A stretch of 64,000 nt of DNA from contig JAWMAR010000194.1 of assembly GCA_036785375.1 (NCBI GenBank), forward strand, positions 3,844,001 through 3,908,000, given 5' to 3'. Below the pieces are notes generated by a model. That model made no database searches and was not told the DNA's origin. It saw only the letters and a program-made list of their open reading frames with translations. Shown here in pieces: positions 1 to 64,000 of the stretch (positions within the stretch are counted from its first letter, which is position 1; every line of letters starts with the position of its first letter). This stretch comes from Leucoraja ocellata (lineage: Eukaryota). Position numbers and translations under genes: made by a program.

Positions 1-149
1 TTTGAATAGCTCTGAAACTAAATCTAAATGACCTTGTATTAACCCATAAATTGCATTTTTTCGAGTTTAAATGGTTAGTTTGAATCCGATGGGTAGCAAA
101 GGATAATGCTAAAGGTACAATGTTATTTGGACACAAAACTAGTCATTGT

Positions 150-870
150 TATACAACACAGAAATGAGCCCTTTCGTCCAGATTGTTCACCAAGCTGCCT
201 TCCTTGGTGAACATTTGCCTCTGTTGGTCAAATGACTCAAAGCATTTCCTATCCATGTACTTCAAATCTTTAGAAACATTGCAATTGCACCCACCACTAC
301 CACATACCATCGCTCTGTGTGAAACAATTGCCTCTTGGGTCTCCTTTAGATTTTTCCATTCTCACCTTGAACCAATGCCTCTAGTTTTATACTTGTCTGA
401 TCCGTGAAAAAGACTGACATGCCCTTCATGATTTTGTGGTCTCCATTCCAACCTCCTTGGTTCAAGGGAAAACAATCCTATCCTTTCCAGTTACTCCTTA
501 TCCTGTACGCATCCACGTAAATCTTTCTCTGCACTCTAGCTTAATCACAAATTTCCTATTTGGTTATGGCCAGAATTGCACATAATACTCGAAGCACAGT
601 CTCACCAATGTCTCGTATGGCTGTAACCAAAGATCAGGCTGTAACAACATTCTGCCTTTCGTACTCTATGCCCTTATCAATGAAAGCCTCTATATGCTTC
701 ACTTTGTCTACCTGTGTCACCAATTTCAGAGAGCTATGTAGTTTTAGGAGTCTACGTTCTACAGTGCCCCCAGAGACAATGTCCTATGTATGTCCAACAA
801 CGGTTTAACATCAAAAAGCATCAATTTGCACCCATCGTCCATTTCTTGGCCCACTTTCCCAGTGGGGAAA
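150..870 (-). mobile_element. Old, degenerate CR1-type LINE 3' fragment
   Basis: Resembles the clearer CR1 copies in this window (gccctttcg..., cccttcatgatttt..., ccagaattgcacataatactc); boundaries approximate. Confidence 0.55.
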
Positions 871-1918
871 CGTAGACTGCGCCTCTGGAACTTAGTAAAA
901 ACATTGTTGCAACCCAGAGAGCAGGTAGTTCATGACAAACCTTAAACATTATTGTGCACAGCCAATATTGTGCATGTGTGCTACATATTGATAGTCAAAG
1001 GGAAGTGCAATTGTCTGGGTACTGGATTAGTCTGGGAATACTTTTGGGCTTTTGTTACACTAATGTAACTGAATACCTCCAACATTTCCATCTGGACAAT
1101 GTACCTCTCTGGTCCAGTCTCAGAAGTGTCTCTGCATGCTCTTGCTTGGTACTCAAAACAATATTGGCTTCTCTTGTTTTTTTGTTTTGTTTTTTAACCT
1201 TTCCAATCTTCCTTAATCTTTACTGAGACCAAATTGTGCATAGAGAATAATGGAATCAATTTGTGGGGGAGGGGTGGGATTAGGAATCCTAATGCTCAAT
1301 TACAGCGTGATGGATAAAATAAAACTTAAACTGAGAGTGACCATGGACAAACAAAACTGACCCGACCTTGGGACATGCAATTGTTTCAAACCAGACCAGA
1401 ATCCCCTGTAAATGGAATATCAACCATAAATTCGATTATTTGAGGGTGAAACATTAATTTATCAGGAATCTCTAATACAGTGTAAATTATCCTGATGTGT
1501 GTGATACTGAGCCAGATCAGGGCTGAGTACGGCACCATTCTTAAATGTGTTTTAGGCACTCAATGTAGGTGAATTATAACGGGCCACACATTTCAGAGCA
1601 GCAGCATTAAGTTAGTGGGGGTTAGGCTGGTTTTCTTTAAACATTGCTCCACAGGAATCAAGACCAGCAAGTTGTAGAGTAGTTACATGGGAGGCAGTTA
1701 GGTTGGGATACTGGTGAGGAGAGAAGCCCAATGTTTGCTGATAACTGGGGATTTGAGGTGTAACGTCCCTTTAAGGGAAAATTGATGTACAATCATAAAC
1801 ATGAGCTGTAATGGGAGAGGATGGTGCTATAGCTTAGATTTCAATACCTCAAAGCAGCCGATGCCCAGAATTACTTCAGCATCAACTGGCCCTTTGGTTA
1901 ATATGCAGGTGTATTTAA

Positions 1919-2237
1919 TAGTTTAGTTTTAGTTTGGAGATACGGCGAGGATACAGGTCCTTCGGCCCACTGAGTCCACACCGACCAGTGATCCCTGCAT
2001 ATTAACACTTTCATACACGCACTAGGAACAATTTACACATACACCAAGCCAATTAACCTACAAACCTGTAAGTCTTTGGAGTGTGGGAGGAAACAGAATA
2101 TCTCTGAGAAAATCCACGAGGTAACGGGGAGGAGGTACAAACTCCGTACAGACAGCACCTGCAGTCGGGATCCACCTGGGTCTCTGGTACTACAAGCGTT
2201 GTAAGGCAGCAACTCTACTGCTGTGGCACCGTGGCCC
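1919..2237 (-). mobile_element. HE1-like tRNA-derived SINE
   Basis: Minus strand has a tRNA-like head (ggccacggtgccacagcagtagagttgctgcctta), the central cctcccacactccaaagac core and a (taaac)n tail; homologous to 56445-56729. Confidence 0.85.
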
Positions 2238-2386
2238 AGAGGGAACTATGGCAGGCAGAGAAACTCAAGGACATTTTTGGCATCTAAGCTTGTGTGCCAT
2301 ACATGGAATGTGGGAGAGACATTGCCAAAAAGTCAGAACATGTGATCTGCTTGCTGGGTAGATTTTAGGATGTGGGCAGCTCACGT

Positions 2387-3710
2387 TATAGGAGTAGAAT
2401 TAGGCCATTCCGCCCATCGAGTCTACTCTGCCATTAATTCATGGCTGATCTCTGCCTCCTAATCCCATTTTCCCGGCCTTCTCCCCATATCCCTTGACAC
2501 CCATTCTAAACAAGAATTTGCCTATCTCTGCCTTAAAAATATCCACTGACTTGGCCTCCACAACCTGCTGTGGCAATGAGTTCCACAGATTAACTACCTG
2601 CTGACTCAAGAAGTTCCTCCTCACCTTTCTAAAAGAACACCCTTTAATTCTGAGGCTTTGACCTCTGGTCCTAAACTCTCCCCCAGTGGAAACATACTAT
2701 CTACATCCACTCTATCTATGCCTTTCATTATTCTGTAAGTTTCAATGAGGTCCCCCCTGAACCTTCTAAACTCCAGCGAGTTGAGGCTGTCAAGCGTTCA
2801 TCATATGCTAACCCACTCATTCCTGGAATCATTCTTGTAAATCACCTCTGGATCCCCTCCAGAGCCAGAACATCCTTCCTCAGATATGGGACCCAAATTT
2901 GCTCACAGTACTCCAAATGTGGCCTGACCAGAACCTATAGAGCCTCAGCATTACATCTGTTTTTGTATTCTAGTCCTCTTGATATAAATGCTAGCATTGA
3001 ATTTGCCTTCCTTACTGCTGATTTGACTTGCAAATTAACCTTTTGGGGGTCCTGCACCAGCACCCAAGTCCCTTTGCTCCGCCAATTTCTGGGTTCTCTC
3101 CCCATTTAGATTCTCTCCCCTATGCCCTTATTCTTATTACTAAAATGCATGACTCCACACTTAGCTACACTGAATTTCATCTGCCACACCTTTGCCCCCT
3201 CTCCTAACCTGTCCAAGTCCTTCTGCATAGTCCTTGCTTCCTCGACACTGCCTGAGCCTCCGCCTATCTTAGCATCATCTGAAAGCCTGGTCACGAAGCC
3301 TGCAAACCCCTTATCCAAATCATTAATATACAACGTAAAGAGGAGCGGCCCAAAAACCGACCCTTGTGGAACTCCACTAGTCACAGGCAGCCAAACTGAA
3401 AAAGTGCCTTTTATTGTAACTCTTTACCTTCTGCCATCCAGCCAACCCGCTATCCATGATAGCATCTTCCCTTTCAAACCATGGGCTCTCATCTTCATTA
3501 GCAGCCTGATTGAAGGGTTTCTGTAAATCTAAGTAAACGACATCTACAGACTCCCCTCTATTAACTTCTTAAAAGAACTCCGGCATATTCGTCAGGCAGA
3601 TCTTCCCTTCACAAAACCATGCTGACTTATTAGTATGGTTACCAGCCTATTTTATCGTGAACTTCTAAGCACTGCGTAACCTCATCCTTTATAATTGACT
3701 CTAAAATATA
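2387..3710 (-). mobile_element. CR1 LINE 3' portion (RT remnant plus 3' UTR)
   Basis: ORF 3106-3384 SGVPQGSVFGPLLFTLYINDLD..DDAKIGG; ORF 2439-2624 FLSQQVVNLWNSLP. Confidence 0.92.
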
Positions 3711-3741
3711 GATTTAAAAAAAAATGTTTTAACAAGTCTTC

Positions 3742-3811
3742 TTTTGGACCCTTCACGGGCAAGCAAATATTTCAGGGACATTTCATTTGCTTGCCCATGA
3801 AGGATCCAAAA
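3742..3811. repeat. Short inverted repeat (27-bp arms, 16-nt loop)
   Basis: ttttggacccttcacgggcaagcaaat / atttgcttgcccatgaaggatccaaaa; 25 of 27 complementary. Confidence 0.9.
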
Positions 3812-4867
3812 TAAATCTCACTGGTTAAACAGCTCGCGTTAATGAATGCAGCATTGAAGTTTTAGTATCATTGATAGATTTCCATTCAATTGCCTGCCTC
3901 ATTCATGGACGAGATGATCAATTGGTGAACTACTCCAGTGACCAGAACTCTGGGAATACACCAAGATCTATGTATATTCCCCTCTTTAGATCAATTTCAA
4001 CTGTACAATTTAGGGTGTTTCTCGCTCTACAGTTTGATAAGCTTATAAGCCTCATGTCAATCTCCGTGCTGTTAGCATGGACCATGCATTGCTGTTTGTA
4101 GACTTCACTGGTTGTTTCTTCTCTGGTCATCCTCATTAGGTCCCATGGTTTTGGAAACTTCATTTGTGCACCTATCCTGGCTGAATTTATGTTGGCCAAA
4201 ATTGTTTCTAGTTTTTTAGCCATGGTGGAATTCATGAAACTGGTGTTGGCTGTAAAGTATAATTTTCATCTAACAGCAGGAGCTTGTTTATCTTCAGTTT
4301 CCAGACTGGGAATATTTCTAAAGCAGAGATTAACACACTGACCCAAAAACTTTGTTTTGCTGCTCTGTGTTGCCTAAATTAATCGGTCTCTTTGTGGTTC
4401 ATCTTTTAATGCATCAGTGAATCGTGTAATGATTAAAAGGGGAGAGTAAATGCACGTTTCAATGTTTCTTGCATTTTACACCGTTGTCTTGTGTCTTATC
4501 GTTTCTTGCAAAACGGAGGCGATTTCATGTGGGCTGTGGGCAATCCCAGGTTAAGTTTTAGAATGTGTCATCCCATTTTATATGTGAAGTAGTAACAATG
4601 TTCTTTATGTAACAGCATGATGTTTGTAGTGATGAGACTGCCTGCTATGCCACTGACTTGGTTAGTTAGCTTTTCTCTGCTTCATGGAGACTTCTCCCTC
4701 TGTCTTGCATTCCATCTTAAAACGTATTGTTAAATTACAGGTGGTTTAACATTTTTTTGAAGCTCTACTTTAATGGGCTTATTTAAGAGGTGAATGCTCA
4801 TTTTGGCATGGCTCCTAATTTAAAATGTGAAATAATGAAGAAGTTGAATGTTGTCTGGACTGAAGTA

Positions 4868-5067
4868 CAGATGCGCCCCAATTTACTATGCTTTGACTTA
4901 CGATATCTCGACTCTAGGATGGTGCAAATGCTCGGCAATGGCAGCGAGCCGCACATCGCTTCCGGTCATGTGATCAAATTGTATTAAATGTGTTTTCGAC
5001 TTACGATATTCTCGATTTGGGTTGGGTTTATCGGAACGTAACCCCATCGTAGGTTGAGTAGCAGCTG
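4868..5067. mobile_element. Tigger/pogo-type (Tc1-mariner superfamily) MITE
   Basis: TA|cagatgcgccccaatttacta ... tcgtaggttgagtagcagctg|TA; imperfect TIRs, TA flanks and repeated gacttacga motifs. Confidence 0.75.
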
Positions 5068-5702
5068 TATGTGAATTGTGTATCGTCTCTTAGCCCTCGG
5101 GAATACCGTTTTTGTTTTCCCCCAAGTGTTGAACATATTTTGCTACCATCTTTGTGTAAAGGAAGGCTAGTATTCTGTATCTCCTAACTGGTCCTCTAGT
5201 TCATCATTCTTGAGTATCCCAGTTGTCTGTGGTTCTATTTGCATGTAGGTGTAGCCATTGTGTATTCTCCAAGGAATCGGTGATTACAGCTCATTGTTCT
5301 AGTCTCCAGTGTTCTTTGGTCATGGTGAATAAAATCTGTTGGAGCAGTTTGATAAACTGCTGCTTGTTGCTCTGAAATCAAATTTGATCCAAGTGCAAGG
5401 TTCCTGTTTCACGATTACATTTGTTGAAATTTAGATTTATTTTGTTCTGTTTTTTGATTTGCATTAGCCTTATACACCCCCCCCCACCCTCTCTTTCAAT
5501 CCTTTCACCCCTTCTTTCTGCCTTCCTCTCTTCCCTTCCTCTTTATTACTCTATCCCCAAGAGAAAGTATGTGTTTCTGCGAAGTTATTTTTCCCAACTC
5601 GCCATGTCCATCTGCATATCTTTTGTTATGTGTACTTGCCTGCTTTTCTGTCCTTTTCTCTACCCTGTGACCATTCTTTGCTTCACTTTTGCTTCCTCTT
5701 CA

Positions 5703-6810
5703 AAGTCATATTGCATGGAAAAAGGCCCTTCAACCCAACTCGTCCATGCCGGTCATCTAAGCTAGTTCCATTTGTGTGCTTTGGTCCCTACCCCTCTAAA
5801 CCTTTCCTTTCCATGTACCTGTCTAAGTGTCTTTTTTTTTTAATATTGTGATTATACCTGACTCGACTATCTCCTCTGGCAGCTCATTCCAAATGCCCTT
5901 CACGCTCTGAGTGGAAAAAATTGCCCCTCAGGTTCATATTAAATCTTTCCAATTTCACCTTAAACCTATGTCTTCTGGTTCTTGAACATCCACCCTTGGT
6001 TTAAAAAAAAACTCTCCATTCATCCTATCTATTCCCTTCATGGTTTTATACACTGAAGAAATTGACATAGTTTGCCCAATCTCCCTTGAGTCCTGGTAAT
6101 TTCTTCACAATCTAAATCCAAATTTTATTAGTTATTTATGTTATGACATCGGTTGGAAGCTGCATACCAAATCTTGTTGCGCTTGTGTGCAATGACAATA
6201 AAATATTATTATTACAAATCCCTTCTGTACTCTTTCCAGCTTAAATACATCCTTCCTATTAGCAGAGTGACAAGACTGAATGTACTACTTCAAATGTAGC
6301 CTCACCATACATCTTGTACAACTGTTACAACCTCCCAACTTCTCTACTCACTAGCCTGACTAATAAAGGCCAATGTGCCAAAAGTCACCTTAGCCATCCA
6401 ATCTACCTGTGACACCACTTTCGGGGAACTGTTCACCTGTACTCCTAGATCCCTCTGGTCTCCACCCCCCTTCCAGGTCATACCATTCATTGTGAAGGTC
6501 TTGCCCTGGTTTGACTTCCAAGAATGCTACACCTCACACTTACCTCCATTAGCCATTTTTCAGCCCACCTGCCAAGCTGGTCAAGATCCAAATGCATATC
6601 TATCGTATCCCTCAGAATCTTTTTCCGTAACTTAGCTACTCCAGATTAACATCTTGCTGGTCTATAGCTCCCAGGGTTTTATTTGCAGCCCTTCTTAAAA
6701 TAGAGGCTCAACACCCTCCGGCACCTCACCCGTGCCTAACGATATTCATATCTCTCTGTCGGGGCCCCTGCAATTTCCTCTGATAGACCTGATCAGGCCC
6801 AGGGGATTTG
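5703..6810 (-). mobile_element. Degenerate CR1 LINE fragments, with a short Rex/L2-type 3' tail inserted near 6115-6215
   Basis: CR1 tail (ggcccttcaaccc), RT C-terminal remnants, and a nested gcaatgacaataaa(att)n tail. Confidence 0.6.
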
Positions 6811-7304
6811 TCTTTCTCCATCTTGATTGCACCTCACCGACTACTTTGCTGTTCCTTCTGTCCCTTTCACTCTACTGTTATTCTGCATCTCATTTCTTGT
6901 TTCCTCCTTCGTCTTCTTGCTTGCGGTACTTCGATAGGAATTTGCAGTGTTCTTCCCTCGTGCTCCTTGCTCTTGCCGAAAATGGTGCAGATAAACTCCA
7001 CGCTCTCTAGAACATGAATTATTGGTATAGTTTTACCAGTTTGTATTAATTGATTTTTAGCATTTTTCTATCCTGTTTGTTTTCGTGTGCGAAACCATTC
7101 TTTTGGTCAAGGAGTAAAATGGCACTACAGTTATACTTTCAAGTGCTTGCATTATAATTGTACACTTATCTTGCTGCCATATGGGTTTCTAAATGTATCC
7201 ATGTTTGGAATAAGTTTGTTGTTTGGAAATTAATTTAGCAAAATGCAACATTTTCAAGGGAACAAAAGATCTGATATTTAAAATTACAAACTTCTTTGTT
7301 GCAG

Positions 7305-7363
7305 AATTGATCATTGAGGTAATAAAGCAGAACTACCAACACGTTCTTCAGGAGTATCAAGAG
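7305..7363 (+). CDS. PROM1: Prominin-1 exon, 59 nt (LIIEVIKQNYQHVLQEYQE), N-terminal extracellular domain
   Basis: Acceptor ttgttgcag| and donor |gtaatg; phase 1 to 0; position matches the second coding exon. Confidence 0.85.
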
Positions 7364-7672
7364 GTAATGGTTAATGAGGCAGTCTGCTCCATTCTCCAAT
7401 ATTTGACCATGCTATTTCTTAGTTTTTAAACTTAAATTTATTTTTGTATTTATGGTGAGGTAGAACATTGTGACGATGCTTGGGTCTGAAATAGTGTTTT
7501 GATTGGTTGTCATTGTCCCGTTTTTGTTTTTTTTTAAACTATTTCTTCTTTAGCATATTTGCTTTTGTGTCCATGTAGTGCACATATAGCTGGATATTTG
7601 AATTTTGCTTGTTTCTTTTTGTTCTGCATGCATCATTAAACCTGCTTACATGCATCTACTTTCGCTACACAG

Positions 7673-7699
7673 TCAGAAAATGTTGTTCTGATGCTACAG
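7673..7699 (+). CDS. PROM1: Prominin-1 27-nt facultative microexon (SENVVLMLQ)
   Basis: tacacag|TCAGAAAATGTTGTTCTGATGCTACAG|gtacat; phase 0-0; aligns with the human alternative exon peptide PETVILGLK. Confidence 0.88.
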
Positions 7700-8120
7700 G
7701 TACATTTATTCCTTTGTGAATTCATTTTTTAAATTAATAGATGGATTAAAACTGCATACTGATCCCTCTCTATTTTTAAATGAAGTGTTGTGATAAATTT
7801 TACTTTTATTTAAATAACCTGGTTATTTTCAAATTGATTTAAATCATTGATTCTTTTTTGTTGTATAAGCTGGAGAAATAATGGGTGAACGGTGTGGATT
7901 GGTCCTTGTGACTGGGATATCTTGGGCCACACAGGAGGAGGACAGGGAGAGGGGCAGGACTAGTAGCTTGGTGATCCAGTTTAGATACTGCAAGTGTGAT
8001 AGTGCAGGTCTTCTTCTTTCGAGTCCAACTTGTTACGTTGACCTTGCTGTCGTCGTCTGTTCCGAAAAGGACGTAAGCTTCTGGCAACAATCGGTGTGAG
8101 CCTTCTTTGTCACAAGAGAT

Positions 8121-8681
8121 CAGGGTTCGGCAACTTACGACCCTCGGGCCCAATGCGGCCCGTAACCCGAAATCATCTGGCCCGCAGGCGTAATTTTTCC
8201 CCCGTAAATATCCGGACTGCAGACGGTACCTCCCGAGGCCGAGGGCCCAGGTGCGATGACACATGAATGCAAGGAGGCCTGCGCTGGTGGCCACAATGGA
8301 AGATGCGGCGAGCGCCAAGCTCTGGCTGTACTGCATCCTGCGCCGGCAAGGACGCACGCCTTCTGTGTCTGGGCTTCACTGTTGGGATCGGGGTTGTCAA
8401 TAGGCCGGGGACGGATGAGTGTGAGTATTTGAGCCACTGTCTTCAGGACAGAGCCAAGGCAATGGTCCGTAGGTACGCCACGTTCGTGAGCGCCCGTAAT
8501 TAGGGGCCAGTGTGTTGGGTGGCATCCTCGAAGGGGCAGGATCTATGTGAACACGTGATTTGATGGCTGCCATCCGGGGAGGGATGAGGGTGGGATCCAT
8601 GTGTACACGTGATAGATGTGGCCCGCCATCTACTCACAGACATGCGTCCTGGCCCCTATACAGAAAGGCTACCGTCCTCTG
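8121..8681. mobile_element. Non-autonomous hAT (Charlie-type) DNA transposon
   Basis: Ends cagggttcggcaactt... and ...aaggctaccgtcctctg; subterminal ggcccg repeats; 8-bp flanks caagagat/caatagag (6 of 8 match); CpG-rich interior. Confidence 0.75.
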
Positions 8682-9129
8682 CAATAGAGGTTGTTGGTAG
8701 CAGAATTAGCTCAGGATTCTTCCAATTTCCAGCCCCGCGACGGGATGCTTCATAGTTGCAGGTGAGAGAGAAGGAAGGGGGGAGGAGTTACATTTTTGAC
8801 GAGGTTACTTGACTACTTCCAGATTCAGGGACAGTTTCTTCCATTGTAATCAGGTATGGTCTTTACGCTGACTTTATAGCGAGCAACACAAAGCTTTTCA
8901 CTGTTCCTGTGAGAATAAACAAAACTAAAATAAGATGTTCTTGGGGATAGTCCAGTGAGGCTATATGGGTGGAACAACTCGGAAATAAGAAGGGATGTTT
9001 ACTTTGATTGGATTGTATTTTAGACTCGCCATTATTCAGTGGGAATTGGATGAGCAAATATATAGGGAAGAACAATAAGAAATGAAGCAATGCATTTAAG
9101 GAAAATCAGGCGGGGGTGGGGGGGGGGGG

Positions 9130-10030
9130 CAAGACAAGGACATGAGAATGCTCTGACAGACGAGATAAAGGAACATTCTATGATTCTACATTTATATTAA
9201 GACCTTGTGGGTAAAAGGAGGGAATAAGCCCCTTAAGGATAAACTTGGGGTCCTTGTATCAAGCCCCAGAAGATGGATCGGATGTTAGTAAATACTTATC
9301 TGCATTTACTTTGAGAAGGTCAATGAGGGAAAGGAATTGAGGGAAATCAGTATTAATCTGTTGGACCATCAGTCTCCAAGGTCTGACCAAGTATGTCCTC
9401 TGCAATTGTAGAAAGCTAGGGAAGAAATTCCTGCCACCCTGGCAGAGATTTTTAATCATATTCTGTCATATGGAGATACTTGAAAATTGGGGATTAGCCA
9501 ATGTTATCACTTTAAGAAGGGCTGTGAGGACAAGTGGGGAACTAAAGGCCAGCCATCATTAGTCACTGGAGGGGATTCTGACAGGCAAGATCTACCAGTA
9601 CTTGGATAGGGGATTGATTAGGAATTTTTCAGCATGGCTTTGTGCATAGGAAATCATGTCTCACAAATGTGATAGAGTTTAGATGGGATCACCGAAATGA
9701 TTATGGACAGGGTGGTGGAGGTTGTCATTTTTTGGACAAGCAAGATCTTAAAGTTCTTGTGTTAGGCTAGTCTAGAAAGATAGATCATGAGATGAAGGCT
9801 AAATTGGCTTGGTGGAAGAAGTCAGAGGGTTATAGTGGAGTGTCTTGTTTCCTTAGTTGGGTTGTAGTGTGGAGAGGAGTGTTTTTCTGATTGGAGTCCT
9901 GTGACCAGTTGTATGGCACAGGAATCTGTGCTGGGTGCCCTGTTATTTGTCATCGATTTTTCACAATTTGGTTGACATAATTAATGTGATTAGCATATTT
10001 GCAGATGATGCCCAAATTGTAGAAATATAC
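9130..10030 (+). mobile_element. Old CR1 LINE ORF2 fragment
   Basis: Degenerate QHGF..KSCLTN and VAQESVLG..FADDAQI readings. Confidence 0.65.
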
Positions 10031-10219
10031 TGATAAGGGGATAAAAAGGTCATTGAGGATAGCTAGGAATGCATAGTTAAGGTTACAATCCAACCATCTG
10101 AATGACTGAACAGACTCTAGTTGTCTCTTAAATTTAAGAGACATATGAAAGATATGGTTAAATAAAGATGAGATGTCTATTCGCTGCAATCCTCTAAACT
10201 AACAGGAAACTTCATGGGA

Positions 10220-10495
10220 AGAGACAAAGCACTGGAGTAACTCAATGGGCCAGGCAGCAATTCTGGAAAATGATCAGAGATGAAAAGACGAATAATGTGA
10301 GATAAGGAGATATTGTGAAATGCGAGGGGAAAGAATATAGGTGGAAGGCGCGTGGGCAAGGGAAGGGGAACATGGGTGCAAATGGGCACAGGTAAGAGGG
10401 AGAATAAACTGGCGTGAGGGGGGGGGGGGGGGGGAAGAGACAGGGAAGGTGTTCGAAGGTTACCTAAAATTGGCGAAATTGATGTTTATGGGTTA
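10220..10495 (-). mobile_element. Penelope-like element terminal remnant
   Basis: ctggagtaactca...caggcagca module plus the ttacctaaaattggcgaaattgatgtt end shared with other copies. Confidence 0.55.
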
Positions 10496-10757
10496 TTTTC
10501 CTCCATTCCTATCTTTGCGTTACACGGTACTGAATAACTGCTATTCTCATTTGTTTATAATGAAGTGCATATTATTTAATATTGGTAACAAGCTTCTTAG
10601 ACATACTGAATCTAACTGGTGTGTGCTATGCATTTATTACCTACATAATTTTAAGTGTATTCTTCAACTTCTAGCTAAGAGGAAGGTTTAAGTGTTCTGT
10701 AATTTTTGATGTGACTTCTATCACGATAAACCTGTCAATATTTTCTTTCTGAAACAG

Positions 10758-10963
10758 ATAATCTACTATGAGATTGGTTTCATCATCTGTGCAGCTTTGG
10801 GAATTGTGTTTATACTGCTCATGCCTATTTTGGGCCTGTGTTTCTGCATGTGCCGTTGCTGTGACAACTGTGGAGGGGAGCTGCACCAGCGGCAGAAGAA
10901 AAATACTGATTGCAGAAGAAGCTGCTTTGCAACATCCTTGCTGCTTGTAACGGTACTTATAAC
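10758..10963 (+). CDS. PROM1: Prominin-1 exon, 206 nt: TM1, Cys-rich loop and start of TM2
   Basis: aacag|ATAATC...ATAAC|gtaagt; IIYYEIGFIICAALGIVFILLMPILGLCFCMCRCCDNCGGELHQRQKKNTDCRRSCFATSLLLVTVLI. Confidence 0.97.
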
Positions 10964-11787
10964 GTAAGTTCAAATGGCAACACCGTCTTGCGGAGAATGT
11001 TGGTCTTTGCATTGATGGCACTTGGTTGTTAAGTAGGACACCTAATTGAAGCAGTTGATGCTCTTTCCCCTCTGGTATCAACTTAAGAATAGCACCAGGG
11101 GTAGCTGTGCCTTTTAAATCTCCTGTGCTATCTGTTAGATCATGGGCTCAACTACAAAAACCTCTCATTTATTCAATGATTCAGGCTCTCTGCATTCTGG
11201 AATAGAGATTATCAGATTCATAACCCCAATTGAAAACAAAATCATCCTGGTCTGTGCAATCTTATATTCTCAAATTTGGTGGAATGATGGAAAACATCCT
11301 TTTCACATCTTTTTCTATTTTGTCCACTCAGAATCGTGCATGTCTCAATAAGGTTCTTCGACAGACTGAATGATTTGTTCTTCCAAACCTAAGTGAGAAT
11401 AGGCTTAATCTGCTCACTTCCTCTTCATGGCAACCCATTAAATCCATTGAACTAGTGAATATTCTCTGATCTGATATCAATCCAAGTAAATCCCTCTAAG
11501 GAAACCGAACTCTGCACGATTTACCAGGGGTGTAAGGTTGCAGTAAGATATCCCTCCTTTTGCAACTAATTCTCATTGCATGGAAAGACCAATTGCATTG
11601 CTTTCAAATTTGCTGCAGCAGCATGTTAATCTTGTGCTCAATGTACAAGCCTCCACGGAGCTTTTTCTAGAATCTAGGCATATTTGGAAGACCCCAATCC
11701 GTGGATCTGCTTTTTGCGCAATTACTTAGTTCCAGAGGACTTGATTACTATTGGTGTCATCAATTTAGTTAATATTTTACCTAAATA

Positions 11788-11940
11788 GGAACTGCAGACG
11801 CAGGTTTAAATAGAAGAAAGACACAAAATGCTGAAGTAACTCAGTGGGACAGGCAGCATCTCTGGAGAGAAGGAATGGGTAATGTTTTGGGTCGAGACCG
11901 TTCTTCAGGCTGATTCGGGTTGAGACCCTTCAGACTGATA
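11788..11940 (-). repeat. Penelope-derived terminal module with hammerhead-like core
   Basis: Reverse complement of ctgaagaa.ggtctcgacccaaaac...ctgagttacttcagcattttgtgtc; the core is partly duplicated. Confidence 0.8.
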
Positions 11941-12169
11941 ACTAATTCTGACTGATTAAATAATTCATATTTTAGTTTTTTTTTCCCCATTCCCTCATTG
12001 TGTTTTGACTTTTATTCATGAATGCTTTTAGTTTTCTAATTTTTTTTATTAGCTTTACGATGTCCTTCCTATTTCAGTAATGATTTAATTACCGATTCAG
12101 AAACTAGAGGTTGATGCTCGATGCTTTGTGCCAGAGCTGCACATTGCTACAATGTGATGTGCAATATCA

Positions 12170-12382
12170 CCTTCCCCTCTGCTAACAATGTACCATTCTA
12201 CATTTCCTTGGTCATTATCCCCTTTGATCTGTGTTTTCACACCGTATTCTTCCATATTTGTCTCCCTTTCCCCTGACTCTCAGGCTGAAGAAAGGTCTCG
12301 ACCCAAAACTTCACCCATTCCTTCTCTCCAGAGATGCTGCCTGTCCCGCTGAGTTACTTCAGCATTTTGTGTCTATCTTCAA
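12170..12382 (+). repeat. Penelope-derived terminal module with hammerhead-like core
   Basis: ctgaagaaaggtctcgacccaaaac...gctgagttacttcagcattttgtgtct. Confidence 0.8.
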
Positions 12383-12528
12383 TAGAAAAACTAAAGCTTC
12401 CCTGAGCAATACAAAAATGTGAAGTGGGAGCAAGAGGAGACCACGCAAGCCTGTTGAGTCATTCAGATGATCAGATTGTAACCTCAACTACGCATTCCTA
12501 CCTGTCCTCGGTGACCGTTTCATCCTCT

Positions 12529-12772
12529 TATAGAAACATAGAAAATAGGTGCAGGAGTAGGCCATTCGGCCCTTCGAGCCTGCACCGCCATTGGATATGA
12601 TCATGGCTGATCATCCAACTCAGTATCCCATCCCTGCCTTCTCTCCATACCCCCTGATTCCTTTAGCCACAAGGGCCACATCTAACTCCCTCTTAAATAT
12701 AGCCAATGAACTGGCCTCAACTACCTTCTGTGGCAGAGAATTCCACCGATTGGCAGAGAATTCCACAGATCT
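12529..12772 (-). mobile_element. Young CR1 3' end inserted into an older CR1
   Basis: tagaaacatagaaaataggtgcaggagtaggccattcggcccttcgagcc tail; small duplication of tggcagagaattccac at the truncation point. Confidence 0.85.
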
Positions 12773-15270
12773 TTATCAATATTTTTCTACTCTGAGATTC
12801 TGCTCTTGGGTTCTGCTTCTACTGCCCTTTCAGGAAGAGTGTTTCAAAGATTCCAGACCCTCTGAGAAAAAAATATTTCCCCTTCTCTTGGTCTTAAATT
12901 AGTGACATGTTTGTAACATTGGCTGTTGATTGTAGATTCTGTCTCCATGTTCACCCTATCAAGTCTACTATGGATCTTTCTTTCAATCAGGCTGCCTCTC
13001 ATTCTTCTAACTTGCAGTGCTGCCATTTATTTTGAGAGGACTAGAATACAAAACCAGTGGCTTTAGGTGCTGAGCAGACCGTATTTGGAGTATTATGAGC
13101 AATTTTAAGCCGCATGCCTAGTGAACTTCTCTGAACTGCTTCCATATAAAAGTGACAAGTGTTGTAAATCGGTCACTATGGTCTCACTAGTGCACTATTT
13201 AACAAAAGCACAGTCTCTTACTTGGGTAGTCAATTTCCATTGCAAAGAACACTTTTTTGTTTTTCTCATTTGCTCAGCCTGCATTCCACTCTTTTGCAAA
13301 TCATGCTCTGGTGGACCCAGATTCCTTTGTATCCCACAGCTTTGCCATCTCTCACCATTTTGGTAATGTATCTTTTTCTGTCAAAATGGACAATTTCTCA
13401 CTTTTCCATATCATCCTCCATCTGCTAAATCTTTGCCCACTCATTTAATATCCCAACACTTTGAACTATTTGTGTGTTCCTCAGGACTTGTTGTCCTACC
13501 AATCTTTGTCTTCAGCAAATTTAGCAACTGCACTTTTGGTGCCTTAATCTGACGTTTATAAGTTGTAAAAGTTGAGGCTGCAGCATTGTACCTTGCCAAC
13601 CTTTAAAGACCTATTTATGCATACTCCTTTCCTATTAGCTAGCTAATCTTCTACTTTTGCCAACTTGAGCATTTACTTTCCACAAAAACTTGAAGTGGCA
13701 CCTTATCAAATACCTTCTGGTAAATCGTATGGCATGCACACCAGTTCCCTTTTCACCTCGGTACATGTTACTTCAAAGAACTCCAATAAATGGATCAAAC
13801 ACCATTCCTTTTCCATGAAACCATGTTGATTTTGCTTGCAGTTTTCCATGAGCCTTGCTCCAGCATCTCTAATAATAGCTTCTAACTGCCTGCAGTTTCC
13901 AACTTTTATTGAACAAAAGAGTTCCATTTATTATTTTTTCATCTAATGGAACCTTTCCCAGATTTGGAAAATTGAAACTAATGCATCAACTATCTCATCT
14001 AACCATGAGAATATTTGAAGGTCCAGAAAGTCCTAGGGATGTTAGCTCGGAGCCATTTCCCTAATAATTTGATTTTTTTTTATCATCCCCACAATTCCTT
14101 GTCTTCCAATTACTGATTAAGAGCTAATTCTGGGATATTACCTGAATCCTCTCTTGTGAAGGCTGATGCAAAATACCTGTAATTCATCATCAGCTCCTTA
14201 CTTTCCATATTGGCCATTATTGCGATGGTGTTGGAATTTTGTTAGAATTGTACATGGTGTTGGTAAGGCCACACTTGGAGCAGTGTGCACAGTTTTAATC
14301 TCCTTAATGTTAAGGATATAGTAGATTTGGAGGCAGTCCAAAGGAGATTTATCAGGCTCGTTTCTGGAATGAAAGAGTTGCCCTATGAAGAGAGGCTAAA
14401 CTGATTGGGTATACATTGTTTGGAATTTAGAAGATGCAGTGGTGATCTTAATGAAACATACAAGATCCTAAGGGGGTTTGGTGGAGTAGTGATTGAGCTT
14501 ATTTCACAAGTGGGAGTGTCTCGAATGAAGGGACATGGTTTCAAGATAAGAGGTCGAGCTTTTGAAGTAGAAACTTCTTGCAGATAGTAGTGCATTTCAG
14601 CCGCAGTATGTGATGGGGAGCAGATCATTAGATATATTTAAGATGGAGATAGATAAATGTTTGTAAAATTGAGGACTACGAGGAACTGGCACAGAAGAAA
14701 TGTTGAGGCCAGCATTGATCAGCCTTAAGGGCTGATACAACTCTCTCCAGGGTCCTATTGTTCACTGTTAATGTCCTTCCCTGGTTTGACTTTCCAAAAT
14801 CCAATATGTCACACTTAGTTGAATTAAAATCAATTGACCAATACTCTAGCAGTTCCCTGGATCCCATGCAATCTGCCCTTCCAGAGCAGCATTCCATATG
14901 GAACCTTATCAAAGGCCTTGCTCAAATCCATGCAGAATACATCTATAGCCTTGTCCTCATTAATCTTCTTTGTTGCTTCAAAATTCAATAGCATTTGTAA
15001 GAGACAATCTCTCGTGTACTTAACCATGCTGACTATCTCAAATCAACCTGTCCTTCCAAATACATGTATATCTTATCCCTTTATCTCCAGTTACCTTCCT
15101 ACCATAAATGTCAGGCTCATTGGTCGAGATTCCCAGATTTTTCTTTGTTGCCCTTGGGGGTATAAAATTATCCACCCTGCAGTCTTCCAATACCATGCTG
15201 GTGTCTAACGATGATCCGTGTATCTCAGCCATGACTCCAGCAATTACGTTTTAGCTTTCCAGAGTCCATA
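12773..15270. mobile_element. Patchwork of old CR1 fragments on both strands
   Basis: NQHGF..CLIHLLEFFE (13706-13927, minus); LEFRR..GDLNETYKIL (14405-14587, plus); DLSKAFDKVPY (14830-15027, minus). Confidence 0.8.
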
Positions 15271-15276
15271 GATATA

Positions 15277-15372
15277 CAGTGCACCCATCCAGATAGTATT
15301 CAGACCCCTTCACCTTTTTCCACATTTTGTACGTTACAGCCTTATTTTAAAATTGAGTTTTTCCTCATATCA
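15277..15372 (+). mobile_element. Tc1 transposon terminal fragment
   Basis: TA|cagtgca...agtattcagaccccttcacctttttccacattttgt...ttacagccttatt, the terminal sequence of fish Tc1 elements; no partner end found. Confidence 0.7.
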
Positions 15373-16010
15373 GTCCTAAATGGCCTACCCCTTATTCTTA
15401 AACTGTGACCACTGGTTCTAGACTCCCCCAAAATTGTGAACATTTTTCCTGCATCTAGCCTGTGCAATCCCTTAAGAATTTTATGTTTCTATAAGATCCC
15501 CTCTCATCCCTCTAAATTCCACTGAATACAAGCCCAGTCGACCCATTCTTTCCTTGTATGTCAGTCCCGCCATCCCAGGAATTAACCTGGGAGCCTACGC
15601 TGCACTCCCTCAATAGCAAGAATGTCCTTCCTCAAATTAGGAGACTAAAACTGCACACAGTACTCCAGTTGTGGTCTCACCAGGGCCCCGTGCAACTGCA
15701 GTAGGACCTCCTTGCTCCTAAACTCAAATCCTTTCGCAATGAAGGCCAACATGCCATTAGCTTTCTTCACTGCCTGCTATACCTGCATGCTTACTTTCAG
15801 TGACTGATGTACAAGGACACCCAAGGTCTCGTTGAACCTCGCCTTTTCCTAATCTAACTCCATTCAGATAATAATCTGCCTTCCTGTTTTCTGTCACCAA
15901 AGTGGATAACATCACATTTATCCACATTATTATACTGCAACGGCATGCATCTGCCCACTCACCCAACCTATTCAAGTCATGCAGCCTCAGAGCATCCTCC
16001 TCGCAGCTCA
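15373..16010 (-). mobile_element. CR1 LINE fragment (RT C-terminal region)
   Basis: DLNRLGEWA...NRKADYYLNGVRLGKGEVQRDLG; homologous to 50055-50670. Confidence 0.85.
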
Positions 16011-16782
16011 CCCCGTTGTTGGGCACTTGCACCTGCAACTGGGTCCTTAATTTTCTGACGCAACGGCAGCAGACAGTCAGGGTGGCAGCTGGACATCAAG
16101 AACCATCGAAGTGAGCACTGGCTCACCCCAAGGCTGTGTCCTAAGCCCCCTGCTGTTCAGTCTGCTTACTCATGACTGTACTGCCAGACTCGGCAATAAT
16201 TATATCAATACGTTCGCTGATGACACAACAGTGATGGGTCTCATCAGTGACAACAGTGAGTCGGCATACAGGATGGAGGTGAAGCTGCTTACAGAGTGGT
16301 GCAGATCTCACAATCTCATCCTCAATGTGGAAAAGACTAAGGAAATTGTGATCGATTTCAGCAGAGCCATCTCCATCATTCAGGACCCCCTATCACCCAT
16401 CACACCACATCTTCTCCATTCTGCCATCTGGGAAGAGGTACAGGAGCATCAGCTGCAGAACCAGCAGGATGCTACACAGCTTCTTCCCACGGCAATAAAA
16501 CTGGTTAATGGACTGTCCCCTCCCCATACATCATACACCAACACACCTAACCTCGCCCATACTTTGACAGCTAGACACCTGTCAAAGCAAAGCCACTGTT
16601 CGATCTGAATGTCTGTTTTTAGCTCAATTTTAAAGTCTATTTTAGATAAGTTAATTTTAAAGTTGTATGTATTTATTCTGTTTTTATGAACTGCACTGAT
16701 AGGAACTGATTGAGAAACAATTTTTCATTTCCTCTGTGTATGCAAGTACTCAGTGAAAATGACATTAAAGTAAATACTGAAT
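16011..16782 (+). mobile_element. Rex/Babar-type non-LTR retrotransposon, internally deleted 3' portion
   Basis: CNWVLNFLTQRQQTV; STGSPQGCVLSPLLFSLLTHDC..FADDTTVMGLI..LNVEKTKEIVIDF; tail gacattaaag. Confidence 0.85.
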
Positions 16783-17639
16783 ACCCAGCCACCCAGCTTT
16801 GTTTCATCCGCAAAGCTGGAGATGTTCTTGGGAACAACTAGTTTATTTAGTTCTGCCTGCCTCTGAAATGAATGTGAAATGTATGGTATGATACTACATG
16901 TTTGAATTTTAAGCAGTACAAAACATTCTCAGGGATCGTTTGGACAAAATTATTGCTATGTATGTGTTACTTCCAGCCACTGCAGATCCAGAATTGGTTC
17001 AAATCCCAGATACTCTAGTACTATTTCTTCCCTGCCTCTGCATACTATCATGTGGCAGATTGGTCTCTAGCTCCTTTGTACTTGTGTGCTTCATTAATAT
17101 GAAACTTGATTTGTTCCCTTTTCCAACACAGTCACATATTCTTAGTATCATGTACTACATGTAAGAATTTACAGTTTCTTCTTTCGACCTAGGGGAATGA
17201 TGTTTGCTGTCATTGGCATGCTAACTAGTAATTTGCCAATGAGGCTCGATGTTCATACTTAAAAGGTCAAACATGTTTGATTTGCTTAAAGTTAAAATGG
17301 GATTAAGGGATTTGGATGTTGACCATTTGGCAAGTATGTGGAATATATTAAAAAAAATTGTACTGTTCTTAAATGTTTAAAATCAACCCAGTTATATCCC
17401 AACTTTATTTTTTGTCTATCCAGTTTGAGTGTACAATTGTTCTGGTTATATGTGAGATTGTTTGGCTGGTTCATGTACCCAACACACCCTTTTCTCTATT
17501 GCTTGAGAATGGCCGACATCTAAAAATATATAGGTTTTGCTGTTCTGTGTTTCTTATTAAATTTCTTATTGATATGATGCGTTCCCGGTTAATATTGGTT
17601 ATTGTGGGTGTTCTGCAAAACTGAGGTTGCGTTTAACTT

Positions 17640-17895
17640 GTCGTCAAGTCACTTTTATTTCTATAGCACATTTAAAAAAACAACTCTAGTTGACCAAAGT
17701 GCTTTACATTGGTGGAGGTACTAACGTTATACAACAGTGGTTCATAGATTAAGTACATACATATAGCCCTCCCTCAGAGGACGTCAAGAAAGGCTTGAGA
17801 GTAAAGATGAGTTTAAAGTCTCGATTTAAAAGAGTCGATGGAGCGGGCAGTTCTGATGGGAAGAGGGATGCTGTTCCACGGTCTAGGAGCTGCAC
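17640..17895 (-). mobile_element. L2-type LINE 3' end
   Basis: ttttatttctatagcacattta...caaagtgctttaca pattern typical of fish L2 3' ends. Confidence 0.55.
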
Positions 17896-18459
17896 AGTGG
17901 TGCACATTGTTATTTGAAGTGATTTCTAAGTATGGAAATTGGATAGGAAATCAGCCTGCATCTGGACACCGTAAGATAAATGAGAGGCCAGACAATGTTT
18001 TGTAGCAGTTGTTTCAGGCAGGATGTTGTTCTAAATACTGTACTAGGAGAATGCAATTTAAAGAATAATCAGTTTTTGACCATTGTAATCTCTCAACAAA
18101 TACACTATTCCCTGCTAAAGTGTCCCTACCTTCACTGGCTAGTTTTGAATTTTTATGATTGGATGCTTTATTTGACCCTAGCTAGTTTTGAGCAATGGCT
18201 TCTCTTCCCATTGACAACAATTTATGCACTCATATGTTTCAACCTTGTCGTCTTTCTCATCCGTGCTATATTCTACATATATGTAGTCTATTGGATGTGT
18301 ACCACGATGACACCTCTGTGCACAATCTTTGTCAACTCATCTGCCCATGTGCTGTTTGATGTCTAATTCTAGGCACCGTTTAACCCACTGGCCAAACAGT
18401 GATGCAATGACCTGACCCAAAGCTGCTGTCATTCCTGGCAGCTGAGTTGAGCTTCTGAC

Positions 18460-18968
18460 CTGACACTTGCACCTCCACCAACCTCATCTAATGTATTCGC
18501 TGTACCAGGTGTTAACTTCTCTACATCGGCCAGACCAAGCGCAAGCTCTTTGATCATTTCACTGAACAGCTCCGCTCAGTCCGTCTTAACTTACCGGTTG
18601 CTTAGCACTTCAATTCTCCCTTCCATTCCCAATCTGTCCTTTCTGTCCTGGGCCTCCTCCATTGTCAGAGTGAGGCCCAGCGTAAATTGGAGGAAAAGCA
18701 CCTCATATTTTGTTTGGGTAGTTTAAACCCCAGCGGTATGAACATTGAATTCTCTAACATCAAATAGCCCTTGCCTTCCCTCTCTATCCCCTCCCCCTTC
18801 CCAGTTCTCCCACCAGTTTTGCTGTCTCCGACTACATTCTATCTTTGTCCCGCCCACTCCTCTGACATCAGTTTGAAGAAGGGTCCCGACCCGAAACGTC
18901 ACCCATTCCTTCTCTCCAGAGCTGCTGCCTGACCCGCTGAGTTACTCCAGCATTTTAGGTTTACCTTC
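18460..18968 (+). mobile_element. Penelope-like element 3' part (GIY-YIG remnant plus terminal module)
   Basis: TCTSTNLI.CIRCTRC.LLYIGQTKRKL and RKLEEKHLIF.LG readings, followed by tgaagaagggtcccgacccgaaacgtc. Confidence 0.85.
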
Positions 18969-19199
18969 TGACGTGATATCTTTGATATTACACGCTACTT
19001 AATTCCAGCTCAATAAAATGATCTGTCTGGTTCCCTGCCTATCTCAGCACAACTTTCAAAATGTTCAACCTGCTTTTCCACTGGACTCTTGTATTCCACT
19101 GTTCCCAAGGCTCCTCTCCCATTCTTCACATTGCAGCTCATCAAAAACTGCTTGCTGACAGCATTACTTTTGCCTGTTGTTCCCTATTATTTTTAACCT

Positions 19200-20345
19200 C
19201 TATTTAATTTAAATCTTTTTATTTGAATTTGACAGCAATTTGCATACATACAATGATAACAGACAGTGATAGTCAGGACATAATTGTACAACAGTATGTA
19301 AACAACCCTCAAAACCCTTACCCTTACCCTTACCCACCCGGGGACAAGCAACACTCACATATGTACACATCCACACAGATACGATAAGATAAACAAAATG
19401 AAAATGAAAAAAGAAAAATAAAAAGGGTGCGGAGGGGGGGGGGGGGTGGTTGAGGGGAGAGCAGCTGCAACAAAACAGAGCAGTGATCGAGGGCACTCAG
19501 TCCTCTTCCGAGTCCGGAAACAAGTTAAGAGAGTTAACAAGTTCCAGGAAAGGGTTCCATGTATCTAGGAATGTCTTGGTAGAGCCTTTGAGAGAGAACC
19601 TAAGTTTTTCAAGCTATAGGTTGTAGAGCACCTCCTTGATCCAGCGGGTGTGTGTCGGGGGACAGGTAAGCCTCCAGTTAAGTAAGATCAGTCTCCGGGC
19701 TAACAAGGTTGTAAAAGCCAGGACCCGCTTCAACGCAACAGAGAGGTTGGTGTTGGGAGGAATACCAAAAATGGCTGACAGCGGGTTTGGAGGAATAGTC
19801 TGGCCGTAGGCTCTGCTTATCAAGTCGAAAGCACTCCTCCAAAAGGCTGCTAGCTTAGGGCAAGACCAAAACATATGACTATGGTTGGCAGGGGATTGAT
19901 TGCATCTGTTGCAGGTGTCTTTAACAACGGGGTATATTCTAGATAATCTTGCGTTTGTGTACTGGACTTTGTGAAGGACTTTGCATTGGATTAGGCCATG
20001 ACGGGCACATATGGAGGAAGAATGGATCAAATCCAAGGCAGTCCCATTGCTGGTCTGTTAGTTTCGTATTCAGCTCGCCCTCCCATACAGCTTTTAATGA
20101 GGTATGAGGTTTCAATATAACCGACCCTAACAAGTTGTACAAAAAAGAGATGCATTTCTTCCGGTTGGGATCTAGAGCTAGGATGGAATCGGTCAGGGTT
20201 TCAGGGGGATGATTTGGGAAATGGGGGAATGTCTTCTTCCCAAAATCCCTAATCTGGAAAAAACGAAAAAGGTGGGAGTTTGGGAGGCTATAGTTGGACG
20301 AAAGCTCCGCAAAAGACGAAAAAATGCCATCTTTGTATAGGTTTA
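19200..20345 (-). mobile_element. L1-clade LINE 3' end
   Basis: ORF 19614-20036 LIQCKVLHK..CNRC..HMFWSCPKLAAFW (C-terminal zinc knuckle); minus-strand AATAAA and A-rich tail near 19205-19225. Confidence 0.88.
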
Positions 20346-21156
20346 ACTATATAGCTCTATTTAAATATCTTATGAAGGCAAGAGATTGCAGGTGCTGAAA
20401 TCTGGAACCAATCAGCAGGCCGGGTAACAATTGTGGAGGCAAAATGTATATGTCAATGCTTTGGGTGAATATCCAGCATCAGGACTGAGGAAATAATGCC
20501 TATTTATAGCAGGTCAGCAGAGGTGTGGGCCAGAGACTGTAAGTGGAATTAGATTGATGTTTGAGGAAGAGATGGTCAGCAATTGGCAGCTAACTTGCTC
20601 TTTGTATGTGCATTCATTATCTTATCTCTGATGCCACCTCTTGCCGTAAATGCACACCACAAGGAATCATTTAATTCTCATCTTTCACCTTTTTCTTGTT
20701 TCCTCTCCTTGTTTGATGTATACAAGAGAGTTAAAGGGCTTTCTCATGGTGCGACCTGACGCAAGACTTAGTTTAACATCGTGGGAACCTCCTGCGATAA
20801 CAGTACGGCATTCGTGGACCACCGAGGACCTCGGTGGTGATAACGGCAGGTAGTCGTGTAACTTTGTAAGGTCGGGAGAAAATTCAAACATTTTTGAATT
20901 TCTCCAAGAGTGACTTGAGCACTTTTTGGTGCGCGTTGCAACATTGTATGAACACAGATGCCAGTGCGATATCCGTAATGGCTCCTGCGGGTACCGTGGG
21001 AACTCCTGCGAACGGTAAACCCGGAAGCTTGACAGAGGAGACATAAGGTGAGTAAAAAAAGTGGTCTCAATATCGCCAGTGGACCATGTGTCCATCGAGG
21101 ACGTCCCACCTAATTGTCATTGTTTGAGAATCTTTTTCACAGTAAGACTTGCAGAG

Positions 21157-21560
21157 ATGCCCCTCAGAAAAGTGCAAAGAAAGGGGTCAAAGAAAGTCAG
21201 AAAGTTTTTAGCCATGCAGGTAAATGAGGAGGAGACTCAGCAAGAGAGACGGGTGGAGAGGCAAGAGGAGATGCCAGAGATACCACTGCCTGTGGGCTCC
21301 TTGGAGCAGGGAGAGGGTGATCAAGGAGGATTTGAGATTGCCTCCCCAGTAGCTGTTGCCTCCCCAATAGCCTCAGCAGACGATAACATAAAGGGAAGAT
21401 GGCAGGCCATATAACTTCAACAGGGAACAAGAGGGGGAACTGGTGGAGTGGTACCAATGCAATGAGATTCTCTATGACAAATCCAGAGAGGATTATGGAA
21501 ATAGGGAGAGAAAGCGCAATCTGCTGGAGACGAAGGCTGCAGAGTATTCCGGGTGCTCAT
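21157..21560 (+). pseudogene. Harbinger Myb/SANT(MADF)-like DNA-binding protein, 5' remnant with frameshift
   Basis: MPLRKVQRKG.. acidic leader, then in another frame FNREQEGELVEWYQCNEILYDKSREDYGNRERKRNLLETKAAE, followed by a gtgagt donor-like site. Confidence 0.7.
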
Positions 21561-21683
21561 GTGAGTATCTATAACAATATATTAGTTTATGTACAGGAGA
21601 ACAATTTAATGTTATCCATGATTTAAATACATACAATGCTACAGATGTAAAAGTGCTGTTTTTGCAGTTACCTTTAATTTATC

Positions 21684-22010
21684 TTATATTACAGTGTCCG
21701 TCTTCTTCACCAGAGGTCCCAAATTATTCTTGAACTCATTAAAGAGTTCGGGTGAAATTCTGACAAAGTTTTTGAATGCACTTTTATCCTCTTCGCACAG
21801 CACATTAAGCAGTTGCTCATATTGTCCAAATTGAGGTCTCCGTTGAAACGTGGGCTTAACCCAGTGAGACTTCCTCTTAATTCTCTTTTTAATTAATCTC
21901 ACCCTTCTGCCTTCACGCAAGCGTTTTCGATGCACATGTTGCGCTAATGCATACAGCGTGTCAATGAAAATAACAACCAGCCTGTACTCGAACCAACTTT
22001 GTATAGGCAT
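21684..22010 (-). pseudogene. Harbinger transposase N-terminal remnant
   Basis: WVKP..QRR..FGQYEQLL..L..ED..FKNFVRISPELFNE....LGPLVKKTDT; DDE catalytic part deleted; tatataaa upstream on the minus strand near 22046-22053. Confidence 0.8.
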
Positions 22011-22296
22011 GTCTGCAAATGAGCCAATTCTACGAAAGGAGGATATTTATATAGTGTGTGAAAAAAAGTGACATCATTTGTGCCACGTGATTAACTACAC
22101 TACAGTCAATGATGTTCATTCACGATTAACGGGAAAGATCGGGAGACGGACAAGTCACTCGCACAAATGACAGAATTGCCGAGTACCGTGGGAACTCTTT
22201 ATCTACCCACCGTTATATCGTGCGGAACTCGTGCTGGACCACGACCTCTTTACTCTGGTGACATCTTGCGTCAGGTCGCACCGTGAGAACCGGCCA

Positions 22297-22445
22297 TTAG
22301 AGATAGCTCTTGGGGACATGGAATCGAGGGATGGGGAGAAAGCAGGGGACTGATTTTGGACGATCAGCCACGATCATATTGAATGGTGGTGCTGGCTCTA
22401 AGAGCTGAATGGCCTACTCCTGCACCTGTTTTCTATGTTTCTAGT
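22297..22445 (+). mobile_element. CR1 3' end, interrupted at its 5' side by the Harbinger
   Basis: gatcagccacgatcatattgaatggtgg...ggcctactcctgcacctgttttctatgtttcta; continues caagagagtta from the left of the Harbinger. Confidence 0.8.
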
Positions 22446-24397
22446 CTCCTTTAATCTAGTTTATCTTCCTAAATGTAAGTGGTCTCTCTCCTCTCCAGCA
22501 AGACTGCATCTCTTTAATTGCAACAACCAAAATGTCCTCAAGCCTTCATTTTTGAAATTGGTGTGGAAGAAAGTAAGCCAAGCATTTTGATTTTCATTTA
22601 ATCAGAAAAATAAAGAAATATTGTACGACCATGGTAAATTTAATGCTTCCTCGGGCAATGGCGAAAGAATAACTTGACAGCAAATCTGAAAGTTAAATGC
22701 ATTCAGAGCATACGATGCTGGTGCGTTTTCTGTATTAAGAAAAAGTTATTGCTACGGCAAAATAATTTAATACAGAATACATGGGAATTTTAATTCCTCT
22801 GAAAGAGCCTTTGTTGTTTTCACATCTCTCTTGTCTTCAATGACCCTTTGTCTGTTCCAGTGGTGCAGATGACCTTGAGAGCCTGTGGATACTGTCGATC
22901 CTTGCTTTACAAAATGGGAACAAAGAGGTCTTTCTAAGAATTTAGAATTGATTATGATTTACCTAATTTTAATCTCATCGCTGGAAGCTCATTGAATTAA
23001 TAGTGCAAGCATTGTATCCACCCGTTTGTACCCAACTATCAGTTTCCCTTTGAGCAGGTTAAATAACATATTATGAAAAGCATATAATTTGATGCTGATC
23101 CTTTGGGCATTGAACTGGAAATGGAGCTAAGCTAAGTTCAAAAGCTAAGATAAATGCAACAAGGGTAAAATGTCCTTTATAGAAAAGATGATTATTTTTT
23201 CCAGGAATGAGTAACATTTGTATATTTGACATTGTATCATTTCATGGTCAGATTGGCTGAACCATGGAATTATAATTTAAATTGCAATCATACATTTTAC
23301 TGCTTGGGAAACCTATTTGAAGGGAAACATGCATTTTGTAAATGACAACATGTTTGGGCAACACATAGATTCAAAGGCATGTGTGTGGTGTATGTTTACA
23401 GATTGATGCTAAATATTTGTCTACCATGACTAAGGATTTCTCTATTCCCCTATCCCACCACCAAAGTCTTTTGATTTTTTTAAAATGTGGCAGACAGTGG
23501 AACAACTGAATATTTCAGCTGTGAAATAAGGGGCAAAGGGAGAGAAAGCTTGAGGTGTGCATTACTGTTGCCATGGTAATTTATAAACTACTGGAACAAG
23601 TTGCTTTGGAGTACTAGAATACAAATACTGTAGTATGAAAAATGCTGATGCTGTCTGAAGGGTAAGCTCCATCGGTTTTGCTCGAGCCCAAAGTTGCAAT
23701 ACCCTCATACTTGTAGTCAAATTGGTAATATAATTCATCAGATTAAAACAGCATCTGCAGTTCCTCTCTACATAGTGCAATATGATTGATGTATTTTAAG
23801 GAAATTGAGAATATCTAAGGTAGATAATTGAAAATGTATGCTAGAAGTAATATCTGTACACCGCTGAATAAGTGCATACTTTGTTTTGCACCACAAGTGT
23901 AGGCCAAGTATATTACTGCTTGTCTCTAGAGGATGAAAGCAGTGCTGTGATCGTTCAGAGCATCTTTGTGTTGTTTGTTGCAGTGCATCACATACCCTCT
24001 TGTTCAAAAGCATGAAGGAGTTGTTTATGTGGTGTGGTTGATGTTGCCTTAGAATGTTAATTTTTGGGGGCCAAGGATATGTTAAAATGGATTCTTCGAA
24101 TGAATAATGCAAATAGAGCTTTCTTCCAAAACGTGAGAAAGTTGTTGAATTGGAACGGCTATTACGACTTCATGTTCAATTCATCCTATTCCTCATCACA
24201 ATTGCTAGGCTAGATGCACTTGTGAATGCCACCATCTACAGTTGTTTATTAAGCATGGATCGGAGATGAATTGAGCTGTTCGTACCTGCACCCTATTAAA
24301 TTGGGGTTGTTCATTATGTCAGTCGACTGATCTGGCTGCTAGGATTGAGGTGGTGTTGCAAAATTCTCCAGGGCTACATTGAGGAATGACCAATCGA

Positions 24398-24497
24398 TTA
24401 AGATAGACACAAAAAGCTGGAGTAACTCAGCGGGACAGGCAGCATCTCTGGAGAGAAGGAATGGGTAATGTTTCGGATCGAGACCCTTCTTCAGACT
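24398..24497 (-). repeat. Penelope-derived terminal module with hammerhead-like core
   Basis: Minus strand reads agtCTGAAGAagggtctcgatccGAAACatt. Confidence 0.85.
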
Positions 24498-26013
24498 AAG
24501 CCAGGTTATTTTCATTTGGCACAAGTAATCCTGGATGCGTTTCAACAATGTACCAATTAAAAAATTATACTTTCAAATGCCACAACTGCGCATCGTTTAG
24601 ATGGGAGTGGAGGAAGAGAGTGTCGCTTTTTTCCCCAGGACAAGGCATATCCAGGGCATTCATTAGGTGAAGTGGTGAATAGGACAGTTGCATTATCTGA
24701 GGCGGAAGTGTTGGTTATGGAATAGTGGGGCGATGTGAGGGGACTTGCTTCTCAAGTTTAGGAAAAAGTAGAGAGGTACATTTTGTGTTCTTTTTCTAGG
24801 TCTGCACAAAACTTGAGAGTATTTAATTTACAACAGAAGTCTTTAATGCTTTACCCAATTTTTAGTTTTTATCGACGGTCGTCAGCGTTTTGGATGCGAA
24901 CGCTATTGGTTCTTCTTTGCCGTTCGGCGCCATTTGTGAGATTACTGCTCCAAGACCAGACGGCGTTGCATCGGCGGCCAGCGAGATCGGTTTCGATGTG
25001 TCATAGTGGACCAAACGCGTCTTCTGGGTGAGCATCTCCTTCAACCTGGTGAATACATGGTCACATTCTTTGGACCAGTGCCGTTCGACGTCCTGTTTTT
25101 GCAGGTTGCTCAATGATGCGCACAAAGTCGGAGGTGCCGGTATGAATTTGCCAAAGTAGTTCACCTTTGCCAATGAAGCTTTCAAGCTGCTTCACATTTT
25201 CGGGCGTCGGCAATTTCACAATGGCATCCACTCTTTCTTCCGATGGCTTCAGACCACTTGCTGAGATCACATGTCCGAGATATGTGACCTGTTGTCCATC
25301 CTCAACTACATGCTGTAGTTCAGGTTCTGTTTTAGGTTCTGCAGGTGTTCTTCCTCTGTCCGGCCGGTGACAATTATGTCATCCAGGTAGGCGGCTACGT
25401 ACGGAATCCCTGTAACCAGATTGTCGACCAGTTTCTGGAAGATGGCCGGTGCCGGTCCAAACGACAATCGGTTGTATCTGAACACGAGCAGATTTTTTGT
25501 CTCGTTGTCCAGTTCCACTTGGAGATATGCGTCGGACATGTCCAATTTCGAGAAGTACTGTCCTCCTTGCAACTTGACGAACAGTTCGTCCACTCATGGT
25601 ATGGGGTGTTGATCAATGTGCAATTGAGGGTTTACAGTCACTTTGTAGTCGCCACAGATGCGTACCTTGCCGTGAGGCTTCTGAACGACAACTATGGGTG
25701 TGGCCCATCTGAATGGTCCACATGGGTGATAATTCCCATTTCTTCAAAACTGCAGAGCTCCTTGTCGATGGCGTCCATCCGACTGAACGGAACTGGTCTT
25801 GGTTTGAAGAACTTAGGGATGGCATCGTCTTTGAGTATGAGCCGTGCCTTCGTCTTTGTGCAATGTCCGATGCCAAGTGCGATCTGTGGTAGATGACATT
25901 GCCATAGTTGATCCATCATAGATCAAGGCGTTCATGTCAAGCTTGAAAGCATGGATCCAGTCGATGGCACATCGGGATGTACCTTCTTTACCAACGACGA
26001 TCAGCGGCAACAT

Positions 26014-27054
26014 CTATGTCATACCATTACAGGAAACGGCGACAGTGGATTTGCCTTTCGTGGGAATGGGCTGTTGGAGGTGGATCGGCTTCAGTGTCGG
26101 CGATCCGATCCTCTCCCAGATGTCCTGACCCACTAGCGACACAGCCGCACCTGTGTCCACCTGGAACTGTAGATCGACGTTCGACACCTGCAGCAAAATC
26201 CTTGGCTTGTCGGTGATCGTAGACACCCCGAGCACTTCAATAGAAATGATCTCCTCGATTTGGTCGACTGTGTTTTGCGCTTTCTTGTCCTTTCTCAGCT
26301 TTCCTACGGATTGACACACTGCCTGGAGATGACCTTTTCGGTAACAGGCATAACAAAAGGACTCGATATACGGGCACTCACGGTGATGATGAGCAGTCGA
26401 GCCGCACCGGTAGCAGGGTTTCGATCCTCCCCCCACAGGGAGACGGCCCTTCTGAAACTGTCCCACCTTCTCCGGATTTACTCTGGGTTGATCAAGTGGT
26501 TTCTGGCGTTGCGGAATCTGGCGTTGCGGACGAGCCTGACGAACTGTATGCTCCTCCTGACGGAGCTTCGACGCTGTTTCGCCGGCCATTTTGTGCAGTT
26601 CTTTACTTAGCAGCTCAGCCATCTTAGCACACTGCACCACATTCCTCAATGAAGCGTCCGATTCCTTGAGAATCGCCTGCTGGATGAATGCATGCCTGCA
26701 GTCCATGACCAGTCTATCCCGCAACGCGTCGTCTTGGCATTTTTTGCAGCATTGAGCTTTAAAATCACATGCCTTTGCATTGGTGCGAAGTTCGGCAAGA
26801 AATTCGGTGATCGATTGCCCTTCCTGTTGCATCGTCCGGTAGAAATCGAGGTGAGCTACGAGGAAATTTTGACTTTCTTCGAAATGCAGCTGCAAAGCTG
26901 TTGTGATTTTAACATATGAAACTTCAGTTACTTCTTCTGTAAGTAAATTTTGAAGCAGTGCAAAAGTTTCTGGAGACATTGATGAACACAAGACAGCCTT
27001 CTTCCTCTGGCCAGTCGTAATTGCCATACTTCCAAAGTATAACTCAGCGCACAT
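26014..27054 (-). CDS. Gypsy gag-protease ORF (346 aa, open but followed by a frameshifted pol)
   Basis: CYRCGSTAHHHREC, CYACYRKGHLQAVC and FQVDTGAAVSL. Confidence 0.85.
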   Translation of the reverse strand: MCAELYFGSMAITTGQRKKAVLCSSMSPETFALLQNLLTEEVTEVSYVKITTALQLHFEESQNFLVAHLDFYRTMQQEGQSITEFLAELRTNAKACDFKAQCCKKCQDDALRDRLVMDCRHAFIQQAILKESDASLRNVVQCAKMAELLSKELHKMAGETASKLRQEEHTVRQARPQRQIPQRQKPLDQPRVNPEKVGQFQKGRLPVGGGSKPCYRCGSTAHHHRECPYIESFCYACYRKGHLQAVCQSVGKLRKDKKAQNTVDQIEEIISIEVLGVSTITDKPRILLQVSNVDLQFQVDTGAAVSLVGQDIWERIGSPTLKPIHLQQPIPTKGKSTVAVSCNGMT

Positions 27055-27176
27055 TCAATACAACAACCACCTTTCTCGCTGGGGATCGAATTGTCGAGAC
27101 GTGTTAGTTTGAGTTCTGTTTTTTTTTTTAATTAAAAAAAAGTCTCTTATCTGGGTCTTTGGACGCAATCTGAAGT

Positions 27177-27194
27177 ATCCCACTCCTGACACCA
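27177..27194 (-). promoter_or_regulatory. Primer-binding site complementary to the tRNA-Leu 3' end
   Basis: Minus strand TGGTGTCAGGAGTGGGAT immediately inside the 5' LTR. Confidence 0.85.
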
Positions 27195-27949
27195 CTTTCG
27201 TGTTCTTTTTCTAGGTCTGCACAAAACTTGAGAGTCTTTAATTTACAACAGAAGTTTTTAATGCTTTACCCAATGCTGGCAGCAAGACTACTCAAAATGG
27301 CTGCAACCACACACACTGTCTACAGGCAGGATAAACTATATACAAAACATCTCTGTTCTGTGCAGCTCCACCTGCTGCACGGGAGGAGCAACGGTTCCAC
27401 CCACCCCACAGTCCACCAAATATCACAGTACACGTCATATTTCTGTTTAAAAACACGCATATCAGGATTAAGGGGATTTAGTATAATCTTTTGCTTCCAT
27501 TGAGCACCATTTGGTAAAACTAGCAAAATACTTCACTAACAGTGACCTAGTTTGGTTTTGTGTGTGTGCATTAAGCTACAGGCATGCAACATTTAAACCT
27601 ATTAGCTATCACTGAACTACTTCAATCTGCTGAAATGATTAGTTTGGGAAACATTAATACTGAATTCAGAAGTGCATTTTTATTATATTTCTCAGCTTTC
27701 TTAATTACTCGTGGAAATATCAGTTATTAGAAAAAATGCTGATGTATGTAAATCTACCAATTAGTAGCAGTTATTTTGAGGAGAGCCAAGTGTAATGTAT
27801 CCAGCTGTTAATCTGGCTTGCAGTCTGGAATGAGGAGGATGAAAAGAGCATTAAAGGGAATATAATGAATGAGCAAATCTGACTGATAGAATATAATATG
27901 GAAAAATTATATCCATTATTGAAAGGCAGAATACAAGAATAAAGACATT

Positions 27950-29880
27950 TATTTGCTCCTGGGTTATACGGCACTAAACCAGCAAATCTCCATGCCCTAG
28001 AGAAGATGGTGGGGAACTGCCTCCATGAAATGCTGCAGGCCATGAAGTGTGGGTACCCGTGATGATATAAGGGAGGGAGGTCAGGATTTTGACCCAGTGG
28101 TGAGGAAACCATGTTATATTTCCAAATCAAGATGGTGTGTGGCTTGGAGGGCAGCTTTGAATTGGTGGTGTTCCCATGCTTTTGCTTCCTTTATCCTAGC
28201 TGGAAGAAATTGTTGGTTTGGAAGATCTTCTCCAAAGAGTTTTGCTGAGTTTCCGCAGTGCATTCTGTAGTCGGTGCCAATTGCTGATTCTGTGCGTTGG
28301 TGGAGTGAGGGAATGTGGTGTCTATTGAGCGGATTACTATGTCTTGTTTGATCATGGCTTCCTGAGTGCTGTTGAAGCTGCAATCATCCAAATAAGTAGT
28401 GAGTATTCTATCAGTCTCCTGACTTGAACCTGATAGATGGTGGACAGACTTTGGGGAAATGTGAAGTGAACTATTTGCTGCAGGATTCCTAGACTCTGAC
28501 CAATAGCCACATAGTGTAAATTTGGGATGACCTCTATGATATTGATAGTGGGAGAATTGAGTGTTGTCAATGGCGTTGAATGCATTGGGTTATAGCTATT
28601 ATTTTTCCTGATGGCTAGGGCCATTGCCAGGCACTTGTGTGGTGTGTCTGTTCCTTGCCACCTAACAGCCCAAGGCTGGATATTATCCAGGTCTTGATGC
28701 ATTTAGTTGTGAATTTCTCTATTATCTGAGTAGTCATGAATAGTGCTGAGCATTGTGCAATCATAAGAAAACAGCCCTACCTCTGAGCTAACAATTGAAA
28801 GAAAGCCTTTAAAGATGATTGGGCCTAACACAGCCATGAGGACCTCCTGCTGAGTTAATTATCTAAGGCAGAGGATGGCTTCCAACCACCGCAACCATCT
28901 CTGTTTGTGCTAGGTATGATTCCAGCCAGCAGAGGGTTTTGCCCATTTGTATCTTTTTGAAGCAGCTAGTTTCCTTTATGATGGGAGATCGATACCTGTG
29001 GGAGCAGTAGAATGTTTTCTACTCTCTGTAGCCTCCTTTAGTCTTGGGTGTTCGAGCTGATCAGTTATCTCTACCATACCGAGAGTATTTGGCGGCATCC
29101 TGAATTTTTTCCATCTTCTAATGAAGTGAAGATGTTGCTAAACTTTCTTTGTGTGCTAGGCCCATGTTGGATCCTCAGAGAGAAGCATATCCTGGAGCTT
29201 AACTGTTGACACTTTCCATTGCTACCCTGTTGATGAAGACTGGTTCATGGATTGACAGTCATCAATATTATTGGTGGAATGGTGTTATGACATTGCTTTT
29301 ACCTCATCCTATGTCTTTAGACATTTCTTTGTCTTATGGAAGATTGCCATCTATGTTGGGCACCACTGGAATTTGCTGAGATGCACCATCTACGTGGCAC
29401 TTATGGCTGCAGATACTTGCAAATGCTTCAGCTTTCTCTTTTGCACTGATTGCTGAGGTCTTCCCCTCCCCCCCCTCCACCCCCCACCCCACTAAGAATA
29501 GTGCAATATATGGAGCCTGCTCCTGCAGCAAGTTATTTAATTGTCCAGAATTAAACAATGGTAGACCAGGGGACATGCTGGGCTATGAGGTTGCCAATTT
29601 TAGTTGAATGCAATTTTGTTGCTGATGGCCCACGTTGCTTCAGAGATGCCTAGTCCCGAGTTGCATACAGACCTTATGGGGATTAGATCTTGTTTTCAGT
29701 GAAAATACGTTTCATGTTGCAAGGTACTACCACCATGCTGAATAGAACTATTTGCAGCCTCCCCGTTCCGCATGGTGGTGGTGGCTTTCCATACGAATGT
29801 ATTTTCAATGAAGACAGGATTTCATCTCCATAAAGTGTGTGGGGTCACTCCTACTGATACTGGCATGGACAGATTCATCT
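27950..29880 (-). mobile_element. Old non-LTR retrotransposon fragments (CR1/L2 group)
   Basis: QDLDNIQPWAVRWQ..PHKC.AM; TIY..QVR..IEYS; SAKEKAEAFASI.SHKC. Confidence 0.65.
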
Positions 29881-30029
29881 GAGGTGAGTAGTTATGTGAA
29901 GAAAAGATCAAATGGGCTTTTCCCCTCCACCTACCGCAGTGGCAATATATCTTGGCCCTTGGTCAGTTGTTCTACTGAGCCACTGGGGATGGATGTTTGG
30001 TCCCCCGCTCCTAGAGAACGTTCTGTGCA

Positions 30030-30410
30030 TTTGCTGTCTCCGTGCTTCTTCCAGGTGATTAATGGAAGGAATGTTCTGATTGTTTACCCTATCTATGCCG
30101 CTTACAATTTTATGTACTTCTATTAGGTCTTCCTTTAGCTTCCAATGCTTCAGAGAAGACAATTCAAGTGTGTCCAACCTCTCCTTATAGTTAATATCCT
30201 TTAATCCAGGCAGCATCCTGGTGAATTTCTTCTACACCTTCCCCAAAGCCTCTATCCTTCTTGACATGGGGTGACAACTGCACAGTATTCCAAATGCAGC
30301 CTAATCAAAGTCCTATAAAGATGCAATATGACTTCCTGACTATCGTGCTCAATGGCCGTACCGATTGAAGGCAAGTGTACCATGCACTGCCTTTACCACT
30401 CTTACCTAGT
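30030..30410 (-). mobile_element. CR1 fragment
   Basis: MLPGLKDINYKERLDTLELSSL...DLIEVHKIVSGIDRV. Confidence 0.8.
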
Positions 30411-30559
30411 GTCAAGAAGGTCCAGACAGGAAATGTCATATTTTCTTCTCTTCATTTAACATGTTCATTAAATGGTAGGCGTAAAACAAACTATTTCTGT
30501 TTCATGGAAGGGAATAGCATATGGATGTATGTTACTCCTGATAGGGTACGGCCGTGACA

Positions 30560-31140
30560 TCTGGTCTATAACGTAGCAATGTGGCTGATTACATTAGTTT
30601 TGGGCTAGAAAGCTAGTTCCCTTGGGGTGACAGCTGTAGGGATGCTGCAGCATTCGTGCTGCTTGTTTGTCGAGATTGTCACATGAGCGAGGACTGCATT
30701 TTCTGCGTGATGGTCCAATGCTTGTTGTTTTCTGTGATGTGTCAATGTTGAATCTCTTCAGGGATATCCTGAGAGTCTTTGAATCTCTTGTTCTGCCCAT
30801 CGCGTGCTTGTTTGTCAGCTCTCCTTAAACTAGCTGCTTTGTTATTTTGTCTTCTGACATGTCCTTGGCACCTGATCTGTGATACTTTTAGCAATTTGTA
30901 AATTCTGGGGAGGTTTGTTTGGGACAGAATCTGTGTCAGGAATCTTGTCTTGCCACTTGATATGAAGTATTCTGCACAGACGGAGCGTTTGGCATGTCGA
31001 CTGCACACGGTCTATGTCTCTGGCGATGTGGAAATGACAACAGCACGGTACACCTTGGACTTTCGGCTGATTTCTCTTCTTCCCCATGCTTTTCAGTTCC
31101 AAATGCAGAGCTGGCTTGTGCTGTCCTCTTGTTAACAAAT
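30560..31140 (-). mobile_element. RTE-clade LINE 3' fragment
   Basis: LCRILHIKWQDKIPDT, R.QGHVRR and RFKD..K.SLKRFNI motifs. Confidence 0.7.
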
Positions 31141-31462
31141 AATCACACTTTGGACAAATTACCCATGCTTTTCAAATTGCGGAATTTTGCTGCTAATTAA
31201 TGTTTTAAAATTCCTCCTGTTTTTTGGAATGCTAATTGGTTTAAAAAGCTTCAAAATAATATAGGAGTGAATAAATATTTGTTCCTGCAATGTAATTTAC
31301 ATTCTAATCACTGTAATTCATGTTGATAAACTTAGAAAACATCATTCAACACATTTTGTCACATTGGTAATTTATGCATATAATTGATTTTGGCATCATA
31401 AACTCTGGATACACATAGCCATTTGCATATTTTAAAATCATGTTTTTGTATATTTATAATAG

Positions 31463-31583
31463 GGCAGGGACCCTGTGCATGTTTGCAGCAAATCAAAACC
31501 TTACCAACCAAATTAAAGGTGTTAAGAAGCTGGTCAACAACAACTTCCAGGATCTACACACTTTGCTCGATCAAGCACCAACA
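31463..31583 (+). CDS. PROM1: Prominin-1 exon, 121 nt
   Basis: aatag|...|gtaaga; AGTLCMFAANQNLTNQIKGVKKLVNNNFQDLHTLLDQAPT. Confidence 0.95.
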
Positions 31584-31665
31584 GTAAGAAATATTTTGGC
31601 TGAATAGAGAAGGAAGATTTAAAATGTAGTGAACTTCAGCAAATGTTTTTTTTTTTTTCTTTCAG

Positions 31666-31729
31666 CAAATAAAATATATCATACATCAATATGACACAAC
31701 CAAGAACAGAGCATTCTCTGATCTTAACA
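31666..31729 (+). CDS. PROM1: Prominin-1 exon, 64 nt
   Basis: ttcag|...|gtaagt; QIKYIIHQYDTTKNRAFSDLN. Confidence 0.95.
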
Positions 31730-31819
31730 GTAAGTAATCCTTTTTTAGTTTACTTTAAATGAACTTGTGTTTATTGGCTATTGCAATGAGCTGTGACAGC
31801 TGGGCAAGGTGCTTCACAA

Positions 31820-32720
31820 GAAGACATAAGAGACTGAATGCTGTAATCTGGAGCAAATAATGCTGCTGGTGGACCAGTAGTAACCTGGCAGCACTTACGG
31901 AGGGAGAGGGATAGCAGGTGTTTCAAGTCACACTGGGGACATTCTTCTACCTCCATAGATGCTGCTTGACCTGCTGGGTTTCTCCAGCAGTTTAATCTGC
32001 ATACTGAGGAAAATGTATTTGTTTCCAGTAATTTATGGTTGCTGCAACTGTCCGTGCCGCTGAAGAGGAAAGTAGCCAAGAAATGTACTAAATTGTCAAA
32101 GGTATTTCTGGGTGGAACTGGTCAGTTGGGGGAAATGATGGGTGGATGGAAACAGGTAGGGAAGAGTAACAAATCCAGGTAACTGGGTTGGGGGGAGAGG
32201 GAAGGTGAACAAAGGAAGTGGGAAGGTAAATGGAAGATGGACACAGGGTGTAAGTTACTTGAAATTGGAAAATTTAATGTTCATATTATTTAGGTTGTGG
32301 GCTACTCAAGTGGAAAATGAGGTTATTTTGTGAGTTTGCTTTTGGCTTCAACACTGCAGAAAAGAAGATGAGGACAGACAGCTTGGTGTTGAAGCATTTG
32401 AAATGATGTACACCAGGAAGCTCCAGTTGTGCAAATGTAGATGTAGGGCAGGTGCTCTGCAAAACAAGCACCTGGTCTACATTTGATTTTGCCGGCATAG
32501 GTTGGCGGGGGGGGGGGGGGGGGGGGCGAGGCCTACATCAAGAGCATGGAATACAATAGATGAGGTCGGAGGAGGTGCAAATGAATCGCTGCCTCTCTCT
32601 GCTTGGTTCGCTGGATGGTGATTGATGTGGGGAGGTGTAGGGACAAATACCAGGGGATGAGGGGCAATGAGGTCGGAGAGTCACAGAATGAGTTGCCCCT
32701 GTGAAGAGCAGAAGGGGGAG
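31820..32720 (-). mobile_element. Degenerate Penelope-like remnants, including a collapsed palindromic module at ~31825-32000
   Basis: ttacttgaaattggaaaatttaatgttcat; reverse of the GIY-YIG region gcacctcctccgacctcatctattg. Confidence 0.55.
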
Positions 32721-34029
32721 GTGGAATAGATACTGAATTTAGGTCTAATAATATATGGATAATTAAAACGTGTTTTGCACCAAAATGTAATTATTTTTAA
32801 TATTCAAATGATAAGGAAATCTGGAATTCTGTGCAACAAAATGGAAATATTAGGTAACCAAATGAATAGAATACCCAAACATCTTATTTTCCCTTGCAAA
32901 TGCTACCTGATCTGTTGCATTTCTATCAAATTGTAATTTTTCATTATTGTCTTTACTGATCTGTACACATTGATTGGCAAACATCCAGCAGTATATGTTG
33001 AGTTTCAAAATGTCTATATTGCACCTTTTTATTAGTGTGCAATAAGATCAAAGGATACTTAAAAACAATTTTACTGCTTGCATTTCTTGCTGATCACATT
33101 GTGCCTGTTGCTTCTGTTACAATCGACCTAATCAATTGAGGTGTTTACAAATAAAATGAATTGTATTGCGAAGCATGGCAAGTGGGATTGTCTTGAGGTT
33201 TATTGAATTTTACTTCATTATAATCTGCTTTATTTCATATCATTTAATATGACAAATTAAAATGTCAACATTCCCTAGAGATCCATCACTTTAAAATGAT
33301 CTATTTCTGTTCAAGGACACTTGAAGGTATCTTGAGATAGTCAAATGTTTTGGGAAATGGGCTCTCCAATACTCGACACTTGCATGAGTTGAATGCCAAG
33401 TGACTCCAGAATGCTTTCCTCCATTTACTATGGATATCTTGTATTCCATGACATTATTACTGGACGTGGGTGGGGTGGGGGGGTCATTAGAGAGAAACAT
33501 TTTGCCAGCGCTTGTGGAACCGGTAGGCTGTGTTTTCTGCCCAAAGGCATTTAAAATTTGGCTACAACCAAGATGATGACAATAGATCACTTTTAAAGTT
33601 TTATGCAGCTGAAGATTGGAATATGGGCATAACTAGTAACTAAAATTCAATGCACCATTTACTCTGGATGCCTGTGCTCACGCATCTGTGGTTAGACTGA
33701 AGCCAACACACTCACAGCTGATCGCAAAATGCCAGAAAGATCTGGTAACCTCCAGCAGGAAATTCCCATTCCAGCTTCTGTTGCTGCCAACTACTTCATT
33801 TCTGACATATGGCATCCTCTGTCGTGAAACTGGTTGAATAAGCTCTTGCATTAAATCAGGCAGGCACAACATTTTTTGTGGATAAGAGTAGATTGACAAG
33901 TCAAAGGTCATGTGTAATTTATGCAAAATGTGGTGCTGATGTATTTAGATGTTATGTTTGTTAGCCTTAACTGGCAGTTCATACTGTTTGTTTAAAATGG
34001 TTCTGCAGCACAAAAGCAAAAGAGTCCAC

Positions 34030-34605
34030 TTATCAAACTTGGATCAAATGCGTCCCCGCTCATTCTTGCACACTTGCATTCATGACTTCCTCATCAGCAC
34101 ACTACAATCACTATAAATTGGCAACAATGCCTACTTCTCCGTGATCATCACAAGCGCACTGATGTGTGCAGTCCCCTGCTCGATTCACTCTGTGCCCACT
34201 ATATTCACTGACTATACCACTGTTGTTGGATGAATAACAGGCAACAATGAGCCAGAGAGCAGTAGGGAGAATGGCAATCTAATGGAATGATGTCAGAACA
34301 ACAATCTTGCGCTCAACATTAACAAGATTAAGGAACTAATTGTTGACTTTAGAAGTGGAGTGCTGAAGATCCATGAACCTATCTTTATTGACATGATGGC
34401 AGTGGAGAGAGTCAACTACTTTAGATCCCTGGACATTCATATTTCTGAAGATCTATCTGGGAGCTCAGCATGTTGATGCAATCACTAAGAAAGTTCATCA
34501 ATACCTCTACTATAATAAATTGAGGAGATTTATTATGTTGATGAATACTCTATTTAACTTGTACAGGTGTCTACTAGGGAGCTGACTGACTGGTTGCATC
34601 ACGGG
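34030..34605 (+). mobile_element. Rex/L2-type RT fragment
   Basis: FTDYTTVVG..LALNINKIKELIVDFR..VERVNYFR.L readings. Confidence 0.7.
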
Positions 34606-34684
34606 TTTAAAAATAAATTCTGGCAAAAATAACTTGCATAAATTGCATTTCTCAGAACTAACTGACATTCTTTCTCCTGCTTAG

Positions 34685-34774
34685 ATATTGACCGTGTACT
34701 TGGTGGTAAAGTGAGAGCTCGCTTTGCAAAGGATGTTATTCCTGCGCTGGATGCTTGCTTCCACATGGCCAAAG
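34685..34774 (+). CDS. PROM1: Prominin-1 exon, 90 nt
   Basis: cttag|...|gtttgt; IDRVLGGKVRARFAKDVIPALDACFHMAK. Confidence 0.93.
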
Positions 34775-36108
34775 GTTTGTTGAGTGCATGATGTAGTGTT
34801 TAAGTGTAGTGCAATGAGTGTAATGCTTAATTATAACCTATTTTAAATTATAACCAAATAGTGCAAATCTCTGTATTGGTGGGGGTGGGGGGAATGGGTT
34901 TGCAGGGAGTGGAATTGGAAGATACACGGATTCCATAACATGCAGAGAACATTCTATACTTGGCTAACACCATGTGCAACTTGGAATTTAGGGTGACGCA
35001 TTGTAGGGTGAACTGGGGTCCTCGTTATTCTAAATGAAGATGTTAAATGACAATCTGTTGTAAATTAGACTTATTATACACTAACAGCTGGACTTCTGCA
35101 AGATATACACCTACTGACACGGATGTACAGAGAGTTAAATGCTGCAGATTTTATTCAAACAAAATTCAAATCTTTTCATGGATACATTTTATTAATGCTC
35201 CTACTTCAATTAATAAAGTTATTGCTATAAGCTTCCACATTTGTATTATAACCATGTGATTTAAAAGAAAACTAATTTTGAGTGCTGAAAAAAATTGCTG
35301 TTTAGTTTTATTATACCTCTTAGAGAAGTGAAACAGGTTAAAGAACAATATGTAATGAACATCTTCAATGCAGGGGTTAAAATGCATTTGAGATAAATAG
35401 TTGCAACGTTATTGTTCATTCATTCTAATTAAACAAATTTCTGCAGACAATTGCAGCATGCTAGAATTTCGTGCTATCGTAACCATGTTGGCAGTCAGTT
35501 GAAAAGGCATCCCATTTGGGTGGCAAGTGTGTCATGACTGAATTTTCTGTAATTAAGCTGTTTTATTTGCCTCCATCTATGATTGGAATTTTCTATGTTG
35601 ACCATTCCTTTTATTCTCCAAAATCCTGTAACTTTTGCAAATTTTGATCCTAATCTTGGATACCATGCCCAGCTTCCTGTTGTTTCATAGATGATGTGTT
35701 CGGCCAGTCTATTAAAATGTGCAGAGGAGGGTGTGATAGTTAATCTCAACCCCGTCCTTGTACATTGCACACACCATCCAACAGAGTTTGTAAGAGCTTT
35801 AGGTGAAAAAAATTGTCAATAGATTAGATTTCTTCCTTCATATTATTCTACCTGGGAATAGTTGACATAATGATCTGATCTGGAATCATATGGGTCAACA
35901 TCATGTGAGAAACTGGATTAAGGAAGTGCTTCAGTTTAAGCACTATAATGTGAAACGGTTTACAGAAAATAAATTCTGCTTATTGGTAATGTAAAGCACC
36001 CACGCTTAAAAAAAAAACTAAGGAAAGGTTGAGCAAGTTCTTTTTTTCCTCCTATGTTCTACACTTTTCTATTATCTTTCTTTGGTTTATTTCTTTCTTG
36101 CATTGAAG

Positions 36109-36132
36109 CCACAGTGAAAAGGGCTATCAAAG
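36109..36132 (+). CDS. PROM1: Candidate prominin-1 24-nt microexon (ATVKRAIK)
   Basis: Follows a ~60-nt polypyrimidine tract; tcttgcattgaag|CCACAGTGAAAAGGGCTATCAAAG|gtaaat; symmetric phase 1-1 and stop-free. Confidence 0.75.
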
Positions 36133-37479
36133 GTAAATGTGGTATCAGTTATGTGAATTGTTTGTTCATGATCATTTTGTCTAAATTCATATTTAATTGT
36201 TGTGCTTGGCCTTGTTGTGGATTGTACTCATTGGATAGTCATATTTATTTAATTTACCTTGGAAATTATTTAATTGCACAGAATCCACCAGTCTGCAAGA
36301 GTTATGTGATGTTATTGAAATAAATTATATTTTAATAAATTTGAGCAATATTTATATATTTTTTAAATATTGAATGTTTTGAATTGGTATCGACATTTAC
36401 AAATGTTTGCCAGAATCATTATTCAAAGAAAAAAAAAATCTAGACATGCTGTACACAAAGGAGCTTTTGTAACATGAATTTGACAAAAACAAAATTAAAA
36501 TCCAGTGATAAATGGTCCAAAATTCTCAGTTTTGAAATGTGTTACGTTTTCATTTCTGTGTGCTTTAATATTGGGTTTTCAGATGCTGCATGCTGTGTTG
36601 CTAAATGATGTGGAAGCAGGTAGCCATCTAGAGGTGATAAATCAGTACTTCACATTTTGCCTAGAGCACAAGTGCTGGAGTATCTCAGCGGGTCAGGCAA
36701 CATCTCTGGAGAAAATGGATAGGTGACTTTTCAAGTCGGGACATTTCAGTTTTTTTTTTTTTTTTTTCCCCAGGAATCTTTATATATTCTGACTTTTGAG
36801 GCTTTTAACATCTTAATACAAAACTGCACCTAGAAATGGATCTTAATGTTTCAAATATATACTTCAAATGGAAGATTGAACACATTTTAAAGAATCCAGA
36901 AAATGCCTTTTTGCTGCCAATAAACAGCCCATGCATAAAGCATGTGAATCTTCTTTGAAGAATCAAATCAGATTTTTATACATCTGCTGCAAGATTTTCC
37001 ATGTTTTTTTAAATTGTCTCTCCTCTATTGTATTCCATCTCTGAAAGTTTAATCAAATTAATTAAATTCCCTTCAGTTCAAAGTTGGAAGGACCAAAGAC
37101 ATTGGGGTCATATCTTCCACTGACCAGCAAGCTCACCGAGCCTCCTGCTGATGTGTTTCTTCCAGTATGACCCTCGATGGAGCCTCTTGTGAACCTGCTG
37201 ATTATGGACGAGCATGGCACAGGCACTTCTTCAAATTCATGTAGTCAGCTCTTCAACTGCAATGGCTACAGTAGATGGTGTCGCCATGCCCCAGGCTTGC
37301 CACCTGTCCTTGTCATTGAATATGTGAATATCTTTGACATTCCGACAATGAACCTATCAAAATTAACAAAAACGCAAAAAATTGTAACTCCCGCACACAA
37401 CAATTTTATTGTTAATTTAAATGCATATGTCATCCTGCAATGGCTGTTCCAGTTATCTTAAGTGAGGCAGGTGGAAATT

Positions 37480-37995
37480 GGACAGACTGAACTGTGTAAA
37501 CCTACCGACTCCCACAGCTATCTAGACTACACTTCCTGCCGCCTGCAAAGACTCTATCCCCTGCTCCCAATTCCTCAGTCTACGCTGCATCTGCGCCTAA
37601 GATGAGGTGTTCCATACAAGGACATCTGAGATGTCCTCATTCTTTCGGGAATGGGGGTTCCCTTCTATCACAGATAAGGTCCTTACTAGGGTCTCATCAA
37701 TATATTACAGCTCTGCTCTTGTTCCCCCTTCTCCCAGTTGCATCACGGACAGAGTCGCTCTTGTCCTCACCTGTCACCCAATCAGCAGTTGCACGCAACA
37801 CACAATCCTCTGACATTTTCGCCACCTCCAACAGGATCCCACCACGAGTCACATCTTCCCATCTCCAGGCCTTTCCGCAGAGACAGAGGTTCACTTGCAC
37901 CTCTTCCACCCTCATCTACTGTTTCCACTGTTCCAGGCGTGCTCGTATATGGCCGAGAGCAAGCGCAGGCTCGGCAATCGATTCACTGAACACAA
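37480..37995 (+). mobile_element. Penelope-like element ORF remnant
   Basis: KPTDSHSYLDYTS..CKDSIP.SQF..LRCIC and QRFTCTSSTLIYC.HCSR. Confidence 0.8.
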
Positions 37996-38449
37996 CCCCA
38001 CATAAATTGTCAAACCATTAAGTCTATAACATTTCATTAAGTTTTTAAACTTAAAAAGCAATCATTAGTATGCTCAAAGAAAATCGTATTTTACTATTTA
38101 TTGCCTCAGTTTAGTTTCCTCAGCGATATCACAGAGGGGCATTATCTGTGCCAGGTCCAACCTTGTGCTTTATAGTAAAGTGGTGCAGTTTGCTACCACT
38201 TCCCCACGTGGAGAAATTTGTGAGCCTCCCACTGCAATTTTGCATGATTGTACTCATGTGGAAATTTGATAAAATTCAATTGATTGGCACATGGTAAACA
38301 ATTATCCTGCAAGATCTGAGTGTTTTCTTCCGTGGAAGACGTAGCAGAATGAAGAACTCTGATGTATGGTGGGTTTTGTCTAGCCAGATAAAAGTTAAAT
38401 GTTTTACTGGGCAGTGGGATAACTTTTAATCAACCCTCTAAATCTGCAG

Positions 38450-38667
38450 CCATCAGAGTAAGCAAGGAAGCTTTAGAGAAGGTGATTGTCTCCAAGCGAA
38501 CATTAGAGGAAGCAACCAGCAATCTGCAGGGAAACCTGTCTGCTGTACGAACAGATCTCGGCAACACACTGAATGACGCAGCTTGCAAAGCACCAGGAAC
38601 TGTTGACCAATGTGATGACATAAGGGCTTCACTGGACACCATCAGCATCAATGCAAATTTTAGCCAG
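38450..38667 (+). CDS. PROM1: Prominin-1 exon, 218 nt, first large extracellular loop
   Basis: ctgcag|...|gtaggt; IRVSKEALEKVIVSKRTLEEATSNLQGNLSAVRTDLGNTLNDAACKAPGTVDQCDDIRASLDTISINANFSQ. Confidence 0.95.
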
Positions 38668-39162
38668 GTAGGTCCTTTTTAATCACCCATCACTGCTTAT
38701 TAATATCTCACTTGTTTGGTTTATAATTTGCACTTCAGCAATTGTTTTGCCTGCTCACCACTCCCAACCTACTCGTTTTGCTTTGGCTATGATGGCTCAT
38801 TTGTTTACTGAGCACAAACCAAACAACTACGAAATGTGAAAACTCTGAAGCAAGTTTGACGGGAACATATTTCCATGTAAGTTATTTAAAGGTCATATAG
38901 CACAGGAACAATCCTTTTGGCCCAAATGTCCATGAAGTCATGTGGGCCCATTTATATATTAACCCAATGCCAATTTATACTAATCCTGTCGAGATACTCT
39001 CAATGTTGTGAGCTTATCTGCCTCCAGTGGCTTCAGTGCTTCCTATAAGCAACAGTGCTCTTTGAGAAGTGCTTTATGGACTGTTAATATATTTGTCTTG
39101 GGTGCGATGTGGTTTCCAAGCTTTTGCTAATGTTTTTTAATTTTTTGCTTTGAATGCTTCAG

Positions 39163-39237
39163 TTAGATAATGTGGATTCTGAACTTGCCAAAGTGAACGA
39201 TGTGTTGAAAATTGACTTTGAAGACTTGATTCAGAAG
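39163..39237 (+). CDS. PROM1: Prominin-1 exon, 75 nt
   Basis: ttcag|...|gtaaac; LDNVDSELAKVNDVLKIDFEDLIQK. Confidence 0.94.
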
Positions 39238-39409
39238 GTAAACAGAACCTAATACTTTACAAACCAATTTTGTAATACTTCCAGCTCTATGATTTTTGTG
39301 CTCTTGGTGGTGTGGCTCTTTAGTTCACAATTTGCATGATTACAAATTAATGACGACGTTTTGCCTACTTTTGAAGCATATTTAATGGAGATAAAAGATT
39401 AGTCGTATA

Positions 39410-39900
39410 TTCCAAATAATGCAAATTATGGTTCTACGTTTCAAGTCCTGGAGGCTGCAACATGGACTGAAGGATGATGAAGCGCTGTTTCTCAGGCTTG
39501 CATTAGGCATCATTGGCCAGTGTACGAGACTAAGTGCAGAGAGGGCAGAGTGGGAATGAGATGGAAAATGAAAATAAAAGGCAACTGGAAATGAAAATAA
39601 AAGGCTGAGTCACCCCCTGTGGACTGAAGAGGAATTGTAAAAAGTATCACTCTAGTTTCTGTAAAGGAGGCTGCATTCTGAGTAACAAATACAATATACT
39701 TCGAAGTGCAAGTAAATTGTTCACCTGTAGTTGCCTGGTCCCTGTATAGTGGGAAGGAAAAATATAGAAGGGCAGTTAATGCATCTCTTGCAATTGTGTG
39801 GTAAAGCGAAATGAGAAGGGGAAGGACTGGTGGAAATGGAGGAATGGTCCAAGAGGTTTCCCCTGGTCTTCCCGACCAACCATCCAGCAATCTGCATAGT
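39410..39900 (-). mobile_element. Degenerate Penelope-like remnant
   Basis: Reverse QFTCTSKYIV reading and terminal sequence similar to 18460-18770. Confidence 0.5.
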
Positions 39901-40326
39901 ACATCCAAGTGAAGTGGCAAATCATTTGCTCTTCCAAGTTAATGCACCAACCACCAAACTTTGAACTGTCCTACATTATATACATTATTATTATTAATGT
40001 ATATAAACTGAGGAAAAATTCAGGATTTCTTGTAAATCTTAAAGACTTTTTAAAGTTTTTGTTTCATTCTTCATCAATATAGTCTCAACTCAGCTGATTT
40101 TCCATTCAATTCAAATATACTGATCTGCATTTTGTTCTCTGTCCTTTTCACTCCTTCTGCTGTTGCTTAAAGTCAGCATTGCTTGCACCGTTCACTTATC
40201 TCACTGCAATCTTTTCATCCTGTGCTTCCAGCAATTTGCAACATGTAAAAACATGAAAAGCTTGCTTTGCCGAGGGAATTCAGGCTAACAGAAACCATGA
40301 TCACACCAACAGTAAAAATGATAGCT

Positions 40327-40549
40327 TGTAGCGGCGCCTGCTGGCGCACGCAATATCGAACCCGGGGTTCGGAAGCTGCAGTCACGTGACTCGGGAGGGG
40401 TTGTTGTTTTCGTGCTGTTAAGCTTTCGCGCCACAGTGGTTTTGCTAACCACCGTTGTGATCAGACGTGTATGCATAGACCTGTTGACTAAGGAGCGAGT
40501 GTTCAATAAAGATCGTTCAGAAAACGTTGTCGTTTCTGCATCCGCTAAA
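40327..40549 (+). repeat. 5' LTR
   Basis: tgtagcgg...ccgctaaa with AATAAA at 40505; direct repeat of 44935-45160. Confidence 0.95.
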
Positions 40550-40550
40550 T

Positions 40551-40563
40551 TGGTGACCCCGAC
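40551..40563 (+). promoter_or_regulatory. Primer-binding site complementary to the tRNA-Trp 3' end
   Basis: TGGTGACCCCGAC immediately after the 5' LTR. Confidence 0.8.
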
Positions 40564-41687
40564 TTGTCTAGCTGTCGTTAGACAGGGATCATGCTGGAGG
40601 ACTACTTCCCGCAGAATCGGCCGGCACGATGGCAGGGCTCACCGGGCTACAAGCTGCCTTCATTTTGACCCGATCAACCTCGGGTTCAGTTTCATCTGCA
40701 CAGGATCATAGCGGATGACACGATGTATTTTCACGTGGTGGGAGCACTGCCACAGGACTGTGCCGCGAGGCTGCTGCCGTATATCAGAGACCCGTCGACG
40801 ATAGCCAAATACGAGGGTTTGAAGGCACTTTTGCTACATATCTTCGGTCTCAGCCGTAGAGACAGGGTGGCGAAGATCATCCACATGGACAGTGTCGGCG
40901 ATAGGCATCCGTCCACCATCATGGCAAAGTTGCTGGCCCTGATGGACGGGCATCGTCCGTGTTTGTTGTTCGAGCAAGCGTTCCTGGAGCGGATGCCGGA
41001 CGAAGTCCGCTTAATGCTCGCCGGGGCCGACTTCAGCACCTCGCAGAGAGAGTCGACGAGTTGTGGACCCACAGACGGCGGGACGTTTGTTCATTCACCC
41101 ACCCCACTGCCACGGCTAGGGTGCAACCGAGAAGACATCGGGACGAAGGTCAGGATTCGCCCAGCGCTGAAGAAGCGTCGCCGCAGCCAGAGATGTACAG
41201 CCGACGCCTTTGGTGTTATCACCATGTCCATTACGGTGTCGAGGCCCCTGCTCGTTTCAGGGAAATGCCACAGCCGATCGCCCATAGAGGCGAACCCGAT
41301 CGGCACGAACGAATGCCTCTACATCCGTGATCGCCACTCCGGCCACTGTTTCTTGGTCGACTCTGGTGCCATTGCCAGCATCCTGCCACCAACTGCCCAT
41401 GATACCTGCATCGGTCAGGTAGGACCCGTCCTCTCGGCTATTAACAGGAGCGACATTCGAACTTATGGCGCGCAGACCCCTGACTTAAATTTCGACTCCC
41501 ACCCATATAGGTGTTAGTCGATATGCGAGGCGGGCGAATGGTTTCGTTGTCGGACCTGTGCCCTGCCGACTGTTAACATTTCCACAGCAACCCGACGAGG
41601 TCGCTGAGATCCAGCAACCTTTCGCAGCCCTTCTAGCCGAGTTCCCAGGGTTGCTCACGCCCCGGTTCGACGGGGCTGTGCCTCGTC

Positions 41688-44130
41688 ATGGCGTGGTCCC
41701 CCACATTCACCCCCGCGTGTGCTGCCTCCCACCCGATAAACTGCGCATCGCATGAGACGATTTCCAGCTTATGGAAGACATGGGGATTGTCCGGCGGGTC
41801 GGATAGCCCTTGGGCTTCCCCTCTCCATATGGTGCCCAAAGAGTCCGGGGGATGGAGACCATGCGGTGATTACAGGCGTTCAATAGCGGTAACCACAGCA
41901 GATTGGTACCCAGTCCCGAACATCCAAAATTTCTCGGCTCATTTGGAGAGCGCCGCGTTCTTCTCGAAGGTCGACCTGGTCCGTGGGTATAATCAGATCC
42001 CGGTCCATCCTGACGATGTCCCTAAGACGGCCACCATCACCCCTTTCGGCCTTTTCGAATGGCTAAGAATGCCTTTTGGCCTGAGGAACGCCGCTCAAGC
42101 GTTCCAAAGGTTAATGGATCAGGTCGGGCGGGGTTTGCCGTTCATATTCATCTACCTCGATGATATTCTGGTGGCCAGCAGCTCACAGGCTGAACACGTT
42201 AGGCACCTCCGCCTGCTCTTCGAACGGCTACGTAAGCACGGGTTGGTGATCAACCCCGCGAAGTGCCAGTTCGGATTGCGCTCCATCTCCTTTTTAGGTC
42301 ACAGGGTAACCTGCCACGCGCACAGCCGCTGCTTGAGGAGGTCGACGCAATCCTTCGTTTCCTGAGGCCACTATCCGTCAAGGGCCTGCACGAATTAATC
42401 GGAATGGTCAATTTCTACCACCGATTTGTCCCGTCAGCGGCTGCCATCGTGTGGCCGTTGTTCCAATGTCTGCCCGACAAGTCCAAGAACCTGGTTTGTT
42501 CCAGGGAGGCTGGTACAGCTTTCGAGGGGGCTAAGACCGCGCTGGCCAACACCACCATGCTGGTACACCCGAGGGCATCAGCCCTCACAGCTCTCACCGT
42601 GGACGCATCGGACGTCGCCGTGGGTGTTGTCCTTGAGCAGCGGGTAGATAACCGTTGGCTGCCGCCGGCGTTTTTCAGCAGGCAGCTGCGGGCCCCGGTG
42701 ATCAAGTACAGCGCTTTCAATCGGGAGCTCCTCGCGCTTTACCTAGCGATCCGATATTTCCGTTATTTCCTAGAGGGCCGCACGGACCACAAGCCGCCCC
42801 CTTTCGCTTTGAATAAGGTGTCTGACCCCTGGTCTGCCAGGCAACAGCGGCACCTCGCCTACATATCCGAATTTGTGTCTGACATTCGGCATGTGGCGGG
42901 GAAGCTGAACGTTGTGGCCGACGCGCTCTCCCGTCCGGCGGTCCCTGAGGTTTCCGCTTTAAACCTAGGTGTGGATTATGCGGAGCTGGCAGCAGCTCAA
43001 AGGGCTGACGCCGGAATGGAGAGTTACCGCAATGTTGAATCATGACTCAAGCTGACTGAAGTGCCTTGCGGCGCTGCAGGCGTGTGAGTCATTTGCGATG
43101 TCTCAACGGGTAAAGCTCGCCCGATCTTCCCGATTGCCTGGAGGCGTCGGATTGTCGACACCATCCACAGCCTAGCTCACCCGTCCATTCACGCCACCTC
43201 GGGCCTGGTTGCTTCCAAGTTCGTCTGGCACGGGTTACGAAAGCAGGTCGCAGCATGGGCCCGCTCTTGTATCCCCTGTCAGACTTCCAAGGTGCAGAGG
43301 CATGTGCGCCCGCCCGTGCAGGATTTCGCTGTTCCAGACGGCAGGTTCGTGCACATCCATGTTGACCTGGTGGGTCCCTTGCCGTGTTTGCGAGGGGCTA
43401 CTCACCTACTGACTATCGTGGACAGGTTTACCAGGTGGGCGGAGACAATACCGTTAACCGATGCCTCAGCTGAGGCTTGTGCGCTGGCTATCGTCTCACA
43501 TTGGATCGCTCGTTTTGGGGTCCCTTCAGATATTACTACTGATCGAGGGGCCCAGTTCATGTCCTCCCTTTGGTGTGGTATGGCGTAGCTGTATGGGCCG
43601 AAGTTACACCAGACCACCACATATCATCCGTAGTCGAATGGGTCAGTCGAGCGGTTTCACAGACACCTCGTCGGCGTTGAAGGCCCGGTTCACTAGCCCC
43701 GATTGGGTTGACCAGTTGCCCTGGATTCTCCTAGGCATCAGAACTACGCCTAAGGAGGACCTCAATGCCTCCTCGGCCGAGCTGGTTTACGGCTCGGTTT
43801 TGCGAGTACCTGGGGATTTTCTGCCCATCCCCCGGGATCAGGAGATCCCAGCTTCGGTGGTGATAGCTGACCTTCGCGAGCGGGCGCGCACATTGGTCCC
43901 GGTCCCCACCACCCGACATGGGTCTCCGTGGTGCATGTGCCTACTATGTTACGGGATTGTGCTTGTGTTTTCCTTCGTAGGGATGCTCACCGCTCAACAT
44001 TACAGCGGGTGTACGAAGGATCGTACAAGGTATTAGCGACTGGTACCTCGACGTTCACGTTGAACATGGGTGGCAGGGAGGAGTTCGTCTCCTTCAGCCG
44101 GCTTAAGCCAGCACAAGTCGATGAGGATAG
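41688..44130 (+). pseudogene. Gypsy pol (RT, RNase H, integrase), frameshifted
   Basis: ORFs 41688-42365, 42263-43045, 43292-43588 and 43928 onward carry the successive domains in different frames. Confidence 0.92.
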
Positions 44131-44285
44131 CCCGGTGTGGCCACTCCGCGGCGTAGAGGGCATCCACCGGCCGTTTTGCCGCCCTCTGCACCTGTTACCC
44201 CCGGTTATTTCACCGGTCCCCTCTGTTACGCTCGTTTGGGTTTGTCGCGCCCCTCCGGTTCTGTTATTGCCGGCCCCGAATGTTA

Positions 44286-44842
44286 AGGGCCTGTTCCACC
44301 AGCATGCGATTGCATGTGTCTAGCCGACCATACGTGGTCGCTTGTAGCATACGGCCTCGCGGGGCCGGTCCCAATTCGAACCGTGGAGGCGTATGGAATT
44401 TTCCAGGGATGGTCCCGACATCATACTCACCAATCAGTTGGGCAGGAGGCGGGCCAATTGAATTTGGATGTCGCACGGCGTTGGGCGGTGACGTCATCGC
44501 GCAACGCCATGCGCTAGACGTACGCCGTCAAGATTGCACGATGACGTCACCGCCCGACGCCGTGCGACGTCCAAATTCAGTTGGCCCACCTCCTGCCCAG
44601 CTGATTGGTGAGTATGATGTCGGGACCAGCCCCGCACAACTCCATACGCCCGTCGAGGCGTTGCGTACGGCCTCAATGCGGATGCGGGCCGATTGATTTT
44701 TAGAGCCTCACTGATTTTTGGAGCCCCACTCGATGTCGGGACCAGCCCCGTACAACTCCATACGCCTCCGCCGATCGAAGTGGGACTGGCCCCGCGAGGC
44801 CGTACGCCGCAAGCGACCACGTTTGGTGGTGGGACAGGTCCT
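44286..44842. mobile_element. Harbinger-type MITE nested in the Gypsy 3' region
   Basis: TTA|agggcctgttccacc ... ggtgggacaggtcct|TTA; long internal inverted repeats. Confidence 0.9.
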
Positions 44843-44934
44843 TTACGCTCGCCCTGCGTCCTCGGACTGTGCGTTTCGGTCGAACCGTCCGGTTACCCGT
44901 GCGTTTCCGTGCCGCGGATTTTGGGGGAGGGCCA

Positions 44935-45160
44935 TGTAGCGGCGCCTGCTGGTGCATGCAGATATCGAACCCGGTGTTCGGAAGCCGTGATCACGTGACT
45001 CGGGCGGGGCTGCTGTTTTCGCGTGGTTTCGCTTTCGCGCACAGTTGTTTTGCTGACCACCGTTGTGATCAGATGTGCATGAATAGACCTGTTGACTAAG
45101 GAGCGAGTGTTTAATAAAGATCGTTCGGAAAACTTAGTCGTTGTTTCTGCATCCGCTAAA
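44935..45160 (+). repeat. 3' LTR
   Basis: Follows the PPT; tgtagcgg...ccgctaaa with AATAAA at 45113. Confidence 0.95.
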
Positions 45161-46294
45161 AGCTGACTATGTTGAACAGTCCGTGGGACAAGTCTCCTTC
45201 ACTTTGGAATGATTGTTGTGTTAACTTTATTGCAGTACAAGCTCTGCTCTGGGAAGTGTCTTACTTCTCACCAAGAAATAATTCAACTTGCACCAGTGTT
45301 TATTCGTATAGAAGTTGGATGAGTCTGAGCCTTAGTGTTGTAATATGCTAATCTGTCACTGCATTAAATACAGTTGAATTGTGCTGATATAATTTAAAAA
45401 TATTCTATGATTTTATGTTTGTGAAGTTGAGAAAAAGTTGGCAAACATGGGCACAGTCATGGTTGAGCTTGTGGATAGAGCAGCATCTCATTCAGTAAAT
45501 TCTATAAACCCAGGCTTTCGAAAATCAGATTGGAGGATATGCGTCTCTTCACGTTAAAGAAAATTTCCACTATTATTCAACGGATTATTTTTTTCCTTGA
45601 ATAAGAGTGGCAGTATTCCGTAGCTTGACTAATGAGTGTGGTTGGCATTTTGCAATGTGTTGGCTAGCTTTGTGGTAGGGACTGATAGCCTTTAGGAATT
45701 GAGTTACATTGAACTAAACTCATTTACAAAAAATCGTTTCCTGCACACCGAACAATTGTTATCCCAGCCAATATGAGGAAAGGGCAACACTTGTGCCTCT
45801 TGACCAACATTAAACATTTATTTTGTAACTATCATCAAATTATGCAGAACCAAGAAATTTGTGGTTTTTGTTGCATTTTCTCATAGCAGATTTTATTTTT
45901 TCTGGGATAAATTCAATTATCTTGATTTAAAAAAAAAACAAAAAAACATCTTTGCTGTCAAGGCCAAGATGTGTGACTGATTGTCCTATGAACGCTGAAC
46001 AGCAGGTCATGCTGTGATGGTGCTATCATTGCAGTGTGTGGGAGTTCCAAGATACAGATCATGTGGTAGTGTAGAAATTATGTATTTCTGTGTCTGAATG
46101 GTTATTGATTAGAAACGCAGATATCGTTGCATGTATTGTTTTTTGAAGTTCCCAACACTATTGGACATTGGATTCCACATTGAAAGAACACTGAGCTGTG
46201 ACGAAAATAAAGCAGCTTTCTCCCAAATATATTTTTATGACGATAAGTTATATCAAATATTTATATTCATGTTAATTTATTTGTATCTTTCTAG

Positions 46295-46358
46295 GGACAT
46301 GCATCATTTAACAAAACTCCAGAAATAATTGAAACTGAAACCAAGGCAGTTTCAGCAG
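46295..46358 (+). CDS. PROM1: Prominin-1 exon, 64 nt
   Basis: tctag|...|gtagtt; GHASFNKTPEIIETETKAVSA. Confidence 0.93.
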
Positions 46359-46485
46359 GTAGTTACAGAAAAATCAACTTTCTATACTATGCATTTACTA
46401 TATGTCTATTACTACAAAATTAGCTAATAGATGTAGCCAATGAATGAAGAATTTTATATTGTTTATCCAATTAATGTCTCTTTTT

Positions 46486-47127
46486 AAAAGGTATCGAAGG
46501 TCTGTTCTTGTCACATGTACCAATTAAGGTACAGTGATATGCGAATTACCATACAGCCATAGGGGAAAAAAAAGCAACAAGACACAACTACATAAGTTAA
46601 CATAAACATCCACCACAGCGAATTCCCCACATTCCTCACTGTGATGGAAGGCAAAAAAGTCCAATCTTCTTCCTCTTTATTCTCCCGCGGTCAAGGCAGT
46701 CGCACCATCCGTCAGCGCGATCGAAACTCCCGCATCGGGGGGGTTGTAACTCCCGCGGCTTGGAGTTCCCGAAGTCGGTCTCTGACCAGAGACTGCGGGC
46801 TCCGTGGTGTTAAGTCCGCAAGCACCCATGGTTGGAGCTTGGCAAAGGGATTGCGAGCTCCGCGATCCACAGGCGACCGCGGTGGAGCTCTCAAAATAGG
46901 TCTCCAGCAGAATCCGCCAACTCCTCAATGTTGGTCCGCAGTGCGGAAGCAGATACGATACGGAAAAAAATCGCATCTCTGTTGAGGTAAGAGATTAGAA
47001 AAAGTTACCCCTCACCCCGCACATAAAACAAGCTAAAGAACATAAAAAATGTATAACACATACAATTAAAACACAAAGAAGCAAAGAACAGGCAGATTCT
47101 TGGTGAGGCAGCCATTGCTGGTGCCAC
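46486..47127 (-). mobile_element. Non-autonomous retroposon with Rex/L2-like 3' tail and CpG-rich core
   Basis: Minus-strand tail atggctgtatggtaattcgcatatcactgtacc..catgtgacaag; no coding capacity recognised; family assignment tentative. Confidence 0.55.
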
Positions 47128-47147
47128 TTAACTTTGCATTTCTGCAG

Positions 47148-47156
47148 CACTTCCTC
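47148..47156 (+). CDS. PROM1: Candidate prominin-1 9-nt microexon (adds ALP and changes the next codon from D to H)
   Basis: tttgcatttctgcag|CACTTCCTC|gtaagt; consensus acceptor and donor 9 nt apart; phase 1-1. Confidence 0.72.
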
Positions 47157-47643
47157 GTAAGTTTAAGCAAATATTAAGTGCAGTATGTAACATCTGTGAC
47201 ATACTGTATCTTTTTGTGTTTGTCTGCCATGTGCCAGTGTCATTTTTCTAATTGCATAGCAATCTATTCGCAGAAGTTATACCTCCCTAGTAAATTTTCA
47301 AGTCTCAATCTGAATTTGTATAGTATTTAAATGTGCTGACCTGCTAATTTGGGATGGAAAATGAAACTGTATACTCCAGGGCAGTTCAATAATTTGCTTT
47401 TACTAAGTAGAAATTGAGATCTCATCAACTCCATAGAAACTTTACGTAAAACACCCACTTGCATTGTTTCCAGAAATAATGTTTTGGCTTCTATCTATCA
47501 TACACTAAGTGTGCATTGCCACATGTTATGTGCTCTCCATATAGGGTGCATTTTCACGAGTCTGCTCCATTTTTAGTAGTTTCAGTGACAGAAAGTGTGT
47601 GCAAGGAACCATGCAGTTTGTAACATTTTTCTTTTCCTTTCAG

Positions 47644-47803
47644 ATGTAAAGAAGGTTCTCAATGATGTTGGTAATATGGTTTCGGATTTCAGTAAGAAAC
47701 CAGCTATTGATGACGTGATCAATACTTCTACTGCATATCTCAATCAGGGTCAGAGATATTTTCTTGAGTATCTTCCTTATTTGGAAAAGTACGATTTCTA
47801 CAG
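47644..47803 (+). CDS. PROM1: Prominin-1 exon, 160 nt
   Basis: ttcag|...|gtaggt; VKKVLNDVGNMVSDFSKKPAIDDVINTSTAYLNQGQRYFLEYLPYLEKYDFYR. Confidence 0.95.
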
Positions 47804-48429
47804 GTAGGTTTTATTTCAGAAAAGTATTGCTGAAAATTTGAAATTAACAGTTCATTTGAATATTCAGTTCAGTCAGGTTGTTTGGCCAGCAGAGCTTAAC
47901 TTTCACATCAATGATTGATGATTTGATCAATTCTGAATAAATGTCTAGTTGAAACAGTAACTCCTACTTCACAGACTGATTGGGTATTTCCAGCATTGTT
48001 TTCCTTCAGCTTTTAATGCAGTCCAACCTTAAATGCCGAGTCATGACTGTTTGTGAAATGTTTGCAATTTAATTAACTTGCACATGGTTTGGTTTTTCCA
48101 AATGTGCTTGTGCCGACATGAAGAGAGTAATCGGTAAATCTCATTTATGGTCACAGCATGGAAGATTACAAGAATGCTTTTTAACAATGGTGAGGTGTCT
48201 CTTAACTTTAGTTTAAAAATGTGTATCGCCACGAATGCCACCAATTATGTGATGTGAACCTCTGCGCAAAAGTTGAAAACAGAACTGATTTCTGACCTGT
48301 ATATTCAGTATGAAGAATGATCCCGACCTAAAAGTCACTTATCCATGTTATCCAGAGATGCTGAATTACTTCAGCAACGTGTGTTCTGTAAACCATCATC
48401 TTCCTTGCGTCTATCCTTTTTTTTTATAG

Positions 48430-48582
48430 ATGGCTCGGTGGAATTGCACTCTGCTGTTCAGTTGTGCTTATACTTACTTTCAACTACCTTGGTTTGCTGT
48501 GTGGATCCTGCGGCTTTGACAAGCATGCTTCGCCAACCACCAGAGGCTGTGTATCCAACACGGGAGGCACCCTTCTTTTAGC
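48430..48582 (+). CDS. PROM1: Prominin-1 exon, 153 nt: TM3 and second cytoplasmic loop
   Basis: tatag|...|gtaagc; [50 protein letters not shown]. Confidence 0.97.
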
Positions 48583-48738
48583 GTAAGCAAAATGTCAAAA
48601 ATATTGCAGTCGCCTTGATTGCCAGTACATGGTACAGATTTTTGTAGTAAAGATTGTGTCTTTAAGGTTTATTTCCAATTCCCAATATTTATTAGGAACT
48701 TTATAACGTCTTAACTCTAATTCTGCCATTTATTTTAG

Positions 48739-48862
48739 TGGTGTTGGGGTCAGCTTCATCTTCTCCTGGCTTTTGATGCTGGTAGTTGTGGTCACATTTC
48801 TTGCAGGAGGAAATGTAGAAAGACTCAGCTGTCAGTCTTTTAAAGACAAGAGTTTATTTAAG
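48739..48862 (+). CDS. PROM1: Prominin-1 exon, 124 nt: TM4
   Basis: tttag|...|gtaatg; GVGVSFIFSWLLMLVVVVTFLAGGNVERLSCQSFKDKSLFK. Confidence 0.97.
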
Positions 48863-49847
48863 GTAATGTGCAATAACTTTATTGTAAGTAAAAAATATAG
48901 TAAAATAAAAGTAAAGAAAATTTGAATATTTTTATTCGATTTTCATTTTTTTTGGTGAGTGTTTTATTAAACCAATTTTGCGATTCTATTGTATGAAAAA
49001 CCTAATTTGCTTCTGCAGATCTCCATTACCTGGAGGCCATATCTGAAGTCAAGACTTGGAACTTTGCAATCCTCTCCCTTAATGCCATGGCCATTCCTGG
49101 TTAAGATGCTTCTTCAGTTCAAACTCTTAACCAATCTTTATTTTTCCATGTGCCCCTTATTTGGTTCACCAGCTGTGGTTCCCACCCATTTCCACTTAAC
49201 CCGGGCGAATTGAGCTGGGACTTGGCGATGGTTGTGGCAAAACCACGAAGGCAACTAGGCCTCTGCAACAGCGCCTTTTGGGTCCTATCCTCAACTCCCC
49301 GGAAACCTTTGATGGGAGGAAAAGCTGGTCACAGAATCTCACCGTCTGTCAAAGTTGTCTCCAGTTTTTGTTTTTATCCCTACTATTCAGAAAATAGTAA
49401 AAAATATACAGTAAACATAAAATTAAAAATAAGCCCTAGAATCACAAGGATTTGGCCAAGCATCTCCTTTTGCAGCTTGATGTCACCTTTTGCTTGATTG
49501 TTGTGTCAGTGTTCCGGGGACACTTCACAAATAAACCTGAGTGTTTAAATGAGCTCAAATGTGGTGTAAAATGGGATTCTGCGCAATGAAATAATTTGAG
49601 TTATTACCGATACGAAATTCAGGGTTGCAAAATTTTCAAAACCCTCAAAATATGGAACTTTGTTTGAAGTGGCTTGTATAAGCAGATTTTATTTTTCGGT
49701 CATGTTTTCATTGTTTATTTCTTAGACTTTTAACAATAGTAAGGTGCAGTGCTTAATGTAAATGGGCCTAATACAAGATATATTTGGGGAAACTGGTATG
49801 TGATACACAGTTTTTGCTACTAAGTTGGTAATTTTTGTGTTTTCAAG

Positions 49848-49969
49848 CTTTTAGATACTCCTTATTTATTGAACTCGCAGTGGAAAAATTTCCTTTCTGG
49901 ATATCTGTTTTCTGACTACAACGTAAACCTCACCTTCGATCTAAACCTCACTTTTCAGAGTGTGTACAG
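49848..49969 (+). CDS. PROM1: Prominin-1 exon, 122 nt, containing an 18-nt internal duplication
   Basis: tcaag|...|gtcaga; LLDTPYLLNSQWKNFLSGYLFSDYNVNLTFDLNLTFQSVY. Confidence 0.95.
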
Positions 49970-50054
49970 GTCAGATACTAACATTTAATGCAAAGTCTTG
50001 ATATTTTGTTTCTTGGGGAATAAAAACAGTTTGTATCTGTTTATCTCTTGGCTG

Positions 50055-50670
50055 CAGTAATGCTTGCATGCAGGTACAACAGGCAGTGAAGAAAGCGAAT
50101 GGCATGTTGGCCTTTATAACAAGAGGAATCGAATATAGGAGCAAAGATTTGAGGAAGGACATTCTTGCTATTGAGGGAGTACAGCGTAGGTTTACAAGGT
50201 TAATTCCCGGGATGGCGGGACTGTCATATGCTGAGAGAATGAAGCAGCTGGGCTTGTACACTCTGGAGTTTAGAAGGATGAGAGGGCTTCTCATTGAAAC
50301 ATATAAGATTGTTAAAGACTTGGACACACATGAGGCCAGAAACATGTTCCTGATGTTGGGGGAGTCCAGAACCAGGGGCCGCAGTTTAAGAATAAGGAGT
50401 AAGCCATTTAGAACGGAGATGAGGAAACACTTTTTCTCACAGAGAGTGGTGAGTCTGTGGAATTCTCTGCCTCAGAGGGCGGTGGAGGCAGGTTCTCTGG
50501 ATGCTTTCAAGAGAGCTAGATAGGGCTCTTAAAAATAGCGGAGTCAGGGGATATGGGGAGAAGGCAGGAACGGGGTACTGATTGGGATGATCAGCCATTA
50601 TCACATTGAATGGTGGTGCTGACTCAAAGGGCCAAATGGCCTACTCCTGCACCTATTGCCTATTGCCATA
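50055..50670 (+). mobile_element. Young CR1 LINE 3' portion
   Basis: ORF 50068-50523 VKKANGMLAFI..EGVQRRFTRLIPGM..FFSQRVVSLWNSLP, then 3' UTR ending ggcctactcctgcacctattg. Confidence 0.93.
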
Positions 50671-50943
50671 CATCCCCCTGGTGATTTTTGTACTGGGGTA
50701 GGGATCCAGGTTTGCCACATGGGTAAGTTAGCAAGTCTGGAGAGAGCTTTGGTCTGATTCTTCAAAATCTTGAAGCCATTCCCAATCCTTTGGTACCAAA
50801 ATGAATGACAATTGGTAGCGGCTTTAATACTCTCCATGGTAAACACCATGCGATTTATTTTGCCTGCTCCCGTAATCATTCAGACAGCTTTGTGGTAATA
50901 CTGAAGCTATTCGCTCTACTCCCTTTTGTCACACCAGGATACT

Positions 50944-50999
50944 TCTCACCAATGTGCTAACAGACCACTGTTAATCTCACCAATGTGCTAACAGACCAC
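50944..50999. repeat. Perfect 25-bp direct duplication (period 31)
   Basis: tctcaccaatgtgctaacagaccac at 50944 and 50975. Confidence 0.9.
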
Positions 51000-51360
51000 C
51001 AAAATGCCTTTACCTGGGGGTGGGAGATATTGATCGGATGAGTCTCTGTGTCTCCTATGTGAGTTTAACTTGACATCACATCAATATTTTCAGGCCTATT
51101 AAATTTTTATAATGGTCATGACTTTCACTTGGTCATTCACTTCAGAATCTGCCGAAGGGCCTATTTCCGTGCTGTATGACTCTTAAGTAATATATTTTGA
51201 AAGTAGGATGAACTGGAGGATGTAGCCAAGGAAAGAGTCATGCAATCTAAGATCTATTACAATTTCCTGAACCACTTCAGGCCCATCTTGGAGATAATGT
51301 ATTTTAAAAGAGTGCCTACTGTGAATGTTAAATCATAATCTATTTTTAATTTCTCTACAG

Positions 51361-51442
51361 CAAGTGTCGCAGAAATGAAGGAGTATATTCAGCCTTCCAG
51401 CTACAACATGTATTCAATATTAATGATGTAAATTTCAATGCA
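51361..51442 (+). CDS. PROM1: Prominin-1 exon, 82 nt
   Basis: tacag|...|gtaagt; KCRRNEGVYSAFQLQHVFNINDVNFNA. Confidence 0.93.
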
Positions 51443-51937
51443 GTAAGTAAAAGCAGTGGATTTCCTTAGTAATGTATTCTTTAAGTCGAAAAGATGAACT
51501 GCAGTTGCAGAGAGAGGCACTGAAATGCTGCTTTCTTGTTTATGTTCTACTTGTTTCCAGTGGTGAAATGAGATATTAACCAAAAGTTGATCAAACTCTG
51601 CAATCTTGTACCAGCTCAGTTTTGTCTTTAGGACAAATTGACTTTGTTGTTGAAAATTGTTTTTATGCCTCTTGGATTTTCTTCTCTCGCTCGGACTTTG
51701 GCTAAAGAGGGCAAGTGTCAAAGCTGCTGCAGCCTTGGAAAGTCACATTCTGGTCAATTTAATAGCAGTCAATAGCTGTATTTCAGTTGTCGTTTTAACT
51801 TTCCAGCAAAAAAATTCCATACTTTCATTTCACACACTTTGAAGTAATTCATCATATAGTGAATACTATTTTCCTCTGATTTTGACCTTGTAATGTGCTT
51901 TCCTGTATACATTTGAAAAGGCTGTTTGAGCACAGTA

Positions 51938-52175
51938 TAAACACAAAATTCTGGAGTAACCTGGTGGGTCAGGCAACATTGCTGGAGGATGTGGATAGAT
52001 GATGTTTCCGTTTGGGATCCTCCTTTGGATCAGAGTCTGAGCCTGAAGAGGCGTTCGGACCCAAAGCATCGCCAGTGCATGTCCTCCAGAGCTGCTGCCT
52101 GACCCGTTGAGCACCTGGTACTCTAGCACTCTGTATTTTGCATAATATTCCAGCATCTGCAATTCTTTGTTTTTG
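51938..52175. repeat. Head-to-head inverted pair of Penelope-derived modules
   Basis: ctggagtaac..gggtcaggcaaca..ctggagga ... tcctccagagctgctgcctgacccg. Confidence 0.7.
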
Positions 52176-52744
52176 CAGAATAAATGGCTGTATACATTCC
52201 CTAAGGAATATACACTGTGATTTGCAAGCAAATTTTGCTTTGGACAAATGGTTGTGTTCCGATAACATTTTACAGCTCCCACTTATTTTAAAACTGCAGC
52301 TCAATTTGTTCAGAATAATTTTCCATTTGGATTTTGGAAGTGTGTATGATTTGGTTTAATTCCTGCATGTGTGCTGCAGCAGTTTTCTCAATGCAAAGCA
52401 ATCAAAGTAATGGACTTTTGAAGAAAATGCAGGGCTGCTGCTATCTGAAAGTCAAATAAAAATGGTGGCTGAATTTGAATTGAAGTGAGCTGGAACACTC
52501 ACTGGCTGGATGATGTATCTGAAGCTCAAGGTTATAATACTGGACTTTATTTTATTTGATTGGCATTTCCAATGAAGAGACCATTTTGAATAGATCTTGC
52601 TGGATTAGGATACTGGAGTGACATGTACTAGGACAAGGTTTATGCAGCAGTGGGCTAAATTTGTTATGTGACTAGAATAAAATAATATAGTAAATGCAAA
52701 AGTTGTTTGAATGTACACTTTTAATGGCACTGTCTTTTTTTCAG

Positions 52745-52891
52745 TATACAGCTAATGTGACGGACAAATTCAGCAATGTTGAAGTGAACTTTAGTAGCAT
52801 AATAATACTGGAGGAAGAGGCTAAAATTGGTCTGCGCGATTTCACTGATACTGGCATTGACAAGATTAATTTTGCTGCCTATTTCAATGAG
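52745..52891 (+). CDS. PROM1: Prominin-1 exon, 147 nt
   Basis: ttcag|...|gtatca; YTANVTDKFSNVEVNFSSIIILEEEAKIGLRDFTDTGIDKINFAAYFNE. Confidence 0.94.
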
Positions 52892-54572
52892 GTATCACTT
52901 TATTCTTTGTACGCTGAAATGTAATGAAACTAGATGTTTACTAGAAATATTTTTGTAATCAAATCTAAATATCCTATATGAAAGCAGAAACTATCTCATT
53001 GCACATTTCATTTGAATTATGTAAATTACAAGTGAACCCGATACAAATTTGTTTTGCTTGGTTATATTTGAGCATAAAGTCTAATTTACAGTGGAGTTTT
53101 AATTAAAGATATTTCAATATACAAAGAAGTTGATTGTATAATAAAATAAAATCATTTATTCTCTGTTACCTTCCAATACAGGTGCTCCAATACTTCCAGT
53201 GTGAAATTCTCATCCTGCGTTTTTCCATATTCCTTGTTTTCAATTTATTTCTGTAGAGCTGCTTCCCAATGTCACAATCTCTGATCCAGGCTCATTGTCC
53301 GCTCTGACCACAGAACAATTAGCAACTGGGCCCCAAAATGTGGAAATGCTCCCATTCCAATCGGATTACAAAGATTTTGTTTACACCTAATATTGCTTCC
53401 ATTTGCTTCACACATTTTTATATACTCTACATTTCTGTAATTGGAAATGTTTTATTATTAGCATATTATACATGCACATTGCTATAAACCTTCTTTAAAA
53501 AAAACAAAAAAAAAACTATTTAATCAACATGAAATCTGAAGGGAAAAATAAATCTGGTGGATAGAAAAAATAAGTTCCTGTTTGGAACGGAAGGGTTATT
53601 TATAGGTTGCACGTGCTCCAAGTCCACCATCCCTATGAGGATAGGGACACAAGCATTCTGCTGAATGTATAAAAGTGGATGTCACGGAGGCCCTCTTCTA
53701 TGTACCCAAGGCATCCTTAAACACAAGTTTGTCCTGTAATAACAGTGCTCCAGTAACTCAGCGGTCAGGCAGCATCTGTGGAGTTACTCCAACACTTTGT
53801 TTTACTCAAGGTCGCAGCATCTGCAGTTCCCTGTGTCTTCATTTGTCTTGTACTGTTCCACAAGCATCAATCAATATATAAAGTGTTTAGATACCCTAAA
53901 TGGAATGACAAAACGACCAACTTCCTCTGACTTAATTGCAACTTGCAAACAGTGGTTTTGGAATTGCCAGCTGTAGTTATGTATGCAAGTTCGTATTTTA
54001 GAACAGCACACAATGGGAGCCACTTGACGGGACTGGTCTGGGAACTGATCGCTCTACTCTACACACAGTTGTGCCCAATGTGTACATGTATGTAGATCGT
54101 GGTTGAAAAAATGAAATGGGGTCTGGAGCCATACTCATGAGTATGCAGATCCACAGGTATCAAATCAGCAGATAACGTGGGTGGAATGTTTTTGATAGAA
54201 TTTGAAAAGTGTCTGATAAACATCAATGATGTTGAAGTCCCTCATCTTTGCAACTACCTCTCATCTGCAACTTACCTTGCCAGTCCCGTGAAACCAATTG
54301 CCTTTCAGATTGATGCTCATTTTTTTCCATGGCTGAATCTCTCAAAATGTCACATTAGAAAAATATCCCCAACACAAACATTTTGCTGTGTTGTTTTTAT
54401 GGTAAGCCTTACTGTGTCCTTTGGTGAATATTGTCTTTATTTGAGCAGTTGCTCTTCTATCTTTTCAATTGGATCTCTAATGTAGTCAAGAATTACTTTC
54501 ACTGATTTTCTGCAATTGTGAGTTTCAAACTTTTCCGACAAGTTTTTCTTAATTTATTTCTCTCATTTACAG

Positions 54573-54644
54573 ATTAAAAAAAATGTGACTAAGGTGGACC
54601 TTGGGGTATTTGCAAATGATCTAGTAGCAAAAGCAAATTCACTG
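54573..54644 (+). CDS. PROM1: Prominin-1 exon, 72 nt
   Basis: tacag|...|gtaagt; IKKNVTKVDLGVFANDLVAKANSL. Confidence 0.94.
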
Positions 54645-55004
54645 GTAAGTTATTTGGGGGAAATTTAGTCTCTGACACAATTTGCTTTCTCCTTTCCCTC
54701 TGCTCTCAGCAAACACATCTACAGTGGTAGGGAAACCACATTATACATAGTACATAGTAGAAAATCCAACATGACTCACATTTGTGTTTTTTGGTGCTGT
54801 GCTAACCTAAAAATAAATGATGTTATTTCCCTCACACCAGTGCTCTATTTTTTAAAAAAAATCAACGTATTATTAAAATAACACACATACGTGTCACAAA
54901 CAAAATATTGATGTTGATACCCACAGACTTTGATGTTACAGTTCAGGTGACAGTTCAGTTGGCTGCTGAACAACAAACAATTATGACCCAGCTGCTGCTA
55001 TGAC

Positions 55005-55107
55005 CGAAGATAGATACAAAATGCTGGAGTAACAGCGGGTCAGGCAGCATCTTTGGAGAAAAGAAATGGGTGATGTTTTGGGTCAAGATGCTTCTTCAGA
55101 CTGAGAG
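55005..55107 (-). repeat. Penelope-derived terminal module
   Basis: caaaatgctggagtaacagcgggtcaggcagcatc...ttcttcagactga. Confidence 0.8.
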
Positions 55108-55411
55108 GGAAAGTAAAAGTGCTATGACCTGTAAGCCGCTTAAGGTGTTTTTCAGGACTGACTGCATAATTAATAGATTCTATTTTTCAAACTTTAGTAA
55201 TTCAATTTAAATCTAGTTTTTGAGGTTCTGGTAAACTGTAAAGCACTGTCTCGCTATATTGAAACAAACTTGATTTGAATAAACACTGAACTCCTGTGAG
55301 TTTTGGCAGCTCCGATTTGTAGATCATGGTGATCAAACCCTGAGCCCCTTTTGTTTTTGGTCAGAATTAACCTAAAATGTCTGCTAGTTAGTACTGTGTT
55401 GCAAACCATGA

Positions 55412-55585
55412 TGTAGAAACATTGAAACATAGAACATAGGTGCAGGAGTAGGCCATTCGACCCTTCGAGCCAGGACCGCCATTCAATATGGTCATGGCTG
55501 ATCATCCAAAATCAGTAACCCATTCTGGCTGTCCCCCCCCCCCATATCCCTTGATTCCCTTTGCCCTAAGAGCTAAATCTAACTA
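55412..55585 (-). mobile_element. CR1 3' end
   Basis: (agaaacat)n tail plus ggtgcaggagtaggccattcgacccttcgagcc. Confidence 0.85.
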
Positions 55586-56128
55586 GCTGTAGCGACAGAA
55601 CAACATAAGTGCTTCCTGAAAAAGCTATTCAATATCTGTTGCAGGAAATAAATGTCGCCAGTGCATGTTTTGTTTTGCAAAATGCCACTTACATTTGTAA
55701 AGCGATCAAGCATTAAGAGGAACCGAGATGAGTATCTATTTCTCCTGCACTTCCAATCTTGGTATTTTTTTCCATCAGCGCTGCCATTTTAATTGTCAGT
55801 TTCTTATCTTTTGCTTGCCTTTCCTGAAAGTGGCAGTTTATGCTAAGTAAATAACATTTTAATTCTCCAATCATTTGTGCGTAGAGCAATGACAAGCTTC
55901 TTCTAAAGACACACAATCCTGTTACTGTCATGCCATCCACTTGTTCTTGCAGCTGAGAGGGATGATCCTGTTCAAAGAGATTGGAGGTTATATGACCAAT
56001 TTATAGAAAACCGTTCAATCAAATATTTGATTGCATTATAAATAGTTGTGGGTTCTATATAGAGTACTATATTGGCAAGCATGTCTGTAATTTATTGGTA
56101 TGTGACTGTCTATATGCAACTTATTCAG

Positions 56129-56221
56129 CCCGCAGGAGCCTTGGCAAATGCATTAAGAGGATATGCAAACAATATTCGGGAAATATACAGGCAGCAAGTG
56201 ATACCTCTCGAGGCAGGAATG
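56129..56221 (+). CDS. PROM1: Prominin-1 exon, 93 nt
   Basis: ttcag|...|gtaaga; PAGALANALRGYANNIREIYRQQVIPLEAGM. Confidence 0.94.
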
Positions 56222-56444
56222 GTAAGAAAAGTGCAGAAAAAATGTTTGCTTGATCAATTTTGCACATTATTTAAGCCTGTTTAAGATGTGCTTTGAATTT
56301 GCATTGTACAGCCATATTCTTTGCTATTGATATCAGAAATGGTCAGCTATCATCTTCTTGCCTCTATGAAAGGATTTTTGCCCTTTGGCCTTGCTTTTGT
56401 TCAAGTAAAAAAATTGCAGGCTCTGTAAACAAACCAAGTCCCCA

Positions 56445-56729
56445 GGGTGGCACAGTGGTGCAGTAGTACAGTTGCTGCTTTACAGCGCCATAGTCCCGAG
56501 TGCTGTCTTTACTGAGTTTGTACATTCTCCCTGTGACTGCATGGGTTTTCTCCGGGTCCTCCTGTTTCCTCCCACATTCCAAATACATACAGGTTTGTAG
56601 GTTAATTGGCTTCTGTAAATGGTCTGTTGTGTATCGGATAAAACTGGTGTGTGGGAGATCGCTGGTTGGCGTGGACTTGTTGGGCCAAAAGGCCTGTTTC
56701 CACGTTGTATCTCTAAACTAAACCAAACT
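56445..56729 (+). mobile_element. HE1-like tRNA-derived SINE
   Basis: ggcacagtggtgcagtagtacagttgctg head, cctcccacattccaaa core and ctaaactaaac tail; homologous to 1919-2237. Confidence 0.85.
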
Positions 56730-57019
56730 TTCAATCAAAATCAATTCTTATTGTTACTGCTATTAAATGGTTGAATGATTGCAAGTAAACTACTTGCTGG
56801 AAAATAGGTGTAAGATTTTTTTTTCAATCAAAGGTGGAGACAAATTTTACATTAGAATTGGATGATGTTGATATTTAAATAATGAAAATAATTGGATAGA
56901 CAATTCCCAAACAGGCATACCTTGAAGGAGAAGGTAAAATCAGGCCATGCGGGGCTGGGGAACAATGAGGCTGGAAGCTTGGGGGGGGGGCAGGGAGCCG
57001 GTGGAGAAGGTAAAATCGA

Positions 57020-58070
57020 GCTGGAACGTTGCCTATTTCCTTCTCTCCATATATGCTGCATCGCCCGCTGAGTTTCTCCAGCATTTTTGTCATACCTTCA
57101 ATTTTTCCAGCATCTGCAGTTCTTTCTTAACCATCCTGTTTTCAAAGGTGTTTTGGAGATGCTGCTGCTAGCCAACTCCTGGAAGATCCAATCCCAATGG
57201 TTGACTGGCGATAGACTTCATGGCTCTGGCAGTTTCAGCTGTCAGCTAAAATAGTAGTGAATTGAATTTCTTCACTTTATAGCCTTTTTTGGGGAAATTA
57301 ATTTGTTCTTCCATCAACAAACTTCCCCTGATCCTTGTTTACAATTAGTTGTAGATGCAAGTTTCTATATTGTCTTAAGATTTTGCACTCTTTTGGGCAA
57401 GTAAAGAAAATTTGTTATACTTGTTGCCCACTTCAAAGGAATTATCTTTCCAGGTGCGGCAGAGGTTCACCTGCATCTCCTCCAGCCTCATCTATTGCAA
57501 CCGCTGCTCTAGGTGTCAGCTGATCTACATCGGTGAGACCAAGCGTAGGCTTGGCGATCGTTTCGCCGAACACCTCCGCTCGGTCTGCATTAACCAACAT
57601 GAACATTGACTTTTTCAATTTCCGGTAGCCCTTGCTGTCTCCCCCCCTTCCCAGCTCTCCCTCAGCCCTCTGTTCCTCCTCTTCCTTTCTTCTTCCCTCT
57701 CCTCCCCCCCCCCCCCCCCCCCACCCAGTCTGAAGAAGGTTTTGGCCCGAAATTTTGCCTATTTCCTTAGTTCCATAGATGCTGCCTCACCCGCTGAGTT
57801 TCTCCAGCACTTTTGTCTACCTTAGATTTTCCAGCATCTGCAGTTCGTTCTTGAACATTTTCTCCTCCCCTTCTCAGGCCTCCCTCAGCTCACTGTCTCC
57901 GCCTCTTCCTTTCTTCTTCCCACCCCTCCCCACCCTCACATCAGTCTGAAGAAAGGTCTCGACCCGAAACATTGCCTATTTTCATTCCATTGATGCTGCC
58001 ACACCAACTGAGTTTCTCCAGCATTTTTGTCTACCTTCGATTTTCCAACATCTGCAGTTCCTTCTTAAAT
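57020..58070 (+). mobile_element. Penelope-like element end: GIY-YIG remnant with three direct copies of the terminal module
   Basis: ORF 57412-57609 FQVRQRFTCISSSLIYCNRCSRCQLIYIGETKRRLGDRFAEHLRSV; modules at ~57024-57132 (partial), 57725-57857 and 57941-58068. Confidence 0.88.
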
Positions 58071-59212
58071 ATTTCCTTAAATAAGTTTTCCACATGTAAT
58101 CAGAATTTCAGACCATTTTTAAAACATTGATATGGGCAGCTGCTGAACTGAGGCTGAATGGCACTGCTGCTCCAGTTATGACATAATTGAAATTACTGAC
58201 TCACCTGGGTAGTTGAAATGTAATCCTGCAAAAAATGTAATTATTAAGATCAAAAGCCATGCCCTGGTTACTATTTACAGCAGTTACTGTCATCCCAAAA
58301 AACACCATCTAGAGGGTAATCTGTTTTTGAAAGGTGACCATCTCGATTCACATGCTTGCCTTGCATATCCTGCTTTAATTTACTGCAGATAAAAACATAC
58401 TTCTATATCAACTTTATATCTTATAAATTACTATGAATTTGTAGTGGCTGTTTCCATAACCTGTGTAATAGTCACGGTTCAATATTGAAATCATGCCATG
58501 GGGTGGCGCTGTGTTTACTCTGTAGAAATTGTTTCCACTTCTAGCAAATTCTGATATCTGGTGATTCTTTCCTGTCTGAGATATCTTGATTAACATTTAT
58601 GAATTTTGCTGGTTATGTTAGCATTTAGTTGAAGGAAGTCTTTGTCAACAATTATTGATCATTATAAGTTAGGACTTTGGGCTTGATGGCTGGAACGCAG
58701 CTGAATTAGTGTTCTCACTTTATTACAGTTGCAGCTCTCCTTATCAGCCATATGTTTGGGCTGCTGAACAGTTTTAGAGTAACTACCAAATGGTTTAATA
58801 TGTTTGCCATGCATTCCACACCTTGAACCATGGCAATTTGTTTAATTTCCTCAAGTGAAATTGGATTTAAGGCTTTATGCATATAATGTAAGCTATAGAG
58901 GTTTATGATACAATAGTCCAAAGCTGTTTATTTGAAATCAGGTCTTCTCAAATTAATTTCAATTGCCTTTTGTTATTTAATATTTGGTCTTTGATTTTTG
59001 AAACTTCAAATTCGTTTATATTTGGTCGAGATTTAATCAAAGCTACAAGGGGCTTACAGCAGCATCTAATCTCGTTAAGGAGTTTCTATAGTTATTATTG
59101 TTTGTCTGAAACGCATCTTGAATCTTATATTCAATGATTTATTTTTCATTAACCTTGTGTCCCTTTAAAAAAAAATTAATTCCAATTCTTGCTTTTTTTA
59201 AATGCTTACCAG

Positions 59213-59230
59213 AGATATGTTGAAGCACGG
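59213..59230 (+). CDS. PROM1: Prominin-1 18-nt facultative microexon (RYVEAR)
   Basis: aaatgcttaccag|AGATATGTTGAAGCACGG|gtaaga; phase 0-0; same position as the 6-aa alternative exon known in vertebrate prominin-1. Confidence 0.82.
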
Positions 59231-60524
59231 GTAAGAATTTCTTGTTTCATGGCCATTGTGAATGTATTTCCTGATTGAAGACCATAGTTATGTTCGTTGA
59301 GAAGTTAATTGAGACTTTTTAGAAGAGGGCAAACCTGCTATGTTTAAAAAGCTTGAAACCTTTGTACTATGCTTGTACCCCTTCTTTTTTTAAAGGCCAC
59401 ATTCTTAAATAGTGTCATGCACACACGAGTTTTCAGTTTTGGAACTTTATTTTCCAGTTTCGGCAAATATGGATTTTCTAAGCTTGATAAAGAACTACAT
59501 TTTATCTTGTTCTAATAATAGCCACAAATGCAAGCGCATGCATGCCAAACATATTTCCATTTTTCATGTGTTTTGCCTTGCAATTGCAAAAAAATGTGTG
59601 CCCACATGAAATTCAAATATTCTCTGGATTCCTGTACAAAAGAAACACTTTGTTCTTCTGGGCACTGAAATGCTAGTTAAATTTAAAAAAAACCCAGCAA
59701 CAAACAGCCCCTAGATTTTTTTATTTCTGCAATAAATGATGTTGAGCCCAAGATGATCAAGTTCTTGGGCAACCAATCCAGCAACCAATTGGCTAGGAGC
59801 CAGTTTGCATACAAAACCATTCAGATGCAGTGGCTTTTTTTCTCCATTACAAGGAAATAACTCCAGCAGATGGGAACGTAAGGGCTTCTCAAGCCTGCCC
59901 AGCTAATCAATACAATGGAGGCTGAGCTACCCCAGGCCTGAACTCCTCTGTGCTGAGACCCAACTTAATACCATGATCTTGCAAAAAACGATCTAACTCC
60001 ACAAATATAGTTCTAACAAGTTGGTCTCTACAACTCCAGGGAAGAGAATTCCAGAAATTCACCAGAGTCTTCGTATCTCTCTTTAACTGAGATCAAATGT
60101 TTCTGGCCTGAGCCCAAAGGTTTTTTTCATCTGATAAACTCCTCTCTAATATTATAATCTGCGTAGATCTGTATGTAAGATGACGTTTAAAGCACCAATC
60201 TCTTTTTAACCTTTTTTTTTTAACTTCGTATCAGGAATAAGTGGGCATTTCTCTGAGCATCTTAACCTAAACCCATCAAATAATCCATTGTGTCCTGTAT
60301 TATTAGTGTTATTGAACAAATTAACAAATGTTGCTACTGTATTCTTTAAGTAAAGAAAAGGGTTAAATCAGCGATTTAAAGGTTGTGCGAGTTGCAGGTG
60401 GATGTTAACCAACAATTACTTGTGTCAAAAAAATCTCTTTCTGGTGTGTCATTGTGCAAATATATGCATGCAATCTTGAGAACATTTGACTTCAGTATCT
60501 TGTACTGTATTTGAAAATACTGAT

Positions 60525-61200
60525 TAGAATTTGTATTGCTTTATTATTGTCGTGTGTACCACGATACAGTAAAAAAACATTGCATGCTATATTGTTGAAT
60601 CATACTATACATGAGTACAATCAAGCCATATGCAAGCATAAAGAGAAAAATACCAGAGGCAAAATATAGTGTTATTGCATTCTAGTTAGAGGGAGTGCAG
60701 GTAAAGGGGAAAAAATGCAAGCTTTGCAAAGCGGTCGGTTAGAAGTTTGGGACCACACCCTAGTTTAAGGGAGGGCCATTCAGTAGTCTGATAATAGCAG
60801 GGAAGAAGCTGTTCCTGAATCTGGTGTTATGTGCTTTGTATCTTCTGCCCAATGGGGAAAAAGAAACAACCAATGGTCCTTGATTATGATGGCTGCTTCC
60901 CCGAGGCAGTGGGACATGTAGATGGAGTCGATGTTGAAAGGGGAAAAAGGGGGGAGGAGAAGGCTAGTTTGTCTGATGGAATGGGCTCCATGACTGACCA
61001 ATTTCTTGCAGTCCTGAGCAGAGCTGTTGTCAAACCAAGCTGTAATGCATCCCGAAAGGATGCTCTCTATGGTGTATCTGTAAAAGTCGGTGTGAATCTC
61101 GGGAGAAATGGTAATATTCCTTGGTCTTCTAAGAAAATAGAGGCGTTGGTGTGCTTTCCTGGCTATAAGAATGTGGTTGGTCCAGCTCAAATCATTGATA
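60525..61200 (-). mobile_element. Rex/L2-type LINE 3' fragment
   Basis: SWTNHI..ARKAHQRLYFLRR..FYRYTIESILSGCITAW. Confidence 0.85.
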
Positions 61201-62216
61201 TACAGTATATGCTGTTCTGTGTACGATGAGCAGACCAGATGGAAAATTTTAGAACCCTGGCCAAACAGTTAAGCAAACGGGGAGCAAATGGAATCAACTT
61301 GTATGTGACGTATATTTTATATAATCTCTTACTGAGGTCAGTTAAACGTATAATTAAAGCTCCAATAATCCATCACTTTTGTGTCATTGCTGCTGTACAG
61401 GTAGAAGTTCTGGCTTTTCAAAGTTTACTTCTATTAATATCCTGTCAGATATTTTAGGTGCTCATAGGAATAATACATTTTCCAGTGATCAGGCTAATAA
61501 GTTTAATGAGAACAGTAGGAAACTGGAAATTAATGAGTTTAATAGGAATGTCAATCTCTTTTTTTAATTTTATGTTTGAAAATACAGGGTGGGGAAAGGG
61601 AGGAGAGATGAGTACCCTGAATGATTTCTGTCCAGTTTATACTGCTACGCATAATTGTCTGTCCATTTCAAGGGTTTATTGATTGCCCAGTGTTCTTGAC
61701 CGTAATGTTTTTGCCTGGAACTTTTGTCCTCGAAACTATTTGGCATGCCATTCTTCAAAGTCTGGATGAATGATCAGGCAAGATCTTTAAATTAATTCTA
61801 TCATTCAAGTGGGGTATTACAGCTCATCTTCTTTCCCGAATTACCAGTTAATGGTGGTTTATGATGTAGCCAGATTTTCCAGGGCAATTCTCTGGTGGGA
61901 GGAGGGAAGGATATTATCCAGCCACTCTTCACACATCTCAAATTAATCAAATTTTGTTATTTCTCAGTTGCAGCTCGGTATCAACAGTACACTGGTCCAT
62001 CATCAATCATCTTGTCTTTTCCAAAATCCTTGGAAATTCAAACAATGTAAACATCCAAGTTGAAAGCAGGATGAAGTGAATGTTTAGATATAGCCTGCAT
62101 GGGCAAAACATTTCCTTTGCACAGTAGCAAATATTGACATTTAACAAAAATATCCTCATTTTGCATTTAACAATTTTATCTCTTTTATAATTTACAAAAC
62201 CTGTTTACTTTAATAG

Positions 62217-62270
62217 AGTACGTTGAATCACAGTATTGGATTACTGCAGAACATAGCAGCAGGCTTAAAG
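62217..62270 (+). CDS. PROM1: Prominin-1 exon, 54 nt
   Basis: aatag|...|gtaaat; STLNHSIGLLQNIAAGLK. Confidence 0.92.
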
Positions 62271-62699
62271 GTAAATCTTTTGTTGTCTTCTTGAATTTGA
62301 ATATATTTTTGTTGGCACTTGCTCATGTTTTGTACCTGGTTTAGTGTTGTACAAAGAATGTAATGCAAAATAAGGATATGTTTTTATTCTGTTGTAGTTG
62401 AGCTGGTCATGTCAGCTTTTCCCAGTGGATATGAAATGGTGCCTTCCATAAACTTTCATTTCATTACTTACTGTTTCAATTCCTGTGCAGACATCACTCC
62501 AAACCTCTGTACAGAGTAACCTCAGCTGAAAAACAATAATTAAATCTGTATCCCTCCCATTGATGAAAGTGTAGTTAGTGTTGTACCATTACTGTGTTCT
62601 ACATGTGCTCATGTTCTTCCAAGAACACTGTCATAGTGCTTGACAGTAAGTGATTTCAGATTTTGAGCTGATCCAGTCCATGCACAATAATCAATGTGC

Positions 62700-64000
62700 T
62701 AAAGCGCGATAAAGGAGTTGGACAATGTCCACATGAGCCGGCTTAAGACGCGCCGCCAATACAATCTCAGGCTTTCTACCCACATCCAACACAAATGTCG
62801 AAATGCCATTTCTCCTGTTCCAACACCCGACACAGCAACACATATGGGCAGTCCTTGAGGGCAGACGGAACATAGGAAAAAAACAATCCCGTGTCGGGAT
62901 GTTGGAACGGGAGAAAGCGTGCTCACTGCTCCCGAAGACGCAACAGCACAGAGGAGGGCGACTCCTCCTGCTCCTGCGCAGCCAGAATAAAAATCACCAG
63001 GAACCGTAAGCGGAGTACCGTACACTAATTCTCAACAGCACCTGCGGTAACTCATCGACCCAATCCGGGCCTGTGAGCCCTGCTTTCAAAGCATCATTGA
63101 GATGGCGGTGGAAACGCTGAACCAACCCGTTGGATTGCGGATGGTAATCCGTGGTGCGGTGCAGCTGAGCACTCAACAGCTGGGCCATGGCAGACCACAA
63201 CCCAGAGGTGAACTGTGCACCCCTGTCAGACGAGATGTCCACCAGCACACTAAAACAAGCTTTCCAATGAGCAACAAGGGCGCGAATGCATGTAGTGGCA
63301 GAGGTATCAGCAATCGGACGGAACAGCCTCCAGCCATCGAGTGAAGCGATCAACGATAGTAAACAGATGAGTAACCCCTCTAGACGGGGGCAATGGACCC
63401 ACAATAACAACATAGATATGGTCAAAACGCCGCTGGGGCACAGCAAAACCCTGCACGGGTGCCCTGACATGGCGCTGGATCTTAGACGCCTGACAGGAGA
63501 TGCACGTTCCGGCCCAGTGACCGACCTGCTTACACAGACTATGCCACATAAACATGCCACCTGCCGCCACCAACGCAATCATCACCCAGATGGATGGATG
63601 AGCCAAACCATGAACAATATCGAATGCACGGTGACGCCAAGCTGCAGGAAGGATGGGTCTCGGCCGACCAGTCGACACGTCACAGAGGACCGTGGCACCA
63701 GCAGGGCCAAACCGCACATCCTCCAACACCAAACCAGAAATAGCGGTATGTCACGCTGTGCGGCCGCCAGGGCAGTATAATCAATACCCGGAGCCACCTC
63801 ATGGATAGCAGTGCAGGACAACGTATCTGTAATTAGGTTGCTCTTCCCTGCAATGTGCCGGACGCAAGTCGTGTATTCCGAAATGCAAGCCAAATGGCGC
63901 TGCTGCCGTGCTGACCAGGGATCTGAGATCTTTGCGAAAGTGAAAGTAAGAGGTTTGTGATCCATGAATCCCGCTGAGGGCAAAACGCTGACTTCCGCAC
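62700..64000 (-). mobile_element. Gypsy pol remnant (RNase H end and integrase), continuing beyond the window; related to the 40327-45160 element
   Basis: DHKPLTF..SDPWSARQQRHL; HGLAHPS..CISCQASK; TIVDRFTRW; SDRGAQFTS; HPQSNGLVQRFHR; no 3' LTR seen. Confidence 0.92.

Follow-up and report, generated by a model that had tools for sequence, protein, structure and literature searches.

Skate orthologues of the optional prominin-1 microexons of other vertebrates

Optional exons of vertebrate prominin-1

Optional exons of prominin-1 were reported in 2011 from Xenopus and from axolotl, zebrafish and chick; according to these accounts, they are in-frame and encode extracellular segments (PMC3108902, PMC3047580). 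Human cone development suffers when the 27-nt exon of PROM1, a retinal-disease gene, is skipped (PMC11445533). Quantitative tissue panels of four species reveal a strong retina bias: percent inclusion (PSI) in retina versus other tissues is 97.4 vs 14.3 for the human 27-nt exon, 96.05 vs 0.01 and 86.6 vs 3.3 for the mouse and chicken 18-nt exons, and 48.8 vs 0 and 17.75 vs 0.18 for 24-nt exons of chicken and zebrafish prom1a, respectively (Ciampi 2022, Dataset S1, PMC9303857). Judged from their length and near-zero inclusion elsewhere rather than from coordinates, the two 24-nt events would correspond to the exon named F7'.

More than one regulator acts on these exons. In zebrafish srrm3 mutants inclusion of the 24-nt exon falls by 35 PSI points at 60 hpf and by 19 at 72 hpf, an effect that vanishes by 5 dpf (-1.6), while the human 27-nt exon gains a modest 9-36 points with SRRM3/4 and does not respond to MSI1 (PMC9303857). 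In a comparison based on Msi1/Msi2 knockout, inclusion of the mouse 18-nt exon is 0.90-0.96 vs 0.13-0.23, and MSI1 binds downstream of it. This exon, known as exon 19, modifies PROM1 structure, with loss of a conformational epitope; it is inactive in primates. Mice with five other photoreceptor exons deleted have no phenotype.

The skate prom1 gene

The window, a stretch of 64,000 nucleotides from the skate Leucoraja ocellata, contains prom1 coding exons 2-20 (Table 1). The spliced model, made of 17 constitutive exons with Amblyraja isoform X7 as reference, is identical to this isoform at 625 of 634 residues and to Leucoraja erinacea isoform X6 at 630 of 634 (99.4%), in agreement with a first-pass annotation that had recognized prominin-1 of a cartilaginous fish. 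The Prominin domain (PF05478, E=1.7e-236) is found in the Amblyraja protein, which is 98.6% identical to the skate model. Homology was used for the gene model because a strict de novo exon scan gave correct boundaries for just 3 of the 17 constitutive exons. Searches of the window located neither the first coding exon nor the 3' exons: the N-terminal 74 aa and the C-terminal part gave only weak, scattered matches (E 2.6 or worse). When PDB sequences were searched with a single exon as query, no prominin came up, just one unrelated match (E=1.8).

Exon sizes and phases are conserved with mammalian PROM1. Exons in the window measure 59, 27, 206, 121, 64, 90, 218, 75, 64, 9, 160, 153, 124, 122, 82, 147, 72, 93, 18 and 54 nt, and those of dog, as printed in its exon table, 56, 27, 206, 121, 64, 90, 218, 75, 64, 9, 160, 154, 123, 104, 85, 147, 72, 92, 19 and 55 (PMC5049760), a near exon-for-exon match that includes exons of 27, 9 and about 18 nt at equal positions.

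Table 1. Coordinates of prom1 features in the window
Feature	Position	Strand	Remarks
prom1 coding exons 2-20, rajid skate	7305..62270	+	tblastn and spliced model
Constitutive exons, first six	7305-7363, 10758-10963, 31463-31583, 31666-31729, 34685-34774, 38450-38667	+	
Constitutive exons, next six	39163-39237, 46295-46358, 47644-47803, 48430-48582, 48739-48862, 49848-49969	+	
Constitutive exons, last five	51361-51442, 52745-52891, 54573-54644, 56129-56221, 62217-62270	+	3' end of 62217-62270 placed by visible donor
27-nt microexon, SENVVLMLQ	7673..7699	+	extracellular N-terminus, phase 0; orthologous to facultative exon 3 (human exon 4)
24-nt microexon, TVKRAIKA	36109..36132	+	first large loop, phase 1; orthologous to F7' / Xenopus 8a
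Predicted 9-nt microexon, ALPH in context	47148..47156	+	phase 1; first large loop; orthologue of A10' / 11a
18-nt microexon, RYVEAR	59213..59230	+	second large loop, phase 0; orthologous to photoreceptor-enriched exon 19
TGC nearest upstream of 27-nt exon	7651..7653	+	at -22
TGC, 24-nt exon	36099..36101	+	at -10; candidate SRRM3/4 enhancer
TGC, 9-nt exon	47135..47137	+	at -13; candidate SRRM3/4 enhancer
TGC, 18-nt exon	59203..59205	+	at -10; candidate SRRM3/4 enhancer

Position, frame and topology of the four microexons

Each of the four segments is preceded by AG and followed by GT, and the spliced model bears out the phases that the first-pass annotation had assigned to their host introns. 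They fall within the size and frame definition of SRRM3/4-class microexons (3-27 nt, frame-preserving). The extracellular location proposed for all the inserts agrees with the hydropathy of Amblyraja protein X1, where five hydrophobic, transmembrane segments are found; the insert sites lie at about residues 95 (ahead of TM1), 264 and 382 (both in the TM2-TM3 interval) and 701 (in the TM4-TM5 interval). In intron, phase, length and homologous peptide they coincide with facultative exons 3, F7'/8a, A10'/11a and 19. The skate microexons are thus not new, since their counterparts had been published in other vertebrates by 2011.

All 16 inclusion combinations are free of stop codons on translation. 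The 16 variants foreseen at first are merely 2^4, a combinatorial ceiling that fits poorly with the tight co-regulation proposed alongside it; as a biological number the count was rejected.

Conservation and annotation among vertebrates

Gene models were surveyed in 138 proteins of sharks, rays and chimaeras (23 named species) and in 117 proteins of other vertebrates. Peptides identical to those of the window are found for the 27-nt exon in 5 of 7 Amblyraja isoforms, for the 24-nt exon in 8 of 12 Rhinoraja isoforms and for the 18-nt exon in isoforms of Amblyraja, Leucoraja and Rhinoraja. Annotation covers these three exons in 12, 7 and 13 of the 23 species, respectively, and computed models of the relatives contain both included and skipped forms of each. 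The microexon peptides are conserved from skate to birds; counterparts given in earlier accounts are PENVVLTLK for the 27-nt exon of dog (PMC5049760), VKVESAIK at the 24-nt site of zebrafish 1b, and ALPY, AIPH and ALP at the 9-nt site of axolotl, Xenopus and zebrafish (PMC3047580). Eight of the 16 combinations occur in cartilaginous-fish models and 14 in those of other vertebrates, all as combinations in computed models.

The expectation that annotation would miss the 9- and 24-nt exons holds for the former, found in none of the 138 cartilaginous-fish proteins and in 17 of the 117 others; it does not hold in general for the latter, annotated in 38 of the 138, none of them from Amblyraja or Leucoraja. 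With three exons live, the 9-nt segment could be a retained relic, rarely or never spliced in cartilaginous fish, as its absence from all 23 species, its ordinary AG-free stretch (36 nt) and its modest donor score would suggest. This is unlikely: AG and GT are intact, the phase is correct, and the segment ranks first of 45 candidates in its intron. Absence from models is explicable, as 9-nt exons are hard to align. Moreover, size and flanks (tgcag, gtaag) equal those of exon 11a in the published dog exon table. Judging from its sequence, the 9-nt exon is probably used in skate.

Tissue pattern

By homology with bony vertebrates, inclusion in skate is likely retina-biased. It is quite improbable that the exons, though real, are included broadly or without retina bias in skate, in epithelial, renal or developmental contexts. 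Such a pattern would fit several observations: Xenopus kidney clones carry 8a, 11a and 19, exon 3 is constitutive in Xenopus, the exon-3 form is expressed in all mouse tissues tested, and exon 4 inclusion reaches 100% in adult human cornea and lens. Furthermore, skate models frequently carry the 18-nt exon (4 of 6 in Leucoraja, 11 of 12 in Rhinoraja), and its inclusion may be broader in skates. Against this stand the retina bias in the panels of four species and the mouse variant SV8 with exon 19, which is eye-only.

Splicing signals and regulators

TGC lies within about 13 nt of the acceptor in the 24-, 9- and 18-nt exons, as first noticed, and the 9-nt exon has a second one at -5. This feature is shared by 3 of 4 microexons vs 2 of 17 constitutive acceptors (Fisher p=0.028); if 'tgcag' is counted, the constitutive acceptors become 4 of 17 (p=0.088), so that the enrichment, based on four microexons only, is weak. 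AG-free stretches of 83, 71, 36 and 121 nt precede the 27-, 24-, 9- and 18-nt exons, the median over all 3206 AGs from 7400 to 62000 being 24 nt. Downstream of the skate microexons, TAG occurs 1-2 times per 150 nt vs 0-5 times after constitutive exons; being no denser there, it gives a Musashi role in skate no sequence support, and enrichment of Musashi motifs was dropped.

The first-pass annotation had proposed a co-regulated retinal or neural switch under SRRM3/4. A retina bias with some SRRM3/4 input remains likely, but the single programme is not supported. That one tightly co-regulated SRRM3/4 programme turns on all four exons together in retina or neurons is very doubtful, even if TGC near three acceptors, the long AG-free acceptors and the response of the human 27-nt and zebrafish 24-nt exons agree with it, as does the joint presence of the 27-, 24- and 18-nt exons in 20 of the 138 cartilaginous-fish models and of all four in 10 of the 117 others. 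However, combinations in computed models do not prove co-inclusion, and UGC, present in just 74-79% of true SRRM3/4 targets, is neither strictly required for nor predictive of SRRM3/4 sensitivity. In addition, the mouse exon 19 depends on Musashi, the srrm3 effect in zebrafish is transient, and each species lists one or two PROM1 retina microexons only. Optional exons are included separately in Xenopus cDNAs, with unequal shares among retina clones (8a 0/5, 11a 3/5, 19 4/5).

That the four segments are chance AG..GT look-alikes is hardly tenable, for although prom1 introns hold 1359 in-frame candidates, a few of which score above the claimed ones, three of the peptides are identical to annotated skate isoforms, which refutes chance for those three, and the 9-nt segment has its place, phase, length and peptide in common with A10'/11a. 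On a crude splice-site score with approximate weights, the 27-, 24-, 9- and 18-nt exons come 1/108, 1/83, 1/45 and 2/137 when ranked with the in-frame AG..GT segments (3-30 nt) of their host introns, and 14, 6, 5 and 2 of 1359 gene-wide; by itself this score does not pick out the four exons, and peptide homology does. A higher-scoring 24-nt candidate at 59854 was rejected as a fifth exon, with no matching insert in any of the 255 proteins.

Interpretation and comparison with known systems

Most probably, the four microexons are skate orthologues of optional exons 3, F7'/8a, A10'/11a and 19, which most tissues would skip and photoreceptors would chiefly include, at a level particular to each exon. 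As in bony vertebrates, long AG-free acceptors and nearby UGC would let SRRM3/4 promote inclusion. Since SRRM3/4 input would thus meet a proven Musashi-driven exon, the 18-nt one of mouse, the four would form an overlapping, mixed-regulator set and not one switch. The 9, 8, 3 and 6 added residues, placed according to published 3D models, may alter the extracellular helical bundle in length or register, an effect shown for mouse exon 19 by the epitope loss, and this change could tune prominin-1 for the edges of outer-segment discs.

Counting against this interpretation are the 9-nt exon missing from the surveyed cartilaginous-fish models and from the PROM1 retina-microexon lists, the exon 3 always kept in Xenopus, the frog kidney clones, the frequency of the 18-nt exon in skate models, the lack of TAG enrichment and the mice that show no phenotype when five other photoreceptor exons are deleted.

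A further-reaching view, to which we give little credence, traces the whole set, 9-nt exon included, back to the ancestor of jawed vertebrates and sees in it a code by which photoreceptor subtypes set how long the extracellular bundle is and hence how disc edges are spaced. Rod-versus-cone use would then explain why the retina includes the 24-nt exon only in part (18% in zebrafish, 49% in chicken), and mammalian lineages would have shed parts of the set. The skate retina is described as rod-only.

The importance of the locus is modest and no new mechanism is raised. With the skate gene, all four exons are seen together on the cartilaginous-fish branch of jawed vertebrates, and the sole small new datum is the 9-nt exon, a correctable annotation gap in all the shark, ray and chimaera proteins checked. 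No literature on prominin in skate retina, on prominin-1 exons in cartilaginous fish or on a pure-rod retina in Leucoraja erinacea was found in a search that had most subscription journals outside its reach, and the passages on facultative exons in PMC3047580 and PMC5049760 do not name cartilaginous fish.

Compared with Xenopus laevis, positions, the 24- and 18-nt sizes, frame and extracellular location of exons 8a, 11a, 19 and 3 are the same, but 11a has 12 nt instead of 9, and exon 3 is always kept, with an extra exon 3a, whereas it is optional in skate relatives (PMC3108902). Peptides and positions also match those given for exons 3, F7' and A10' of axolotl, chick and zebrafish (Jaszai 2011, PMC3047580) and for exons 3, 11a and 19 of dog (Thamm 2016, PMC5049760); in the dog exon table, 11a has 9 nt with a tgcag acceptor and a gtaag donor, like the skate exon, and no F7' exon appears, whereas skate carries a 24-nt orthologue. 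The mouse exon 19 has 18 nt and a position in the third extracellular domain, as in skate (PMC4991804, PMC9509328, PMC9550058); it is Musashi-dependent, while the skate exon lacks downstream UAG enrichment. The PROM1 retina-microexon lists (6 rows, at most two per species) contain no 9- or 12-nt event (PMC9303857). The RetMICs among them, namely HsaEX0050329 (27 nt), MmuEX0037291 and GgaEX0021235 (18 nt), and GgaEX2029520 and DreEX0058510 (24 nt), share with the skate exons the gene, the sizes and, at three of the four skate acceptors, a nearby UGC, and PROM1 RetMICs respond partially to SRRM3/4 (Ciampi 2022, PMC9303857).

Four microexons in the skate prom1 gene

The prom1 gene of Leucoraja ocellata contains four segments corresponding to the facultative exon 3 (27 nt, human exon 4), F7'/8a (24 nt), A10'/11a (9 nt) and exon 19 (18 nt); they are intact, in-phase exons within extracellular segments. 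The first-pass annotation had claimed their positions, host-intron phases and extracellular location, and all of this holds: each segment is flanked by AG and GT, the phases are the same when the 17 constitutive exons are spliced into a model, and hydropathy, from which membrane topology was read, puts the insert sites outside the transmembrane (TM) segments. A sequence search with a single exon yielded batoid prominin-1 proteins; the spliced model is identical to Leucoraja erinacea X6 at 630 of 634 residues and to Amblyraja radiata X7 at 625 of 634, which marks the window as rajid skate DNA, and its translation stays open in 16/16 inclusion combinations of the microexons.

Positions of the prom1 microexons and of intronic retroelement-like sequences
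Feature	Position	Strand	Flanks	Host-intron phase	Location
27-nt microexon	7673-7699		AG before, GT after	0	upstream of TM1
24-nt microexon	36109-36132		AG before, GT after	1	TM2-TM3 interval
9-nt microexon	47148-47156		AG before, GT after	1	TM2-TM3 interval
18-nt microexon	59213-59230		AG before, GT after	0	TM4-TM5 interval
LTR-retrotransposon-like relic, frame-broken	~40300-44700	+			intron after exon 9
Further retroelement-like fragment	~25300-27100	-			intronic
Further retroelement-like fragment	16051-16608				intronic
Further retroelement-like fragment	50002-50523				intronic
Further retroelement-like fragment	60780-61268				intronic
Further retroelement-like fragment	62994-63780				intronic

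By a crude splice-site score with approximate weights, the 27-, 24- and 9-nt exons rank first in their introns (of 108, 83 and 45 candidates) and the 18-nt exon second of 137; gene-wide, a few look-alikes among 1359 candidates match them. The AG-free stretch upstream measures 83, 71, 36 and 121 nt for the 27-, 24-, 9- and 18-nt exons, versus a median of 24. The TGC claimed within about 13 nt of three acceptors is found at -10 (24-nt), -13 (9-nt) and -10 (18-nt), and lies at -22 for the 27-nt exon. Within 13 nt TGC occurs in 3/4 microexons versus 2/17 constitutive acceptors (p=0.028), or versus 4/17 when 'tgcag' is counted too (p=0.088). The credibility of the microexons rests on homology rather than on motif strength.

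Two further candidates were noted. An in-frame AG at 36115, 6 bases inside the 24-nt exon and second of 83 in its intron by the crude score, could yield an 18-nt form; no such insert occurs among the 255 aligned prominin-1 proteins listed. An in-frame 24-nt AG..GT candidate at 59854-59877 scores above the 18-nt exon by the same crude score; no annotated insert corresponds to it, and it is probably a look-alike.

Inserts across vertebrates

The alignment comprises 255 vertebrate prominin-1 proteins, i.e. the best 120 of 1419 matches and members of 13 clusters (taken among those listed, at most 15 per cluster); 138 come from cartilaginous fishes, representing 23 named species plus one record without a species name. 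Among these proteins, the 27-nt exon is present in 58/138 proteins from 12 species (including one odd Callorhinchus model), the 24-nt exon in 38/138 from 7 species, and the 18-nt exon in 65/138 from 13 species (including two truncated Narcine models and extended Scyliorhinus canicula forms). Optional use of these three exons is shown in relatives' models. Occupancy of the insert columns is 0-2% across 95 distant prominins. Inclusion combinations number 8/16 in cartilaginous fish and 14/16 in other vertebrates among the matches listed; since the proteins are mostly computed gene models, these are no proof of real isoforms.

The 9-nt exon is found in 0/138 of the listed cartilaginous-fish proteins, covering the 23 named species, and in 17/117 from other vertebrates (birds, gars, paddlefish, axolotl). 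The expectation that automated annotation would miss the 9- and 24-nt exons is borne out for the former and not, in general, for the latter. This absence, a small new datum, fits a relic that is rarely or never spliced in cartilaginous fish; we consider that reading unlikely, with the segment's leading score in its intron standing against it, and it is compatible with the explanation preferred for the other three exons.

Seven bird models carry different three-residue inserts (GED, GVL type) where the 9-nt exon sits; these may reflect alternative splice sites or be artefacts of the models. Exon 19 has a 9-residue form in sturgeon and birds and a 22-residue form in S. canicula; the window has no other AG across 59092-59212, the 121 nt 5' of the 18-nt exon, and therefore lacks long-form acceptors.

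Regulation and possible function

The preferred explanation is four optional exons with probably retina-biased inclusion and mixed regulators. A single co-regulated SRRM3/4 retina/neural switch, as first proposed, is unlikely, and published clones speak against it. Xenopus full-length retina clones s1-s5 mix exons (8a in 0/5, 11a in 3/5, 19 in 4/5), kidney-listed clones include 19 in 2/2 and also 8a and 11a in one, and exon 3 is retained in all seven full-length clones (PMC3108902). In mouse the exon-3 form is reported in every tissue tested and exon 19 in the eye only (PMC2924886); exon 4 is fully included in adult human cornea and lens (PMC11445533).

Retina bias itself is documented in other vertebrates: Ciampi 2022 (PMC9303857) lists five PROM1 retina microexon events, with inclusion percentages (retina, others, neural) of 97.4, 14.3 and 45.6 for the human 27-nt exon, 96.05, 0.01 and 0.24 for the mouse 18-nt, 86.6, 3.3 and 31.5 for the chicken 18-nt, 48.8, 0 and 0 for the chicken 24-nt, and 17.75, 0.18 and 1.97 for the zebrafish prom1a 24-nt exon; the two 24-nt events would correspond to F7'. 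In the same study the human 27-nt exon changes by +9.3 points with SRRM3 and +12.1 with SRRM4 in HEK293, by +36.4 in HCT116, and by -4.1 with MSI1, while in zebrafish srrm3 mutants the 24-nt exon loses 35 points at 60 hpf, 19 at 72 hpf and only 1.6 at 5 dpf. MSI1 promotes a switch-like Prom1 exon (Murphy 2016, PMC4991804), and in the Msi1/Msi2 knockout comparison of Matalkah 2022 (PMC9509328) the 18-nt exon is at 0.90-0.96 against 0.13-0.23. UGC is reported in 74-79% of SRRM3/4 targets, with no strict requirement (preprint 10.1101/2024.09.17.613571). By analogy with these vertebrates, inclusion in skate would be retina-biased exon by exon, through SRRM3/4 at UGC-bearing acceptors and Musashi; because a motif count found no enrichment of TAG downstream of the skate microexons, the Musashi role is carried over by homology only.

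The inserts may alter the extracellular helical bundle in length or register. The ectodomain has been modelled as a 15-nm helical extension (PMC11445533), and a conformational epitope that mouse exon 19 makes weaker returns when six neighbouring residues are removed (PMC9550058). The functional weight of the microexons is uncertain, since deletion of five other photoreceptor exons in mice was without effect on vision (PMC9509328).

Other features of the gene

Exon 49848-49969 carries an 18-nt imperfect tandem duplication (49924-49960), yielding NVNLTFDLNLTF and a second N-x-T sequon; present in Amblyraja and Leucoraja and absent from Rhinoraja, it may mark one skate clade. Pfam matches in the LTR-retrotransposon-like relic are PF00078, a reverse transcriptase (E=7.6e-31), and the RNase H-like PF17919; a protease-like motif and integrase-like ORFs were recognized by eye. 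The other fragments include a reverse-transcriptase piece at 16051 (E=1.2e-12) and, by eye, a gag/protease-like ORF with no Pfam match and LINE-like or integrase-like pieces.

Comparison with known prominin-1 variants

The initial observation is real and largely known already, in other vertebrates; for skate or cartilaginous-fish prominin, a literature search found no paper. More than 20 prominin-1 splice variants are counted in a 2024 review (PMC10967083). Jaszai 2011 (PMC3047580) described A10' (ALPY, AIPH, ALP), F7' (VKVESAIK) and exon 3, and Han and Papermaster 2011 (PMC3108902) reported Xenopus 8a (24 bp), 11a (12 bp) and 19 (18 bp), none of which shifts the frame or lies outside the extracellular domains. 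For the dog, Thamm 2016 (PMC5049760) lists exons 3, 11a and 19 in a gene whose exon sizes are nearly equal to those in skate; dog 11a is 9 nt long with tgcag and gtaag flanks, the same as those of the skate 9-nt exon.
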